64,000 bases of DNA, from assembly GCA_963851265.1 (NCBI GenBank), contig CAWKNZ010000002.1, positions 672,001-736,000 of the forward strand, in the 5' to 3' direction. The first letter of the stretch is position 1, and every line of letters starts with the position of its first letter. Positions 1-64,000 of this stretch are shown here, piece by piece. The notes under the pieces were generated by a model that had not been told where the DNA came from, searched no databases, and saw nothing but the letters and a program-made list of their open reading frames with translations. The stretch is from an uncultured Gemmatimonadales bacterium. Its GTDB lineage: Bacteria; Gemmatimonadota; Gemmatimonadetes; Gemmatimonadales; Gemmatimonadaceae. A program made the translations under genes and the position numbers.

Positions 1-2501
1 TCCGGTACAACAACGACCCCGTGACCGCGCCGAATCTGACGAGCGGCGTGACGACGACCCGCGTCAACCGCTTCCAGGTCGACCCGGAGGAGATCGCGTC
101 GCTCGACATCGTCAAGGGCCCGTCGGCGGCGGCGCTCTACGGCACGGCCGCCGCGAACGGCGTGATCATCATCCAGACGAAACGCGGCATCGCCGGGCGC
201 ACGCGCTGGACGGGAATCGGCGAGATCGGCTCGGTCGTGCAGCCGTCGAGCTTCGAGCCGAACTGGTGGTCGTTCGGGCACAACGTGACCAACGGTGTCG
301 CGGGTACCAGGGTCGTGCACTGCCTCAACAGCCAGCGCGCGCTCGGCCAGTGCACCGTCGACAGCGTCACGTCGTACAACCCGTATACGGCGGCGCCGAC
401 CGACCCGTACGCGAATGGCGGGCGCGGCACGGGCGCCATTCAGGCGTCGGGCGGGAGCAACAACCTCACGTACTTCGTGTCGGGCGAGCGGCAGCAGGAG
501 ACCGGGCCGTACCACATGCCCGACTTCGAACAGCAGCGGCTCTCGACGCTCGGACAGCAGCTGACGAACACGCAGATCCGCCCCAACCAGCTCGCGATCA
601 ACGCGATCCGCGGCAACTTCGGGCTGACCCTGGCGCCCAACGCGACGCTGACCGTGAGCACCGGCTACCAGGGGCGTTCGCTCTACACGCCGTTCTCGGG
701 CGGGTACTTCGCGGGGATGCAGTTCCAGTTCATGACCGCGCCGGGCTACCGGACGCCCACGAACGGAACGCAGCGCGAGTTCGTCGGCGACATCTTCTCG
801 GTCGAGCAGCGCCTGCAGGACGACCGCCTGACGGGGAGCGCCGCGCTCAACTGGACGCCGGTGAGCTGGATCGACGCGCGCGCGACGGTCGGCATCGACG
901 CGACGTCGTCGTACAACTACCGCCTGCAGATTCCGGGGCAGGGCACGCACAACGGGTCGGCCTGGGGTCCCACCGCCTCGCAGGGGTACTCGGGGAAGGA
1001 CGCGCAGCGCGCGAACACGAACGTGTATTCGGTGGACCTCAGCGCGACGGCGACGCGCAGCCTGACGCGCGACCTCCGCTCCCGCACCACCGTCGGCGGG
1101 CGCTGGTACCGCACCGGGTTCTACGACTCGGAGCTCTCGGGCTACGGCCTGCCGCCGGGATCGACGGAGCCTAACGCGGCGGCGCAGCGGCTGTCGTGGG
1201 AGTCGGTGGTCGAGAACGCGCAGTACGGCGTGCTCCTCCAGGAGGACCTCCAGTTCCGCGACCGCCTCTTCCTGAGCCTCGGCATCGGTCAGGACCACAA
1301 CAGCGCGTTCGGCCGGTCCGTCGGGAACACGACGTACCCGCGCGGCGGCATCTCATACGTGATCTCGGACGAGCCGTGGTTCCCGCGCATCGCGGGCCTG
1401 AGTCGGCTGCGGCTGCGCACGGCGGTCGGGAAGTCGGGCGTGCAGCCCGGCACGGTGGCCGCGCTGCAGTACTACCAGTCGCAGACGTATCCGATCTTCG
1501 GCGTCGAGCAGCCGGGACTTCGGTTCCAGGCGCTGGGCAATACGAACCTCAAGCCCGAGGTCACGACGGAGGTCGAGGGGGGCGCTGACATCGGCTTCCT
1601 GCGCGACCGGGTCACGGTCGAAGCGACGTTCTTCAACAAGCTGAGCCGGGACGCGCTGTACGCGCTCCCGCTCGCGCCGTCGCTTGGCGTGGCCGCCGGG
1701 ACGCAGTTCTACAACCTCGGCAAGGTGAAGAACGCCGGGCAGGAGCTCGCGGTCGACGCGCTCGTGCTGCAGTCGGTTCCGCTCACGTGGAACCTCCGGG
1801 TGAACGGCTCGCACATCAAGAACAAGCTCGTCAGCGCGGGCAACGTGGTGCTGCCGACGCCGCAGGGCGCGCGCATCGCGGTCGGATATCCGCTGTTCGG
1901 CCTCTGGGACAAGCCGTACACGTATAGTGACGCGAACAAGGACGGCCTCATCGTGCCGTCGGAGATCACCGCCAGCTCGACCGACGCGTTCCGCGGCTCG
2001 ACGCTGCCGGAATACGAGGCCGGCGTGAACAACGTGTTCGGCTTCTTCAACAACCGGCTGCGCGTGTCGACGCTGTTCGACTACCGCGGGAATTTCTGGA
2101 ACCAGTGGGGCTACCAGTACCAGCGTTGCGGCAGCTCGCTGAACTGCCAGGCGATCAACGACCCGAAGGCACCGGTCGCCGATCAGGCGGCGGCGGTGGC
2201 GTCGACGACGGGCTCGTTGTACAACACGCGGTGGGGCTACTTCGTCCGCAACGACTTCATCCGCCTGCGCGAGCTGTCGTTCTCGTACGAGCTCTCGGAC
2301 CGTCTGACGCGGCGCTACCTGCGCGGCCGCTCGCTCTCGGTCGCGCTGAGCGGGCGCAACCTCGGCGTGCTGTGGACCAAGTACCCGGGGCTCGATCCGG
2401 AGGCGAACTCCTCGGTGGCCAACACGGGCGGCGGCAACAACGACTTCTACGCCGAGCCGGCGCTGCGCTACTGGGTCGCGAAGTTCAACCTGGGCTTCTG
2501 A
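1..2501 (+). CDS. SusC/RagA-family TonB-dependent outer-membrane transporter (5'-truncated by window edge)
   Basis: Plug motif 'DPEEIASLDIVKGPSAAALYGTAAANGVIIIQTKRG', 'GNTNLKPE', C-terminal 'YPGLDPE...KFNLGF'; followed by a SusD-like lipoprotein. Confidence 0.95.
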   Translation, partial: RYNNDPVTAPNLTSGVTTTRVNRFQVDPEEIASLDIVKGPSAAALYGTAAANGVIIIQTKRGIAGRTRWTGIGEIGSVVQPSSFEPNWWSFGHNVTNGVAGTRVVHCLNSQRALGQCTVDSVTSYNPYTAAPTDPYANGGRGTGAIQASGGSNNLTYFVSGERQQETGPYHMPDFEQQRLSTLGQQLTNTQIRPNQLAINAIRGNFGLTLAPNATLTVSTGYQGRSLYTPFSGGYFAGMQFQFMTAPGYRTPTNGTQREFVGDIFSVEQRLQDDRLTGSAALNWTPVSWIDARATVGIDATSSYNYRLQIPGQGTHNGSAWGPTASQGYSGKDAQRANTNVYSVDLSATATRSLTRDLRSRTTVGGRWYRTGFYDSELSGYGLPPGSTEPNAAAQRLSWESVVENAQYGVLLQEDLQFRDRLFLSLGIGQDHNSAFGRSVGNTTYPRGGISYVISDEPWFPRIAGLSRLRLRTAVGKSGVQPGTVAALQYYQSQTYPIFGVEQPGLRFQALGNTNLKPEVTTEVEGGADIGFLRDRVTVEATFFNKLSRDALYALPLAPSLGVAAGTQFYNLGKVKNAGQELAVDALVLQSVPLTWNLRVNGSHIKNKLVSAGNVVLPTPQGARIAVGYPLFGLWDKPYTYSDANKDGLIVPSEITASSTDAFRGSTLPEYEAGVNNVFGFFNNRLRVSTLFDYRGNFWNQWGYQYQRCGSSLNCQAINDPKAPVADQAAAVASTTGSLYNTRWGYFVRNDFIRLRELSFSYELSDRLTRRYLRGRSLSVALSGRNLGVLWTKYPGLDPEANSSVANTGGGNNDFYAEPALRYWVAKFNLGF

Positions 2502-2535
2502 GGCACCCGCCGTGGCTTCCCCCGAGACCTCTCCG

Positions 2536-3909
2536 ATGCCGACCACTTCCCCTCACGCCCGCGGGCTGCGCCTAACGATCGCCCTCGCCTCCCTCGCCGG
2601 CGCGGCCTGCAACCGCGACAAGCTGCTCGAGGTGCAGACGCCCGACATCATCACGACGTCGTCCGCCGGGTCGGTGAGCGGCGCGCAGGCGGTGCGTGCC
2701 GCCGCGGTCGGCAACTTCCTCTGGCTGTACGCCGGCGACAACAACGGCTCGTCCCCCCTCGGGATGAACCTCGCCACGGGCATGTTCGCCGACGAGATCT
2801 TCTCCGCGCGGAGCGGCACCGAGCATTGGGACCAGCGCGCGATCAATTCCACGCTCCTGCCGTCGAGCACGTGGAATCAGGTCGGCAACACGCACACGCA
2901 GCTGATCCGCGCCATCAAGGCGATCAACCAATACCCGCCTGCGGGGACGACGAAGGGCACGCAGTTGGGCGAGTTGTACACGTACCGCGGCTACACGTAC
3001 CTGCTGACGGCCGAGGCGTACTGTAACGGCGTCCCGTTCACGAACGGCGACGACGCCAACCCGACGTACACGGTGCTCTCGAACGCGGACCTGTACACCC
3101 GCGCACTCGCCGTCTTCGACAGCGCGGCGCAGAACCTCGCGACGGACACCACGGCGGCGAACGCCGCGCAGATCGCGTCGCTGAGCCGGACGATCGCCGT
3201 CGGTCGTGGGCGGGTGCTCCTCAACATGGTGCGCGACAGCACCGACGTGGCGGGGTTCCAGGCGGCCGCGGCCGCCGTCACGGCCGTGCCGACGACGTTC
3301 TCGTTCAACCTGACCTACTCGTCGCTCACGGCGAGCATCGTGAACGTGGTCTACGACTGGATGGTCGCGACGCGCAACTTCGGCGCGTCCGACAAGGAGG
3401 GAGGAAACGGGCTCGACTTCCTCAGCTCGAAGGACCCCCGGATCAAGGTCGACCCGACCAAGACCGCGCCGGGGCAGGACGGGAATCCGACGCCCACGCT
3501 CCTCTTCAACAACACGACGAACTTCCCGGTACCGCTCGCGACCGGGACCGAGGCGCGGCTGATCGAGGCCGAAGCGAAGCTCGCGTCGGGCGACGCTGCC
3601 GGGTGGCTGGCGGCGCTCAACACGCTGCGGACGGGGACGACGGGACTCGCGCCGCTCGCCGATCCGGGGACGGCGGCCGCGCGGAACAGCCTCATGTTCC
3701 GCGAGCGCGCCTTCTGGATGTACATGACGTCGCACCGGCTGGGCGATCTGCGCCGCCTCGTGCGCCAGTACGGGCGCAACTCGGAGACGGTCTACCCGAC
3801 GGGCGCGTACTTCAAGGGTGGCGTGTACGGCACGGACGTGAACCTGGTGCCGTCGCAGGCCGAGCAGAACAACCCGAGCTGGAAGGCGTGCACCGATCGT
3901 AAGGCGTGA
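2536..3909 (+). CDS. SusD/RagB-family surface lipoprotein
   Basis: Signal peptide with lipobox 'LAGAA-C'; 'EARLIEAEA' and 'RERAFWMY...HRLGDLRR' SusD-type C-terminal motifs; ATG at 2536 (alternative GTG 2512). Confidence 0.9.
   Translation: MPTTSPHARGLRLTIALASLAGAACNRDKLLEVQTPDIITTSSAGSVSGAQAVRAAAVGNFLWLYAGDNNGSSPLGMNLATGMFADEIFSARSGTEHWDQRAINSTLLPSSTWNQVGNTHTQLIRAIKAINQYPPAGTTKGTQLGELYTYRGYTYLLTAEAYCNGVPFTNGDDANPTYTVLSNADLYTRALAVFDSAAQNLATDTTAANAAQIASLSRTIAVGRGRVLLNMVRDSTDVAGFQAAAAAVTAVPTTFSFNLTYSSLTASIVNVVYDWMVATRNFGASDKEGGNGLDFLSSKDPRIKVDPTKTAPGQDGNPTPTLLFNNTTNFPVPLATGTEARLIEAEAKLASGDAAGWLAALNTLRTGTTGLAPLADPGTAAARNSLMFRERAFWMYMTSHRLGDLRRLVRQYGRNSETVYPTGAYFKGGVYGTDVNLVPSQAEQNNPSWKACTDRKA
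3141..3197 (+). repeat. 57-bp segment of the first susD, duplicated at 9040-9096
   Basis: 51/57 identity by hand alignment with a 27-bp perfect core ggcggcgaacgccgcgcagatcgcgtc. Confidence 0.85.
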
Positions 3910-3992
3910 GTCGTCGGGGGCGGCGGGAGGGGCGCGCGGCCGCTCTCGCCCGCCCGACGTCGCTCGGACAGCGGTGACTGGCATCGAACGAG

Positions 3993-4026
3993 ACGGCGGG
4001 GCGGCCAGTACTGGCCGCCCCGCCGT
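3993..4026. terminator. Perfect 34-bp palindrome, probable bidirectional terminator between convergent susD genes
   Basis: acggcggggcggccagt|actggccgccccgccgt, followed by TTT on the + strand. Confidence 0.75.
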
Positions 4027-4052
4027 TTTCGTCAGCCTGCGACCGCGTTACG

Positions 4053-5544
4053 TCACGGGGTCGTCGTCGAGCAGGCCGCCGGGTTGAAGTTCGGGTTGTT
4101 CTGCTCCGTCTGGGGCAGCGGGAACGCGACGTCGTTGCCGTACGTGCCGCCGCGGAAGAACGGCCCGCTCGGGAACACGGCGTTCGTGGCGAAGCCGTAC
4201 GGCGCGCGCGCGAGCCGGCGCAGGTCGCCCTGCCGGTGCCCGGTGTTGAACAGCCAGTAGGCGCGCTCGGCGAACAGCGTCTGCTGCGCCGCGGTTTGCG
4301 TCGCGATCGACGTGGCCGCGAGCGGCGCGAGCGTGGCCGTGAACACCTGCTTCTGCCCCGGATAGAGCTTGGCGATGAGCGTCGCCGCGTTCGCGCGCAA
4401 AGCGTTCAGCGTATCGAGCATCGGGCCGTACTGCGCCGTCTGGTACAGCGCCTCCGCGGCGATCAGCCGCGCCTCAACGCCCGACGCGAGCGGCACCGCC
4501 GAGGCGAAGGTCGGATAGTTGTCGTTGAGGAAGCAGTTGATCGACGACGTGAAGCACTTGCTGGTCTTCACCTCGTACGGGATCCGGGGATCGTTGATCG
4601 CCCGGAACGGCAGGCCGGCCGCCGTCGCGTTGGTCAGGACCGGCGCGGTCGCGTCGGGGCGGAGTGCCGTCGTCGCGCCGGCCGACGTCGTCGTCGTCCC
4701 GCCCTCGAGGTTCGAGATGCCGTAGCGCCCGTTCTGCTGGAGCGACGCCACCGGGTTGTACTCGTTGGCCGAGTTCGACGAATGCTCGAGCAGGTAGACG
4801 TAGGTCATCGGCACCGTACTCGCGGCGGCCGCGGCCTCGGCGAACCGACCCTCGTTCAGCAGCGCGCGCGCCTTACCGATCTTCGCGAGGTTCGCGGCCG
4901 GGCCGTACTTCAGCGCGTCGTTGAAGCGCGCGATCGCCGTGTCGTTCATCGCGGTCGTACCGATCGGCGTGCCGTAGGCGAGGTTGTTCGGGTCGATCGT
5001 GCCGCTGTCCGGGAGCGCGGTGAACGGGATCGACCCACACCAGCCTTCGCTGAGGGTCACGTATACGTACCCCTCGACCGCGCGCATCTGCGCCAACGTC
5101 GCCGAATCGGCGGTCGCCGTCGCAGGCGTCGTAAAGCGCTGCACCTGGACGAACGCTCGCCGGGCCTGCACGCGCGCGTTCTGCAGGAAGTTGAACGCCG
5201 CGTCGGACACGTTGCCGAGTGCGGGCGGCTGGAGGTTGCGGCTGTCGGCCGCGTTGCGCGTCGTGAACGTGTCGCCGTAGTAGAACTCGTCGGTGATGAC
5301 GGCCGACGAGGTCAGGAACGCGTCGCCGCCGAAACCGCTATATCCGCCGCGGAACTGGAAAATCGCGCCCTGAACGAGCGCCGGCGTGGCACCGGCGTTG
5401 TTGACGGCCGTCGGCGACAGGCTGTTTGGATCGGTGACGGCTACCGCCTGATCGGTGTTGCAGCCCGGCGACGGCGACCGCGAGTCCGGCGAGCGCGAGG
5501 CCAGGGAGCGCGCGGGTGCGCGCCCCTCGAAAGTTGCCATGCAT
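4053..5544 (-). CDS. SusD/RagB-family lipoprotein with an apparent +1 frameshift at the lipobox
   Basis: Body has 'EARLIAAEA' and 'ERAYWLFNTGHRQGDLRR'. The signal peptide MHGNFRGARTRALPGLALAGLAVAVAG (ATG 5544) is in another frame and joins C-NTDQ if one base of 5464-5466 is removed. Confidence 0.85.
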
Positions 5545-5559
5545 GAGGATGGTCACCGC

Positions 5560-8500
5560 TCAGGGTTGGACGTCGACGCGGAACGTGATGGTGCGGACCG
5601 GCGGCTGCGTGTTGAACTCGTTCTGCTGGTAGTTGGACGCGCCGCCGCCCGTGTTGATCTCGGGATCGATGCCCGTGTACGGGGTCCAGGTCTTCAGGTT
5701 GCGACCGGCCACGGAGAACGACAGGCCGTTCCGCGCGCGGAAGTAGCGCGAGGCGATCGACTGCGGCACGTCGTACCGGAGCGTGAGTTCGCGCCACTTC
5801 ACGAACTTCGCGTCCTCGATGTAGCCCGCCGGCGTGGCGCCGAACTCGGCGTACTGCGAGGCGATGAACGCGGCCTGCGAGGCGAGCGACGCGTGCGGGT
5901 TGGACAGCGCGTCACACTCGCCGTAGTACGGGCTGGCGTTCTGCGTGCGGCAGCGGAAGTACGTCGTGTAGTTCAGCTGCTTGTTGCCGGCGCGACGCTC
6001 GAAGAGCGTCGAGACGCGGAAGTTGCGCAGCAGCGTGACGTCGAACGACAGGCCCTGCGTGTTCGTCGGGAGCGACGGTCCGAAGTACGCGTAGTTCTGC
6101 CCCGGAACGAAGCGGCTCGAGTCGACGCGGACCTCGTTACGCGCCAGCTTGCCGTCGCCGTTGGCGTCGTTCCAGGTGATCGGCGTGCCGAAGAACGCCC
6201 CGGCGGGATAGCCCACCCGGTGGGCCTGCGCGCCGCCGAAGCCGATGATGATCGGCGGGATGTTCTGCCCGAGCGTGACGATGTGATTGGACAGGGTCGT
6301 CGCCGTCAGGCGCGTTGCGAGCGAGAAGTTGCGGGAGCTGACGAGGTTCGCGCCCAGCCCGAACTCGTTGCCCTTGTTGGTGATCGCGCCGATGTTCTGG
6401 AACACCGCCGAGTTGCCGTTCGTCAGCGAATAAAGCCCGGCGGACGGCGGAAGCGGGCGCGAAATCAGCGCGTCCTTGGACTTCCGGTTGTAGTACGTGT
6501 ACTCGAACGTCACGCGGTCGCCCGCGAGGCCCGCGTCTAGGCCGAGTTCGCCCTCGGTCGTGCGCTCCAGCTTGAGCGTCGGGTTACCGGTGTTGCTCAA
6601 CAGGAGCGCGGAATTCTCCGTCGTCCCCGTGACCGCCGCGTTGTTGCCGTACGACGTGAGCGCCGCGCCGAAGCCCGGGCGCTGCCCGGCCTGGCCGAGC
6701 GCGGCGCGGAAGCGGAGCAGGCTGACCGACGGGAGCTTCGGGAAGAACGATTCCTTCGAGACGACCCACGACCCCTGAACCTGCGGGAAGTACGCGAGGC
6801 CGGACGCGAGGCCGCTGTTGTTGTCCGCGCGGACGGCGCCGGAGATGAACAGGCGGTCGCCGAACGCGAACTCCTGGCGCGCGAATCCGGAGACCGTGCG
6901 CACGTCGGTATATGGCTCCGAGACGGCGAACTGGGTGGCCGTCGCGCTGCACGACGAGAGCCCCGACGGGATCGCGACGCCGTAGCAGTAGACGCCCTGG
7001 AACAGGTCGCGCTGCAGTGCCGTGCCGATGGTGGACGTCGACTGCAGGTTGCGCAGCAGGTTGAACGTCCCGGTCGCGGACGCGTTCGCGGTCCAGAGGT
7101 GCTGCGACGCGCGGGTGGCCTGGCGGAAGCCGAGGATGTAGCTCTGCGCGAGCGGCAGATGGAACTTCGGATCGAGCGTCTGCTCGTCGACACGGTTGAC
7201 GTTGTCGAGCCCGACGTTGCCGTTGAAGCGGAGCCAGGTCAGCGGCGTGTAGTTCCCCTGAACTCCGAGGATGAAGCGGTCGACGCTCTGCCCGACGGTG
7301 ACGTTCCGCTGGTCGGCCGTGTTGTACCCGAAGTACGAGCCGTACCGGTTACCCGGCGTGCTGACCGTGTCGGACTCCATGCCCGGCACGTACTGCGCCG
7401 TTCCGAGGAACGCGTTGATGAGCGGGCTGAAGATGCTGTTGTCGTTGTTGACGCGGACGGTGGACGACGTCACGTAGTTGGCCGTGACCGTCACGTTGGC
7501 GTTCTGTCCGACGCGCGCGCCCAGGTTCGTGCGGATGCTGGTGCGGTCGACGTCGTTGGGGCGCAGGACGCCGAACTCGCGATCCTTGTCCGCGCTCAGC
7601 AAGTACGTCAGCGCCTCGCTGCCGCCCGACACGTTCAGGCCGGCTTTCGACAGGCTTCCCGTCTGGAACGGCGTCGTGCGGGGATCGCGGAACTGGTCGA
7701 AGTTCAGGACGACGTCCTGCGTACAGTTCGTCAGACCTCGGAGCGTCGTGCCGACCGGGATGGCCGCGCGGTAGTTGGGGCACACGTCATACGGCGCCGT
7801 GCTGCTGCCCGTGGCGGCGCGCGTGTTCAGGTACCCGCCGTTGTTGATGTAGTACGGCTGCCCCGAGGTGTACTGGGTGAGCGCGATCCAGTTCAGCGGG
7901 TAGGTGTTCTGGTCGCTCTGCGGGCCGCCCTCGATGTAGGCGCGGTAGCGAGGCGCGCCGATGCGGCCGCGGCGCGTCGTGATGAGGAGCACGCCGTTCG
8001 CCGCGGCGCTGCCATAGATGGCCGAGGCAGCCGGACCCTTGAGGACCTCGACGTTCTCGACGTCCTCGAAGTTGATGTCGTTCAGACGCGAGTAGTCCTG
8101 ACCGCCGGTTCCGAACCCGCCCTTATCGTTCGACGAGAGGACGCCGTCGATGTAGATGAGCGGCTCGTTCGAGAGCGAAAGGCTGTTCGCGCCGCGGATG
8201 CGGATGCGCTGGGACGTACCCGCGCTGCCGGCGGCGCTCTGCAGGTTCACGCCGGCGACCTTGCCCTGGAGCACGTCGGAGAACTGCGTGATCGGGCCTT
8301 TCGGAAGGCTGTCGACGTTGACGTAGCCGATGTTCGTGCCCGTCTCCGTGCGCCGCTGCACCTGGCCGGTGATCGCGTTGACCGTGACCTCCTGCAGCTG
8401 CGTGGCCGAGGCGGCGATCGTGAAGTTCGCCGTCGCGGGCTGGCCCGCGGTCACCGTGACGGCGAGCGTCGACGATGCGAAGCCGACCCGGCGGACGCGC

Positions 8501-8730
8501 ACCTGTTGCGAGCCGCTCGGCACGCCCGCGATCCGGAACCGCCCCTGCTGGTCGGTGATCGCGCCGCGCTGCGTTCCGACGATCGACACCTGCGCCTCGG
8601 CGATTGGGCGACCACTCCCTTTGTCGACGACGGTGCCGGTCACGATTCCCGCAGACTGCTGCGCGAACCCGACTGCAGGTGAAATCGCGGCCGCGAGGAT
8701 GGCCGCGGCGGTTCCAACCCTCTGTTGCAT
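5560..8730 (-). CDS. SusC/RagA-family TonB-dependent transporter
   Basis: Start MQQRVG with GGAGG RBS; signal peptide; carboxypeptidase-regulatory-like N domain; plug 'DVENVEVLKGPAASAIYGSAAANGVLLITTRRG'; 'YTGIDPE'. Confidence 0.95.
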   Translation of the reverse strand: MQQRVGTAAAILAAAISPAVGFAQQSAGIVTGTVVDKGSGRPIAEAQVSIVGTQRGAITDQQGRFRIAGVPSGSQQVRVRRVGFASSTLAVTVTAGQPATANFTIAASATQLQEVTVNAITGQVQRRTETGTNIGYVNVDSLPKGPITQFSDVLQGKVAGVNLQSAAGSAGTSQRIRIRGANSLSLSNEPLIYIDGVLSSNDKGGFGTGGQDYSRLNDINFEDVENVEVLKGPAASAIYGSAAANGVLLITTRRGRIGAPRYRAYIEGGPQSDQNTYPLNWIALTQYTSGQPYYINNGGYLNTRAATGSSTAPYDVCPNYRAAIPVGTTLRGLTNCTQDVVLNFDQFRDPRTTPFQTGSLSKAGLNVSGGSEALTYLLSADKDREFGVLRPNDVDRTSIRTNLGARVGQNANVTVTANYVTSSTVRVNNDNSIFSPLINAFLGTAQYVPGMESDTVSTPGNRYGSYFGYNTADQRNVTVGQSVDRFILGVQGNYTPLTWLRFNGNVGLDNVNRVDEQTLDPKFHLPLAQSYILGFRQATRASQHLWTANASATGTFNLLRNLQSTSTIGTALQRDLFQGVYCYGVAIPSGLSSCSATATQFAVSEPYTDVRTVSGFARQEFAFGDRLFISGAVRADNNSGLASGLAYFPQVQGSWVVSKESFFPKLPSVSLLRFRAALGQAGQRPGFGAALTSYGNNAAVTGTTENSALLLSNTGNPTLKLERTTEGELGLDAGLAGDRVTFEYTYYNRKSKDALISRPLPPSAGLYSLTNGNSAVFQNIGAITNKGNEFGLGANLVSSRNFSLATRLTATTLSNHIVTLGQNIPPIIIGFGGAQAHRVGYPAGAFFGTPITWNDANGDGKLARNEVRVDSSRFVPGQNYAYFGPSLPTNTQGLSFDVTLLRNFRVSTLFERRAGNKQLNYTTYFRCRTQNASPYYGECDALSNPHASLASQAAFIASQYAEFGATPAGYIEDAKFVKWRELTLRYDVPQSIASRYFRARNGLSFSVAGRNLKTWTPYTGIDPEINTGGGASNYQQNEFNTQPPVRTITFRVDVQP

Positions 8731-8737
8731 GCTTCTT

Positions 8738-8937
8738 CCTCCGTGAAGTGCGACGGGGTGCGCCATCGTGCGACGTGATGGCGCGGGGCGGACGAGCAAA
8801 CCAGTGGGGGTCTACGACGGTGCGCCGGGGGCGTTGTGCAGCCGCGGTCCGCTCTCAAGCCGGACGGCTCGGGGCGGACACGAAGAGACTTCACGGAGAG
8901 CCAAGTGTCGAAGTGTCGAGACCCGTCGCCGTGAAGT
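8738..8937 (-). promoter_or_regulatory. Putative structured 5' leader or operator array of susC (three ACTTCACGG elements, one overlapping the RBS)
   Basis: ctccgtgaagt 8739-8749, acttcacggag 8888-8898, ccgtgaagt 8929-8937; tandem aagtgtcg x2 at 8903-8918. Confidence 0.45.
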
Positions 8938-9039
8938 TTTCGCTAGAACTGAGACAGACCTCGGCGGAGCCGGCCTCGTCACTGCAAACGCGAAACTTCG
9001 GTCATCGAGAACGCGCACCATGGCGGGCTCATGCGCGAG

Positions 9040-9096
9040 GACGTCCACCAGGGCGGCGAACGCCGCGCAGATCGCGTCCTTGAGCCGGGCGATCGC
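9040..9096 (+). repeat. Intergenic copy of susD segment 3141-3197
   Basis: Same orientation, 6 mismatches, no gaps. Confidence 0.85.
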
Positions 9097-9449
9097 TCGC
9101 CGGCCCGAGGATGACAGCTCCGGGCGCGTCTGCCGCAAGGCACGCTCGTGAATCTCGCGCAAAGCGGTGACGCGCTCCGAATCGATTGGGTCTGAACGGT
9201 CACAGGCGTGAGATCGCTCAGGGATGAGCGGATCCAAACGCCGACACGATGGCCAAGCGGCGGTACCGCCGCGTGCACGTCGTAGCCGGATCCGGGACGG
9301 CCGCGCCGCTTGGCGTGGCCGTCCTACGTCGCTCTCTGGAGCCTGTGCTCGGAGGCCGGCGATGCGGTCACGCCCGGACTGCGTGTGCTGGTACGTCACC
9401 AATCGCCCTTCGGGGCGCTCTCTTGCCAAGGTGCGTGGAGGATGATCGA

Positions 9450-12400
9450 ATGACACGTAGGTCGACGCGGCTGCTCGCGGCAGCGGTGGGCGTTGCGCCT
9501 GCCGCCCTCGTGGCGCAGGCGACCACCGGAGTGATCACGGGACGCGTGACGGACCGCGCGAGCGGAGCGCCGATCGCAGCGGCGCAGATTCAGGTGGTCG
9601 GATCGCAACGCGGGACGACGACGGGGGACAACGGGAGCTTCCGGATCGCCGGCGTGCCCGCGGGCTCGGTCCAGCTTCGCGTGCTCCGGATCGGGTTCGC
9701 GGCACAGACCATTCCTGTCACCGTCGTCAGCGGCCAGACGTCGGCGCCCGTGAACATCGGCCTTGCGGCGTCCGCCGTGAATCTCGACGTCGTGACGGTC
9801 ACGGCAACGGGAACGACGAGCCGCGCCCGCGAGCAGGGGAGCAACATCGCGACCGTGTCGGTGCAGGACCAGCCGCTCGCGGCGGTACAGAACTTCAGCC
9901 AGATCATCGCGGGCCGCGCGGCCGGCGTGACGGTCGTTCAGTCGTCGGGCACGACAGGTACGGGCGCGCGCGTGCGAATCCGTGGCGCGAACTCGCTCAA
10001 CCAGTCGAACGAGCCACTTCTGATCATCGACGGCGTTCGCATCGACCCGAGCGCCAACTCGGGAACGATCGGCGTCGGCGGGCAGACGATCAGCCGCCTG
10101 AACGACCTCAAGCCCGAGGACATCGAGACGTTCGACATCCTCAAGGGCCCGGCGGCGACGGGGCTGTACGGCACACAGGCGGCGAACGGCGTCATCCAGA
10201 TCACGACGCGGCGCGGCGCGGCGGGGCGTCCGCAGTTCAACGGCTACGGCGACCTCGGCACCGTTCGGAACTACGAGACGTACCCGGGCAACTACACGGT
10301 TTACGGAAAGGCCGGCCAGAACGCCACGGCGTTCGCGCCGGGTGCGACGCTCGCACCGGGCTACAACGGCGTCGGTCTTTACTCGGGCAACTCGCGGTGC
10401 TTCCTCACGGCCCAGGCGGCCGGTACGTGCACCGTCGACTCGATCACGTCGGTGCAGCCGCTCAACGTGGCGGGCGTCTCGCCGATCGTCGACGGACACC
10501 GTGACCGCATCGGCGGAAGCGTTCGCGGCGGCGGCGACGTCGCTCGCTACTTCCTCTCGTCGGACGGCGAGACGGAACACGGCGTGTTCACCACGAGCCG
10601 TCTCACGCGCCGTAACTTCCGCGCGAACGTCGACGCGACGCCGATTCAGGGACTCAATCTCGGCGTGTCGGCGGGCTACCTGTCCAGCATCCTCCAGCTG
10701 CCACAGGGCGACAACAACATTCTCGGGCTGATTCCGAACGGTGAACTCGGAGGCCCGATCATCTGCTCCGCGGCGACGAAGTGCATCGCGCACAACGCCG
10801 CCGGCGCGGTGACGAGCGTCGACAGCACGAGCGCGGGGTACTACTCCGGGCTTCTGCCGAGTCAGCTGAACCAGATCCAGACGTACCAGAACGTCAACCG
10901 GTTCACGACCGCGTTCAACGGCAACTTCACGCCTCGGGGCGCGTCGTGGCTGACCGTCACGGCGACGGCCGGGGCCGACGTGAACGATCGCAGCGACCAG
11001 CAACTCTACCCGCAGGGCGTCATCAATACGTCGGTGAACGCGCTGCTCGGGAACCGCACGCTGAACAACTACACGGTCGCGACGTACACCATCAACGGTA
11101 GCGCCGTCGCACGCGCGAACCCGCTGCCGAACCTGTCTGCGGTGACGACGGCCGGTGTGCAGTACCAGCGTGACAACACCAACGGCAACCAGGCGTTCGG
11201 TGTGGGGCTGCTGCCCGGCACCGCGTCGCTCGCGGGCACGTCGCAGCAGTTCGCGGTCAACGAGCAGAACCTGTTCGCACGCACGTTCGGCGTGCTGGTG
11301 CAGGAACAGCTCGGGTATCGCGACCGCCTCTTCGTGACCGGCTCGGTGCGCGGTGACAAGAACAGCGCGTTCGGCTCGAACCTCGGCTTCGTGACCTACC
11401 CGAGCGGCCAGCTATCGTACGTGCCGAGCGAGGAAGCCTGGTTCCCGCGCAACCCGCTGGTCAACTCGATCAAGCTGCGCGCCGCGTACGGCCAGAGTGG
11501 GCTGCGCCCGGGCGTGTTCGATGCGCTCACGTACTTCAATCCGACCGTCGCGAGCATCGCGACGCAGAACCTCGGCGCGTTCACGACCGGCAACTTCGGC
11601 CTGTCGGACCTACGGCCGGAGCGGATCAACGAGGCCGAAGGCGGCTTCGACCTCGGCCTCCTCGGCGGCAGGGTCTCGTTCGAGGCCACCTATTTCGCCA
11701 AGGCGTCGCGCGACGCGCTCGTCGCGGTGCCGCTGCCCGGCTCGTCGGGCGGGCCGGCAAGTCAGCTCACGAACATCGGCCGTGTCACCAACAAGGGCGT
11801 CGAGCTTTCGTCGACGGTGAACGCGATCGACCAGCGCGATGTAGCGCTGTCGGCGGTCTTCAACTTCTCCACGCTCGCCAACAAGCTCGTCGCGCTGCGT
11901 CCCGGTCTCGGTGAAACCGTGTTCGGCCTCGGCGGCAACACGCAGCGATTCTCGCCGGGCTATCCGCTGGGTGCCTACTTCCAGCCGAAGTACACGTACA
12001 GCGACGCGAACGGCGATGGCGTGATCCAGCCTTCCGAAGTCGTGGTCAGCACCGACCTGTCGGCGGCCGGCCAGTACCTCGGTAATCCGCTGCCGAAGCA
12101 CACCTTCTCGGTGCAGCCGACCCTCACGCTGCTGCGCAACATCCGCGTGACGGCGCTCGTCGACTACCGCGGCGGTTTCCTCTTGTACAACGGCACGGAG
12201 CAGTTCCGCTGCGTCACGACGGCCGTCTGCCCCGAGAACTTCGTGAAGGGCTCGCCGCTCGAGGACCAGGCGGCCTCGGTCGCAGCGCGGTCGTACGGCA
12301 CGGTCGCGGGCTACATCACGCCCGCGGCGTTCACGAAGCTTCGCGAACTGTCTGTCAATCTCGGTCTGCCCGCGACGTACGCGCAGCGGTACCTGCACGT

Positions 12401-12569
12401 GCGCGGTGCGAGCCTCAATCTCGCCGGCCGCAACCTCCACACGTGGACGGGCTACAAGGGCGTCGATCCGGAAGTGAACTTCGCCGGGCAATCCAACTTC
12501 ACGCAGGCGGACTTCCTGACGCTTCCGCCGGTGCGCTACTACATCGCGCGCATCAACCTCGACTTCTGA
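9450..12569 (+). CDS. SusC/RagA-family TonB-dependent transporter
   Basis: ATG 9450 after GGAGG; 'TGRVTD...GAPIAAAQIQVVG'; plug 'DIETFDILKGPAATGLYGTQAANGVIQITTRRG'; ends 'RINLDF'. Confidence 0.95.
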   Translation: MTRRSTRLLAAAVGVAPAALVAQATTGVITGRVTDRASGAPIAAAQIQVVGSQRGTTTGDNGSFRIAGVPAGSVQLRVLRIGFAAQTIPVTVVSGQTSAPVNIGLAASAVNLDVVTVTATGTTSRAREQGSNIATVSVQDQPLAAVQNFSQIIAGRAAGVTVVQSSGTTGTGARVRIRGANSLNQSNEPLLIIDGVRIDPSANSGTIGVGGQTISRLNDLKPEDIETFDILKGPAATGLYGTQAANGVIQITTRRGAAGRPQFNGYGDLGTVRNYETYPGNYTVYGKAGQNATAFAPGATLAPGYNGVGLYSGNSRCFLTAQAAGTCTVDSITSVQPLNVAGVSPIVDGHRDRIGGSVRGGGDVARYFLSSDGETEHGVFTTSRLTRRNFRANVDATPIQGLNLGVSAGYLSSILQLPQGDNNILGLIPNGELGGPIICSAATKCIAHNAAGAVTSVDSTSAGYYSGLLPSQLNQIQTYQNVNRFTTAFNGNFTPRGASWLTVTATAGADVNDRSDQQLYPQGVINTSVNALLGNRTLNNYTVATYTINGSAVARANPLPNLSAVTTAGVQYQRDNTNGNQAFGVGLLPGTASLAGTSQQFAVNEQNLFARTFGVLVQEQLGYRDRLFVTGSVRGDKNSAFGSNLGFVTYPSGQLSYVPSEEAWFPRNPLVNSIKLRAAYGQSGLRPGVFDALTYFNPTVASIATQNLGAFTTGNFGLSDLRPERINEAEGGFDLGLLGGRVSFEATYFAKASRDALVAVPLPGSSGGPASQLTNIGRVTNKGVELSSTVNAIDQRDVALSAVFNFSTLANKLVALRPGLGETVFGLGGNTQRFSPGYPLGAYFQPKYTYSDANGDGVIQPSEVVVSTDLSAAGQYLGNPLPKHTFSVQPTLTLLRNIRVTALVDYRGGFLLYNGTEQFRCVTTAVCPENFVKGSPLEDQAASVAARSYGTVAGYITPAAFTKLRELSVNLGLPATYAQRYLHVRGASLNLAGRNLHTWTGYKGVDPEVNFAGQSNFTQADFLTLPPVRYYIARINLDF

Positions 12570-12584
12570 TTCGGACCGTCGCCG

Positions 12585-14153
12585 ATGCGAAATCTTTCGT
12601 TTGTACAGGGCCAGGACGCGTCGCGTCCCGCCCGCATAGTAGGCGTGGCAATCGCGGCCGCAGTGTTCGCCGGGTGTCAGGGAAACAAGCTGACCGACGT
12701 GACGACTCCGGACGTCGTGCAGCCCAGCTCGACCCAGAGCGTCACGGCGTTGCCCGCCGTCTTCAATTCCGCGATCGCCGAATTCACGGTTGCGTATGCC
12801 GGGTCGAACGGCGGCGGCGCCGGCGGCAGTAGCAACTACGGCGCGATCGAGGGCGAGATCCTCTACGGCGGCCTGCTCGGTGACGAGATCCTGCTCTCGG
12901 ACACCTTCCCGACGCGTCGCGAGATCGACTACCGCAACATCCAGCTGACGAACAGCAACAACGACGGCGTGTACCGTCAGCTCCAGATCGCGCGCGTCGC
13001 GGCCGAGCGTTCCACCGCGGCGTATACCGCGCTGAAGGCGAGTATCCCGCCGTCGTCGTTGACGAGTTCTCTGGCGTCACAGGCCGAGGCGTACTCGCTC
13101 GCCGGCTACACGTATCTCATGTTCGCGGAGCAGTACTGCGGCAATGTTCCGTTCAGCACGCTCAACACGGACGGGTCGGTCACGTACGATGCGGGCCACA
13201 CGACGACGCAGATCCTCGCGATCGCCTCGGCGAAGTTCGACTCGGCGATCGCGATCGCGACCCCGCTCGGCGCCGCTGCCGCATCGCAACTGAACCTCGC
13301 GAACATCGGAAAAGCGCGCACGCTCGTCGACCAAGGCAACTACGTGCAGGCGGCGACCTTCACCGCCGCCGTCCCGACGACGTACGCGTACACGCTGTTC
13401 ACGTCGCTCAACACGACGCGGCAGAACAACGGCGTCTGGAGCTTCAACCGTAGCCAGCGCCGCTTTTCCGTTGCGACCGGCGAGGGCGGCAACGGGCTCG
13501 CGTACCGCGCCAGCTCCACAACGGCCGGGAATGCGACCGCGGATCCGCGCGTGCTCGTCGTACGCGGCAACTCGGGGACGCAGATCAGCGGATTCGACCA
13601 GAGCCCGCTGTACGTTGCCGTCAAGTACTCGGAGCAGACGTCGCCCGCGATCCTCGCCACGGGTGTCGAGGCACGGTTGATCGAGGCCGAGGCGGCGATG
13701 AACGGGGGAGACTACGCGACGGCGCTGACCAAGCTGAACACGTTGCGCAGCAATACGGCGCTCTACGCCTGCCCGGCGGGAGTGACGCTGAACAATTTCA
13801 GCTGCCCGGCGACGCAGTCGACCGCGCTGGCCCCACTCACCGATCCGGGCACCGCGCAGGGGCGCGTGCTGCAGTTGTTTCAGGAGCGCGCGTTCTGGAT
13901 GTATCTCACCGCGCACCGGCTCGGCGACATGCGTCGGCTCTCGCGCACCGGTGGCGGCGGCGCGAATGCCGCGGCCGGTTTGAGCGCGTACGGCGACGTC
14001 ACGGGTGGCGTCAGCAAGGTGTTCCCGGTCGGCGTGTACGCGCCGCAGACGACGGTGAACTACGGCTCAAACACCAGCTTGCCCGTGCCGTACTCGGAGC
14101 AAACGGCGAACACCAAGTACAACCCCGCCGCCTGCGACGACAACACGCCGTGA
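12585..14153 (+). CDS. SusD/RagB-family lipoprotein
   Basis: Lipobox 'VFAG-C'; 'EARLIEAEA' and 'ERAFWMYLTAHRLGDMRR'; directly downstream of susC. Confidence 0.9.
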   Translation: MRNLSFVQGQDASRPARIVGVAIAAAVFAGCQGNKLTDVTTPDVVQPSSTQSVTALPAVFNSAIAEFTVAYAGSNGGGAGGSSNYGAIEGEILYGGLLGDEILLSDTFPTRREIDYRNIQLTNSNNDGVYRQLQIARVAAERSTAAYTALKASIPPSSLTSSLASQAEAYSLAGYTYLMFAEQYCGNVPFSTLNTDGSVTYDAGHTTTQILAIASAKFDSAIAIATPLGAAAASQLNLANIGKARTLVDQGNYVQAATFTAAVPTTYAYTLFTSLNTTRQNNGVWSFNRSQRRFSVATGEGGNGLAYRASSTTAGNATADPRVLVVRGNSGTQISGFDQSPLYVAVKYSEQTSPAILATGVEARLIEAEAAMNGGDYATALTKLNTLRSNTALYACPAGVTLNNFSCPATQSTALAPLTDPGTAQGRVLQLFQERAFWMYLTAHRLGDMRRLSRTGGGGANAAAGLSAYGDVTGGVSKVFPVGVYAPQTTVNYGSNTSLPVPYSEQTANTKYNPAACDDNTP

Positions 14154-14192
14154 CGGCCTGGATGCGCTGACTGCGCGGACCGTAGCGCGCAT

Positions 14193-14236
14193 CACGACGG
14201 GGCGCGGAGCCATGGTCGGCTCCGCGCCCCGCCGTG
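14193..14236 (+). terminator. GC-rich stem-loop downstream of susD
   Basis: cacgacggggcgcggagcc-N6-ggctccgcgccccgccgtg (one mismatch); no long U tract. Confidence 0.6.
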
Positions 14237-14311
14237 CATTCTCGGCGAGTCGTCGTTGAGTACGCCGCTCGCCGCGCCGCACGCGTACGGAGGTTGCATG
14301 GGCGCCGCGCC

Positions 14312-15076
14312 ATGTCCGACCACACTCGCGGCCGTTCCCGCGTCAGCCGCGCGGGGGCGTTCGCCCTCTGCGCGGTCTCGCTCTCCGCGATCCCGGGCGT
14401 CGGCGGATCGGCGCTCGGGCAGGTGCCCGGCCTTCCATCCGGGCAGAGCGCGTTCCCGGCGCCTGGCCTCGCCGTCGCGCTCGACGGCGGCCATGCCGAC
14501 GGTCGCACCGTCGGCGCGCTCGCCGGGGCGACGGGCGTGCGTCGCCTCCAACTCACCGCAGCGGTCGGCCTGCCGGGCGGGGTCGCCGGTTACGACCGCA
14601 GCGGCGTCTCGGCCGGCGCGCGACTCGCGGCCCGGCTGTACCGGACGACCCGGCTCGGCGTGTCCGCGTTCGCCGGCTACGGGTTCGAGCGCATGCGGAG
14701 TCCCGCACCGGTCCTGAACGGACCGGCTACGCTCCCAAGCGGGGCGGCGATCGACTCCACGCGCCCGATCGGCCGGCTGACGCAGGTGCCGGTTGGGCTC
14801 AGCGCCGGCGTGCGCGGGCTGTTCGGCGAGCGCCCGTACGCGATTTCGGTCGCGCCAATGTACACGTACGCCCGCTGGAACATCTCCGACTCGACCCGGA
14901 CCCGGAGCGGTGCGCGACTCGCCGCGCTCGGCGAGATCGCCTTCACCCGGAGCATCGGGTTTGGCGTCGCCGCCGAGTTCGGGAGCGGCGGCCCGCTCGG
15001 CAGTCCGTATGCGGCGAGCCGGACCGTGTTCGGCGCGGGACTTTCATATGCAATCCGGCGAGCCGTCGCGCGCTGA
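14312..15076 (+). CDS. Hypothetical exported protein, probably a small outer-membrane beta-barrel
   Basis: Signal-like N terminus; alternating hydrophobic beta-strand pattern; ends 'FGAGLSYAI'; start codon uncertain. Confidence 0.55.
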   Translation: MSDHTRGRSRVSRAGAFALCAVSLSAIPGVGGSALGQVPGLPSGQSAFPAPGLAVALDGGHADGRTVGALAGATGVRRLQLTAAVGLPGGVAGYDRSGVSAGARLAARLYRTTRLGVSAFAGYGFERMRSPAPVLNGPATLPSGAAIDSTRPIGRLTQVPVGLSAGVRGLFGERPYAISVAPMYTYARWNISDSTRTRSGARLAALGEIAFTRSIGFGVAAEFGSGGPLGSPYAASRTVFGAGLSYAIRRAVAR

Positions 15077-15108
15077 CTGCTCGCCCCGTCACACCTGGAG
15101 CGTCACCG

Positions 15109-15564
15109 ATGTCCGACCCGGCCCGTCCCCCCGTGCTCGTCGTGGACGACAACCACGACAATACCGAGATCATCTCGCGCTACCTCGCGATTCGCGGATA
15201 TACCGTGACGGTCGCGCACGACGGCGACGAAGCGCTCGCGATTTTCGAGCGCGACCGCCAGCGCCTCGTCCTGCTCGACGTGATGATGCCGGGGCGCGAC
15301 GGGTGGGAGGTGTGTCGGCTGATGAAGCAGCATCCGACGCTCGGCAAGCGCGTGCGCATCATCATGGTCACCGCGCTCGACGAGTGGGACGACAAGCGCC
15401 AGGCCCTCCAGACGGGTGCCGACGATTACGTGACCAAGCCCTTCGACCTGCCCAAGCTCGCCGCGGCGGTCGACCGGAACGCGGCGTTGGTGGCCGACGC
15501 ACCAAGCGGAACGCCGTCGGCCGCGCCTGGCGGCGCGGGTGACGCAGCCAACGCGGCCGCGTAG
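15109..15564 (+). CDS. Single-domain response regulator (REC)
   Basis: 'VLVVDD', 'LVLLDVMMPGRDG', 'IIMVTA', 'GADDYVTKPFD'. Confidence 0.93.
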   Translation: MSDPARPPVLVVDDNHDNTEIISRYLAIRGYTVTVAHDGDEALAIFERDRQRLVLLDVMMPGRDGWEVCRLMKQHPTLGKRVRIIMVTALDEWDDKRQALQTGADDYVTKPFDLPKLAAAVDRNAALVADAPSGTPSAAPGGAGDAANAAA

Positions 15565-15597
15565 GAGTGCGTGGCGAGGCGCGTTAGCTTCGGCACC

Positions 15598-17282
15598 ATG
15601 GCCGGTCCCCCCCGCACGACGCCGCGGTCGCGCAGTCGCCCGCGCAGTCCCTGGCGCAGTCGCCCACGCAGTTCGCGCCGATTCTCCTGACCGACGACCC
15701 AGGCGAGGCGCCCGAGGCGGCGGCGGCCGCGCTCGGGGGGTGGCGCGTGGTGCGGCTCGCGGAACGGGCGCTCGCCGACGCAGTGGCGACGACGCCCGAA
15801 GCCCGCGCGGTCGTGGTGACCTCCGCCAACCCGAACGCGTTGCGCGACGTCGCGGGTGCGGCGCGGCGCGCCGGAGTCGCGGTCGTCGTCGGGTGCGCCG
15901 ACGAGACCGCGCGGCGGCGTGCCGCGGAGGTGCAGGCCGACGACTGGTATCAGTCGCCGGCGTCGGCCGACGAGGTGGCCGCGCGTGTGCGGACGGCCAT
16001 CACGCGTGCTACGCCGGGCGGCGCGGCCGCGTCGCTCGACCGGATCGAGCGCGCGGAGTACGAGCACCTCCTCTACGACCAGCGTACGGGGCTACCCACG
16101 CTGCCCGTGGCCATCGAGCGCTCGCGCGCGGCCATCAAGGAGCGCGGCGAGGTCGTCGTGCTCTACCTCAACTTCGTGCGCTACTCGAAGCTCGAGGAGA
16201 TCTACGGCTGGGAGAAGCTCGACGCCGTGCTCGAGACGACGGCCGAGGCGGTGCGCGAGTTCATCGACGGCAGCGCGCTCTCGGGGTCGCGGGCGCTGGT
16301 GACGTTCATGAACGACGCCGACGTGGTGCTCTTCCACGTGCCCGCCAAGGGCCGCGCGGCGGCGACGGACGCCGACATCACCGAGCTCACCGGGGGGCTC
16401 TCGGCGCGCGTCGCCGCGCGGCTCGAGGCGGAGCACGGCGAGGACGTCGCCGCACTGTTCGACATCTACATCGGCGTCGCGCACGTGTACTACAACGCGA
16501 AAGTGCGGCTCGAGCGGCTGATGTACCGCGGCATCCGCGAGGCGGCCAACGCGGCCAAGAGCGTCGAGGAGCGCGAGCGGGCGCGCAAGGTGGCCGACCT
16601 GCGCACGAGTCTGCGGGACCGGCTCGTCTACGTCGACTACCACCCCATCGTCGAGGCGTCGACCCAGCGGGTGTTCGGGTACGAAGCGCTCGCGCGCGGG
16701 CGCATGCGGTCGCTGCGCAGCCCGGAGGTCATGTTCGAGGTCGCGGCGGAGGCCGACCTGCTGTGGGAGCTGAGCCGCCTCTGCCGCGAGCGCGCCGTGG
16801 AGGGGATGGGCGCGCGCATGGCCGACGGCGAACTCCTGTTCCTGAACGTCGACCCGCAGGACTTCGCCGACCCCGAATTCTCCGAGCAGGCGTTAGGCGT
16901 GGACGACCCGCGGCGCGTGGTCATCGAGATCACCGAGCGCACGGCCATCAAGGACTACCCCAAGTTCCGCGGGCGCCTCAAGGCGTTCCGCGACGCGGGG
17001 TTCCGGTTCGCGGTGGACGACGCGGGGTCGGGCTACGCGGGCCTCGGATCGATCGCGAACCTCGAGCCCGACTTCATCAAGCTCGACATGTCGCTGATCA
17101 ACTGCATCGACGCGAACTTCATCAAGCAGAACCTCGTGGAGACGATGGTGAAGTTCGCGAACGACCAGGGCGCGATGGTGATCGCGGAAGGGGTGGAGCG
17201 GAAGGAGGAGTTCGACGCGGTGCGGGCGCTGGGCGTGCATCTGGTGCAGGGTTTCTTCCTGCACCGCCCGGAAGGCCACTGA
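15598..17282 (+). CDS. EAL-domain c-di-GMP phosphodiesterase with degenerate REC-like and GGDEF-like domains; apparent frameshift in a C7 run near the start
   Basis: 'YEALAR', 'FLNVD', 'IEITE', 'VDDAGSGY', 'IKLD', 'AEGVE', 'QGF'. The open frame extends upstream of 15747 (…PILLTDD…) to the C7 run at 15607-15613; ATG 15598 joins it if one C is added. Confidence 0.85.
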
Positions 17283-17356
17283 GGACGGGCGCCGCGGCGC
17301 CGCGTTAGACCATCCCGTCGGGCCGGCCGGACCGGTACCCGCGGCCCCCTCCCTGT

Positions 17357-18745
17357 CTAACGCTCGTCGCGCCCTCCGTCCAACAGGTCCCGCACCAGCG
17401 CCCACGTGCGCCGGTCCGCGCCGAGGCCGCCCTCGACGACCCCGCGTGCCGCGGACCCCGCGTGCGCGCGCAGCGTGTCACTCGTCCGCCACCGCCGCAG
17501 CAGCTCGGCGAGCGTCCGGGCGCTCGGTGCCGCTTCCGCGCCACCGGCGGCGATCAGCAGGCCGGCATCGCGGCTGTTCGCGTGCTGCGGCCCGAACGCG
17601 ACCGGCACGCCGAACGCGGCAGGCTCCAGCACCGAGTGCAGGCCCGCGCTGTGGAAACCGCCGCCGACGAACGCCGCGTCGGCCGCGGCATACAACTCCG
17701 CAAGCACGCCGACGCGGTCGACGAGCACGACGTCGGCGTCGCGGGCCGCGTCGGGCCGGTCGAGCATGGCCGACCAGCGGACGACGCGCAGACGGTTGGA
17801 CGCGGCCCACTGCTCGAGCGGGGCGAGGTGCGGCGGCGTGGGCTCGTGCGGGGCGAGCACGAGGCGTGCGCTCGCGTCCTGGCGCCGGAGCATGATCCAC
17901 GCCTCGCCGAGCGGGCCTTCGTCCGCGGGCCACGTGGAGCCCGCGACGAGCGTGAACCGCGGGTCTCGCGCGCCGGCCTCGCCGCCCAGCCGGGATCGGG
18001 CGAGCGCGGCGAGCGCGGCCGCCGCGTCGGCGGGCAGCGCGAGGGCGCGCGCGCGTTCCCACGCCTGGTCGTACCGGGTGTCGCCGGTGACCTCGACCCG
18101 GTCGCGCCTAACGCCGAGCGCGACCAACCGGTCGGCGTCGGCCGCGTCGATGGCGCCGACGCGGTCGAGGGCGCGGTAGGCGTCGCGGAGCACGAGGCCG
18201 GCGAGGCGCCCGCGCCGCCGCGCGCCGGGCGCCAGCGTGGCGCTCACGAGACCCAGCCGCACCCCGCGGGCGGCGGCGCGGGCGACGAGCGTCGGCCACA
18301 CGTCGAGCTTGCTGAACACGAGTGCCGTCGGGCGGAGCGCGTCGAGTAGCGCGGCCGCGTCGCCGCCCGTGTCGAACGGCAGGACGTCGGCGTGGTCGGC
18401 CAGGCCGGCGGTCACCAGACCGCGCGCGAAGGCGCGCGCGCTCGGCGAGTAGTATGTGTAGGCGCGCTGCACGTCGGGCGCCTCGCGTCGCGCCCACTCG
18501 AGCACCGGGCGCGCCTGCAGTCCTTCGCCGACGCTGGGCGCGTGGACCCAGAGGAGCGGGCGGTCGGCGTCGCGGTGCGCGGCGCCCCACGCGCGGTAGC
18601 GGGCGCGCACGCCGCGCCGCGCGCGCAGACTCTGCTGGAGCTTGCCGCCGCCGTCCGGGGTGAGCGCCGCGGCGAGGCGCGCCGCGGCGCCTAACGCCGC
18701 GTAGGCGGCCCGCAGCGGCGCGGCGGCGCGCGCGCCCGCGCTCAG
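17357..18745 (-). CDS. waaA: 3-deoxy-D-manno-octulosonic acid (Kdo) transferase
   Basis: 'LLWVHAPSVGE', 'LPFD', 'VTGDTRYD', 'VAGSTW', 'LAPHEP', 'AFVGGGF...HSVLEPA'. Start uncertain; a CTG at 18745 overlaps the dsbA stop. Confidence 0.88.
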   Translation of the reverse strand: MSAGARAAAPLRAAYAALGAAARLAAALTPDGGGKLQQSLRARRGVRARYRAWGAAHRDADRPLLWVHAPSVGEGLQARPVLEWARREAPDVQRAYTYYSPSARAFARGLVTAGLADHADVLPFDTGGDAAALLDALRPTALVFSKLDVWPTLVARAAARGVRLGLVSATLAPGARRRGRLAGLVLRDAYRALDRVGAIDAADADRLVALGVRRDRVEVTGDTRYDQAWERARALALPADAAAALAALARSRLGGEAGARDPRFTLVAGSTWPADEGPLGEAWIMLRRQDASARLVLAPHEPTPPHLAPLEQWAASNRLRVVRWSAMLDRPDAARDADVVLVDRVGVLAELYAAADAAFVGGGFHSAGLHSVLEPAAFGVPVAFGPQHANSRDAGLLIAAGGAEAAPSARTLAELLRRWRTSDTLRAHAGSAARGVVEGGLGADRRTWALVRDLLDGGRDER

Positions 18746-19494
18746 CGTCCGCCGCTCGGCGGCGCGGGCGGGTTCGCGACCGCCGCGTCGAGCGCCTGGC
18801 GGAACACGTCCGTGGGCTGCCCGCCGACGATCTGCTTGTTCGCGACGTAGAACGTCGGCGTACTGCGCACGCCCGCGCGCTCCATGCGGTCGCGGTCCGC
18901 CTCGACGAGGGCGCGCATCACGTGCGACCGCGTGCACGCCCGGAACTTCGCCGAGTCGGCGCCGGCGGCCGTCGCGAGCGAGTCGAAGGTGGGCTCCTGG
19001 TCGCCGGGGCGTCCCCACTGGTCCTGCGACCGGAAGAGGGCGTCGTGGTACTCCCAAAAGCGATTCTGCGCGGAGGCGCACATCGCGGCCTCGGCGGCGG
19101 GCATCGCCTGAACGTGCATGTCGAGCGGGAAGTTGACGTACGCCGCGCGCGCTTTGCCGGTCGCGATGTACTCGCGGCGGAGCGCGTCGAACGACTCGTC
19201 GTGCCAGCTCTTGCAGTACGGGCACTGGAAGTCGCTGACCTCGATGAGCCACACCTTCGCGTTGGCGTCGCCGAGGATGCGATTCTTGTCGGCCGCCGTG
19301 CGGAGGGCGATCGAGTCGGGGCCGGGGCGCGCGTCGGCGACGGTCGTCGCGGTCGCCGACTTCACGGCCTTGCTCTCCGACGCCGCGGCGCGGCACGCGA
19401 GCGCCACGCCGCAGGCTGCGACGAGCGTGACGGCCAGTCGGGCGGAAACGGCGCGGCGGCGCGCGGCGGGCGTGGACGCGGCGGGCGTGGACAT
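18742..19494 (-). CDS. DsbA-family thiol-disulfide oxidoreductase
   Basis: 'SDFQCPYC' active site, 'GVRSTPTF' cis-Pro loop, N-terminal export or lipoprotein-like signal. Confidence 0.9.
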   Translation of the reverse strand: MSTPAASTPAARRRAVSARLAVTLVAACGVALACRAAASESKAVKSATATTVADARPGPDSIALRTAADKNRILGDANAKVWLIEVSDFQCPYCKSWHDESFDALRREYIATGKARAAYVNFPLDMHVQAMPAAEAAMCASAQNRFWEYHDALFRSQDQWGRPGDQEPTFDSLATAAGADSAKFRACTRSHVMRALVEADRDRMERAGVRSTPTFYVANKQIVGGQPTDVFRQALDAAVANPPAPPSGGR

Positions 19495-19589
19495 CACAGA
19501 TGAAGGGCAGACGTGGAGGGCGCTCGCCGAGCCGCGGCGTGACGCGGTGACACCCGAGGTGCGCCGAGCCCGTATAAGATACACGCCCG

Positions 19590-20576
19590 ATGACCCGACT
19601 CGCGTCCACGCTCCTTCTCGCACTGCTCGCGCTGATCGGCCAGTTCGGCGCGCTTCCAGTCCGTGCCCAGGCGACCGCCGTCGGCGGCGCGGCCGGCGGC
19701 CCGACCGTAGGCGGGCCCGCGTCGAGCCCGCCCGCGACGAGCCGGCTCGCGACGAGCGTGCCGGCCACCGGCCCGCTCGCGATTCCGGAACCCCGCGGTC
19801 TCGTCAACGACTTCGCCGGCGTGATCCCGGGCGACCGCGCGGCGCGCATCGAGGCGCTCGCGCAGGCCGTGCGCGACCGGTCCGGCGGCGAGATCGCGGT
19901 CGTCACGCTGCCGGACATCGGCGATCGCGATCCGGGCGACGTCGCGTTGCAGATCGGGCGCCAGTGGAAGGTCGGAAAGGCCGCGCAGATCGGCGACGGG
20001 ACGCGCAACGCGGGTACCGTGATTCTCGTCGTGCCGCGGCAGACGAGCAGCACCGGCCGTGGGCGCGTGTCGATCGAGACGGGGCAGGGCACGGAGGCGT
20101 TCATCACCGACGCCGAGGCGGGCGACATCCGCCGGGAGGCGACACCACTGCTCGCGCAGGGCGATTACGCGGGCGGGATCGAGTTGATGACGCAGCGCGT
20201 GGCCGAACACTACGCGCGCGAGTTCGGGTTCAGCCTCGACTCGCTCGGCGTCGAACTGCCGGCCGCGACGGGCCCCCCGACGTACGAACGTGTGCCACGT
20301 CGGAGCGGCGGGGGGGGCGGCATCAACCCCGTCCTGCTGCTCGTCATCTTCTTCGTCGTGGTCAGTCTGCTCTCACGCCTCGGCGGGGGCGGGCGGCGCG
20401 GCTGCGGCGGCTGCATCCCGATCTTCATCCCGTTCGGCGGTGGTAGGGGTGGGTGGGGCGGTGGCGGCTGGGGCGGCGGGGGAAGTTGGGGCGGCGGGGG
20501 AGGCGACGGTGGCGGCTTCGGTGGGTTTGGCGGCGGCGGTGGCTTCAGCGGTGGCGGCTCGAGCGGCGACTTCTGA
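19590..20576 (+). CDS. TPM-domain membrane protein (YgcG-like) with Gly-rich tail
   Basis: 'VNDFAGVI', 'EIAVVTL', 'WKVGK', 'IETGQGTE', one TM helix, C-terminal 'GGGGGFSGGGSSGDF'. Confidence 0.9.
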   Translation: MTRLASTLLLALLALIGQFGALPVRAQATAVGGAAGGPTVGGPASSPPATSRLATSVPATGPLAIPEPRGLVNDFAGVIPGDRAARIEALAQAVRDRSGGEIAVVTLPDIGDRDPGDVALQIGRQWKVGKAAQIGDGTRNAGTVILVVPRQTSSTGRGRVSIETGQGTEAFITDAEAGDIRREATPLLAQGDYAGGIELMTQRVAEHYAREFGFSLDSLGVELPAATGPPTYERVPRRSGGGGGINPVLLLVIFFVVVSLLSRLGGGGRRGCGGCIPIFIPFGGGRGGWGGGGWGGGGSWGGGGGDGGGFGGFGGGGGFSGGGSSGDF

Positions 20577-20620
20577 TGCAGGCGCGATCAGGACACACCC
20601 ACGACCCCGGAGGATGACCG

Positions 20621-21364
20621 ATGCCCGCGATGACGCTCGAGCAGGTCACGGCCCAGCTGCAGGCCGCGTACGGCGGCGCGCTCCGCGCGGTCGTGCTGCA
20701 CGGATCGGCGGCGCGGACGCCGTCGGCGGGGGCGCCGGCCCCGCGCGGCGGTTACGACCTGCTCGTGGTCGTCGACGAGCTCGGGATGAACGAGTTGCGC
20801 CGCGTCGCGCCGACCACGCGCGCGTGGACCGAGGCGGGCAACCCCTCGCCGCTCACGTTGACGACGCTCGAGTGGCGCGCGTCGGCCGACGTCTTCCCGA
20901 TGGAGTACGCGGACGTGCTCGAATCCCACCGCGTGCTCGCCGGCGCGCTGCCGATCGACGGCATCGTCGTCGAGCGCGCCGACCTGCGCCGGCAGCTGGA
21001 GCACCGGACGATGGGTGCGCTCCTGCAATTGCGCGGCGGCATCCTCGCGTCGGGCAACGACGCCAAACGACTCGTCGCGTTGCTCGACGCGAGCCGGAGC
21101 ACGATCCTGGTGCTGTTCCGCACGCTCGCGCGGCTGCATGGTACGGCGGCACCGTCCGACGCCGTCGCGCTCGCGACGTGGGCGGCGGCGACCGTCGGGT
21201 TCGACGCGGACCCGTTCGTCCGCGTGATCACGTCGGCGCGCCCCGGGGCGCCTCCGCTCGCCGCCGGTGACGCCGCCGGGCTGTTAGCGGGGTATTTAGT
21301 CGCGTTTGAGCGTTTGGTCGCGCACGTGAGTGCGTGGCCGCCCAACCCGGCCGACGGCCGGTAG
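20621..21364 (+). CDS. Pol-beta-type nucleotidyltransferase-domain protein
   Basis: 'LRAVVLHGSAA...YDLLVVVD', 'SADVFPMEY', 'HRVLAG'; lies between TPM and LemA genes. Confidence 0.75.
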   Translation: MPAMTLEQVTAQLQAAYGGALRAVVLHGSAARTPSAGAPAPRGGYDLLVVVDELGMNELRRVAPTTRAWTEAGNPSPLTLTTLEWRASADVFPMEYADVLESHRVLAGALPIDGIVVERADLRRQLEHRTMGALLQLRGGILASGNDAKRLVALLDASRSTILVLFRTLARLHGTAAPSDAVALATWAAATVGFDADPFVRVITSARPGAPPLAAGDAAGLLAGYLVAFERLVAHVSAWPPNPADGR

Positions 21365-21401
21365 CGGTTCCCGATCCCCCACGAACACAGGAGTCACGTA
21401 C

Positions 21402-22079
21402 ATGTCGACCTTTCGCACGCCGCGCCTCCGCACGACGCGCTTCGCCACGACGCGCCTCGCCGCGCGGCCCCGCTCCGTCGCGCAGGCGGCCGTGCTGGTC
21501 GGGTTCCTCGCCGCGGGCGGGCCGACAGGCTGCGGGTACAACGCGATCCAGTCGCAGGACGAGCAGGCGGCGCAGGCCAAGCGCCAGATCGAGGTCCAGC
21601 TGCAGCGCCGTGCGGACCTCATCCCGAACCTCGTCTCCACCGTGAAGGGGTACGCGAAGCAGGAGGAGACGATCTTCACGCGCGTCGCCGACGCGCAGCG
21701 CGGGCTCACGGGCACGTTGGCGCGCCCCGGTGGGGCCGGCGCGGGCGAGCTGGCCACGGCCAACGACAACCTGACGCGCGCGCTCGCACCGATGCTGACG
21801 CTCGTCCAGGCGTACCCGCAGCTGCAGTCCAACCAGCAGTTCCTGCGTCTGCAGGACGAGCTCACGGGCACCGAGAACCGGATCGCCGTCGCGCGCACCG
21901 ACTACAACGGTGCGGTGCAGACGTACAACACGACGATCCGCACCTTTCCGACGGCGATCACGGCGAAGGTCACGGGCGCCAAGCCGCGCGAGTACTTCCA
22001 GGTGACCGACCCGGCCGCACTCGGCGCGCCGAAGGTCGACTTTGGTGGCGCGCCGTCCAGCGCGACGACGCAGCGGTGA
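21402..22079 (+). CDS. lemA: LemA family protein
   Basis: 'GCGYN', 'QLQRRADLIPNLV', 'AYPQLQSNQQFLRLQDELTGTENRIAVAR'; AGGAG RBS. Confidence 0.93.
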   Translation: MSTFRTPRLRTTRFATTRLAARPRSVAQAAVLVGFLAAGGPTGCGYNAIQSQDEQAAQAKRQIEVQLQRRADLIPNLVSTVKGYAKQEETIFTRVADAQRGLTGTLARPGGAGAGELATANDNLTRALAPMLTLVQAYPQLQSNQQFLRLQDELTGTENRIAVARTDYNGAVQTYNTTIRTFPTAITAKVTGAKPREYFQVTDPAALGAPKVDFGGAPSSATTQR

Positions 22080-22176
22080 GCGCGGCCGGCTCGCGATAAG
22101 CGAGCACTGAGGGAACGGCCGCGCTCCGCGACGGCTGACGTGGCGGGCGGTCGCGCAGTGCACCCGATCGCCGCCC

Positions 22177-22222
22177 CACGCGAAGGCCCGGCGAACCGCG
22201 CGGTTCGCCGGGCCTTCGCGTG
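22177..22222. terminator. Perfect 46-bp palindrome downstream of lemA
   Basis: cacgcgaaggcccggcgaaccgc|gcggttcgccgggccttcgcgtg. Confidence 0.65.
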
Positions 22223-22292
22223 CATTCGAGACGCCTCGCGCCTCGCACGCTTAGGACCGTTCGGTCCGGCACCGCCAGGGGATTTCGGACAG

Positions 22293-22309
22293 CATAAAGG
22301 GCCATAAAG
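22293..22309 (+). promoter_or_regulatory. Direct repeat CATAAAG-N3-CATAAAG upstream of susC, candidate transcription-factor site
   Basis: AT-rich heptamer repeated with 10-bp period about 180 bp before the start codon. Confidence 0.35.
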
Positions 22310-22489
22310 TTTGCGCGCCCGATGACGCGAGCGCGTCACCCGGGGTCTTCACATCACACGCAGCGGTGACCCCGCTGACGTCGCCGCTGCCCTCGTATCG
22401 GTCGGCGTCGTCTCGCGTTCCCGGGTTCCGCGTTTCGCCCACCTCGGTCGCGCTCGCCGCGGCCGAGCTCCTCACACTTTTGGAGCGAT

Positions 22490-25400
22490 ATGCAGCATCA
22501 GATCAGTCGTGTCGTCGCGATCGCGGTCGCGGGCCTCGCCGTGCCCGCGATCGCGATGGCGCAGACTGCCGCGACGATCACCGGTCGTGTGACCACGGCC
22601 GAAGGCGGTCAGCCCATCGTCGCGGCCAGCGTGTTCATCACGTCGCTGAACGTGGGAGCGACGACCAACGAGAACGGGACGTATTCGTTCGTCGTGCCGG
22701 GCGCGCGCGTGTCGGGCCAGACGGTGACGCTGTCGGTCCGGCGCGTCGGGTACCGGACGAGCAGCGCGCAGATCACGCTCAGCGGCGGGACGATCCGCCA
22801 GGACTTCACGATCACGGGCAGCGCCGTGCAACTCGGCGCCGTGGTGGTCACGGGCGCGGGCCTTTCGACGACGGCGGAGCGTCTGGGCTCGGTCCGGACG
22901 CAGGTCGACACGCAGGCGATCACGCGCGCGAACGAGCCGAACGTCACGCAGGCGCTCGCGGCCAAGGCGCCGGGCATCGTCGTCAGCCAGCAGGCGGGCG
23001 ACCCGGGCGCGTCGTCCAAGATCGTCATCCGCGGCCTGAACACGATCCAGGGCGCGGGGAACCCGCTCTTCGTCGTCGACGGCACGCCGATCAACAACGA
23101 GACGATCGCGACGACCGGCGGCACCAACGTCGGCGGCGCGACGGTCACGCCCAACCGCGCGTACGACATCAACCCCGACGACATCGCGAACGTCGAGGTG
23201 CTGAAGAGCGCCGCCGCCGCGGCGATCTACGGCGCGCGCGCGAGCCAGGGCGTCATCCTGATCACGACGAAGAAGGGCGCCGCGGGGCAGACGCGGTACT
23301 CGCTCCGCTCGACGCTGACGAGCGACCATGTCGACCGCCTGCCGTCGCTGCAGCAGAGCTTCGGGCAGGGTACGCGCGGCGTGACCGCGACCTGCACGAC
23401 GCTCGACTGCGCGATGCCGAGCACGAGCTGGGGCGCTCCGATTGCGGCCGGGACGCCGACGTACGACCAGGCCCGCGCGATCTTCGCGAATGGGTCGCTG
23501 TTCGACAATAACCTCTCGGTGAGCGGCGGCGGAGACCGCACGCAGTTCTTCCTGAGCGGGTCGTCGAGCAACCAGAACGGCGTGATCATCGGCAACAACG
23601 ACACGTACCGCCGGCAGACGGTCCGCCTCAACGCGACGCAGCGCGTGAGCAGCCAGCTCTCGGTCTCGGGCAACATCAGCTACGTCGACTCCCGCGGCTC
23701 GTTCATTCAGCGCGGATCGAACGTGTCGGGGCTTACGCTCGGTGGCTGGCGCACGCCGCCGACGTTCAACAACGGGTACTTCATCGACTCGGTGTCGGGG
23801 CTGCAGCGCTCGTACCGGTTCCCCAACCCGAGCCCGGGGTCGGCGTTCCACACGCGCTACTACGACAACCCCGACTTCGTCATCTACGACCAGCAGAACA
23901 AGCAGAACGTCGGGCGCGCGTTCGGCAACGTGAACGTCAGCTACAACCCGCTGTCGTGGCTCTCGGCGACGTACACGCTCGGGTCGGACTACACGAGCGA
24001 CGAGCGCCTCGAGGGGCTGCCCTGGACGAGCTCCACCAACCCGTACGGGCAGATCACGCGCGGTAACTACGTCACGAACATCGTCGACAACCTGGTCAAC
24101 GTGCAGGCGTCGCACACGCTGCGCGAGGGTTTCGAGACGCGCTTCGCGGTCGGCGCGGAGCTGAACAGCCAGCGCTACCAGCAGAACCAGGAGTTCGGCT
24201 CGCAGCTCATCGCGAACAACCTGTACGCGCTGACGAACGCGATCGTCGTCAACCCCGACGTCGCGAACGGCGCCGACTTCCGCTCGCTCATCCGCCGCGA
24301 GTCGTACTTCGCGCAGCTCCAGCAGTCGCTGTTCACCGACCTGTTCGGCACGTTCACGGTCCGGAACGACGGGTTCTCGACCTTCGGCCAGAACAACCGG
24401 CGCAACTGGTTCCCGAGCGGGCAGCTCGCGTACGTCTTCACCAACGCGTTCAACGCGCGCGGCTTCCTGAACGACGGCAAGCTGCGGCTCGCCTACGGGC
24501 AGACGGGCACGGAGCCGCAGGTGTACTCGACGAGCGGCTTCTACACGGGCGGCTACTATTCCGTCGGCGGCTACGGCGACCAGCTCTTCTCGGTGCAGAA
24601 CGGCCAGGGCGGCCTCGTCGTTGCCACGCGCGTGCCGCAGCCCAACCTGCGCCCCGAGCGGCAGAACGAGTTGGAGACCGGCTTCGACGTCGGCTTCCTC
24701 AAGAACGCGGCGGACCTGAGCGTCACCTACTACGACCGCGTCGCGCGCGACGTCATCTTCGACGCGCCGCTGGCGCCGTCGTCGGGGTTCGGGCTGCAGG
24801 CGCAGAACGCGGCGAAGATCCGTAACCACGGCGTCGAGGTCGCGCTCAACATCCGGCCGATCCGCACGAAGGACACCGAGCTCACCCTGGGCTTCCAGTA
24901 CGCCCAGAACCGCAATCGCGTGCTCCAGGTGCTCGGCTCGAACTTCGTCCAGCTCCCGACGGGCGGCTACTTCTCGGGGAGCGTGGCGCCGGTGGCGCAG
25001 GTCGGGTACGCGCTGGGCGCGTTCCAGGGGCAGGACTTCGCGCGCTGCCGCTACGGGCAGTCGAACGTCGTCGGCAGCGTCGACGTCAACGCCGTGTGCA
25101 CGGCGGCGAAGGCGCCGAACAACGCGCTGTACCTCGCCGCCAACGGGCTCCCGATCGACGATCCGACGGCCCGCATCATCGGCGACCCGACGCCGCTCTG
25201 GACCGGCGCGTTCCGGCCCAACCTGCGCTTCCACAAGTTCACGTTCTCGGGCCTGCTCGACGTGCGCGTCGGCGGCCAGGTGTGGAACGGGACGAAGGGC
25301 GCGCTCTACAACTTCGGCTCGAGTAGCGACGAGAACATCCGCGCGACCTGCGCGACGTCCTCGCAGTCGAGCTGCACCGGGACGACGTACATCATCGGGC

Positions 25401-25798
25401 AGACGTTCACGCCCGGCAAGCCGGTCGACAAGGTCACGCCCGAGCCGACGGTCGGCCCCGGCGTCGGGGTCCCGGTGGCACTCGGGCAGCCCTGGTTCAC
25501 GGGCCTCGGCAGCGGCTTCGGCCCGGTCGCCTCGCAGTTCCTCGAGAGCGGCAGCTTCGCGAAGATCCGCGAACTCTCGGTGGCGTACACCTACAGCGGC
25601 GCGCAGCTCCGCCGCTACGTCGGTCTGAGCTCGATCGACTTCCGCGCGGCGGGCCGCAACCTGGCCGTGTTCACGAAGTACACGGGCGTCGATCCGGAGA
25701 CGAACCTCGGTGGCGCCGCCGTCGGTGTGAACGGCGTCGACTACTTCAACACGCCGCTGACGCGCTCGTTCGCGTTCACGGTGACCCTGAACCGCTGA
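22490..25798 (+). CDS. SusC/RagA-family TonB-dependent transporter
   Basis: Signal peptide; 'DINPDDIANVEVLKSAAAAAIYGARASQGVILITTKKG'; 'PNLRPE'; 'KYTGVDPE'. Confidence 0.95.
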   Translation: MQHQISRVVAIAVAGLAVPAIAMAQTAATITGRVTTAEGGQPIVAASVFITSLNVGATTNENGTYSFVVPGARVSGQTVTLSVRRVGYRTSSAQITLSGGTIRQDFTITGSAVQLGAVVVTGAGLSTTAERLGSVRTQVDTQAITRANEPNVTQALAAKAPGIVVSQQAGDPGASSKIVIRGLNTIQGAGNPLFVVDGTPINNETIATTGGTNVGGATVTPNRAYDINPDDIANVEVLKSAAAAAIYGARASQGVILITTKKGAAGQTRYSLRSTLTSDHVDRLPSLQQSFGQGTRGVTATCTTLDCAMPSTSWGAPIAAGTPTYDQARAIFANGSLFDNNLSVSGGGDRTQFFLSGSSSNQNGVIIGNNDTYRRQTVRLNATQRVSSQLSVSGNISYVDSRGSFIQRGSNVSGLTLGGWRTPPTFNNGYFIDSVSGLQRSYRFPNPSPGSAFHTRYYDNPDFVIYDQQNKQNVGRAFGNVNVSYNPLSWLSATYTLGSDYTSDERLEGLPWTSSTNPYGQITRGNYVTNIVDNLVNVQASHTLREGFETRFAVGAELNSQRYQQNQEFGSQLIANNLYALTNAIVVNPDVANGADFRSLIRRESYFAQLQQSLFTDLFGTFTVRNDGFSTFGQNNRRNWFPSGQLAYVFTNAFNARGFLNDGKLRLAYGQTGTEPQVYSTSGFYTGGYYSVGGYGDQLFSVQNGQGGLVVATRVPQPNLRPERQNELETGFDVGFLKNAADLSVTYYDRVARDVIFDAPLAPSSGFGLQAQNAAKIRNHGVEVALNIRPIRTKDTELTLGFQYAQNRNRVLQVLGSNFVQLPTGGYFSGSVAPVAQVGYALGAFQGQDFARCRYGQSNVVGSVDVNAVCTAAKAPNNALYLAANGLPIDDPTARIIGDPTPLWTGAFRPNLRFHKFTFSGLLDVRVGGQVWNGTKGALYNFGSSSDENIRATCATSSQSSCTGTTYIIGQTFTPGKPVDKVTPEPTVGPGVGVPVALGQPWFTGLGSGFGPVASQFLESGSFAKIRELSVAYTYSGAQLRRYVGLSSIDFRAAGRNLAVFTKYTGVDPETNLGGAAVGVNGVDYFNTPLTRSFAFTVTLNR

Positions 25799-25806
25799 CC
25801 GGTTTC

Positions 25807-27249
25807 GTGCCTCTCATGCTGAACACGACCAAGGCCGCACGCACCGCGGCGGCAGGCGTTCTCGCCGCTGCGGCCCTCGCCGGGTGTAAGGACTTCCTGA
25901 CGAGCAATCAGGCGATCAACAACCCGAACCAGCCGACGGCCGCGACTTCGTTGCAGTCGCTGACGGCCGTCGAGACGAACCAGGAATCGCTGCAGACCGG
26001 TGACCCGGCGCGCATCATCACGATGTGGATGCAGCAGTTCTCGGGCACGCAGAACCAGTACGTGACCAACGCACAGTACAGCCTGACCGAGGACTTCACG
26101 AACGGCTACTGGGGCACCGTCTACCAGGGCGGCGGTCTCGTCGACATCCGCGCCGTCGAGAAGGCGAGCGACGCCGCCGGCGACAGCCTGACGAGTGGCG
26201 TGGCCCGCGTGGTCGAAGCGCTGTCGATCGGCACCGCCGCGGACTGGTGGGGCGACGTCCCGTACTCGACCGCGCTCGAGGTCGGGAAGCCGGCCTCGCT
26301 CGACTCGCAGGCGTCGGTCTACGCCGCCGTGCAGACGACGCTCGACCGCGCGATCGTCCAGCTGAGTTCCGGCAAGGGCAACGGCCCGAGCGCCGCGGAC
26401 GTCCTCTACGGCGGGAGCGCGGCGAAGTGGATCGCCGCGGCCAACACGATCAAGGCGCGCTTCTACCTGCACACGGCCGAGGCGAAGGGATCGGCTGCGG
26501 ATGGCACGCCGGCGTTCAACGCGACGGCGTACCAGAGCGCGCTCGCGGCCGCGCAGAAGGGAATCTCGTCGGCTGCGAACGACCTGCGCTCGTACCAGAG
26601 CACGAACACCAACGAGCAGAACCTCTGGTACCAGTTCACGGTCCTCTACCGCGCCGGGTACATCTCGCCGTCGGACTACTTCGTGAATCTCATGACGGCG
26701 CGGAGCGACCCGCGCCTCACCACGTACTTCACGCCGGGCAGCGGCACAACGCAGATCGTCGGCGCGCCGACGTCCAACGGTGTCGCGTCCAACGTCGCGC
26801 AGTTGAACGGTGGGGCGGCCAACCCGGGTGGTCAGGGCTACCGTCAGCCCATCGTCACGTACGCCGAGAACCAGATGATCATCGCCGAGGCGCAGTACCG
26901 ACTCGGCAACGCGAGTGCGGCGCTCACGGCCTACAACGCCGAACGGACGAGCGCCGGGCTCACCCCGCTCAGTGCTCTACCGAGCGGAGCGGCGGGGCTC
27001 AACGAGATCATGACCGAGAAGTACATCGCGCTCTTCCAGAACCCGGAAGTGTGGAGCGATTACCGGCGGACCTGCTTGCCCGCGCGTAGCCCGATCGCGA
27101 ACGGCCAGGGGCTCATCCCGGCCCGCTTCATCTACCCGCTGAGCGAGCACAATACCAACCCCAACATCCCGGCGCCGTCCGACCAGCCGGCACGGAACGC
27201 GAACGACCCGAACCCCTGCTCGGTGAACGGAGTACAAACGTCGAACTGA
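25807..27249 (+). CDS. SusD/RagB-family lipoprotein (different subfamily from the first three)
   Basis: Lipobox 'LAG-C'; 'NPN.P', 'WGDVPYS', 'EIMTEKYIALF..PEVWSDYRR', 'PARFIYP'; start GTG 25807 or ATG 25816. Confidence 0.92.
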   Translation: MPLMLNTTKAARTAAAGVLAAAALAGCKDFLTSNQAINNPNQPTAATSLQSLTAVETNQESLQTGDPARIITMWMQQFSGTQNQYVTNAQYSLTEDFTNGYWGTVYQGGGLVDIRAVEKASDAAGDSLTSGVARVVEALSIGTAADWWGDVPYSTALEVGKPASLDSQASVYAAVQTTLDRAIVQLSSGKGNGPSAADVLYGGSAAKWIAAANTIKARFYLHTAEAKGSAADGTPAFNATAYQSALAAAQKGISSAANDLRSYQSTNTNEQNLWYQFTVLYRAGYISPSDYFVNLMTARSDPRLTTYFTPGSGTTQIVGAPTSNGVASNVAQLNGGAANPGGQGYRQPIVTYAENQMIIAEAQYRLGNASAALTAYNAERTSAGLTPLSALPSGAAGLNEIMTEKYIALFQNPEVWSDYRRTCLPARSPIANGQGLIPARFIYPLSEHNTNPNIPAPSDQPARNANDPNPCSVNGVQTSN

Positions 27250-27270
27250 GCCGCGGGCAGCTGGTCCGCG

Positions 27271-27318
27271 CGCGATTGGGCTCGGCTCCGCCTTGCGGGG
27301 GCGAGCCCAATCGCGTTT
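27271..27318 (+). terminator. Rho-independent terminator-like hairpin
   Basis: cgcgattgggctcg...cgagcccaatcgcg followed by ttt. Confidence 0.7.
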
Positions 27319-27369
27319 CGGCGGCCGTCCCGGCCGCAACCTCCACGCCTTCCTCCCGTCGTGCCCTTC

Positions 27370-27840
27370 ATGCGTACCACCCCGCGTCGCGCGCGGGTGC
27401 GCCTACCGGCCGCTGCGGTCGCGACCGCGGCCGCGCTGAGCGCCTGCTACGAGTACACACCTCCGGTGACGAGCTCGCCGACGCCGGGGACCGAAGTCCG
27501 CCTGACGCTCACCGATGCGGGCAGTGTCGCGGCCGCATCGGCCGTCGGGCCGCACGTGGAGCTGGTCGATGGTCGGATCGGGAAGATCGACGCCGATTCG
27601 GTGGTCGTCATGGCGACCCAGACGACACAGCGTGGCGGGACCGAGAACCTGTGGAGCGGTGAACGCGTCTCGGTGCCGCGATCCAGCGTCGCGTCGCTCG
27701 GTGTGCGCCGGATCAGCGCGTCCCGGACCGCACTCGCCGCCGCGGTCGGCGTGGCGGTCGTCGTCGGGACCTTCGTCGGGTTCAAGATCGGGCAGGCCGG
27801 GACGAGCAACAACACCACGCAGGTCCCGACCCCCAAGTAG
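27370..27840 (+). CDS. Hypothetical lipoprotein with C-terminal TM segment
   Basis: Lipobox 'LSA-C'; coding-like codon usage; start 27361 or 27370. Confidence 0.7.
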   Translation: MRTTPRRARVRLPAAAVATAAALSACYEYTPPVTSSPTPGTEVRLTLTDAGSVAAASAVGPHVELVDGRIGKIDADSVVVMATQTTQRGGTENLWSGERVSVPRSSVASLGVRRISASRTALAAAVGVAVVVGTFVGFKIGQAGTSNNTTQVPTPK

Positions 27841-27890
27841 GCGCACGCGTCCTGGCCGGTGCTCCGGGCCGGCGCCGTCGGGCCGGTCGG

Positions 27891-28325
27891 CTACTGCACC
27901 GACAGCGACGAATCGACGACGCGCGGCTGCACGGTGAGGACGAGCCGTTCTCCCGCGTGCGGGACGACCGATTCGCTCAGGTACGATTCGCTGCCGGCCA
28001 GACGGACCGCCGCGACCGCGAGACCGCCGAGGTCGGAGGTGAACGTGTCGGGAATCTTGATCGTGGCGCGCGAGACTGCCGCGACGCTGCCGATGCGTAG
28101 GCGGAGCGTGCCGCGCACGGCGTAGATGATCACGTCGAAGCCGCTCCGGTTCTCGACCTGGAGGACGACGCGGTCGCGCGGCGCGCCGGTCGCGTTGCTG
28201 TCGGTCGCCGCGATCGTGGCCGGGCGGGCGGGGCCGGCCGGGCCGCCGTGCGCGCACGCGGCGGCGGCCACGGCGTGCGTCGTGAGCAGTGCGAGTCGAA
28301 CGGCGCGCGCGTGCTGACGGAACAT
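27891..28325 (-). CDS. Hypothetical lipoprotein
   Basis: MFRQHARAVRLALLTTHAVAAAA-C; beta-rich body 'VLQVENRS..DVIIYA'. Confidence 0.65.
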   Translation of the reverse strand: MFRQHARAVRLALLTTHAVAAAACAHGGPAGPARPATIAATDSNATGAPRDRVVLQVENRSGFDVIIYAVRGTLRLRIGSVAAVSRATIKIPDTFTSDLGGLAVAAVRLAGSESYLSESVVPHAGERLVLTVQPRVVDSSLSVQ

Positions 28326-28384
28326 GGGAGGATTCGGGCTGGGGCCCGGCACCGGGCCCGGTGGTGGGGCGCGACCGCCGGCCG

Positions 28385-29951
28385 TTAGGCGGGCGCGGGT
28401 GAGACGGCATCGCGCGGAAACAGCGCGGCCCCCTTCTGCACCTGCCACCCCGACGGATCGAGCGCGTCGAGCCCGGCGAAGCGCTGATCCGCCACGTCGC
28501 CCGGGCCGCCGAGCTGCGCCCACAGTTCGGCGGCTTTACCAGGCATCGCGGGCCACACGCACACCGCCGCAACCGCGAGCCGGCGTACCGCCGCGTGCAG
28601 CACCGCGTCCAACTCGGCCCCGCGCGCGGGATCCTTGGCCAACGTCCACGGCTGCCGCTCCTGCACCTCGGCGTTCGCCCGCGCGACCACGCGCCACAGC
28701 GCGGCGAGCGCCTCGTTGGGCACGTACCCGCGCGTGCCGTCCATGGCCGCGTGGTACGCCGCGAGATCGCCCGCGTCCGCGCCGCGCGTCGAGCCGAGCA
28801 CGACCGACGGCACGGCCGGCACCACGCCGCCGCGGTACTTCTCGACCATCGCGACGGTGCGGCTCGCGAGATTGCCGAACGCGTTGGCCAGGTCGGCGGT
28901 GTAGCGGTCGGCGAAGCGTTCCCACGAGAAGTTGCCGTCACCGTCGAACGGCACCTCGCGCAGCAGGAAGTAGCGGAAGGCGTCGGGCCCGTAGCGCGCG
29001 ACGGCCTCGTCGAGGTCGAGGGTGACGCCCGCACTCTTGCTGAACCGCTCGCCGCCCAACGACACGAATCCGTGCGCCCACACGCGCTCGGGGAGTGGCA
29101 GCCCCGCGGCCTCGAGCATCGCCGGCCAGATCACGCAGTGGAAGCGCGTGATGTCCTTGCCGATCACGTGCAGCTGCGCGGGCCAGCGCCCCTCGGGCGC
29201 CTCCCACGCGCCCTCCGGGAAGCCGGTCGACGTCAGGTAGTTGGGCAGCGCGTCGAACCACACGTAGGTCGCCTGCGTCTCGCCGTCGCTCGTGGGGCGC
29301 GGGAAGGGCACGCCCCAGGTGAGGCGCGCGCGACTCGCCGACACGTCCTCCAGGCCCTGCGCGAGGAGGCCGAGCAGTTCGTTGCGCCGGCTCTCGGGTT
29401 GGCAGAACTCGGGGTGGTCGCGGAGCAGGCGTTCGAGGAACGGCTGGTAGCGCGACAGGCGGAAGAACCAGTTCCGCTCGGCGGTCCACTCCAGGGTGCG
29501 CGTCGGGTGTAGCTCACAGCGCCCGTCGACGATCTCCTCGGCGGTCTTGAACGCTTCGCAGCCTACGCAGTACCAGCCTTCGTACGTGCGCTCGTAGAAG
29601 TCGTCGGGGTTGCGCGCGAAGATGCGTTCGACCAGGGCGCGAACGCCGCGCTGGTGCTGCGGCGCGGTGGTCCGCACGAACTGGTCGTACCGTACGTCGA
29701 GCGACGCCCAGGTGCGCTCGAACGTCGCCGCGACCTCGTCGACGAGCTGCTGCGCGGGAGATTCCGCGCGCCTCGGCCGCCTGCTGCACCTTCTGGCCGT
29801 GCTCATCCATCCCCATCGAGAAGTGCACGGCGCGCCCCGCGAGGCGGTGATAGCGGGCGATCGCGTCGGCGCCGACCTTCTCGAGGGCGTGGCCGAGGTG
29901 CGGGTCGCCGTTGGCGTAGTCGATCGCGGTCGTGATGTAGAACGGGCGCAT
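28385..29951 (-). CDS. metG: Methionine--tRNA ligase (short form), apparent +1 frameshift near 29757
   Basis: '[18 protein letters not shown]', 'GMDEHGQKV' in one frame; '[10 protein letters not shown]', '[10 protein letters not shown]', 'IGKDITRFH', 'RFSKS' in the next. Start ATG 29951 or GTG 29960. Confidence 0.92.
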
Positions 29952-29956
29952 TCCGG

Positions 29957-31179
29957 TCACACGTCGGTATTGGGCCGGCCACCGCGGCGTCCGCCACGGC
30001 GTCCACGGCGGCGCGCGGCCGCTTCGTCGCGGACGTCCGCCGGACCCGCATCGGCCGCGCTCGCGTCCGGTGCGCTCGCGTCCGCGTGCGCTCGCGCTCG
30101 GCGGGAGTCGCATCCACCGGGCTCGTGTCTGCCGCGCTCGGCACGTCCGCCGGCGGATCGTCGCCTCGCACGACAACGGGTGCGGGCTCGACGCCCAGCT
30201 CCGACGTCGGATCGGCGACGATGCTCGCCGCCAACGTCACCGACGCGACGTCAACCGCGACGTCGACCGCGACGGTGTCGAGGTCGTCGGGCGCCGCGGC
30301 CGACGTCGCCTCGGCGACCTCGCGCCGCAACTCGTCGAGCGGCACGACGCGCGTCTCGCCGTCGAGCGCGCGGAGCGTCACGCGCTCGCGGAAGATGTCG
30401 GTGGCGATCACCTTCTCCTCGCCGCGCGCGGTGGCGAGCACGCGCCCCTCCTTGGGGAAGCGCTTGCGCTGCTGCACGTAGAACTCGTGCTCGTAGCGGA
30501 GCGAGCACATGAGCCGGCCGCACGCCCCGGAGATCTGGGTCGGGTTCAGCGACAGGCGCTGGTCCTTGGCGACCGTGAGGTTGACCGGCCGCAATTCGGG
30601 GAGCCAGGTGGCCGAGCAGTACTCGCGCCCGCAGCGGCCGACGCCCGAGAGGCGCTTGGCCTCGTCGCGCACGCCGATCTGTTTGAGCTCGATGCGGGCG
30701 CGGAACACGGCCGCGAGGTCGCGCACGAGCGCACGGAAGTCGACGCGCTTCTCCGCCGTGAAATAGAGCGTGAGCTTGCGGCGGTCCCACTGCCACTCGG
30801 CGTCGGTCAGCTTCATCGCGAGGTTGTGCGCGCGCACGCGCGCGATCGCGGTACGCCGGGCCTCGTCGTCGAGCGCCGGCAGTTCACCGGCGCGGGCCAC
30901 GTCGTCGCTGCTCGCCACGCGCAGCACGCGCTTGGTCGGCGCGGCCTCGCCGGTCGGCGTGCCCGCCGCGGCGCCGTCGACGACCAGCGCGAGCGCGCCG
31001 TGGGCGACGCCGGCGTAGCGCTTGGCGGCGAGCGCACCCGTGGCGTGCACGCGGCCGAGGTCCTCGCCGCGGTCGCCCTCGACGATGAGCGCCGTGCCGA
31101 CGCCCGGCGGGTCGTCGGCGGACCACGCGTAGAACTCCTTCCGGTTTCCCTTGAACGCGACTTCGACGAGGTGTGGCAT
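29957..31179 (-). CDS. ricT: PSP1/RicT (YaaT)-family protein; tail apparently frameshifted
   Basis: '[13 protein letters not shown]', '[35 protein letters not shown]', '[22 protein letters not shown]'. A plausible end (…[18 protein letters not shown]) lies in another frame at 29957. Confidence 0.85.
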
Positions 31180-31213
31180 CTCGTCGAAGGATAACCGCGC
31201 GAACGGTAGAGAC

Positions 31214-32179
31214 TTAGCCCGCGACGCGCCCCATCCGCAGGAACTTCTCGCGCCGGCGCCGGACGAGCTTCTCGGGCTTGTACCGCCGCAGGTCCTCGAG
31301 CTGCCGCACGAGGACCTCCTTCAGGCGGCCTGCCGTCGCCTCCGGATCGGCGTGCGCGCCGCCCGCGGGCTCGGGGACGATCTCGTCGATCACGCGCAGC
31401 TCGTACAGGTCGGGCGCGGTGATCTTGAGCGCGTCGGCCGCGCGGGCGCGGGTCTCGGGGCTCTTGCCGTCCTTCCAGAGGATGGCCGCGCACCCCTCGA
31501 TGGTGATCACCGAGTAGATGGCGTTCTCGAGCATCAGCACGCGGTCGGCCACGCCCAACGCGAGTGCGCCGCCCGATCCGCCCTCGCCGATCACGGTCGC
31601 GACGATCGGCACCGTGAGTCCGGCCATCTCGAGCAGGTTGCGCGCGATCGCCTCGCTCTGCCCGCGCTCCTCGGCACCCATGCCGGCCCACGCGCCCGGC
31701 GTGTCGATGAGGGTGACGACCGGCACCTCGAACTTCTCCGCCAGCTTGAGCAGCCGCAACGCCTTGCGATAGCCCTCCGGGTGGGCCATCCCGAAGTTGC
31801 GGCGCAGGTTCTCGCGCGTGTCGCGGCCGCGCTGGTGGCCGATGACCATCACGCTCTCGCCGTCGAGCCGCGCGAAGCCGCCGACGATCGCCTCGTCGTC
31901 GCGGAACGCGCGGTCGCCGTGCAGCTCCACCCAGTCGGTGAAGATCAGCCGGATGTAGTCGAGCGTGAACGGGCGCTTGGGGTGCCGCGCGACCTGCACG
32001 CGCTGCATCGGCGTGAGGTTGCGGTAGATGTCGACGCGGAGGTCGGAGAGCTTGCGCTCGAGCGGCGCGATCTCGTCCTGCACGTCGAGTGCGCCGTCGT
32101 CGGCGACGCGTTTGAGGTCGTCGATCCGCTGTTCCAGTTCGGCGAGCGGCTTCTCGAAATCGAGGACGGGTGTGGCCAT
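31214..32179 (-). CDS. accA: Acetyl-CoA carboxylase carboxyltransferase alpha subunit
   Basis: 'LDFEKPL', 'ARHPKRP', 'ELHGDR', '[13 protein letters not shown]', 'IDTPGA', 'GEGGSGGA'. Confidence 0.97.
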
Positions 32180-32188
32180 TGGAGTCGG

Positions 32189-35100
32189 TTAGGAACCGCG
32201 GACCAGCTTGACCCGCTCGTCACCGAGCAGGGCGCGCAGCTCGCCGAGGGCGGCGTTGGAGGCGGCGACGGTGAGGGAGCGCGAGCGGAACCGCGCCGCG
32301 CCGCCGCCCTTGGCGTCGCGCCAGCGCAGCTCGAGCGCCGCGGTGCCCGGGTAATGCGCGCACGCCTCGCGCACGTCGGCCATCACGCCCGGCGTCAGGT
32401 CCGCGCCCGAAGCCAGCTCGATGGCGACCGCGATCGCGCCGTCGACGCGCTTCTCGGCCAGCTTCGTCACCTTCTCGACGATGAACGTCGGCGTTTCCGC
32501 GTCCTGGTCGCGGCGCGAGTAGCCGCCCTCGACCAGCACCGGAACGTCGGTCTTGACCTGGTCCGACAGCACGCTCCACGCCTCTGGGAAGACGAGCACC
32601 TCGGTGGCGCCCGAGAAGTCCTCGAGGATGAGGCGGGCGAACTCCGACCCGCTGCGTTTGCTGATCTGCCGCTTGCACGCGGTAATCACGCACGCGAGCA
32701 CGATCTTGTTGGGCGTCCAGCTGCCCAGCTCGGCCACCTTGTGCGTGCCGAACAGCTCGGCCTCGGCGCGGAACGGCTCCAGCGGGTGCCCCGACACGTA
32801 GAAGCCGAGGATCGCCTTCTCGGCGGCCAGGCGGTCGCTCTCGCTCCACGGCGGCAGGTGCGGCAGCGTCGGGCGCGGTGCGGGCTTCGCGCTCGCCTCG
32901 TCGCCGCCGAGGAGTCCGAACAGCGAGCCCTGCCCGCTCGCGGCCTCCTGCTGCTTGAGCGAGGCTTCCTGCATCGCGTGGTCGAGCGCGGCGAGGTACT
33001 GCGCGCGGTGCCCGCCCACGGTGTCGAGCGCGCCCGCGTGGATGAGGGCCTCGAACACGCGCTTGTTGCACGCGCGCAGGTCGACCCGCTCGACGAAATC
33101 GAAGAAGTCCGTGTACGAGCCGTCCTTCGCGCGGGCGCCGAGCACCGACTCGACGGCGCCCTCGCCGACGTTGCGCACCGCGCCCAGCCCGAAGCGTATC
33201 CGGTTGTCGGCGATGACCGTGAACTTGTAGCCGCTCTCGTTCACGTCGGGCGGCAGCACCTCCAACCCCATCTCGCGTGCCTCGGCCACGTACTTCACCA
33301 CGCTGTCGGTGTCGCCGATGCAGCTGGAGAGCAGCGCGGCCATGAAGTCGGCCGGGTAGTTGGCCTTGAGGTACGCCGTCTGGTACGAGAGGACCGAATA
33401 CGCGACCGAGTGCGACTTGTTGAAGCCGTAGCGTCCAAACGTTTCGATCTGCCCCGCGAGCTCCTCGATCACGCCGCGGCCGTGCCCCTTCGCGATCGCC
33501 TTTTCCGTGAACTTGCCCAGCTCGGCGCGGATGAGCTCCGCGTCCTTCTTGCCTACCGCCTTGCGCAGCACGTCCGCCTCGGCGAGCGAGATCCCCGCGA
33601 GCGTCTGCGCGATGCGCATCACCTGCTCCTGGTAGGTGATCACGCCCTGCGTCTCGCGCAGGATCGGCTCCAGCTCGGGGAGCGCGTAGCTCACCGGCTC
33701 CTCCCCGCGCTTGCGCCGGATGTAGACCTTGTGCATCCCCGTGTCGAGCGGGCCGGGGCGGAGCAGCGCGTTGCTCGCGACGAGGTCGTCGAAGCGGTCG
33801 CACCGCATCTGCCGCAGCACGTCCGTGGCGAGCGGCGACTCGAACTGGAAGACGCCGGCCGTGCGCCCGGAGCGCAGCATCTGGTACGTCTTCGGGTCGT
33901 CGAACTCGAGCGCGTCGAGGTCGAGCGCCTTCCCCGTGCGCCGCTCGATCGAGACGAGCGCGTCGTGGATGACCGTGAGCGTGGTCAGCCCGAGGAAGTC
34001 CATCTTGAGCATGCCCGCCTTTTCGAGCGCGGTCATGTCGTACTGCGCGACGGTCACCTTCTCGTCGCCGTCGCCGCCCGCGCCCTTGCTGGCCTGGGTG
34101 CAGACGGGAACGAACTCGTGCACCGGGCCCGGGGCGATCACCACGCCGGCCGCGTGCACGCCGGTGTGTCGCGACAGCCCTTCGAGCGCGACGGCGTAGT
34201 CGAGCAGCTCGCGGTAGCGGGGGTCCTCCTTGTAGAGCCGCGCGACGTCGGGGACCTGCGTGAGCGCTTCGGCGACGGTGAGCGAGAAGTTGGGCGCGTT
34301 GGGAATGAGTTTGGCCAGCGCGTCGGTCTCGGCCGGGGTGAAGCCGAGCACGCGGCCGACGTCTTTCACCGCCGCGCGCGACTTCATCGTCCCGAACGTG
34401 ACGATCTGGCAGACGCTCTCCTTGCCGTACTTCTGCCGCACGTACTCGATGACCTCGCCGCGGCGCTCGAAGCAGAAGTCCACGTCGACGTCGGGCATCG
34501 ACACGCGCTCCGGGTTCAGGAAGCGCTCGAACAGCAGGTCGAACTTGAGCGGGCAGACGTTGGTGATGCCTAACGCGTAGGCGACGAGCGACCCCGCCGC
34601 CGAGCCGCGCCCCGGGCCCACCGGGATGCCGCGGTCGCGCGCGGCCTTGATGAAGTCGGCGGTGATGAGGAAGTAGCCCGCGTACCCGGTCTGCAGGATG
34701 ACGCCGAGCTCGTACGCGAGCCGCTGCTCGACCTCGGCGCTCAGCGTCCGGCCGTACCGCTCGTGCGCGCCCTCGGTGGCGAGCTTGACGAGCAGGTCGT
34801 TCTCGGTCTCGACGCCGGGCGGGAGCGGGAAGCTCGGCACGTGGTACTTCTTGCCGAACACCACGTCGACCTCGTCCGCGATGCGCAGCGTGTTCTCGAG
34901 GACGTCGGGGCGGTCGGTGAAGCGCGCCGCCATCTCCGGGCGGCTCTTGAAGTAGAGCCCCCGGTCGTAGTGCATCCGGTTCTCGTCCTTGACGTCCTTG
35001 CCGATCCCGATGCAGAGCAGGACGTCGTGCGCGTCGTGGTCGGTCTCCTTCAGGAAGTGCGCGTCGTTGGTCGCGATGACCGGAAGCCCGAGTTCCGCGC

Positions 35101-35680
35101 CGAGCTTGAAGATCTGCGCGTTGAGCTTCGACTGGCCGTCGCTGTCGTGCGCCTGCACCTCCAGGTAGTACCGATCCTGGAAGACGTTGGCGTACCACTC
35201 GGCCGCCTCGCGCGCCGCGTCCCAGCGGTCGTCCATGAGGTGGCCCGCGACCTCGCCCGCGAGACACGCCGACGAGACGATGATCCCCTCGCTGTGTGCG
35301 GCGAGCAACTCGCGGTCGACCCGCGGCTTCACGTAGAAGCCCTCGAGGTACGCGAGCGACGAGAGCTTGACGAGGTTCTTGTAGCCGACCGCGTCGCGCG
35401 CGAGGAGCACGAGGTGGTGGTACGGCTTGGCGCCGGGTGCGGGGCGGCCGCGGTCGTGGCGCGAGCCGGGCGCGACGTACGCTTCCATCCCGAGGATGGG
35501 CTTGACCTTCGCCTTGCGCGCGTGCTCCTGAAACTCCCACGCCGCGTGCATGTTGCCGTGATCCGTCACGGCGAGCGCCGGCATCTCGAGCTCCTGGGCG
35601 CGGCGGATCAGCGAATCGATCCGGTTGGCGCCGTCGAGGAGCGAGTATTCGGAATGGCAGTGCAGGTGTACGAAGCTCAT
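32189..35680 (-). CDS. dnaE: DNA polymerase III alpha subunit
   Basis: 'FVHLHCHSEYSLLDG', 'GPGRGSAAGS', 'FERFLNPERVSMPDVDVDF', 'KMDFLGL', 'YGFNKSH'. Confidence 0.98.
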   Translation of the reverse strand: MSFVHLHCHSEYSLLDGANRIDSLIRRAQELEMPALAVTDHGNMHAAWEFQEHARKAKVKPILGMEAYVAPGSRHDRGRPAPGAKPYHHLVLLARDAVGYKNLVKLSSLAYLEGFYVKPRVDRELLAAHSEGIIVSSACLAGEVAGHLMDDRWDAAREAAEWYANVFQDRYYLEVQAHDSDGQSKLNAQIFKLGAELGLPVIATNDAHFLKETDHDAHDVLLCIGIGKDVKDENRMHYDRGLYFKSRPEMAARFTDRPDVLENTLRIADEVDVVFGKKYHVPSFPLPPGVETENDLLVKLATEGAHERYGRTLSAEVEQRLAYELGVILQTGYAGYFLITADFIKAARDRGIPVGPGRGSAAGSLVAYALGITNVCPLKFDLLFERFLNPERVSMPDVDVDFCFERRGEVIEYVRQKYGKESVCQIVTFGTMKSRAAVKDVGRVLGFTPAETDALAKLIPNAPNFSLTVAEALTQVPDVARLYKEDPRYRELLDYAVALEGLSRHTGVHAAGVVIAPGPVHEFVPVCTQASKGAGGDGDEKVTVAQYDMTALEKAGMLKMDFLGLTTLTVIHDALVSIERRTGKALDLDALEFDDPKTYQMLRSGRTAGVFQFESPLATDVLRQMRCDRFDDLVASNALLRPGPLDTGMHKVYIRRKRGEEPVSYALPELEPILRETQGVITYQEQVMRIAQTLAGISLAEADVLRKAVGKKDAELIRAELGKFTEKAIAKGHGRGVIEELAGQIETFGRYGFNKSHSVAYSVLSYQTAYLKANYPADFMAALLSSCIGDTDSVVKYVAEAREMGLEVLPPDVNESGYKFTVIADNRIRFGLGAVRNVGEGAVESVLGARAKDGSYTDFFDFVERVDLRACNKRVFEALIHAGALDTVGGHRAQYLAALDHAMQEASLKQQEAASGQGSLFGLLGGDEASAKPAPRPTLPHLPPWSESDRLAAEKAILGFYVSGHPLEPFRAEAELFGTHKVAELGSWTPNKIVLACVITACKRQISKRSGSEFARLILEDFSGATEVLVFPEAWSVLSDQVKTDVPVLVEGGYSRRDQDAETPTFIVEKVTKLAEKRVDGAIAVAIELASGADLTPGVMADVREACAHYPGTAALELRWRDAKGGGAARFRSRSLTVAASNAALGELRALLGDERVKLVRGS

Positions 35681-35757
35681 CGTCCTCGAAGGTTAGCGCG
35701 GCCGCCCGCCCGCCGCCATGCCCGCCTGATCGCGCGGTCAGTCCTGTAACGTTCTAC

Positions 35758-36912
35758 ATGGCAATAACTTACGTTCGTTCCTGGCGGCGGGGCCTGCGCC
35801 GGACGCTCGGCGGCCTGGCGGCCCTGGTCGCGCTCGGCCTGGTGGGTACGACCGATGGACGGTGGCTGGTGCGGGCGGGGTGGGAGGAAGGCCGGATCCT
35901 GGAGCGCCGCCGCCCGATCGCCGAGGTCGCGCGCGAGGCCGCCGCGTCGCGGCCCTCACCGAGCGACGCGCGGACGCGAGGGAAGCTGCAGCTCGTGCTC
36001 GCCGCGCGCGCGTTCGCGGCCGACTCGCTCGGGCTCAACGCGGGGCACAGCTTCGAGTACTACACCGACATCGGGCGCGACACCCTCCTGCTGCTGCTCA
36101 CCGGTGCGCGCCGCGATACGCTCGCGCCGGTGACGTGGTGGTTCCCGGTGGTCGGGAGTGTGCCGTACAAGGGCTTCTTCGACGCCGCCGCGGGTCGGCG
36201 TGCGCGCGACGACCTGCGCGCGCACGGTTACGACGCCTACCTCCGGCCGTCCTCCGCGTTCAGCACCCTCGGCTGGTTCGCCGACCCGCTACTCAACACG
36301 GCGATCGTCGGCGACTCGGTGGACCTCGCCAACACGGTGATCCACGAGCTGACGCACAACACGTTCTACGCGCCGAGCCAGGCGGCGTTCAACGAGAGCT
36401 TCGCGAGCTTCGTCGGCGCGCGCGGCGCGGAGCGGTTCTTCGCCGCGCGGGGCGATACGGCGTCGGTGGCCGCGGCCGGGCGTCGGTGGGCCGACGAGCG
36501 CACGCTCGGCGAGTTCTGGGCGGCGTTAGGCAGGTCGGTCGACTCGGCGTACGCGGCGCACCCCGGACGCGACTCGGCCGCGCGCGCGGCGCGGCTCGCG
36601 GCGCGCGCGGACGTGACCGTCGCCGCGCGCCGTGCCCTCGCCGACAGCGTGGTCCCGCGGCTCGTCGATCCGCGCCGGACGCGCGGCGGGCCGGCCGCGC
36701 TCGCGCGGTGGGCGGCGCGGACGCCGCTCGACAACGCCGCCCTGCTCGCACGCCGCACGTACGCGCGCGAGCTGGCGCTGTTCGACGCCGTGTACGCGCG
36801 CGAGGGGAGCGACCTCCGGCGGAGCATCGCACGGCTCATCGCGCTCGCCAAGTCCGACCCGAAAGACCCGTACGGGGCGGTGCGGCGGTGGGTGGGCAGA
36901 GTCCCGTCGTGA
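35758..36912 (+). CDS. Putative zinc-dependent aminopeptidase (DUF2265-like)
   Basis: 'WWFPVVGSVPYKGFF', 'AFSTLGWFADP', 'IHELTH', 'FNESFASF'. Confidence 0.85.
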   Translation: MAITYVRSWRRGLRRTLGGLAALVALGLVGTTDGRWLVRAGWEEGRILERRRPIAEVAREAAASRPSPSDARTRGKLQLVLAARAFAADSLGLNAGHSFEYYTDIGRDTLLLLLTGARRDTLAPVTWWFPVVGSVPYKGFFDAAAGRRARDDLRAHGYDAYLRPSSAFSTLGWFADPLLNTAIVGDSVDLANTVIHELTHNTFYAPSQAAFNESFASFVGARGAERFFAARGDTASVAAAGRRWADERTLGEFWAALGRSVDSAYAAHPGRDSAARAARLAARADVTVAARRALADSVVPRLVDPRRTRGGPAALARWAARTPLDNAALLARRTYARELALFDAVYAREGSDLRRSIARLIALAKSDPKDPYGAVRRWVGRVPS

Positions 36913-36919
36913 GGCGAGG

Positions 36920-37018
36920 GTGACCCCCGCTCTCGCGGGGGTCACGGAACCGGGGCAGCGGCGCGCGACATGCTCTCGCCGTCACCGCCGCGCAGGCGGG
37001 GGTCCGCCTCCGCCTGCG
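36920..37018. terminator. Two hairpins between convergent genes
   Basis: gtgacccccgc-tctc-gcgggggtcac (36920-36945) and cgcaggcggggg...cctccgcctgcg (36991-37018). Confidence 0.6.
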
Positions 37019-37038
37019 GGGACGCGTGCCGGATCCGG

Positions 37039-37740
37039 CTACCGCCGCTTTTTCGACTCGTTCCGCAGCGAATTCGCCATCCACTGCGCGAACCCGGAGG
37101 GCTGGTGCCGCTCCTCGCGCCACGGGTCGCCGTGGTTGTGGTAACCGTTCTGTTCCCAGAACCCCGGCGCGTCGCTCCGGCGCAGTTCCAACCCGGTCAC
37201 CCACTTCGCGCTCTTCCAGAAGTACAGGTGCGGTACCACGAGCCGCACCGGGCCGCCGTGCTCCGCGGCGAGCGGCGCGCCGTCGTGCGCCCATGCGAGC
37301 AGATTCTCGGGGCGGTCGAAGTCGGCCAGCGCGAGGTTCGTCGTGAACCCCTGCGCGGCCCGCACGTGCACGAACGCCGCCTCCGGCGTCGGCCGCGCGC
37401 GCCGGAGCAGCTCCTGCACGCTCACCCCGGTGAACCGGTTGTCGAGCCGGCTCCATCGCGTGACACAATGGATGTCGCACACCGTGTCCTGGGTCGGGAG
37501 CGTCCGGAGTTCGTCGAGCGATAGGCGGAATGGCGCCTCGACAAGACCGGTGACCTCGAAGCGCCACGCGGCCGCATCGACCTCGGGCACCTCACCGTAG
37601 TGCAGGACCGGCCACTTGGCCGTGCGCACCTGCCCCGGCGGGATGCGCGCCGCGGCCGCAGGGCGCACGTCGAGCGTGGGAGACGATCCGCGCGCGCCGT
37701 CGGTCGGCGGCGTGGTGTTGGGGAAACTCGGGTCGGCCAT
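37039..37740 (-). CDS. Sulfite-oxidase-like molybdopterin oxidoreductase (YuiH-like)
   Basis: 'IPPGQ...WPVLH', 'DIHCVTRWS', 'EHGGPVRLVVPHLYFWKSAKW', 'GFWEQNGYHNHGDPW'. Confidence 0.9.
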   Translation of the reverse strand: MADPSFPNTTPPTDGARGSSPTLDVRPAAAARIPPGQVRTAKWPVLHYGEVPEVDAAAWRFEVTGLVEAPFRLSLDELRTLPTQDTVCDIHCVTRWSRLDNRFTGVSVQELLRRARPTPEAAFVHVRAAQGFTTNLALADFDRPENLLAWAHDGAPLAAEHGGPVRLVVPHLYFWKSAKWVTGLELRRSDAPGFWEQNGYHNHGDPWREERHQPSGFAQWMANSLRNESKKRR

Positions 37741-37833
37741 GATTCGCGAACCGGCGTGAGGAACTCGCAAACAACGCCGCGCATCCGGGGCGGAGCGCCG
37801 ATCGCGCGCCAACCGGCCCCTAGCTTTAGGCGC

Positions 37834-38421
37834 ATGCCTGAAGAAATGGAAGTCGATCTCGACGCGGTGCACGAGCACGTGCACCACGAAGCCGAACACG
37901 AGGGTGCCGGATTCACGCGCCGAATCGCGCTGTCGACGTCGGTGCTTGCCGCGCTCGCGGCTGTGAGCTCGCTCCAGGCCGGCGGCACCGTGAACGAGGC
38001 CCTCGCGCTCAAGACGGAGGCGACGCGCTATCAGGCCGAGGCGTCCGACCAGTGGTCGTACTACCAGGCGAAGGGGATCAAGGCCGCGGTCGCGCAGGCC
38101 GCCGCGTCGTCGTGGAGCGCGGCCGGGAAGGAGCCCCCCGCCGCGCTGGCCGCGGCGCCCGCTCGCTACGCGCACGATCAGGACAGCGCGCGCACTGCCG
38201 CCCTCGCCAAGGAGCACGCGCGGGACGAGGTCTCGCACGAGGCCGACGTGCTCATGAACAAGCACCACGGCTACGCCTACGCGGTCGCGCTGTTCCAGGT
38301 CGCGATCGCGCTCGGGGCGGTCGCCGCGCTCACGCGCCTGCGTGCGATCTGGCTCGGATCTCTCCTGCTGGGCGGTGTAGGAGTTATTCTCGACCTCATT
38401 CCCTTGCTGCGCGGCGGCTGA
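37834..38421 (+). CDS. DUF4337-like membrane protein
   Basis: 'IALSTSVLAALAAV', 'ASDQWSYYQAKGIK', 'FQVAIALGAVA'. Confidence 0.8.
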   Translation: MPEEMEVDLDAVHEHVHHEAEHEGAGFTRRIALSTSVLAALAAVSSLQAGGTVNEALALKTEATRYQAEASDQWSYYQAKGIKAAVAQAAASSWSAAGKEPPAALAAAPARYAHDQDSARTAALAKEHARDEVSHEADVLMNKHHGYAYAVALFQVAIALGAVAALTRLRAIWLGSLLLGGVGVILDLIPLLRGG

Positions 38422-38464
38422 CGTCCGGCGCGGCACTCGTCCGCGTCCGCACCGTCTTTCCGTC

Positions 38465-39235
38465 ATGCTGTCAGTCGCTCGTTCGTCCGTCCTCGCCCTC
38501 GGTGCCGCGCTCGTCGTGGGCGCCGCCGCCGGCTGCGTGTCTTCCGACGTCACCGGCACGGGAACGGCCTCCGCCGTCGCCGGCGTGCGCGTCGTCCAGG
38601 TGATGGGCGACGCGGGAAGCGGCGTCGATTTCTCGCTCAACGGTCAGACGGCGGCGACCGGCCTCGCGTTCGGCGTGATCGCACCGAATCCGGCCCAGCA
38701 GCAGTACGCGCTCATCTCGCCCGCGTCGCCGTTCGCGTTCAACGCGACGGGGGTGACCACCGCATTCTTCTCGAACCCCGGCGGCGCGTTCGCGGCCAAC
38801 ACCGGCTACCTGCTCGTCGCCTACGGTCGCGTGACTCGCGGCGTATCGCCCGCCGGCACGGTGGCGGTGCTCGCCGACACGGGGACGACCGCGACCACAT
38901 CGGCGCTCGTCCGCGTGTTCGACGCGATCGACTACGTCAAGGCCAACACGGGGACGGCGGCGGACGTCTACATCTACCCGCAGGGAACCACGCGCCCGAC
39001 GGTGCCGACGTTCGCCGCGGTCGCGTACGGTGCGCGCTCCGCGTACGCGGGGGTCGCGCCGGGTACCGCACAGGTCGACATCTTCGACGCGGCGGGGGCG
39101 CACACGGTGCCGCTGTTCACGACGACGCTGACGCTCACCGCCGGCTCGATCCGCACCCTGCTCCTCAGCGACCCGGCTCCGACCGCGACGACCGGCTCGG
39201 CCGGGGCAGTCGTGACGCTCAACGACGCGGGCTGA
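38465..39235 (+). CDS. DUF4397-like lipoprotein
   Basis: Lipobox 'AAG-C'; two beta-sandwich repeats 'VRVVQ...VDFSLNG' and 'VRVFDA...DVYI'. Confidence 0.7.
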   Translation: MLSVARSSVLALGAALVVGAAAGCVSSDVTGTGTASAVAGVRVVQVMGDAGSGVDFSLNGQTAATGLAFGVIAPNPAQQQYALISPASPFAFNATGVTTAFFSNPGGAFAANTGYLLVAYGRVTRGVSPAGTVAVLADTGTTATTSALVRVFDAIDYVKANTGTAADVYIYPQGTTRPTVPTFAAVAYGARSAYAGVAPGTAQVDIFDAAGAHTVPLFTTTLTLTAGSIRTLLLSDPAPTATTGSAGAVVTLNDAG

Positions 39236-39291
39236 CCGGCACACCGCTCGCGCGCGACGCGCCGTTCACGAGCGTCGCGCGCGGGCTCCGG

Positions 39292-40059
39292 TCAACGACC
39301 AGAACTGGCCGGTTGAAGCCGGCCGAGCAGTCGCGCCCGGAGATCGGCCGACTCCACCTTCGCCGGTGTGAGGCCGAACGCGCGTGCGAGGGACTCGGTC
39401 ACTGCCCCGCCCACGCGGTCGACGCTGGCGTCCGCCGCGAGCGCGGCCGGTGCCTCGCGGGCCACGGCAGTCATCTCGACACCGTCGATCCCGCACGGCA
39501 CGATGAGGTCGAAGTAGGCGAGTGGCTCGGGTGTCACGTTCAGCGCGAATCCATGCGACGTCACCCACTCGCGCGCGTGGACGCCGATCGACGCGAGCTT
39601 CCGCGGCAGGCCGGACGTGCCTGACGCGCCACCCGACGCCTCGGGGTCGGTCCACACCCCCGTGAACGGCGGGTTGCGCCCGGCCGCCACCCCAAACTCG
39701 GCGACCGCGTCGATGAGCGCCTGTTCGACTTGCCGGAGGTACCAGTGCAGGTCGCGGCGGTGACGCTTGAGGTCGATGATCGGGTACCCGACGAGCTGTC
39801 CGGGGCCGTGGAACGTGCTGCCGCCGCCGCGCTCGACCTCGTGCAGCTCAACGCCGCGCGCGGCCAGGAGGGCGGGCGAGGCGAGCAGACGGTTGTCGGC
39901 CGCTCGCCGGCCTAACGTGAGGACCGGCGGGTGCTCGACGAGGAGGAGCAGGTCCTCGTCGAGGTCGCCCGCGACGCGCGCGGCCGCGGCGGCTCGCATG
40001 AGGGCGAGCGCGTCCGCGTATGGCGTGAGGCCGAGGGACGTGACGAGGAGGTCGGCCAT
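39292..40059 (-). CDS. lipB: Lipoyl(octanoyl) transferase
   Basis: 'LVEHPPVLTLGR', 'RGGGSTFHGPGQLVGYP', 'KLASIG', 'HGFALNV', 'IVPCGI'. Confidence 0.96.
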   Translation of the reverse strand: MADLLVTSLGLTPYADALALMRAAAAARVAGDLDEDLLLLVEHPPVLTLGRRAADNRLLASPALLAARGVELHEVERGGGSTFHGPGQLVGYPIIDLKRHRRDLHWYLRQVEQALIDAVAEFGVAAGRNPPFTGVWTDPEASGGASGTSGLPRKLASIGVHAREWVTSHGFALNVTPEPLAYFDLIVPCGIDGVEMTAVAREAPAALAADASVDRVGGAVTESLARAFGLTPAKVESADLRARLLGRLQPASSGR

Positions 40060-40071
40060 GGTGCGCCGCGT

Positions 40072-41478
40072 CTACGCGTGGATCATCTTGCCCATCGAGT
40101 CGAGCGCGGCCTCGGCGATCGCCTCCGACAGCGTCGGGTGTGCGTGGATCGCCAGGTCGATCTCCTCGACCGTGTACTCGTTCTCGCGCGCGACCACGAG
40201 CTCGTGGATCATCTCGGTCGCGTGCGCGCCGACGATGTGTGCGCCGAGGATCTCGCCGTACTTCTTGTCGCGGAGGATCTTCACGAACCCGTCGGTCTCG
40301 CCCGACGTGCGCGCGCGCCCGTTGGCCGAGAAGGGGAACTTGCCGACCGTGTAGTCGAGCTTGCGCTCCTTCGCCTGTGCCTCGGTGAGGCCGATCGACG
40401 CGACCTCGGGGTGGCAATACGTGCAGTTGGGCACGTTGGCGTAGTTCACGGGGTGCGGGTGCTGGCCGGCAATCAGTTCCGCGAGCACGTGCCCTTCGCG
40501 CGAGCCCTTGTGCGCGAGCATCTGGTTACCCGCGACGTCGCCGATCGCGTACACGCCGGCGACGCTCGTGCGAAACTGGTCGTCGATCTTGACGAACCCA
40601 CGCTCGGTGAGCTGGACGCCCGCTTCCTTGAGCCCGGCCGTGTCGGTGTTGGCCGTGCGGCCGGCCGCGACGAGCACCTTGTCAACCGTCATGTCGCGCT
40701 TCTCGCCCGCGGCCTCGACGGTGAGGGACACGGAGCTCGGGCCGACCTTCACGTTCGACATCTTGGCGCCGGTGAGGATCTCGATCCCGCGCTTCCTGAA
40801 CGCCTTGGCCACCTCGGCCGCGCTGTCGGCGTCTTCGAGCGGAAGGATCTGCGGTGCAACCTCGACGATCGTGACCTTGGTGCCGTAGGCGTTGAACACG
40901 TCGCCGAATTCGCAGCCGACCGCGCCCGCGCCGACGACGAGCATCGACGCCGGCGCCTTCTCGAGGACGAGCACGTCGTCGCTCGATAGCACGGTCGTCT
41001 TGTTCAGTTCGAGCCCTACCTGCGGCAGCCCGCGCACGCGCGACCCGGTGGCGATGACGACGGCCTTACGGGCGTCGTGCGTCTCGGTCTTGCCGTCGGG
41101 CGTCTTGACGACGATCTGCTTGCCGCCGTTGCCGAGCTTCGCCTCGCCCTTGAGGTAGGTGACCTTGTTCTTCTTGAAGAGGAACTCGACGCCCTTGGAG
41201 TTCTGCTGGCTCACGCCGCGCGAGCGCTTCATCGCCGGGGTGAAGTCGAGCGAGATCTCGCCGAGGGTGATCCCGTGTTCGCCGGCCTTCTTGAGGTGGT
41301 TGGCGAGGTTGGCGCTCTCGAGCAGCGCCTTGGCGGGGATGCAGCCCCAGAGGACGCAGGTGCCGCCGAGCGCCTCGCGTTCGACGACGGCGGTGGCGAG
41401 GCCGAGCTGGGCGCAGCGGATGGCGCAGACATAGCCGGCGGGGCCGCCGCCGAGGATGATGACGTCGTAGGAAGCCAT
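40072..41478 (-). CDS. lpdA: Dihydrolipoamide dehydrogenase (E3)
   Basis: 'GGGPAGY', 'GGTCVLWGCIP', 'GAGAVGCE', 'HAHPTLSE'. Confidence 0.97.
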   Translation of the reverse strand: MASYDVIILGGGPAGYVCAIRCAQLGLATAVVEREALGGTCVLWGCIPAKALLESANLANHLKKAGEHGITLGEISLDFTPAMKRSRGVSQQNSKGVEFLFKKNKVTYLKGEAKLGNGGKQIVVKTPDGKTETHDARKAVVIATGSRVRGLPQVGLELNKTTVLSSDDVLVLEKAPASMLVVGAGAVGCEFGDVFNAYGTKVTIVEVAPQILPLEDADSAAEVAKAFRKRGIEILTGAKMSNVKVGPSSVSLTVEAAGEKRDMTVDKVLVAAGRTANTDTAGLKEAGVQLTERGFVKIDDQFRTSVAGVYAIGDVAGNQMLAHKGSREGHVLAELIAGQHPHPVNYANVPNCTYCHPEVASIGLTEAQAKERKLDYTVGKFPFSANGRARTSGETDGFVKILRDKKYGEILGAHIVGAHATEMIHELVVARENEYTVEEIDLAIHAHPTLSEAIAEAALDSMGKMIHA

Positions 41479-41721
41479 GAAGGCGGACGGGAAAGTTGGG
41501 CGCGCGGGTGCCGCGCGACACCGGAATCTAGCCGGGGCGGCATGCAACGCCGCCGCTACGCTTGGTACGATGACGGAACGTCCGCGCCCCGATTGTGACC
41601 GGCGATGGTACGCTCGGGTCTCCTTCGTCTGAGTGCCGTGGGCTCCGGTGCGCTGTCTCTGGCGCGACGGGCACGCGTGCGCGTGCGGGCGTGTCGCGCC
41701 CATACACCTCTAGGAGGACAT

Positions 41722-44700
41722 GTGAGGCAACTTCGTACGCTGCTGCCAGCGGCAGCGGCCACGGTGGCCATGTCGGCCATCGCGTCGCAGGCGCAGGCGC
41801 AGCGCCGCGTGACGGGCATCATCACGGGCGAGGGCGGCGCGCCGCTGAGCGCCGCGAGTGTGCAGATCGTCGGGACGCAGACCGGCACGTACACGAACGA
41901 GGCCGGTCGGTTCGCCATCCAGGCCGGCGCCGGCACGCAGACGTTGCGCGTCCGTCGCATCGGGTTCCGGGCGCAGACGGTCACGGTCGGGCCCGGGCAG
42001 ACGGACGTCGGGACGATCAACCTGACGCGCGACGTGCTGCAGCTCGAGGCGCAGGTCGTGACGGGTACGGCGACGAGCGTCTCGCGGGCGAACGCCGCGA
42101 ATGCGGTCGCGCAGGTCACGGCGACCGAACTGAACCGCGCGCCTGCGCAGACGGTCGACAACGCGCTCCAGGGGAAGGTCGCCGGCGCGATCATCAGCAC
42201 CAACTCGGGCGCGCCCGGCGGCGGCACGCAGGTGCAGCTCCGCGGCGTGACGTCGGTCAACGCGAGCGCGAGCCCACTGTACGTGGTGGACGGGGTGCTC
42301 ATCAGCAACCAGTCGTTCGGCAACGGCTTGAACTCGTTGACCTCGGCGGGCGCGGGCATCACGACTAGCCAGGACCAGCAGGTCAACCGCGTCGCGGACC
42401 TCAACCCCGAGGACATCGAAAGCATCGAGGTGCTCAAGGGGCCGTCGGCGGGCGCGATCTACGGGTCGAAGGCGTCGAACGGCGTCATCGTGATCCGCAC
42501 GAAGCGCGGCTCCGGGACTCGGCCGCAGTGGAACCTCTCGCAGCGCCTCGGCAACTATTCCCTGCAGGGGAATCGGAAGCTCAACATGCGCTGCTTCCAC
42601 TCGATCGCCGAGATCAACGGCTATCTGGACAATTATTCGTCGGGGACCGCGGCCGATTACGGCATCACGTCGGACAACGGCATCCCCTGCTACGACTACC
42701 AGAACGAGTTCTACGACGGGAACGGCAGTGGCCCGTCGTACCAGTCGAACGTCGCCCTGAGCGGCGGGACGGCCGGCGGGACGACGTACCGCATCGCCGG
42801 CTTCGGCCAGCGCGACAACGGCATCCAGCGGGGCACGTACTACAACAAGCAGTCGCTGTCGGCCAACGTCGGCCAGACGGTCGGCAAGCGCCTCACGTTG
42901 CAGTCGAACAACGAGTTCCTGCACACGCTCACCGACCGCGGGCTCTCGGGCAACGACAACACGCCCGTAGTTTCGCCGGTGTCGGTGTTCTCGAACACGC
43001 CGCAGTTCTACAACCTGATGGCGAAGAACCCGGCCGGGCAGTACGTGTCCAACCCGTTCCTCGACGGCGCCGGGAGCACCAACCCGTTCCAGAACGCGCA
43101 GATCGTGAAGACGCCGCAGGACGTCTTCCGCTACATCGGCAGCGTCAACGCGACGTACAACGCGTACGCCGGCGAGCGCCAGACGTTCGACATTTCGGTG
43201 CTCGGCGGGCTGGACATCTTCAACCAGAACAACAAGCTGAACTCGCCGCCCGAGGCGTACTTCGAGCCGGCCGACGGCTTCCCGGGCACGATCGTCAACA
43301 CGAACGTCACGAGCCAGTACGCGAACCTGAACGTGACGGGCGTGCACCGCTACACGGTCAAGCCATTCACGGCGACGACGTCGTTCGGTCTCCGGCACGA
43401 GTACCGGAACAGCGACGCGGCATTCGACCAGGGCCGGACGATTCCGTCGGGCGCGCAGAACATCGGTCTCGCGGCGTTCCAGTCGCTCACCGAACAGCGC
43501 TTCCGCGTGTTCGACACGGGCGTGTTCGCGCAGGAAGAGTTCCTCACGCTGAACGAGCGTCTGCTGCTGACGGGCGCGATCAACGCCGAGCGGTCGACGG
43601 TGAACGGCGCCTCGAATCACTTCTACGCCTTCCCGAAGGCGGCGGCGTCGTACCGCGTGCCGATCACGCTGCCGAAGACGGACGAGTTCAAGCTGCGCTT
43701 CGCGTACGGCAAGGCGGGCAACCAGCCCTCGTTCGGCCTCGCGTACACGGCCCTCCCGGTCAGCCTCTACGGCGGGACGCAGGGCGCGCAGATCTCGACG
43801 TTCGCCGGGAACAACGCGATCCGCCCGGAGATCTCGACCGAGATCGAGGGTGGAATCGACTGGAACCTCTTCCGCGGCCGCCTCGGGCTCGAGGCGACGC
43901 TGTTCCGCGACAACGTCAAGGACCTCGTGTTGAACGCGAACACGGCGTTCTCGACCGGGTTCGCGCAGCAGGCGGTCAACGCGGGCGCATTCTACAAGAC
44001 CGGAACCGAGCTCTCGCTGAACGCGACGCCGGTGCAGTTGAAGCACTTCACCTGGATCTCGCGCACGACGTTCGCGACGGTGAACAGCCGCGTGACGAGT
44101 CTGCAGGCGAATCTGCCGACCGGCACGATCAACCTGCCCTGCCAGAACGTGGGCGCGTACTTCTCGGCCCGCTACGGCGCGCCGTGGCTGTGCAAGGGGA
44201 ACTCGATCACCACGGTCCAGGCGCAGTACGGGTGGGACAGCACGTTCTCGTCGACCGGCGCGTTCGTCAGCCGGGCGGCGCACTACAACTACTACGAGAG
44301 CCTGCCGCGCTTCAACATGGGCTTCTCGAACGACTTCAACGTCGGCCCGGTCCGGCTCTCCGGCCTCGTCGACTGGCGGAAGGGCGGCAAGGTCGCCAAC
44401 CTGACGAACAACTATTTCGACGGGACGAACCTCTTCGCCGACACGATCGCGTCGCAGACGCGGCTTTCGCAGTTCAGCACCCTGCGCCGCCCCGTGTACC
44501 TCGAGAACGGGACGTTCGTGAAGCTGCGCGAGATCAACGCCTCGTACGCGCTGCCGACGCAGTTCGTACACCGCTACCTCGGCGGGCGCGCGGACGCGCT
44601 CCGCGTCGAGTTCTCGGGCCGCAATCTCTACACCTGGTCGAAGTACACGGGGTACGATCCCGAGGTCTCGAACTTCGGGAACCAGAACCTCGGCCGCTTC

Positions 44701-44763
44701 CAGGACGTCACGCCCTACCCGCCGAGCCGTAGCTACTTCTTCTCGGTCAGCGCGAACTTCTGA
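41722..44763 (+). CDS. SusC/RagA-family TonB-dependent transporter
   Basis: GTG 41722 after AGGAGG; 'DLNPEDIESIEVLKGPSAGAIYGSKASNGVIVIRTKRG'; 'YTGYDPE'; ends 'SVSANF'. Confidence 0.95.
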   Translation: MRQLRTLLPAAAATVAMSAIASQAQAQRRVTGIITGEGGAPLSAASVQIVGTQTGTYTNEAGRFAIQAGAGTQTLRVRRIGFRAQTVTVGPGQTDVGTINLTRDVLQLEAQVVTGTATSVSRANAANAVAQVTATELNRAPAQTVDNALQGKVAGAIISTNSGAPGGGTQVQLRGVTSVNASASPLYVVDGVLISNQSFGNGLNSLTSAGAGITTSQDQQVNRVADLNPEDIESIEVLKGPSAGAIYGSKASNGVIVIRTKRGSGTRPQWNLSQRLGNYSLQGNRKLNMRCFHSIAEINGYLDNYSSGTAADYGITSDNGIPCYDYQNEFYDGNGSGPSYQSNVALSGGTAGGTTYRIAGFGQRDNGIQRGTYYNKQSLSANVGQTVGKRLTLQSNNEFLHTLTDRGLSGNDNTPVVSPVSVFSNTPQFYNLMAKNPAGQYVSNPFLDGAGSTNPFQNAQIVKTPQDVFRYIGSVNATYNAYAGERQTFDISVLGGLDIFNQNNKLNSPPEAYFEPADGFPGTIVNTNVTSQYANLNVTGVHRYTVKPFTATTSFGLRHEYRNSDAAFDQGRTIPSGAQNIGLAAFQSLTEQRFRVFDTGVFAQEEFLTLNERLLLTGAINAERSTVNGASNHFYAFPKAAASYRVPITLPKTDEFKLRFAYGKAGNQPSFGLAYTALPVSLYGGTQGAQISTFAGNNAIRPEISTEIEGGIDWNLFRGRLGLEATLFRDNVKDLVLNANTAFSTGFAQQAVNAGAFYKTGTELSLNATPVQLKHFTWISRTTFATVNSRVTSLQANLPTGTINLPCQNVGAYFSARYGAPWLCKGNSITTVQAQYGWDSTFSSTGAFVSRAAHYNYYESLPRFNMGFSNDFNVGPVRLSGLVDWRKGGKVANLTNNYFDGTNLFADTIASQTRLSQFSTLRRPVYLENGTFVKLREINASYALPTQFVHRYLGGRADALRVEFSGRNLYTWSKYTGYDPEVSNFGNQNLGRFQDVTPYPPSRSYFFSVSANF

Positions 44764-44781
44764 CCGCCTCAGACCATACCG

Positions 44782-46224
44782 ATGCGTAATCGTCTCTTCA
44801 GGTCTGCGACGCTGGCTACCGCCGGGACCGTCGCGCTCGCGGCGGGCTGCAAGGAGGCCACGTCCGTTCAGGACCTCAACAACCTGCCCGCGAACACGAT
44901 CGCGAGCGGCCTGACCCCGTCGACGTTCCAGCTGCTCACGACGGGCGTCATCAACTCCGATCGCGCGAACGTCGGGTTTCGATTCATCGTCTTCTCCGAA
45001 ACGATGGCGCGCGACGTCTACAACCTCGACCCGTCGGAATCTCGGTTCATCACCGAGCTGCTCGGCCCGCAGGGAATCGATCCGAGCGCGTTTTCCGGCG
45101 GCAGCGCGTTCCTCGGCTTCTACAACACGATCGCGACGATCAACACCGTCCTCGGCGGGCTGGCGGGACTCGGAACCAACTACGGTTTCACGAGCCAGCA
45201 GATCAGCGCGTCGACCGGGTTCCTGCAGACGTACAAGGCGCTCGAGCTGTACCACGTGTTCGAGACGCGCGGGCCGAACGGTCTTCCGGCGGACGCGGCG
45301 ACCTCGGTGAACGGCACGTTGTCGCCGCTGCTCTGCCAGACGAGTGCGCTGGCGCGCATCTCGGCGCTGCTCGACAGCGGGTACACCAACTTGCAGAACG
45401 GCGGAACGTCGTTCCCGTTCACGCTCCCGGGCGGGTTCACGAGCAACGGCAACTTCGCGACACCCGCCGGGTTCGCGAAATTCAACCGCGGCCTGAAGGC
45501 GAAGGCCGAGTTGTACCGCGGCGTCATCGCGCAGAACGGCAATCCGGCGAGCCCGGCGGGCGCGGCGAACTTCACGGCGGCGCTCGCGGCGTTGCAGTCG
45601 TCGTTCATCAATCCGACGGGCGACCTGACGACCGGCGTGTACTATCAGTACGTGGTGGCGCCGAACGAGCAGGTGAACCCGATCGCCGCGCCGACGGTCT
45701 ACCTCAACCAGGCGGTCGGCGACAGCATCCAGCCGGGCGACCTGCGCGCCGCGGAGATCACGAAGCTCTCGAAGCCGCGCACGCTCAACCGGGTGACGAC
45801 GAATTACACGTCGCCGCTCTCGTCCCCGTCCAACCAGACGGGCCCGATCCCGATCCTGCGGAACGCGGAGCTCGTGCTGGTGCGCGCGCAGGCCGAGATC
45901 GGACTCGGGCAGCTCGCGGCCGCGACGTCGGACATCAACGCCGTGCGCACCGTCGAGGGCGGCCCGGCCCTGGCCGCCTACTCGCCGTTCACGAGCGCCG
46001 GTGCGGCGCTCAACGCCGACCTGTACGAGAAGCGGTACTCGCTGCTCCTCACGGGCGCGCAACGGCTGGTGGACCTGCGCTCGTACAACCTGCTGAACGC
46101 GACCAACGGCCTGCACAAGGTCGAGATCACCCTCCCGGCGCCGGATCAGTTCAATACCGCGCTGCCGATCCCGAAGCAGGAAACGGACGCGCGCGGCGGG
46201 AACGTCTCGCTCACGTGCAGCTGA
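44782..46224 (+). CDS. SusD/RagB-family lipoprotein
   Basis: Lipobox 'LAAG-C'; 'ILRNAELVLVRAQA', 'LYEKRYSL...QRLVDLR', 'LPIP..E'. Confidence 0.92.
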   Translation: MRNRLFRSATLATAGTVALAAGCKEATSVQDLNNLPANTIASGLTPSTFQLLTTGVINSDRANVGFRFIVFSETMARDVYNLDPSESRFITELLGPQGIDPSAFSGGSAFLGFYNTIATINTVLGGLAGLGTNYGFTSQQISASTGFLQTYKALELYHVFETRGPNGLPADAATSVNGTLSPLLCQTSALARISALLDSGYTNLQNGGTSFPFTLPGGFTSNGNFATPAGFAKFNRGLKAKAELYRGVIAQNGNPASPAGAANFTAALAALQSSFINPTGDLTTGVYYQYVVAPNEQVNPIAAPTVYLNQAVGDSIQPGDLRAAEITKLSKPRTLNRVTTNYTSPLSSPSNQTGPIPILRNAELVLVRAQAEIGLGQLAAATSDINAVRTVEGGPALAAYSPFTSAGAALNADLYEKRYSLLLTGAQRLVDLRSYNLLNATNGLHKVEITLPAPDQFNTALPIPKQETDARGGNVSLTCS

Positions 46225-46246
46225 CCTGAGCGGCGATCTGTCGTAG

Positions 46247-46282
46247 CGGAGGGCCCGGGCGCAATCGCGTCCGGGCCCTCCG
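46247..46282 (+). terminator. Stem-loop after susD
   Basis: cggagggcccgggcgc-aatc-gcgtccgggccctccg. Confidence 0.65.
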
Positions 46283-46380
46283 TGCGTTCGCCCTTGCGCG
46301 TCCGCGGTCCTCGTCGCATCGTCGCGTGGTCGGCGCAACGGTGTTGCGTACCGTCTCCGCGCGCAGCAGGAGGGAAGCGA

Positions 46381-47613
46381 ATGCAGCTCGTGTCGAGGGC
46401 GCTTCGGTGCGCGCGACGAACCACGCCCGCGATCGCGGCCGGCGTCGCGAGCACGGCCGGGCGGATGCTGGTCGCCGCGGCGCTCGCAATGTGCGGACTC
46501 GGCAGCGCGTCCGCCCGCGCACAGGCACCGAGTACCGTCCCGGACGCGCGTCACACGGTGATCGGGAGCGTCCGCGCGGCCGACGAAAGCCGGCTCGTTG
46601 GCGCGCACGTGCAGCTCAACCGCCCGGGCCGAACCGGCGCGCCTGCGATCGTCGTGATCACCGAGGCGGACGGCGTGTTCCGCTTCGAGCACGTTCCGGA
46701 AGGCTCGGCCGCGCTCGTCGTCCGGCGCCTCGGTTTTCGCCCCGAAACTCTCAGCGTCGAGGTCCCGCAGCTCGAAGGCGGTCCGGTGGTCGTGGCGCTC
46801 GAACGCGTGGCCCAGCAGATCGCTCCGGTGACGGTCCGCGGGACCCGGCATGCGGCGCGCCTCGCGTCGGCGTTCGAACGCCGGCGTGCGAGCGGGCTCG
46901 GGCGGTACATCACGCGCGAGGAGATCGAGCGCCGGAACCCCCAGCGCACGACCGATCTCCTCCGCGACCTGGCCGGCGTGACCGTGACCGGGTCAGGACC
47001 GCGCTTCCGGGGCGCGGGAAGCGCGTCGTGCAGCCCGGTCTATTTTCTCGACGGGATGCCGGTCGGCGCCGGGACGCTCGACCTCGACGCGATCAGCCCG
47101 AAGTCGATCGAGGCGATCGAGGTCTACAGCGGCGCCGCGACGGTGCCGGCGGCGCTGCGTACCGCGATGTCGCCCGGGGGGTGCGGCGCGGTCGTCCTCT
47201 GGAGCCGGCAGGGGAGCACACCCCGCGATCTGTTAGGCGCGGTCGGTGCGGTCGACTCGCTGGAGGACATCGTCTCGCGTGGCCTCGCGTACACGGCGGA
47301 TCAGGTCGAACTCGCGGCGGCTCCGCTTCCCGGGCTCGGCCCAGTTCCGGCGTACCCCGACTCGCTGCTCGCGGCGGGCGCGCGGGGGCGCGTGGTGGCC
47401 GAGTTCATCGTCGACGGGCAGGGACACGTCGACGCCGAAACGGTCGGCATCGTATCGAGTTCACACCCCCTATTCGCCGAGGCCGTGCGTGCGGCCGTGA
47501 TCGACGCCCGGTTCTCGCCCGCGTATCGGGAGGGGCACGTCGTGCGGCAGGTAGTGCACCTGCCGGTCGACTTCGACCCGCGCGGTCCGACCGCGGCACC
47601 CGCGCCTCGCTGA
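46381..47613 (+). CDS. Carboxypeptidase-regulatory-like + TonB-receptor plug + TonB C-terminal domain fusion (no beta-barrel)
   Basis: 'TEADGVFRF...VRRLGFRP'; plug 'YITREEIE...TDLLRDLAGV...YFLDG...SIEAIEVY'; TonB-C 'PAYPDSL...GRVVAEFIVDGQGHV...RFSPA...G..VRQVVHLPVDF'. Confidence 0.75.
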   Translation: MQLVSRALRCARRTTPAIAAGVASTAGRMLVAAALAMCGLGSASARAQAPSTVPDARHTVIGSVRAADESRLVGAHVQLNRPGRTGAPAIVVITEADGVFRFEHVPEGSAALVVRRLGFRPETLSVEVPQLEGGPVVVALERVAQQIAPVTVRGTRHAARLASAFERRRASGLGRYITREEIERRNPQRTTDLLRDLAGVTVTGSGPRFRGAGSASCSPVYFLDGMPVGAGTLDLDAISPKSIEAIEVYSGAATVPAALRTAMSPGGCGAVVLWSRQGSTPRDLLGAVGAVDSLEDIVSRGLAYTADQVELAAAPLPGLGPVPAYPDSLLAAGARGRVVAEFIVDGQGHVDAETVGIVSSSHPLFAEAVRAAVIDARFSPAYREGHVVRQVVHLPVDFDPRGPTAAPAPR

Positions 47614-47647
47614 GACGCCGCCTTAGACCGGACGACGCCTGGCACGA

Positions 47648-47684
47648 ACGCGGGGGTCGGGCGACGATCGCCCGGCCCCCGCGT
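47648..47684. terminator. Hairpin between convergent genes
   Basis: acgcgggggtcgggcga-cga-tcgcccggcccccgcgt. Confidence 0.65.
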
Positions 47685-47715
47685 CCACCCGCACGTCGTT
47701 AGGCGACCGCGCCGC

Positions 47716-49218
47716 TCAGAGCAGCATGAGCGGGTTCTCGATCAGCCGGCGGAGCGTCTGGAGGAACTTCGCTCCCAGCGCGCCGTCGATGATGCGGTGA
47801 TCGCAGCTCATCGTCACCCGCATCCGTTTGCGCACCACGATCGCGCCATCCTCGACCACCGCCTTGTCCTCGGCGGCGCCCACGGCCAGAATGCCGGCTT
47901 CCGGCGGGTTGATGATTGCCGTGAACTGATCGATGCCGAACATCCCGAGGTTCGACACCGAGAACGTCGAGCCGGTGAATTCCTCGGGCCGGAGCTTGCG
48001 GTCCCGCGCGCGGGCCGCCATCTCGCGCGCCTCGCGCCCGATCTGCGCGAGCCGCTTGTTCTGCGCGTCGCGGATGACCGGTGTGATCAGTCCCTCGTCG
48101 ATCGCGACCGCCATGCCGAGGTGGACGGTGTCGAAGTAGCGGATGCCGTCGCCGAGCCAGTGCGCGTTGACCTCGGGGTGCATCGAGAGTGCGACGGCCG
48201 TGGCCTTCAGCACGACGTCGTTCACCGACGCCTTGTACTCGTTGCCCATCGCCGCGAGTTGGGCGCGCAGCTCCATGACCTTGCCGATGTCGAACTCGGC
48301 GGTCAGGTAGAACGTCGGCACCGGACCGATGGACTCGGCCAGGCGCCGCGCGATCGTCCGGCGGATGGACGTCAGCGGCACGTCGCGGTAGCCGGCGCCG
48401 GCGGGCGCGGCTACCGGCGCGGGGGCGGCCGCCGGCGTGGCCGTGGGTGGGGTTGCCGTGGCCTGCGTGCTCGCGGCGGGCGGCGCCTTGGGCGGCGCGC
48501 TCGCTGCGGCCTCGACGTCGCGGCGGATCACGCGGCCGTTCGGCCCGGAGCCGCGCACCTGATCGATCTCGAGCCCGCGCTCGCTCGCCATGCGGCGCGC
48601 GAGCGGAGAGGCGAGGACGCGGCCGCCATTGTCGTCGGCGTGGCGCGCCTGTTCGCTCGCATGGTCGCCCGTGGCGGGCATCGCGGTGCGCGGCGCGAAC
48701 GCCGACGGTGCGTCGACCTTTTCCTGTGGAGGCACCGACGCTTCGCCCTGCTGCTGGTCGGGCGACTGCGGGATGCTCGACGTGCCGGCCTGCTCGCGCG
48801 CGCCGGCCGGGTCGGCGAAGACCTGCTCGGGCGCGACGTGCGTCGTCGCAGCCGCGGACCGCATACTGTCGGGCGCGAGTTGCACGGCGCCGCCGGGCGC
48901 GGGTGCTTCTTCCGCTCGCGCGCCCGCCGGCGCGGCCCGCGCCGGCGCGCCGCCGCCCGTGAGCGCCGACACGTCCTCGTCGGCCCCGCCGATGACGGCG
49001 ATCGTCTGCCCGACTGGCGCCGCCGTGTCTTCGGGAATCAGGCGCGCGCGGAGCACGCCGTCGCCGCGCGCGACGAGCTCCATGATCGCCTTGTCGGTCT
49101 CGACCTCGGCGAGCGTGTCGCCGGCCTTGACCGCGTCGCCCTCGTTCTTGAGCCACTTGACGAGGCGCCCCTCCTCCATCGTCGGGGAGAGCGCCTCCAT
49201 CATCACTTTCGTCGCCAT
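47716..49218 (-). CDS. pdhC: Pyruvate dehydrogenase E2, dihydrolipoamide acetyltransferase
   Basis: Lipoyl domain 'LSPTMEEG...EVETDKA'; E3-binding 'ASPLARR...GSGPNGRV'; catalytic 'DHRIIDG'. Confidence 0.96.
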   Translation of the reverse strand: MATKVMMEALSPTMEEGRLVKWLKNEGDAVKAGDTLAEVETDKAIMELVARGDGVLRARLIPEDTAAPVGQTIAVIGGADEDVSALTGGGAPARAAPAGARAEEAPAPGGAVQLAPDSMRSAAATTHVAPEQVFADPAGAREQAGTSSIPQSPDQQQGEASVPPQEKVDAPSAFAPRTAMPATGDHASEQARHADDNGGRVLASPLARRMASERGLEIDQVRGSGPNGRVIRRDVEAAASAPPKAPPAASTQATATPPTATPAAAPAPVAAPAGAGYRDVPLTSIRRTIARRLAESIGPVPTFYLTAEFDIGKVMELRAQLAAMGNEYKASVNDVVLKATAVALSMHPEVNAHWLGDGIRYFDTVHLGMAVAIDEGLITPVIRDAQNKRLAQIGREAREMAARARDRKLRPEEFTGSTFSVSNLGMFGIDQFTAIINPPEAGILAVGAAEDKAVVEDGAIVVRKRMRVTMSCDHRIIDGALGAKFLQTLRRLIENPLMLL

Positions 49219-49226
49219 GCCCGCCC

Positions 49227-50210
49227 TTATTGGTCGAGGTAGAGAACCTTCTTCACCGCCGCGATCGTCTTGGGGACGTCGGGCTTGGCGAGCTTCTCGA
49301 TCTGCTTCGCGTACGGCATCGGCACGTCGGCTTGGTGCACCCGGAGCACCGGGGCGTCGAGGTGGTCGAAGCAGTCGCGCTGCACGTAGTCGGCCACCTG
49401 CGCACCGACGCCGCAGAGTTCCCACCCCTCCTCGACGACGACGCAGCGGTTGGTCTTCCGCACGCTCGCGTAGATCGCCTCGGTGTCGATGGGGCGCACG
49501 GTCCGCAGGTCGACGACGTCGACGCGAACCCCCTCCTTCGCGAGCTGGTCGGCCGCCTGCATTGCGACGAGCGCCATCTTGCCGTGCGTGACGATCGTCG
49601 CGTGGTCGCCCTCGCGCTTGAGGTCGGCCTTCCCGATCGGGACGACGTACTCGCCGTCGGGCACCTCGCCCTTGGTGTTGTAGAGCATCTCGCCCTCGAG
49701 GAAGCACACCGGGTTGTCGTCGCGGATGGCGCTCTTGAGGAGCCCCTTCGCGTCGTACGGCGTGCCGGGCGCGACGACCTTGAGTCCCGGGATGTGGGCG
49801 AGCCAGCTCTCCCACGCCTGGCTGTGCTGCGCCGACAGCTGCAGGGCCGCACCGTTGGGCCCGCGGAACACGATCGGACAGGAGAACTGCCCGCCCGACA
49901 TGTAGAGCGTCTTGGCCGCGGAGTTGACGACCTGGTCGATGGCGAGCAGGGCGAAGTTCCACGTCATGAACTCGATGATCGGACGCAGGCCGACCATCGC
50001 CGCTCCCACGCCGAGGCCGGCGAAGCCGAGCTCCGTGATCGGCGTGTCGACGACGCGCATCTCGCCGAACTCCTGCAGCAGGCCCTTCGAGACCTTGTAC
50101 GCGCCGTTGTAGACGGCGACCTCCTCGCCCATGAGGAAGACGCGGTCGTCGCGGTGCATTTCTTCGCGGAGCGCCTGGTTGAGCGCGTCGCGGTACGTGA
50201 TGACTGGCAT
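49227..50210 (-). CDS. pdhB: Pyruvate dehydrogenase E1 beta subunit
   Basis: 'GEEVAVYNGAYKVS', 'DTPITELGF', 'EFMTWNF', 'AQHSQ'. Confidence 0.97.
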   Translation of the reverse strand: MPVITYRDALNQALREEMHRDDRVFLMGEEVAVYNGAYKVSKGLLQEFGEMRVVDTPITELGFAGLGVGAAMVGLRPIIEFMTWNFALLAIDQVVNSAAKTLYMSGGQFSCPIVFRGPNGAALQLSAQHSQAWESWLAHIPGLKVVAPGTPYDAKGLLKSAIRDDNPVCFLEGEMLYNTKGEVPDGEYVVPIGKADLKREGDHATIVTHGKMALVAMQAADQLAKEGVRVDVVDLRTVRPIDTEAIYASVRKTNRCVVVEEGWELCGVGAQVADYVQRDCFDHLDAPVLRVHQADVPMPYAKQIEKLAKPDVPKTIAAVKKVLYLDQ

Positions 50211-50225
50211 GAGCGGTCGCGGGGG

Positions 50226-51317
50226 TCAGCTCGTCGTGTCGACGAGCACGTCTTCGTAGAGCGTCTCGGGCGCGGGCTCGGGGCTCGCCTCGGCGAAGTC
50301 CCACGCGTCCTGCACCACCGCCTTCACCTCGTCGTCCATCGCCTGCACGCCCGCGTCGTCGATCTGCCCGCGTTCCTGCATCGCCGCGCGGAGCAGCGTG
50401 ATGGGGTCGCGCTGGAGGTACTCGTCGAGTTCCTGCTTGCTGCGGTACGTGCCGCTCACCGCGTCGCTCATGGAGTGGCCCATGAAGCGGTACGTGCGCA
50501 CCTCCAGCAGCGTGGGCGTCTGCTCGGCCCGCGCGCGGTCGATCGCCTCCTGCATCGCCTTCCGGACCGCGAACACGTCCTGCCCGTCGCACTGGCCGCG
50601 GGGCATGTTGTACGCCGCACCCCGCTCGTAGATGTCGTGGATCGCGGAGGCGCGCTCGAGCGCGGTGCCCATGCCGTAGCGGTTGTTCTCGATCACGTAG
50701 ACGGCCGGCAGCTTCCAGAGCCCCGCCATGTTGAGCGCCTCGTGGAACGCGCCGGTGTTCACGACGCTCTCGCCCATGAAGCAGACGCACACCTGGTCGC
50801 CGCCGCGGTACTTGATGGCGAACGCGACCCCGGTGCCTAACGGCACGTGCGCGCCGACGATGCCGTGCCCGCCGAGAAATCCGGTCTGGCGGTCGAAGAG
50901 GTGCATCGAGCCGCCCTTGCCGCGGACCACGCCGTCGGCGCGGCCGAACAGCTCGGCCATGATCGCGCGCGGCGAGATGCCGCGCGCGAGCGCCTGGCCG
51001 TGGTCGCGGTAGGTGGTGATGATGTAGTCGTCGGGGCGGAGCAGGCTCATCGCGCCGGTGCTCACCGCCTCCTGCCCGATGTAGAGGTGGCAGAACCCGC
51101 CGATGCGGCCAATCGCGTACGCCTCCGCCGTGCGCTCCTCGAATCGGCGCTGGAGGAGCATCGAGCGGAGCATCGCACGGTTGAGCTCCGCGTCGCCGGC
51201 CGGGTCGGCGGCCGCGGGGTCAGCAGGAGCGGGGTCGGCGGGCGTCGTCGCCGCCGGCGCGGGCGGCGCGTCCATCACGGCGGTCGCGCCGTTCGAGTCA
51301 GGCTTCTTCTTGGCCAT
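50226..51317 (-). CDS. pdhA: Pyruvate dehydrogenase E1 alpha subunit
   Basis: 'IGGFCHLYIGQEA', 'GKGGSMH', 'ENNRYGMGT', 'TYRFMGHSMSD'. Confidence 0.97.
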   Translation of the reverse strand: MAKKKPDSNGATAVMDAPPAPAATTPADPAPADPAAADPAGDAELNRAMLRSMLLQRRFEERTAEAYAIGRIGGFCHLYIGQEAVSTGAMSLLRPDDYIITTYRDHGQALARGISPRAIMAELFGRADGVVRGKGGSMHLFDRQTGFLGGHGIVGAHVPLGTGVAFAIKYRGGDQVCVCFMGESVVNTGAFHEALNMAGLWKLPAVYVIENNRYGMGTALERASAIHDIYERGAAYNMPRGQCDGQDVFAVRKAMQEAIDRARAEQTPTLLEVRTYRFMGHSMSDAVSGTYRSKQELDEYLQRDPITLLRAAMQERGQIDDAGVQAMDDEVKAVVQDAWDFAEASPEPAPETLYEDVLVDTTS

Positions 51318-51355
51318 GGTCAGGGGCGCGGATGTGGAAGGCGGGCGGTGCAGGG

Positions 51356-52273
51356 TCAGACGGCCGCGCCCTGCGCGGCCTGGACCTGCTCCCACGCGTG
51401 ATAGCTGGAGCGCACGAGCGGCCCGCTCTCGACGTGCCGGAAACCGAGCGCCATGCCGACGTCGTAGAACGCGCGGAACTCGTCGGGCGTGACGTAGCGG
51501 TCGAGCGCGACGTGGCCGTCGGACGGCCGCAGGTACTGGCCGAGGGTGAGGATGTCGACGTCGACCGCGCGCAGGTCCTTCATGGTCGCGACGACCTCCT
51601 CGTTGGTCTCGCCCATGCCGAGGATGATGCCGGTCTTGGTCGGGATGTCGGGGGCGAGGCGCTTGCTCGTGCGGAAGATCTCCATCACGCGCTCGTAGCG
51701 GCCGCCGGGGCGGCACTTCTTGTAGAGGCGCGGGACGGTCTCGGTGTTGTGATTGTAGATGTCGGGACGCGCCTCGAGCACCGCGGCGATCGAGCTCTCG
51801 CGGCCCTGGAAGTCGGGCACCAGCACCTCGACGCTGGCCTCGGGGAGGCGGGCCTTGATCTCGCGCACGGTCTCGGCGAACGCCCACGCGCCGAAATCGG
51901 GGAGGTCGTCGCGGTCCACCGAGGTGAGCACGACGTGGCGGAGCCCCATCTCGGCGCACGCTTCGGCCACGCGTTCCGGCTCCGCGGGGTCGAACTTGGG
52001 CGGGCGCCCGTGCGCGACCGCGCAGTACGCGCAGTTGCGCGTGCAGACGTCGCCGAGGATCATGAACGTGGCGGTGCCGTGCTCCCAGCACTCGCCGACG
52101 TTGGGGCAGCGCGCCTCCTCACAAACCGTGTGGAGGTCGAGGTCGCGCATGAGCTGCTTGAGGCGCAGGTAGTTCGGGCCGCCCGGCGCTTTGACCTTGA
52201 GCCAGCCGGGCTTGCGCACGGGAACCGGCTCGGCGCGGTGGCGCCCCATGATCTGGTACAGCGTGTCGGCCAT
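51356..52273 (-). CDS. lipA: Lipoyl synthase
   Basis: 'TVCEEARCPNVGECW', radical SAM 'CTRNCAYC', 'VRSSYHA'. Confidence 0.97.
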   Translation of the reverse strand: MADTLYQIMGRHRAEPVPVRKPGWLKVKAPGGPNYLRLKQLMRDLDLHTVCEEARCPNVGECWEHGTATFMILGDVCTRNCAYCAVAHGRPPKFDPAEPERVAEACAEMGLRHVVLTSVDRDDLPDFGAWAFAETVREIKARLPEASVEVLVPDFQGRESSIAAVLEARPDIYNHNTETVPRLYKKCRPGGRYERVMEIFRTSKRLAPDIPTKTGIILGMGETNEEVVATMKDLRAVDVDILTLGQYLRPSDGHVALDRYVTPDEFRAFYDVGMALGFRHVESGPLVRSSYHAWEQVQAAQGAAV

Positions 52274-52472
52274 GCGGCGCGGGGCGAAGCGGGGGAGCGG
52301 TGTGACGAACGGTTGGTAAGCTAGACCGACACCGATTCGCGAGCTAGCGACCGTAACCACCGTACGCGCGGATGCCGGTTGTCACTCGCGATCGGGCTCG
52401 GCGAAACCGCGGGCCAGTGGGCGGCGTACGGACGCTCGATCCCGTGCATCCCCCCACGTCGCCACGCCTCCC

Positions 52473-52706
52473 ATGTTCCGCACCGTCTTCGCCCTCGGCC
52501 TCTGCGCCATCCTCGGCGTCGTCGCGCTCAAGCTCGTCTTCGGCATCGCGGGCGGCCTGCTCGGCACGCTCGTCGGCCTCTTCGTCTGGCTCCTGAGCGT
52601 GGCGATCCGGCTCGTGCTCGTGGGGCTCGTGCTCTACGTGATCCTTCGCATCGTCAGCCCCGAGACGGCGCGGCGCGTGCGCCGGCGCTTCGACGACGCG
52701 TTCTGA
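52473..52706 (+). CDS. Small hydrophobic membrane protein
   Basis: 77 aa with two or three TM helices; coding-like codon usage. Confidence 0.75.
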   Translation: MFRTVFALGLCAILGVVALKLVFGIAGGLLGTLVGLFVWLLSVAIRLVLVGLVLYVILRIVSPETARRVRRRFDDAF

Positions 52707-52746
52707 GCCCGGCGCGGCGGGCGACCGCGACGGGCCGCCCGATGCG

Positions 52747-53610
52747 TTAGGCAGCCTTCTCGCCGGCGCGCCGGTTGTTCAGCTGCATGGTGAGCGAGCC
52801 GAACGACAGCGACGACTGCACCTTCAGGATGACGCGCTGGTCGTCGTCGGAGATCCACACCTCGGCGCGCCCGCCCTCGGAGAAGATGCCCTTCGTCTTG
52901 ATCGTCGGCTGCACGACGACCGCGTCGAACGTACCGGCGGGCACGCGCACGCGTTCACGGCGCAGGACCCGGATCCGCACCGGGTTGCGGTCGGGCTTGT
53001 AGTACCGGTTGAACTCGTACACGTCCCCCGTGTGCAGCGGCAGCGTGCGGACCATGTACAAGAACGAGCCGTCGTCGAGCGGGTCGGCGCTCGAGCGCTC
53101 CTCGGGCTTCGAGCCGTCCTGATACGTCTGGCGCTCGGGGAATATCTCGTAACGCTTGTTGCGCGACTTGCTCCCCTCGAGCTGCGTCTGGTAGAAGCGC
53201 AGCGACGAGAGCGTCGTGGTGTCGATCCAGCTCTCGTATGTGTCGTTGACGTGGTAGAAGAACGTGCCGCCGGTGATGTGGAAGACGGCGTGGTACGCGG
53301 GGCGTCCGCGCACGTCGACGACCTCGGGCACCTCGAGCGTGGCGTTGCCCGCGTGCAGGACGCCGAACTTGACGTCGTAGGCGAGCCGCTCGCCCACGCC
53401 CCAGGGCACCGCCGCGCCCGCGACGCGGGTCCGCGGCTCTGCGGCGGGCGCCGGCTGCTGCGACGCGCGGGCGAGCACCGCGGCGGGCGCCGCGCCGAAC
53501 GCGACGGCCGCCGCGAGGCCGGCCGCAACGCGTCGGCGCCGACCGGTGCGCCCCCGCGCGTGCGGCGGGCGCGACCGGCACAGACGGCGTGAAGTGTGGT
53601 GGTTGATCAT
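52747..53610 (-). CDS. DUF3108-like exported protein
   Basis: 'GERLAYDVKFG..HAG.A', 'VRVPAGTFDA', 'VWISDD..RVILK'; ATG overlaps the upstream stop (ATGA). Confidence 0.8.
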   Translation of the reverse strand: MINHHTSRRLCRSRPPHARGRTGRRRRVAAGLAAAVAFGAAPAAVLARASQQPAPAAEPRTRVAGAAVPWGVGERLAYDVKFGVLHAGNATLEVPEVVDVRGRPAYHAVFHITGGTFFYHVNDTYESWIDTTTLSSLRFYQTQLEGSKSRNKRYEIFPERQTYQDGSKPEERSSADPLDDGSFLYMVRTLPLHTGDVYEFNRYYKPDRNPVRIRVLRRERVRVPAGTFDAVVVQPTIKTKGIFSEGGRAEVWISDDDQRVILKVQSSLSFGSLTMQLNNRRAGEKAA

Positions 53611-55234
53611 GAAGAAGGCTGGTCGGAAGGCGCGTCGTGCCACATCGCGGGATCGGCACCGGTGTCGTCCGGTCGTACCCCGGATTCGCCCTCGGATCCC
53701 GTCGCACGTCGCCGCGAGCCGCGGCGCCGACGACGCCGCGCGGGTGCGCCCGATGGCTCGCCCGCCGCATGGTCTGGCGGGGCGTCCGTCGGTTCCATCG
53801 CGTCGATCGCTGGCGCGCGCGACGGCTCGCTCGCCGGTGCGCGCGTGCGTTCACGTGCGGGTTCGCTGACCACCGGGTCTGGCGCGTCGTCGCCGGTGGC
53901 CGCCGCCTCCGGATCGTTGCCGTCGGCCGCCCCGACGTCCGCCGCCCCGGCGTCGGCCACCCCGGCACGGCCCCGGCGACCACGCCGGCGCCGGCGCGCG
54001 TTCTTCGGGGCGGCCGTCGTGTCGGCGTCGTCGTGCGACCCGTCCGGGTCCTCGACGGCCGGGGCCTGCGCTGTTGGCGGGCTCGGCGCCGGTGTGCGCG
54101 GCGCCGGTGGGTACGGCGTCGGTGGGTACGGCGCCGCGCTGCGGGCCGCGCTGCGGGCTCGGCGGCTGCCGGCTCCGCGGTGGCCGGCTCGGCGGTCACA
54201 CTCGCGGGGCGCTGCGTCGCCGGGCGGTCGGGGCGCGGCCGGGCACGATCGCGCGCGCGTCGCGGGCGGTCGGCATGCGTCGCCGGCTCCGGGGGTACCG
54301 CGAGCGTGGTCGCGGACGATACGGCATCCCTCGTCGACGCGGTCGGGGCCGCCGCGTTCGGAGCCGCAGTGTTCGGAGCCGCGGCATTCGGGGCCGCCCC
54401 ATTCCCCGGCACGCCGCCGACCACGGACGCGCGCGCGCCGACGCCATGCGGCTGGACGCGGCGCGCGGGTCGGCGCGCGCGCCAGAGGACGGCGGCCAGC
54501 GCCCGGAGCTCGGCCGGCCAGTCGATGCGTGAGGCCCGCGTGCGCACCCCGTACTGTGCGGGTGCGTCGACGCGCTCGATGGTGCGGGCGAACGGGGCTG
54601 TGCGGATGGCGAGTTCGGCGGTGCCGGCCCACCCCGGCGCGCTCACGAGTGCGGCGCCGTCCGCCGCGGCCAGCGCGTCACGCAGGACGGAGACCCGGAT
54701 CAGTCGCAGCACGTTGAGCAGCGCACCCGGATCACGGCCCGCCGCGTCACGGCCGGTCGCATCGCGCGCGGCCGCGCGAACGAGCGGCGGCAGCAGGAGG
54801 GACGCCGCGCGCCGGAGGCGACGCTCGCCGACCGGCTGGTCGGGGCCGAGCACGCGGTTGGTGAGCACCACGTCGGCGCCGGCATCGAACGGCACGAGCA
54901 ACGACGGCAGAAGCCCGGGGGCGTCGGTGAAGTCGGCCTGCATGAGCACGACCGCGTCCACCTCGGGCGCCCGCGATCGCGTGACCGCATACCGTACGAG
55001 CGCGTCAACCGCCGCAGTCTGGCCGACACGCTCGTCGCCGCGCAGGCTCGTGAGCGGGAGCACCCGGTCGTACGGCGCGAGCACGTCGGCCGTCGCGTCG
55101 GTGCTCGCGTCGTCATACACGACTATCTCGTAGTCGCGTCCGTCGACCTGCTCCCGGAGCGTTTCGCGGAGGCGCCACAGCAGGACGCCGATGGTGACCG
55201 CTTCGTTGTGGGTCGGGATGCAGACGTAGAGCAC
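53607..55234 (-). CDS. Family-2 glycosyltransferase-like protein with long low-complexity C-terminal tail; frameshift(s) near 54060-54160
   Basis: 'YVCIPTHNEA', 'IVVYDDASTDAT', 'MQADFTD'. The tail 'RRRRRGRRGR...SDQPSS*' is in another frame, ending at the DUF3108 start. Confidence 0.7.
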
Positions 55235-55520
55235 GGAGGCGCTGGCGTGAACGTGGCGCCTGGACGGCCGCCGTGCGCCGCGGCCCGCAGGCGGCGGCGT
55301 GGTACGATGTGGAAAGCTAGACGGGACCGCGTCGCCGTCGCCACCGACGTGGCTGCCCGCGCGCCGGTGGCTCGCCGCTGCCGGCCCGCGCGCCCGCTAG
55401 GTAAGCTTCGCCCGATGCGTGCCGCTCAGCACGGCACGCCCCATTCTGCTGGATTTGTCGTCACGCAGACGCTACGGCGCCGCCCGCGCGTCCGCGGTCG
55501 CTCCCCCGTCGATTCCGTTC

Positions 55521-56006
55521 ATGCTGTTCGACCAACTACGTGCCTCGTTTCGCGGGGTGCTCGACGCGGAGCGGTCGTCGGGCGATCGACGCGCCGCGGT
55601 GGCCGCCATGCGCGATGCGCTCGTGGCCGCGCGGGTGGGCGTCGACGACCTGCGGCGCGGTCTCGCCGAGGCGCGCTCGCGCGTCGAGGCGGCGCGCGCC
55701 GAGGTCGAGACGACGCGGCGCCGCGGCCGGCTCGCCGCCGAGGTGCACGACACCGAGACGGTGGTGGTAGCCGAACGGTTCGCCGCGTCGCAGGCCGAGC
55801 GGCTGGCCGTGCTTGAGGCGAAGGCGGATGTGCAGGAGCGCGAGCTCGGACTCGCGGAACGCGAGCTCGGCGAAATGACGGCGGAATATCGCCGACTCGC
55901 GGCGACCGGGCGCATGGACGTGCCCGATTCCTCCACTCCGGCCGCCTCTCCCCCGGCCGACGCCGACGCGCTCCTCGCCGCGCTCAAGCGGCGCATGGGG
56001 AAGTAG
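55521..56006 (+). CDS. Coiled-coil protein, PspA/IM30-like
   Basis: Heptad pattern; 'RRRGRLA...AERF'; C-terminal 'LAALKRRMGK'; start uncertain (55419 or 55521). Confidence 0.6.
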   Translation: MLFDQLRASFRGVLDAERSSGDRRAAVAAMRDALVAARVGVDDLRRGLAEARSRVEAARAEVETTRRRGRLAAEVHDTETVVVAERFAASQAERLAVLEAKADVQERELGLAERELGEMTAEYRRLAATGRMDVPDSSTPAASPPADADALLAALKRRMGK

Positions 56007-57902
56007 GTGACCGTTCCTGGCGCGACGCGGCATGCGTCGCGGGCGGGCGCGGGCGGGGTGGCGCGCGCGGGCGCCCGCCTCGCGGGTGCGGGCGCGCTCG
56101 CGCTCGGCGTGCGGGCCGCGGCCCAGCCGCCGAGCAGCGTCCCGCTCCCGGCCGGACCTCCGGGGCCGGCTGTGCGTGCAACACCCCCCGCTCCGCCAGA
56201 CACCGGGGCGCGTCGGTTCGAGGGACGGCCGCTCGTCGCGTGCCGCGGGCAGACGGTGCACGAGATCGTCGTCGACAATCACGCGCCGCTCAGCAATCAG
56301 CGCGTGCCGCGGCGGCTCAGAAAGCTCGAGCGGCGCGTCACCGCGCTGCACTCCACGACGCGCGAGAGCGTCGTCCGCCGCTTCCTCCTGTTGCGCGAAG
56401 GCGACCCGTGCGACGAACTCCGACGTTCGGAGTCCGAGCGCGTGCTGCGCGCCCAGCCGTTCCTGGTCGATGCGCGGGTACGTCCGTACGCGGACGGCGC
56501 CGGCGGGGTCACGCTACTGGTCACCACGCGCGACGAATTCTCGGTCCTGCTCGCCGTCGCGGCATTGAGCGGGGGTGGCGCGCCACCCGTCAGCCGCTTG
56601 CGCGTCGGCGAGGCCAATCTGATGGGCGAAGGCGTGTACGCGTCGGCCGAGTGGTACTGGGGCGGCGTCGGGTACCGCGACGGATACCTCGCCCGCATCA
56701 TGGACTACCAGTTCGCCGGCAGGCCGTACCAGCTCTCGGTCATCGGTGAGCGGCGCGACGTCGGGGGCCAGTGGGCGGTCGACTTGAGCCACCCGTTCTA
56801 CACCGACCTGCAACGCGTCGGCTGGCGCACCTCGGCCGGCGACGCGCACGAGTACCAGCAGCTCATACGACCCGGCACCGCGAACGCACTCTTCTATCGC
56901 CGGCGCTACGCGAACGTGGGCGGGATCGTGCGGCTCGGCGTACCCGGACGCCTGAGCCTGTTCGGCGCGTCGGCGTCGTTCGAGCGCGCGTCGACGGAGA
57001 ACCGGATCCGCGTGTTGAGCGATACGGGGATCGTGCCTGACGTGGGGTATGGCGCCCCGCTGGGCGGGCCGCCGCCGTCGCTGCGATTTCCGGGGCAGAA
57101 CGTGGCGCGTCTCAACGCCCTGTGGGGCGTGCGCGACGTGACGTTCGCGCGCGTGTCGGGGTTCGACGCGCTCACCGGCACGCAGGACGTGCGGCGCGGA
57201 TTCCAGGCGAGCGTTCTGTTCGGGCGCAGCGTCCCGGTGTTCCGGTCTCACGACGACGACTACTTCGTGTCGAGCGACGCGTACGTCGGCGCCGGGGGGC
57301 CGCGTGCCTTCGCGGCGGCGGAGGCCCGCGGCGAGGCGCGGCGTGACAACGCGCTCGGGCGGTGGGACGGGGTGATCGTCGGCGGCCGGGCGGCGGCGTA
57401 CCTCGTGCCGGACGCGCGCTTCCGCTTCGTGTCGAGCGTCGAGTACGGGACGACGCAGCGGCCGCGGATCCCGGTGCAGCTCTCGTTAGGCGACCGCTAC
57501 GGGGGCGTGCGCGGGTACGACGGCAGCAGCGTGTCGGGCGCGACGCGGCTCGTGTCGCGCAACGAGGCGCGCGTGGTGTTCGGGCCGAAGTTCGGGCTGG
57601 GCGAGTTCGGCGCCGACGTGTTCGCCGACGCGGGCAAGCTGTGGGCCGGCGACGCGCCGTACGGCGTGACGACGCCCGTGCGCTCGTCGGTCGGCGTCGG
57701 CCTGCTCGGCGCGTTTCCCCCGGGGTCCCGCCGGCTGTGGCGCCTCAACGTCGCCCGGCCGCTGTCGCGAGAGCCCGGCACCTCGAAGTTCCGGATCATC
57801 CTCGACAACCGCGATCTCACACGGCAGTTCTGGCGCGAACCTGGCGACGTTAGCAACGGGCGGGAGCGATCTGCGCCCGCCAGCCTCTACAACTGGCCCT
57901 GA
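56007..57902 (+). CDS. Omp85/BamA-TamA-like outer-membrane protein (single POTRA-like domain + barrel)
   Basis: 'TRESVVRRFLLLREGD...ESERVLR', 'EANLMGEG', 'GVRGY', 'FADAG..W'. Confidence 0.75.
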   Translation: MTVPGATRHASRAGAGGVARAGARLAGAGALALGVRAAAQPPSSVPLPAGPPGPAVRATPPAPPDTGARRFEGRPLVACRGQTVHEIVVDNHAPLSNQRVPRRLRKLERRVTALHSTTRESVVRRFLLLREGDPCDELRRSESERVLRAQPFLVDARVRPYADGAGGVTLLVTTRDEFSVLLAVAALSGGGAPPVSRLRVGEANLMGEGVYASAEWYWGGVGYRDGYLARIMDYQFAGRPYQLSVIGERRDVGGQWAVDLSHPFYTDLQRVGWRTSAGDAHEYQQLIRPGTANALFYRRRYANVGGIVRLGVPGRLSLFGASASFERASTENRIRVLSDTGIVPDVGYGAPLGGPPPSLRFPGQNVARLNALWGVRDVTFARVSGFDALTGTQDVRRGFQASVLFGRSVPVFRSHDDDYFVSSDAYVGAGGPRAFAAAEARGEARRDNALGRWDGVIVGGRAAAYLVPDARFRFVSSVEYGTTQRPRIPVQLSLGDRYGGVRGYDGSSVSGATRLVSRNEARVVFGPKFGLGEFGADVFADAGKLWAGDAPYGVTTPVRSSVGVGLLGAFPPGSRRLWRLNVARPLSREPGTSKFRIILDNRDLTRQFWREPGDVSNGRERSAPASLYNWP

Positions 57903-57939
57903 CGTCCGGCTCGGACGGCGGGCCCCATCTCTGCGTGCC

Positions 57940-58911
57940 GTGACCCAGCGCAACGAGCCCCCGTCCCGCGGACGCTCCGCCGAACGCGTGCTCACGACGT
58001 ACGTCATCGGTGTCTTCATTGCGGCCGCGCTCGGCGCCCCATGGTTGTATCGCGCGGTACGGACGGCGGCGGCGTACGCGCCGCTCCTCGCGCCCCTGGC
58101 GGCGCATCCGATGCACCGCTACCTGCAGCGGCTGCTGCTCGCGTGCGCGCTCGCCGCGTTGCCGCTCCTGCTCCGCTCGCTCGGCATTCGGCGGTGGCGC
58201 GATCTCGGACTCGCGCGGCCGATGGCGTACCGGCGTACGCTCGCGACGGGGGCGTTGATCGGGGCCGGTACCATGTTGGCGGCAGCCGCGCTGCCCGTAG
58301 CGGCCGGAGCGCGCGTATTCGATCCTTCGGCGACTCCGGGGCGCGTCGTCGTGCGTATCGTCACCGCGCTCGCCGTGGCACCCGCCGTGGCGCTGGTCGA
58401 GGAACTCATGTTCCGGGGGATCATCGACGGCGGGCTGCGCCGCGCCCGGGCATCGGGTGCCGCCCTTGCGGTGAGCAGCGCATTCTACGCGGCCGTCCAT
58501 TTCCTCGGTCGTCCTGGCACGCCGGCGCTCGTCACCTGGTGGTCGGGACTGACCACGCTCGTCGGCATGCTGGCGGGGCTCGCCGACCTCGGCGCGTTCC
58601 TCCCCGCGTTCCTCACACTCTGGCTCGTCGGCGCGTCGCTCGGTTCCCTCTACCAGCGCGCGGGCACCTTACTCGCGAACGTCGGCGTGCACGCGGGCGG
58701 CATTTTCGTGCTGCAGCTCTACGGGCTCGTCACCACCGACGTACAGGGCGCCGACGCGCGGGTGTGGGGGACCGGACGCCTGCTGGACGGATGGGCCGCG
58801 CTGGGGGTCGTGCTGGCCGCGCTGGGCGTCGCGCGCCTGTTCCGGACGCGGTGCGTTCGGGCGGCGGCGGGATCGGCGGTCGAGTTGGAGGGCGCGTCGC
58901 TGGCCGCGTGA
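57940..58911 (+). CDS. CPBP (Abi/CAAX) family intramembrane glutamic protease
   Basis: 'VEELMFRG', 'FYAAVH', 'GVHAG'; multiple TM helices. Confidence 0.88.
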   Translation: MTQRNEPPSRGRSAERVLTTYVIGVFIAAALGAPWLYRAVRTAAAYAPLLAPLAAHPMHRYLQRLLLACALAALPLLLRSLGIRRWRDLGLARPMAYRRTLATGALIGAGTMLAAAALPVAAGARVFDPSATPGRVVVRIVTALAVAPAVALVEELMFRGIIDGGLRRARASGAALAVSSAFYAAVHFLGRPGTPALVTWWSGLTTLVGMLAGLADLGAFLPAFLTLWLVGASLGSLYQRAGTLLANVGVHAGGIFVLQLYGLVTTDVQGADARVWGTGRLLDGWAALGVVLAALGVARLFRTRCVRAAAGSAVELEGASLAA

Positions 58912-58940
58912 CGGCCGCCTAACTGGCTCGCGGCGGGCGC

Positions 58941-60515
<1,575 letters not shown>

Positions 60516-60567
60516 GCGGTACGATACGCCGAGGTCGCCCCGGGCCGCACCCCCGCTCGGCGTGGTG

Positions 60568-61641
60568 CTACGACGCGCCGATCACTGGCAGGTAGCGCTC
60601 GGGCGCGCGCGTCGCACCGGCCGCCTGCTGCCGCGCCCAGTCCACGGTGGTCGGTGGCTGCTTGATGCACGCGGCCCAATGCCCGGGTGCCTTCTCCTCC
60701 AGCGGCGGCTCGATGGCCGCGCAGGCCGCATCCTTCTGCGGGTGGAAACAGCGCGGGTGAAACACGCACCCGCTGGGCGGGTTGGCGGGGGAGGGCACGT
60801 CGCCCGTGAGCACGATGCGGCGACGGTTCGCGCCGGGACGCGGCACCGGGATCGCGGAGAGCAGCGCCTGGGTGTAGGGCATGATCGGCTCAGCGTACAG
60901 CCGGGCGCTCGTCGCGAGTTCGACGATCTTGCCGAGGTACATCACCGCCACGCGGTCGGCGACGTGTTCGACCACGCTGAGGTCGTGCGCGACGAACAGG
61001 TAGGCGAGGCCGCGGCGACGCTGCAGGTCCTGCAACAGGTTGACGACCTGCGCCTGTACCGAGACGTCGAGCGCGGAAACGGGCTCATCGCAGACGATCA
61101 GCTTGGGCTCCACGGCAAGCGCGCGCGCGATCCCGACCCGCTGGCGCTGCCCGCCCGAGAACTCGTGCGGGTAGCGCGTCGCGTACTCGGGGCGGAGGCC
61201 GACCTCGTCGAGCAGTTCGCGCACGCGCCGGTCGGCCTCGCCCCCCTCGGCGAGGCGGTGAATCGTGATGCCCTCGCGCACGGTCGCACCGATCGTCATG
61301 CGCGGGTTGAGGGACGAGAACGGGTCCTGAAAGACGAGCTGCATGTGGCGCCGCAGGCGCCGGAGGTCGCCAGCCCCGAGCGCGAGCACGTCGGCGCCGT
61401 CGAACGCGACCTCGCCCGCCGTGGGCTCGACGAGGCGGAGAATGGCGCGCCCGGTGGTCGTCTTTCCACAGCCGCTCTCGCCGACGAGGCCGAGCGTCTC
61501 GCCGGCCGCGAGGTCGAACGACACGCCGTCGACGGCGCGCACCGCGCCCGCGGCGCGGCCGAAGAGTCCGCGCGCGATCGGGAAGTGCTTCTTGAGGCCG
61601 CGCACCCGGAGGAGCGGCGCGGCGTTCGGCACGGCGGTCAT
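60568..61641 (-). CDS. Oligopeptide/dipeptide ABC transporter ATPase (OppF/DppF-like)
   Basis: 'GESGCGKTT', 'FSGGQRQR', 'CDEPVSALD', '[11 protein letters not shown]'. Confidence 0.93.
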
Positions 61642-62651
61642 CGGACGGCCGCGAGCGGAAGGTGGCGATTGGCGCGGCGCGCGGGCTCGTCGACCAGGTG
61701 GCAGCGCGCGGCGTGGCCGGCGCCCGCATCGTAGAGTGGCGGGTGCTCGCGCTCGCACCGCTCCCACGCGTAGGGGCACCGATCGCGGAAGCGGCAGCCG
61801 GTGGGCCACGCCGTCGCGGGCGGCACGGTCCCGGGAATCGTCGCCAGGCGATCGCGCGCTTCCCCCAGACGCGGCACCGCGGCCAGCAGCCCTTCGGTGT
61901 AGGGGTGCTGCGGCGCGGCGAACAGCGCGTCGACGGTGGCCTCCTCGACGACCTCGCCGGCGTACATCACGACCACGCGCCGCGCGACCTCGGCCACGAC
62001 GCCCAGGTCGTGCGTGATGAGCAGGATCGCCGTGCCGAGCCGGGCCTGCATCTCGGCCAGCAGTTCGAGGATCTGCGCCTGAATGGTCACGTCGAGCGCG
62101 GTGGTCGGCTCGTCGGCGATGACGACCGCGGGATTCATGACGAGGGCCATCGCGATCATCACGCGCTGGCGCATGCCACCCGAGAGCTGGTGCGGGTACT
62201 CGCCCGCGCGCCGCGCCGGGTCGGGGATGCCGACCGCTTCGAGCATCTCGACGGCGCGCGCCCATGCCGCCTTGCGTCCGAGTCCGGCGTGCACCCGTGG
62301 CACCTCGGCGATCTGCTCGCCGATGGTGAGGACCGGGTTGAGCGCCGTCATCGGCTCCTGGAAGATCATCGCGACGCGGTCGCCGCGGATGGCGCGCAGT
62401 TCGCGCTCGGACATCGCGAGCAGGTCGCGGTCCTCGAACCGGATCTCACTGCCGGGCTCGATGCGCCCCGGCGGGCGAATGAGGCGCAGCACCGAAAGCG
62501 CGGTGACGCTCTTGCCGCACCCGCTCTCGCCGACGACGCCGAGCGTCTCGCCGGGGTGCACGTCGAACGAGACGCCGTCGACGGAGCGCGCCGGCGCGAC
62601 GCCGCCGTGGAACCACGTGCGCAGGTTGCGAACGGAGAGGACGGGGGGCAC
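61638..62651 (-). CDS. Oligopeptide/dipeptide ABC transporter ATPase (OppD/DppD-like)
   Basis: '[10 protein letters not shown]', 'LSGGMRQR', 'DEPTTALD', 'GCRFRDRC'; GTG start 62651. Confidence 0.93.
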
Positions 62652-62706
62652 GCGGTTCAGTTTAGGTCGGCGGGAAGGGAGACGTGGCCCCCGTCGCGAG
62701 GCGACG

Positions 62707-63645
62707 TCACGCCGCTGCGCCCCGCGCACGGTCGCCGGCCCAGTCGCCGAGCACGCTCGCCGAGAGGACGCAGAGGACGACGCACGCAGTGGGCACTGCA
62801 ACGGTCCACGGGGCGTCGGCGAGGTACGCCGCGCCGTCCTGGACCATGCTCCCCCAGCTCGCGTCGGGCGGCCTGACGCCGAGCCCGAGGAACGAGAGGC
62901 CGGCTTCGAGCGCGAGCAGTTCGCCGAAGAGGAGGGTGCCCGCGACGGCGACCGTGCCGACGACGTGCGGCGGCAGGTGTCGCAGGAGCACACGCCCGGG
63001 AGACGCGCCCAGCGCGCGCGCGGCCTCGACGAACTCCGCGCGTCGCACGGCGGCGACGCGCGCGCGCACGAGGCGGCTCGTCCCGGGCCACGCGGTGAGG
63101 CCGAGCACGAGTGCGAGCGTGGGGGACGAGATGTGCGCCCACAGGGCGACGACCGCGAGCAGGAGCAGCACGCGCGGCACGCCGAGGACGGCGTCGACGC
63201 CGCGCATCAGGACCCGCTCCGTGCGCCCGCCGAGCGCCCCGGCCGCCCCGCCGACCGCGGTGCCTAACGCGGTCGCGACGGTCGCCGCGAGGGCGGCGAC
63301 GCCGAGCGACGTGCGCCCGGCGTAGAGCGTGCGGCTGAGCACGTCGCGCGAGAACGGGTCGGTGCCGAGGAGGTGCGCCCCCGACGGTGGCCGGTTTTGC
63401 AGCGCGACGAGGTCGAACTGGCGGGCGGGATCGTAGGGCGCGAGGTGTGGCGCGAGGAGCGCGACGGCGCCGAAGGCGGCGAGCGTCACGCCGGCGAGTC
63501 GAACGGACCACGGCAGCCGGGCGACGGCAGAGACGACGCGGCCGCGAAGCGCCGGGAGCGCACTCACCGTGGCCACGCGCATCGTCGCGATCGCCGGGTA
63601 CGCGGGTGTGCCCACGGCATGCGGAATGACGCTCGCATCGCTCAC
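62707..63645 (-). CDS. Peptide ABC transporter permease (OppC/DppC-like)
   Basis: '[15 protein letters not shown]', '[12 protein letters not shown]', '[10 protein letters not shown]'; GTG overlaps the upstream stop. Confidence 0.9.
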
Positions 63646-64000
63646 GCCGCGTCTCCGGCGTGTGGTCCGAATCGCGGGTCGAGCCACGCCTGCAGCAATT
63701 CGGCGAGCAGGCCGCCCGCGGCCACCGCCGCACTCCCCACCACCACCGCGCCGGTCACCAGCGCGTAGTCGCGCGTGCCGACGGCCTGCGTCGCGAGGAG
63801 GCCCATGCCGGGCCACGCGAACACGCTCTCGGTGACGACCGCGCCGCCGACGAGGGCGGGGAGCGCGAGGCCGAGCAGGGCGACCGTGGGTGCGAGTGCG
63901 GCGCGGAGCGTGTGGCGGACGAGGATGCGCGGCTCGGCCATCCCCTTCGCGCGCGCGGTCCGGACGAAATCGCCGCGCGCCGCGTCGCCGACGGCAGCCC
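63642..64000 (-). CDS. Peptide ABC transporter permease (OppB/DppB-like), 5'-truncated
   Basis: 'FVRTARAKG', 'VTESVFAWPGMG', 'RDY', 'WLDPR'. Confidence 0.9.
   Translation of the reverse strand, partial: AAVGDAARGDFVRTARAKGMAEPRILVRHTLRAALAPTVALLGLALPALVGGAVVTESVFAWPGMGLLATQAVGTRDYALVTGAVVVGSAAVAAGGLLAELLQAWLDPRFGPHAGDAA

Follow-up and report, generated by a model that had tools for sequence, protein, structure and literature searches.

To our knowledge, very few genome-wide DNA words have a known reader: DUS, USS, Chi, KOPS, matS and HIP1. The uptake sequences of the Neisseriaceae (DUS) and Pasteurellaceae (USS) are 9–12 bp long and occur as hundreds to thousands of exact, non-palindromic, conserved copies on both strands and in several frames; they are scarce in foreign-looking genes, and their hosts have competence genes. 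The word described here, GTTAGGC, usually preceded by C, shares these traits but is shorter (7–8 bp), forms few terminator pairs, recurs unchanged in separate lineages and is dense in phages. Whereas 17% of USS are said, in the accessible literature, to lie within 30 bp of another USS, close pairs of GTTAGGC are rare. Chi is likewise a short self-type word, linked to recombination and enriched in phages that depend on recombination by the host (PMC3784561). In contrast to Chi, GTTAGGC is non-polar, excludes neighbors in either orientation, has a two-sided halo, and is enriched about 100-fold rather than 2–3-fold; AddAB was not found in most genomes dense in the word. The cyanobacterial HIP1 is also a hyper-abundant octamer under selection; its function is unsettled, and it has been reported to help transformation (accessible text of bioRxiv 2024.09.10.611283). 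Unlike HIP1, GTTAGGC is non-palindromic and comes without a matching methyltransferase or m6A.

KOPS, matS and the SlmA/Noc sites are dispersed protein-binding words written into genes; GTTAGGC differs from them in being non-polar and neither confined to nor excluded from the terminus. Its letters are identical to the integron attC core, whose boxes are named GTTRRRY and RYYYAAC, down to the GTT crossover triplet and the preceding C or T, a likeness that the initial annotation had missed. The dispersed copies differ from attC in having no hairpin partner 55–150 bp upstream, in not flanking cassettes, in lying inside core genes and in being unlinked to intI; only a few copies, in arrays on C6 and C10, have the true attC arrangement.

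Copies of the word in the window

The window, a stretch of 64,000 nucleotides from an uncultured Gemmatimonadales bacterium, contains 15 copies of CGTTAGGC, six on the plus and nine on the minus strand, each exactly where it had been located by eye, and two further GTTAGGC cores:

1169..1176, minus: CGTTAGGC, TonB-dependent receptor gene of the plus strand, CCT-AAC (Pro-Asn)
2570..2577, minus: CGTTAGGC, gene 2536–3909 (start uncertain), close to its 5' end, CTA-ACG
16891..16898, plus: CGTTAGGC, EAL-domain gene, GCG-TTA-GGC
18106..18113, minus: CGTTAGGC, waaA, GTT-AGG (Val-Arg)
18689..18696, minus: CGTTAGGC, waaA frame upstream of the called start, within ORF 17357–20128, GCG-TTA-GGC
28383..28390, plus: CGTTAGGC, overlapping the stop codon (TAA) of metG, a minus-strand gene
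34568..34575, minus: CGTTAGGC, dnaE, GCG-TTA-GGC
36524..36531, plus: CGTTAGGC, putative aminopeptidase gene, GCG-TTA-GGC
39910..39917, minus: CGTTAGGC, lipB, ACG-TTA-GGC
47232..47238, plus: GTTAGGC core (T at −1), Plug/TonB_C fusion gene, CTG-TTA-GGC
47697..47704, plus: CGTTAGGC, intergenic
50835..50842, minus: CGTTAGGC, pdhA (E1 dehydrogenase), CCG-TTA-GGC
52745..52752, plus: CGTTAGGC, overlapping the stop codon (TAA) of the DUF3108 gene
57484..57491, plus: CGTTAGGC, gene 56256–57902 (no Pfam match), TCG-TTA-GGC
58917..58923, minus: GTTAGGC core (A at −1), intergenic
59838..59845, minus: CGTTAGGC, POT-family transporter gene, ACG-TTA-GGC
63262..63269, minus: CGTTAGGC, ABC permease (oppC-like) gene, GCG-TTA-GGC

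The initial estimate of about two copies by chance agrees with shuffled sequences (mean 1.85, maximum 8; none of 100 reached 15), and the claim that the word accounts for over half of the TTAG/CTAA tetramers holds, with 17 of 30 falling within GTTAGGC. The proposed reading nnG-TTA-GGC was found in the EAL gene, dnaE, the aminopeptidase gene, lipB, the TonB fusion, pdhA, gene 56256–57902, the POT gene and the oppC-like gene. It was also claimed for waaA, where it fails for the copy at 18106 and applies to that at 18689 only in the part of the frame upstream of the called start. The omp85 label given to gene 56256–57902 found no Pfam match at 1e-5. The copies described in other frames (18106, 1169 and 2570), at the two TAA stops and between genes (47697 and 58917) are all as reported.

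Selection acts on the DNA word

The genome (4.60 Mb, 12 contigs) contains 1,762 GTTAGGC heptamers and 1,396 octamers. The initial annotation had proposed selection on DNA rather than protein, and the genome-wide counts support GTTAGGC as a signal selected as DNA. The word ranks top against Markov models of orders 2 and 3 (24–28-fold), and under a codon-and-next-residue null, coding DNA holds 1,035 copies where 10.6 are expected (about 98-fold). All usable frames are enriched (9–211-fold), as are stop-codon, template-strand and intergenic copies; per amino-acid opportunity, the octamer is realized at similar rates on the coding (782/4,733) and template (166/789) strands. One frame nonetheless dominates, a point missed earlier, with 996 of the 1,294 fully coding copies; of the 1,288 TTA codons, 996 lie within the word. 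What stays invariant is the heptamer, whereas position −1 holds C (79%) or T (14%); one-off variants at positions 2–8 reach only 0.5–5-fold, versus 98-fold for the exact word. The most A/T-rich genes lack the word (0/16 opportunities), and the rate climbs to 0.31 in the GC-purest genes.

Conservation at synonymous positions, a check proposed at the outset, points the same way. Where the amino acids allow, the word is kept at 20/35 sites in G001, 20/30 in G004 and 5/5 in G002, against 7–14% retention of other rare codons in the same orthologue comparison (p ~1e-8 after first-residue matching). Site sharing with the distant G012 was not significant after the same matching (7/11 vs 24/68, p=0.10).

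Copies exclude one another and sit in a GC halo

Copies exclude one another below about 150–300 bp in either orientation, with 1 pair against 38 expected; opposite-orientation pairs under 200 bp number 2 against 17. In this analysis, which covered distances up to 3 kb, the realized rate is 1/294 at 12–50 bp from another copy, 2/362 at 50–100 bp and 5/391 at 100–150 bp, and about 0.10–0.14 at 300–2,500 bp. Gaps under 25 bp are few (10/1,750 vs 16.8 expected), and inverted terminator pairs are rare. Exclusion recurs in G012 (39 vs 102 expected under 200 bp), in pooled GTDB loci (35 vs 88), in G251 and G307 together (0 vs 5.8) and in the plasmids of Gemmatirosa kalamazoonensis KBS708 (0 vs 5.6 under 300 bp), and its length is similar across word densities. 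The fitted depth of 5.4 log units equals the 211-fold enrichment; a close second site therefore brings no advantage.

Each copy is also surrounded by a GC halo. At fourfold sites, the A/T fraction is 0.032 beside the word and 0.070 at 1.5–2.5 kb, with a decay of about 300 bp, a length different from the 120–200 bp of exclusion. The within-gene odds ratio is 0.66 (618 against 269 genes, p=2e-36). The halo is as strong on the 5' as on the 3' side and the same on both strands, while control sites are flat. A model that includes effects of gene, codon, next base and position gives a beta of −0.72 ± 0.03, the same in two genome halves, compared with +0.08 and +0.01 for shifted placebos. All 30 A/T-ending codons lie below 1, intergenic DNA shows the halo too, and the halo is stronger in whichever genome holds the word. 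G↔C divergence stays flat near the word while A/T falls; this and the flat control sites disfavor mosaic foreign patches as the cause, with mildly foreign patches still conceivable. The halo is weak in G012 (0.97–0.99, z up to −1.9), and neither G002 nor G031, which offers few sites, showed it. At the scale of whole genomes, word-rich genomes are not GC-richer than word-poor sisters (fourfold A/T 0.188 vs 0.174 and 0.156 vs 0.085), and no GC gain appears in dense lineages (rpoB rho 0.23, p=0.11).

A sample of real DUS (554 kb, only 162 in-gene copies, a density at which the G012 halo is also weak) shows, at modest power, neither a deficit under 300 bp (20 vs 19.3) nor a halo (1.00, 1.03, 0.98). 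A HIP1 sample of similarly modest power (206 kb, 122 in-gene copies) shows neither exclusion (16 vs 16.4 under 200 bp) nor a halo within genes.

Polarity and methylation

For the replichore comparison, contig polarity was taken from dif and the skew of GGGNAGGG, leaving out 4 of 12 contigs. The initial annotation had argued against a Chi- or KOPS-like role from the 6:9 strand split; its conclusion was right but called for a stronger test than the split. Realized rates on the leading (477/5,344) and lagging (371/3,906) strands do not differ significantly (p=0.36). A raw bias towards dif exists within 460 kb (192 vs 93) and follows gene orientation in the terminus region (PMC11237797); independently of gene direction, the word does not point to dif. 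GGGNAGGG, a separate word, is polar in the same genome.

The suggested methyltransferase link is contradicted. GTTAGGC is not m6A-methylated in KBS708 despite dense plasmid copies, and C5 methyltransferase is absent from all four dense genomes examined. The SMRT chemistry used for KBS708 detects m5C poorly. The motifs of the KBS708 methylome are only RGATCY, ATGCAC and CCAGN7TCA (PMC3974934).

In G000, a 45-kb zone over parAB is free of the word (0/65 opportunities, p=8e-6). This is not general: G001 shows a partial zone, with 3 copies over 35 kb, and the zone was not reproduced in G012, G031 or G004; in G012, copies lie at −380 and +568 relative to parB, next to a canonical parS.

Distribution in genomes and phages

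GTTAGGC was found to be dense only in scattered Gemmatimonadales lineages, including the KBS708 plasmids (778 and 701 copies) and the densest genome, G012, in which the last base is relaxed. Five of the 41 loci in a GTDB scan fell outside Gemmatimonadota and proved to be chance pairs or local tandem repeats; because the scan relied on a single spacing and on GC-rich flanks, other taxa may also carry the word. Contigs from sequencing runs aligned to 20 kb came mostly from other organisms. Replacement dialect words were not found in the 10–40 kb examined of each of 10 sparse genomes.

Two phage groups are tiled with GTTAGGC at about 2–2.5 per kb: phages L249, L230 and L264 carry 15–18 heptamers per 7–8 kb, or 9 in 4.6 kb, and G499/L642 carry 35 in 17 kb, whereas 78 related phages together hold 22 across 852 kb. 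The smallest gap in word-dense phages is 95 bp (p=5e-5). Between the two phages compared, 26 of 27 word sites are kept at about 28% fourfold divergence, with neither a halo nor lower divergence near words. These phages may infect Gemmatimonadales; a host search gave only distant matches, in 2 of 251 family genomes. That phages can take over a signal of their host has a precedent in Chi (PMC3784561). Phage enrichment is roughly 20–35-fold, similar to G012, and drive in the prophage state could therefore also account for the tiling.

Search for a reader protein

No protein family that we tested tracks word density, and no reader was found. IntI passes the cut-off in 39/61 genomes, dense and sparse alike, with only pieces in G012; ComEC is present in 59/61, a PilW-like protein in 53/61 and NucS in 3/61. 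MutS (5/5), UDG (40/40), the IntI N-terminal domain (5/5), Ku (16/20 dense, 12/20 sparse), HU copy number, prepilins, ComEA, C5 methyltransferase and GIY-YIG proteins do not track density either, and same-genus contrasts of pilin and ComEA profiles gave no pattern and no candidate receptor. An Ssn/NTS comparison in four dense genomes yielded only long GIY-YIG frames, with no small nuclease and no hairpin. A clear AddAB-type pair occurs in 2/20 dense genomes (with a fragment in a third) and in 9/20 sparse ones. The competence genes proposed for inspection are present in G000 (comEA, pilB/T/C, pilM/N/O, three minor-pilin sets, dprA and comM), and such machinery is found in sparse genomes too.

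Discussion

Exclusion, the GC halo and phage tiling together point to a protein that marks short DNA patches for repair or recombination. We tentatively favor (C)GTTAGGC as an unmodified, orientation-independent loading site for a putative host DNA-binding factor that would act inside the cell over about 100–300 bp on either side. This factor would most likely start or favor short-patch homologous repair or recombination, or license the patch as self. Such action could cause a word site to spread and be retained; a second site within the same patch would add nothing and decay to background, and A/T alleles near the site would be purged faster, leaving the halo. Recombination as its cause would fit the correlation of recombination rate with GC in most species (accessible text of PMC11185547). 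In phages, each site would cover a larger share of the genome, which may be why they tile themselves. Counting against this reading are the fruitless search for a reader, the weak or missing halo in G012, G031, G002 and the phage pair, the lack of higher GC in word-rich genomes, the differing lengths of halo and exclusion, the distant host matches and possible prophage drive of the phages, the non-significant site sharing with G012, and the full competence gene set of G000.

That gene set instead suits the main rival, in which a pilin or ComEA outside the cell would read the word as an uptake tag on environmental fragments of 100–300 bp; the tag would spread by molecular drive and may have been tuned to attC for cassette import. 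Uptake, one of the functions initially suggested, stays a candidate, but we consider it rather unlikely and not the best fit because of short-range exclusion, the halo and phage tiling. It would agree with the near-universal comEC, the lack of replichore polarity and the relaxed last base in G012, which resembles a dialect. The accessible texts also describe DUS as absent from the most A/T-rich genes (PMC2397512), a second USS within 100 bp as giving no extra uptake (PMC7811141) and chromosomal integrons as receiving cassettes through transformation (PMC12614218; PMC8191803). Yet the DUS sample, at modest power, shows neither exclusion nor halo, DUS spacing follows 1–1.7 kb tracts, and the inverted terminator pairs that are a hallmark of DUS and USS are rare here. 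An outside receptor would hardly yield phage tiling unless the phages are long-term prophages, a word common to distant lineages makes a poor species tag, and the same-genus contrasts reveal no receptor. Alternatively, a nucleoid-type or topology protein might nucleate at the word, cover or wrap about 100–200 bp and shield it from deamination and oxidation, so that the halo would reflect lower GC-to-AT mutation instead of recombination. The hard minimum spacing near 95 bp in saturated phages, the similar exclusion length across densities and the fall of A/T at flat G↔C divergence speak for this, and the parAB zone of G000 would fit ParB occlusion. We regard it as unlikely: that zone is not general, HU copy number does not follow density, the flank profile has no evident 10–11 bp pattern by eye, and divergence between phages is not lower near words.

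Integron integrase by-products, as secondary sites or attC relics, are a very improbable source. Of 151 strand-counted attC hairpin ends in these bacteria, 120 are GTTAGGC; the base before the end is C (85) or T (61), and these are also the commonest −1 bases of dispersed copies. G000 carries an array of its own along with a split intI. However, a partner box accompanies 106/1,759 dispersed copies, not above the control (85/1,393); the copies are in frame within core genes, the 85–120 bp spacing of attC is avoided, and IntI occurs irrespective of density. IntI as the present-day writer of copies is thus largely refuted, and a shared ancestral reader of attC and the dispersed word is possible. 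Least probable is a Chi, KOPS, HIP1-like methyltransferase or TTA-codon translation signal, for which the raw dif-ward bias and the dominant frame might be cited: that bias follows gene orientation, the replication strands are equal and the halo is two-sided, AddAB is scarce in dense genomes, the methylome and C5 methyltransferase results argue against methylation, and enrichment of template-strand, stop-codon and intergenic copies argues against a codon signal.

Returning to the patch-loading factor, it is conceivable, though we hold this broader claim with more reserve, that the word represents a new class of chromosome signal: unmodified, borrowed from or shared with the attC core, loading a factor that defines a 100–300 bp patch for repair, recombination or immunity, leaving a fine-scale GC halo, arising repeatedly in mostly AddAB-less lineages and mimicked at saturation by phages. 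It would then be a bacterial analogue of motif-defined recombination hotspots, but with the motif gained rather than eroded. Our literature searches, whose coverage excluded most subscription papers, found no description of an over-represented oligomer or of GTTAGGC in this phylum, nor a reader-linked genome-wide DNA word in this abundant soil group. At the sub-kilobase scale, the word provides a natural experiment for asking whether bacterial GC is raised by recombination through conversion or selection. It also supplies a host marker for phages of a phylum that has few members in culture, and may connect integron attC sites with a host factor. These ideas are testable now: a type strain carries dense copies, and pairs of genomes from one genus that differ in having the word narrow the search for its reader.

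The word is a selected feature of the genome

The heptamer GTTAGGC (the word) occurs 1,762 times in the 4.60 Mb source genome (G000), and its octamer with a leading C, CGTTAGGC, 1,396 times; all 12 contigs are populated. The initial annotation listed 15 octamers in the window (G000, C2:672001-736000) against about 2 expected, noted two additional heptamer cores and placed over half of some 30 TTAG/CTAA tetramers within the word. All 15 are exactly placed (expectation 1.85), both cores are present and 17/30 tetramers fall in the word, which also ranks top genome-wide against Markov models of orders 2 and 3. The core GTTAGGC is invariant and is preceded by C (79%) or T (14%), and no longer consensus was found around its copies. 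In our gene set (3,831 self-trained calls), 996 of the 1,762 copies are read in the sense frame nnG-TTA-GGC, with CCT-AAC (200), CTA-ACn (74) and GTT-AGG (24) as the remaining frames; a further 198 overlap the end of a gene, and 270 lie between genes. The suggested preference of TTA codons for the G_TTA_GGC context is evident, as 996 of the 1,288 TTA codons lie within the word. Under a null that holds the protein and the neighbouring residue fixed, the octamer is enriched 98-fold, and one-off variants (positions 2-8) reach only 0.5-5-fold. Among orthologues within the genus, 20/35, 20/30 and 5/5 sites are kept; other rare codons are kept at 7-14% in the same comparison, and fourfold-site identity is ~0.61. 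All frames are enriched (each by 9-211-fold), and sites persist in genus orthologues: selection (or drive) acts on DNA and not on protein, as the annotation had argued. The word is a real, strongly selected feature of the genome, and literature searches found no description of it in print.

Two genes of the window were noted separately:
17357-20128: 923-codon open frame ending in waaA; the true waaA start lies upstream of 18610
46465-47613: carboxypeptidase-regulatory, Plug and TonB_C domains fused in one gene that has no barrel

Copies exclude each other and lie in a GC halo

Coding sense-frame pairs closer than 150 bp number 1 where 38 are expected, and none of 200 simulations was as low. 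A Leu-Gly that could encode the word does so with a probability of 0.003 when another copy lies 12-50 bp away; this rises to ~0.05 for distances of 200-300 bp and to 0.10-0.14 for 300-2,500 bp, a dependence that holds for both relative orientations. In the best fit the length is ~120 bp, and the depth, at 5.4 log units, matches the enrichment as a whole. This exclusion recurs in G012, in pooled GTDB loci, in G251 and G307, and on the plasmids of G. kalamazoonensis KBS708.

Copies are also surrounded by a shift towards G/C. At fourfold sites the A/T fraction climbs with distance from a copy, from 0.032 inside 60 bp through 0.040 (100-150 bp), 0.047 (250-300 bp), 0.057 (500-700 bp) and 0.070 (1.5-2.5 kb) to 0.080 past 5 kb, the same on either side and either strand of the word. 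Within 905 genes, near-word A/T is lower in 618 and higher in 269 (odds ratio 0.66, p=2e-36); all 30 A/T-ending codons are reduced near the word (0.45-0.91), as is intergenic A/T (0.234 versus 0.278). A regression with gene, codon-family, next-base and position effects gives a beta of -0.72 +/- 0.03, similar for C2 and the remaining contigs, with shifted placebos at +0.08 and +0.01 and a best-fit length of ~300 bp. Around matched unrealised sites the A/T profile is flat, and so is G<->C divergence with distance from the word. Where only the other genome of a comparison has the word, the halo is found there (0.035 versus 0.064) and is shallower in G000 (0.062 versus 0.075). The halo is clearly replicated in pooled GTDB loci (z -3.9, -3.1) and in G251 and G307 (z -3.1, -2.1), is weak but in the same direction within genes of G001, G004 and G012, and was not seen in G002 and G031. 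Dense (word-rich) genomes have no higher GC than sparse sisters. Recombination is described as raising GC in many bacteria, through conversion or better selection (PMC11185547); locally lower GC-to-AT mutation would give the same halo.

Dense genomes are scattered within one order

More than 3 octamers per 100 kb were found in 19/60 relatives (maximum 125) and, in a phylum-wide draw, in 17/198 genomes of the order and 0/102 outside it. In a GTDB scan, 36 of 41 loci with the word were Gemmatimonadota by title, 35 of them dense. Together with the nearest plasmid matches of G000, these loci mark the source organism as Gemmatimonadaceae-type. The unpublished genomes G011, G100, G138 and G214 enter these counts only as sparse rows, and none of the claims depends on them alone. 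In an RpoB phylogeny covering 51 genomes (FastTree, midpoint root, placements read without a formal test), dense genomes occupy at least 5 separate places, several beside sparse sisters. Within single genera, G251 (3,896) and G307 (4,141) contrast with G303 (66), and G048 (345) with G056 (8). The last base of the word is relaxed in G012.

Other repeats were seen along the way. G047 (L090-L091), which lacks the word, has an over-represented REP-like short repeat containing CCTAGCCCC; a Pirellulales contig (L044:3300-3450, 4640-4690) carries telomere-like 7 bp tandem runs (GTTAGGC/GTTAGGG), and a Gemmatimonadaceae contig (L020:1955-2065) a 9 bp tandem run including the word.

Comparison with known DNA signals

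Around the dif site (C2:1,368,968), 192 copies are oriented towards dif and 93 away, and the genes there share that orientation; a 600 kb terminus region of such gene orientation is described for this phylum in PMC11237797. As in that description, two 16S genes flank the strand-biased region; xerD lies 22 kb from dif. Once opportunities are accounted for, the two main frames show no difference between leading and lagging strands (p=0.36 and 0.35; four contigs with unclear polarity left out), and intergenic copies divide 120 to 104 by replication strand. Chi and KOPS were rejected on these equal rates, which uphold the initial case against a strongly polarised role.

Several observations concern parAB and dnaA. 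A 45 kb stretch across gidA, parA, parB and mnmE (C1:182876-227962) has no word (0/65 opportunities, p=8e-6), and dnaA lies in a 15 kb word-free gap (dnaA, C1:11433-12461; parB, C1:196643-197530). The parAB zone is partial in G001 and was not seen in G012, G031 or G004. The dnaA-parAB distance is 128-185 kb in the genus of G000 versus ~20 kb in G008, G012 and G031, and no canonical parS was found near parB in G000 or G001.

The proposed link to a methyltransferase fared poorly. The KBS708 SMRT methylome lists three motifs, all other than the word (PMC3974934), despite 778 and 701 octamers on its megaplasmids, and a search of 4 dense genomes found a C5 methyltransferase in none of them.

In the sparse genomes inspected, clustered copies are attC ends of integron cassette arrays, one of which adjoins intI. 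GTTAGGC accounts for 120/151 strand-counted attC hairpin ends and is again preceded by C or T. A partner box is lacking at dispersed copies, and IntI (above cut-off in 39/61 genomes) does not track word density; the odds of a causal link behind this match of letters are put at about even. Chromosomal integrons are described as receiving cassettes via transformation (PMC12614218; PMC8191803). The G000 array (C10:188000-215025 and C6:1-6230) holds many toxin-antitoxin-like genes and IS elements, and its intI is interrupted by an element with a gene for a serine-recombinase-like protein. Arrays or intI share a contig with comEC, 4-57 kb apart, in G039 (C95), G059 (C128) and G038 (C8).

Phages tiled with the word

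A first two-word scan covered 40 viral loci. Two related tailed-phage contigs of 7-8 kb with endolysin and virion genes, L249 and L230 (90.5% identical), have heptamer counts of 18 and 15, and 9 were counted in the 4.6 kb of a third contig, L264. Across 78 relatives further removed, the count is 22 in a total of 852 kb. The 27 GTTAGG hexamers of L249 fall in four frame/strand classes with a smallest gap of at least 95 bp (p=5e-5), and L230 keeps 26 of them. Two more scans (168 loci examined) gave one further dispersed case, the word-tiled phage sequence G499 (L412/L642; 35 in 17 kb); their other high-count loci were mostly tandem repeats. The viral contig L344 (42% GC) has 14 copies on one strand, spaced 112-840 bp. 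Chi is reported as over-represented in phages dependent on host recombination (PMC3784561).

A possible loading site

The word behaves like a self or recombination signal, yet membership of the DUS, Chi, KOPS, HIP1 and attC classes failed or was left open. Action in either orientation, a neighbour made redundant within 100-300 bp, the G/C shift and phage saturation are most simply read as marks of a site at which an intracellular factor loads. On this reading, which we hold tentatively and at slightly less than even confidence, the putative factor would act locally in repair or recombination. An uptake tag on very short fragments also predicts exclusion and halo, but it fits the phages less well, and the comparator too: a Neisseria-type DUS sample (29 non-redundant loci from 80 fetched; 554 kb, 162 in-gene copies) has 20 pairs below 300 bp versus 19.3 expected and no halo. 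HIP1, sampled over 206 kb with 122 in-gene copies, has neither exclusion nor halo; power was modest in both samples, above all for the halo. We regard such a tag as rather unlikely, and binding by a shielding nucleoid protein, ranked third, as improbable.

None of the candidate families tested for a protein reading the word tracks its density. The sole trend is towards loss. A clear pair of AddAB type occurs in 2/20 dense versus 9/20 sparse genomes (nominal p=0.03, kin genomes not being independent), and in G303 but not in the dense G251 and G307 of the same genus. G000 is an exception, with addA intact and addB divided between two frames, through either decay or a long-read error (C3:244574-251614); its genus mates G001 and G004 showed no such pair. 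For phages tiled with it, the word could mark Gemmatimonadales as the host.
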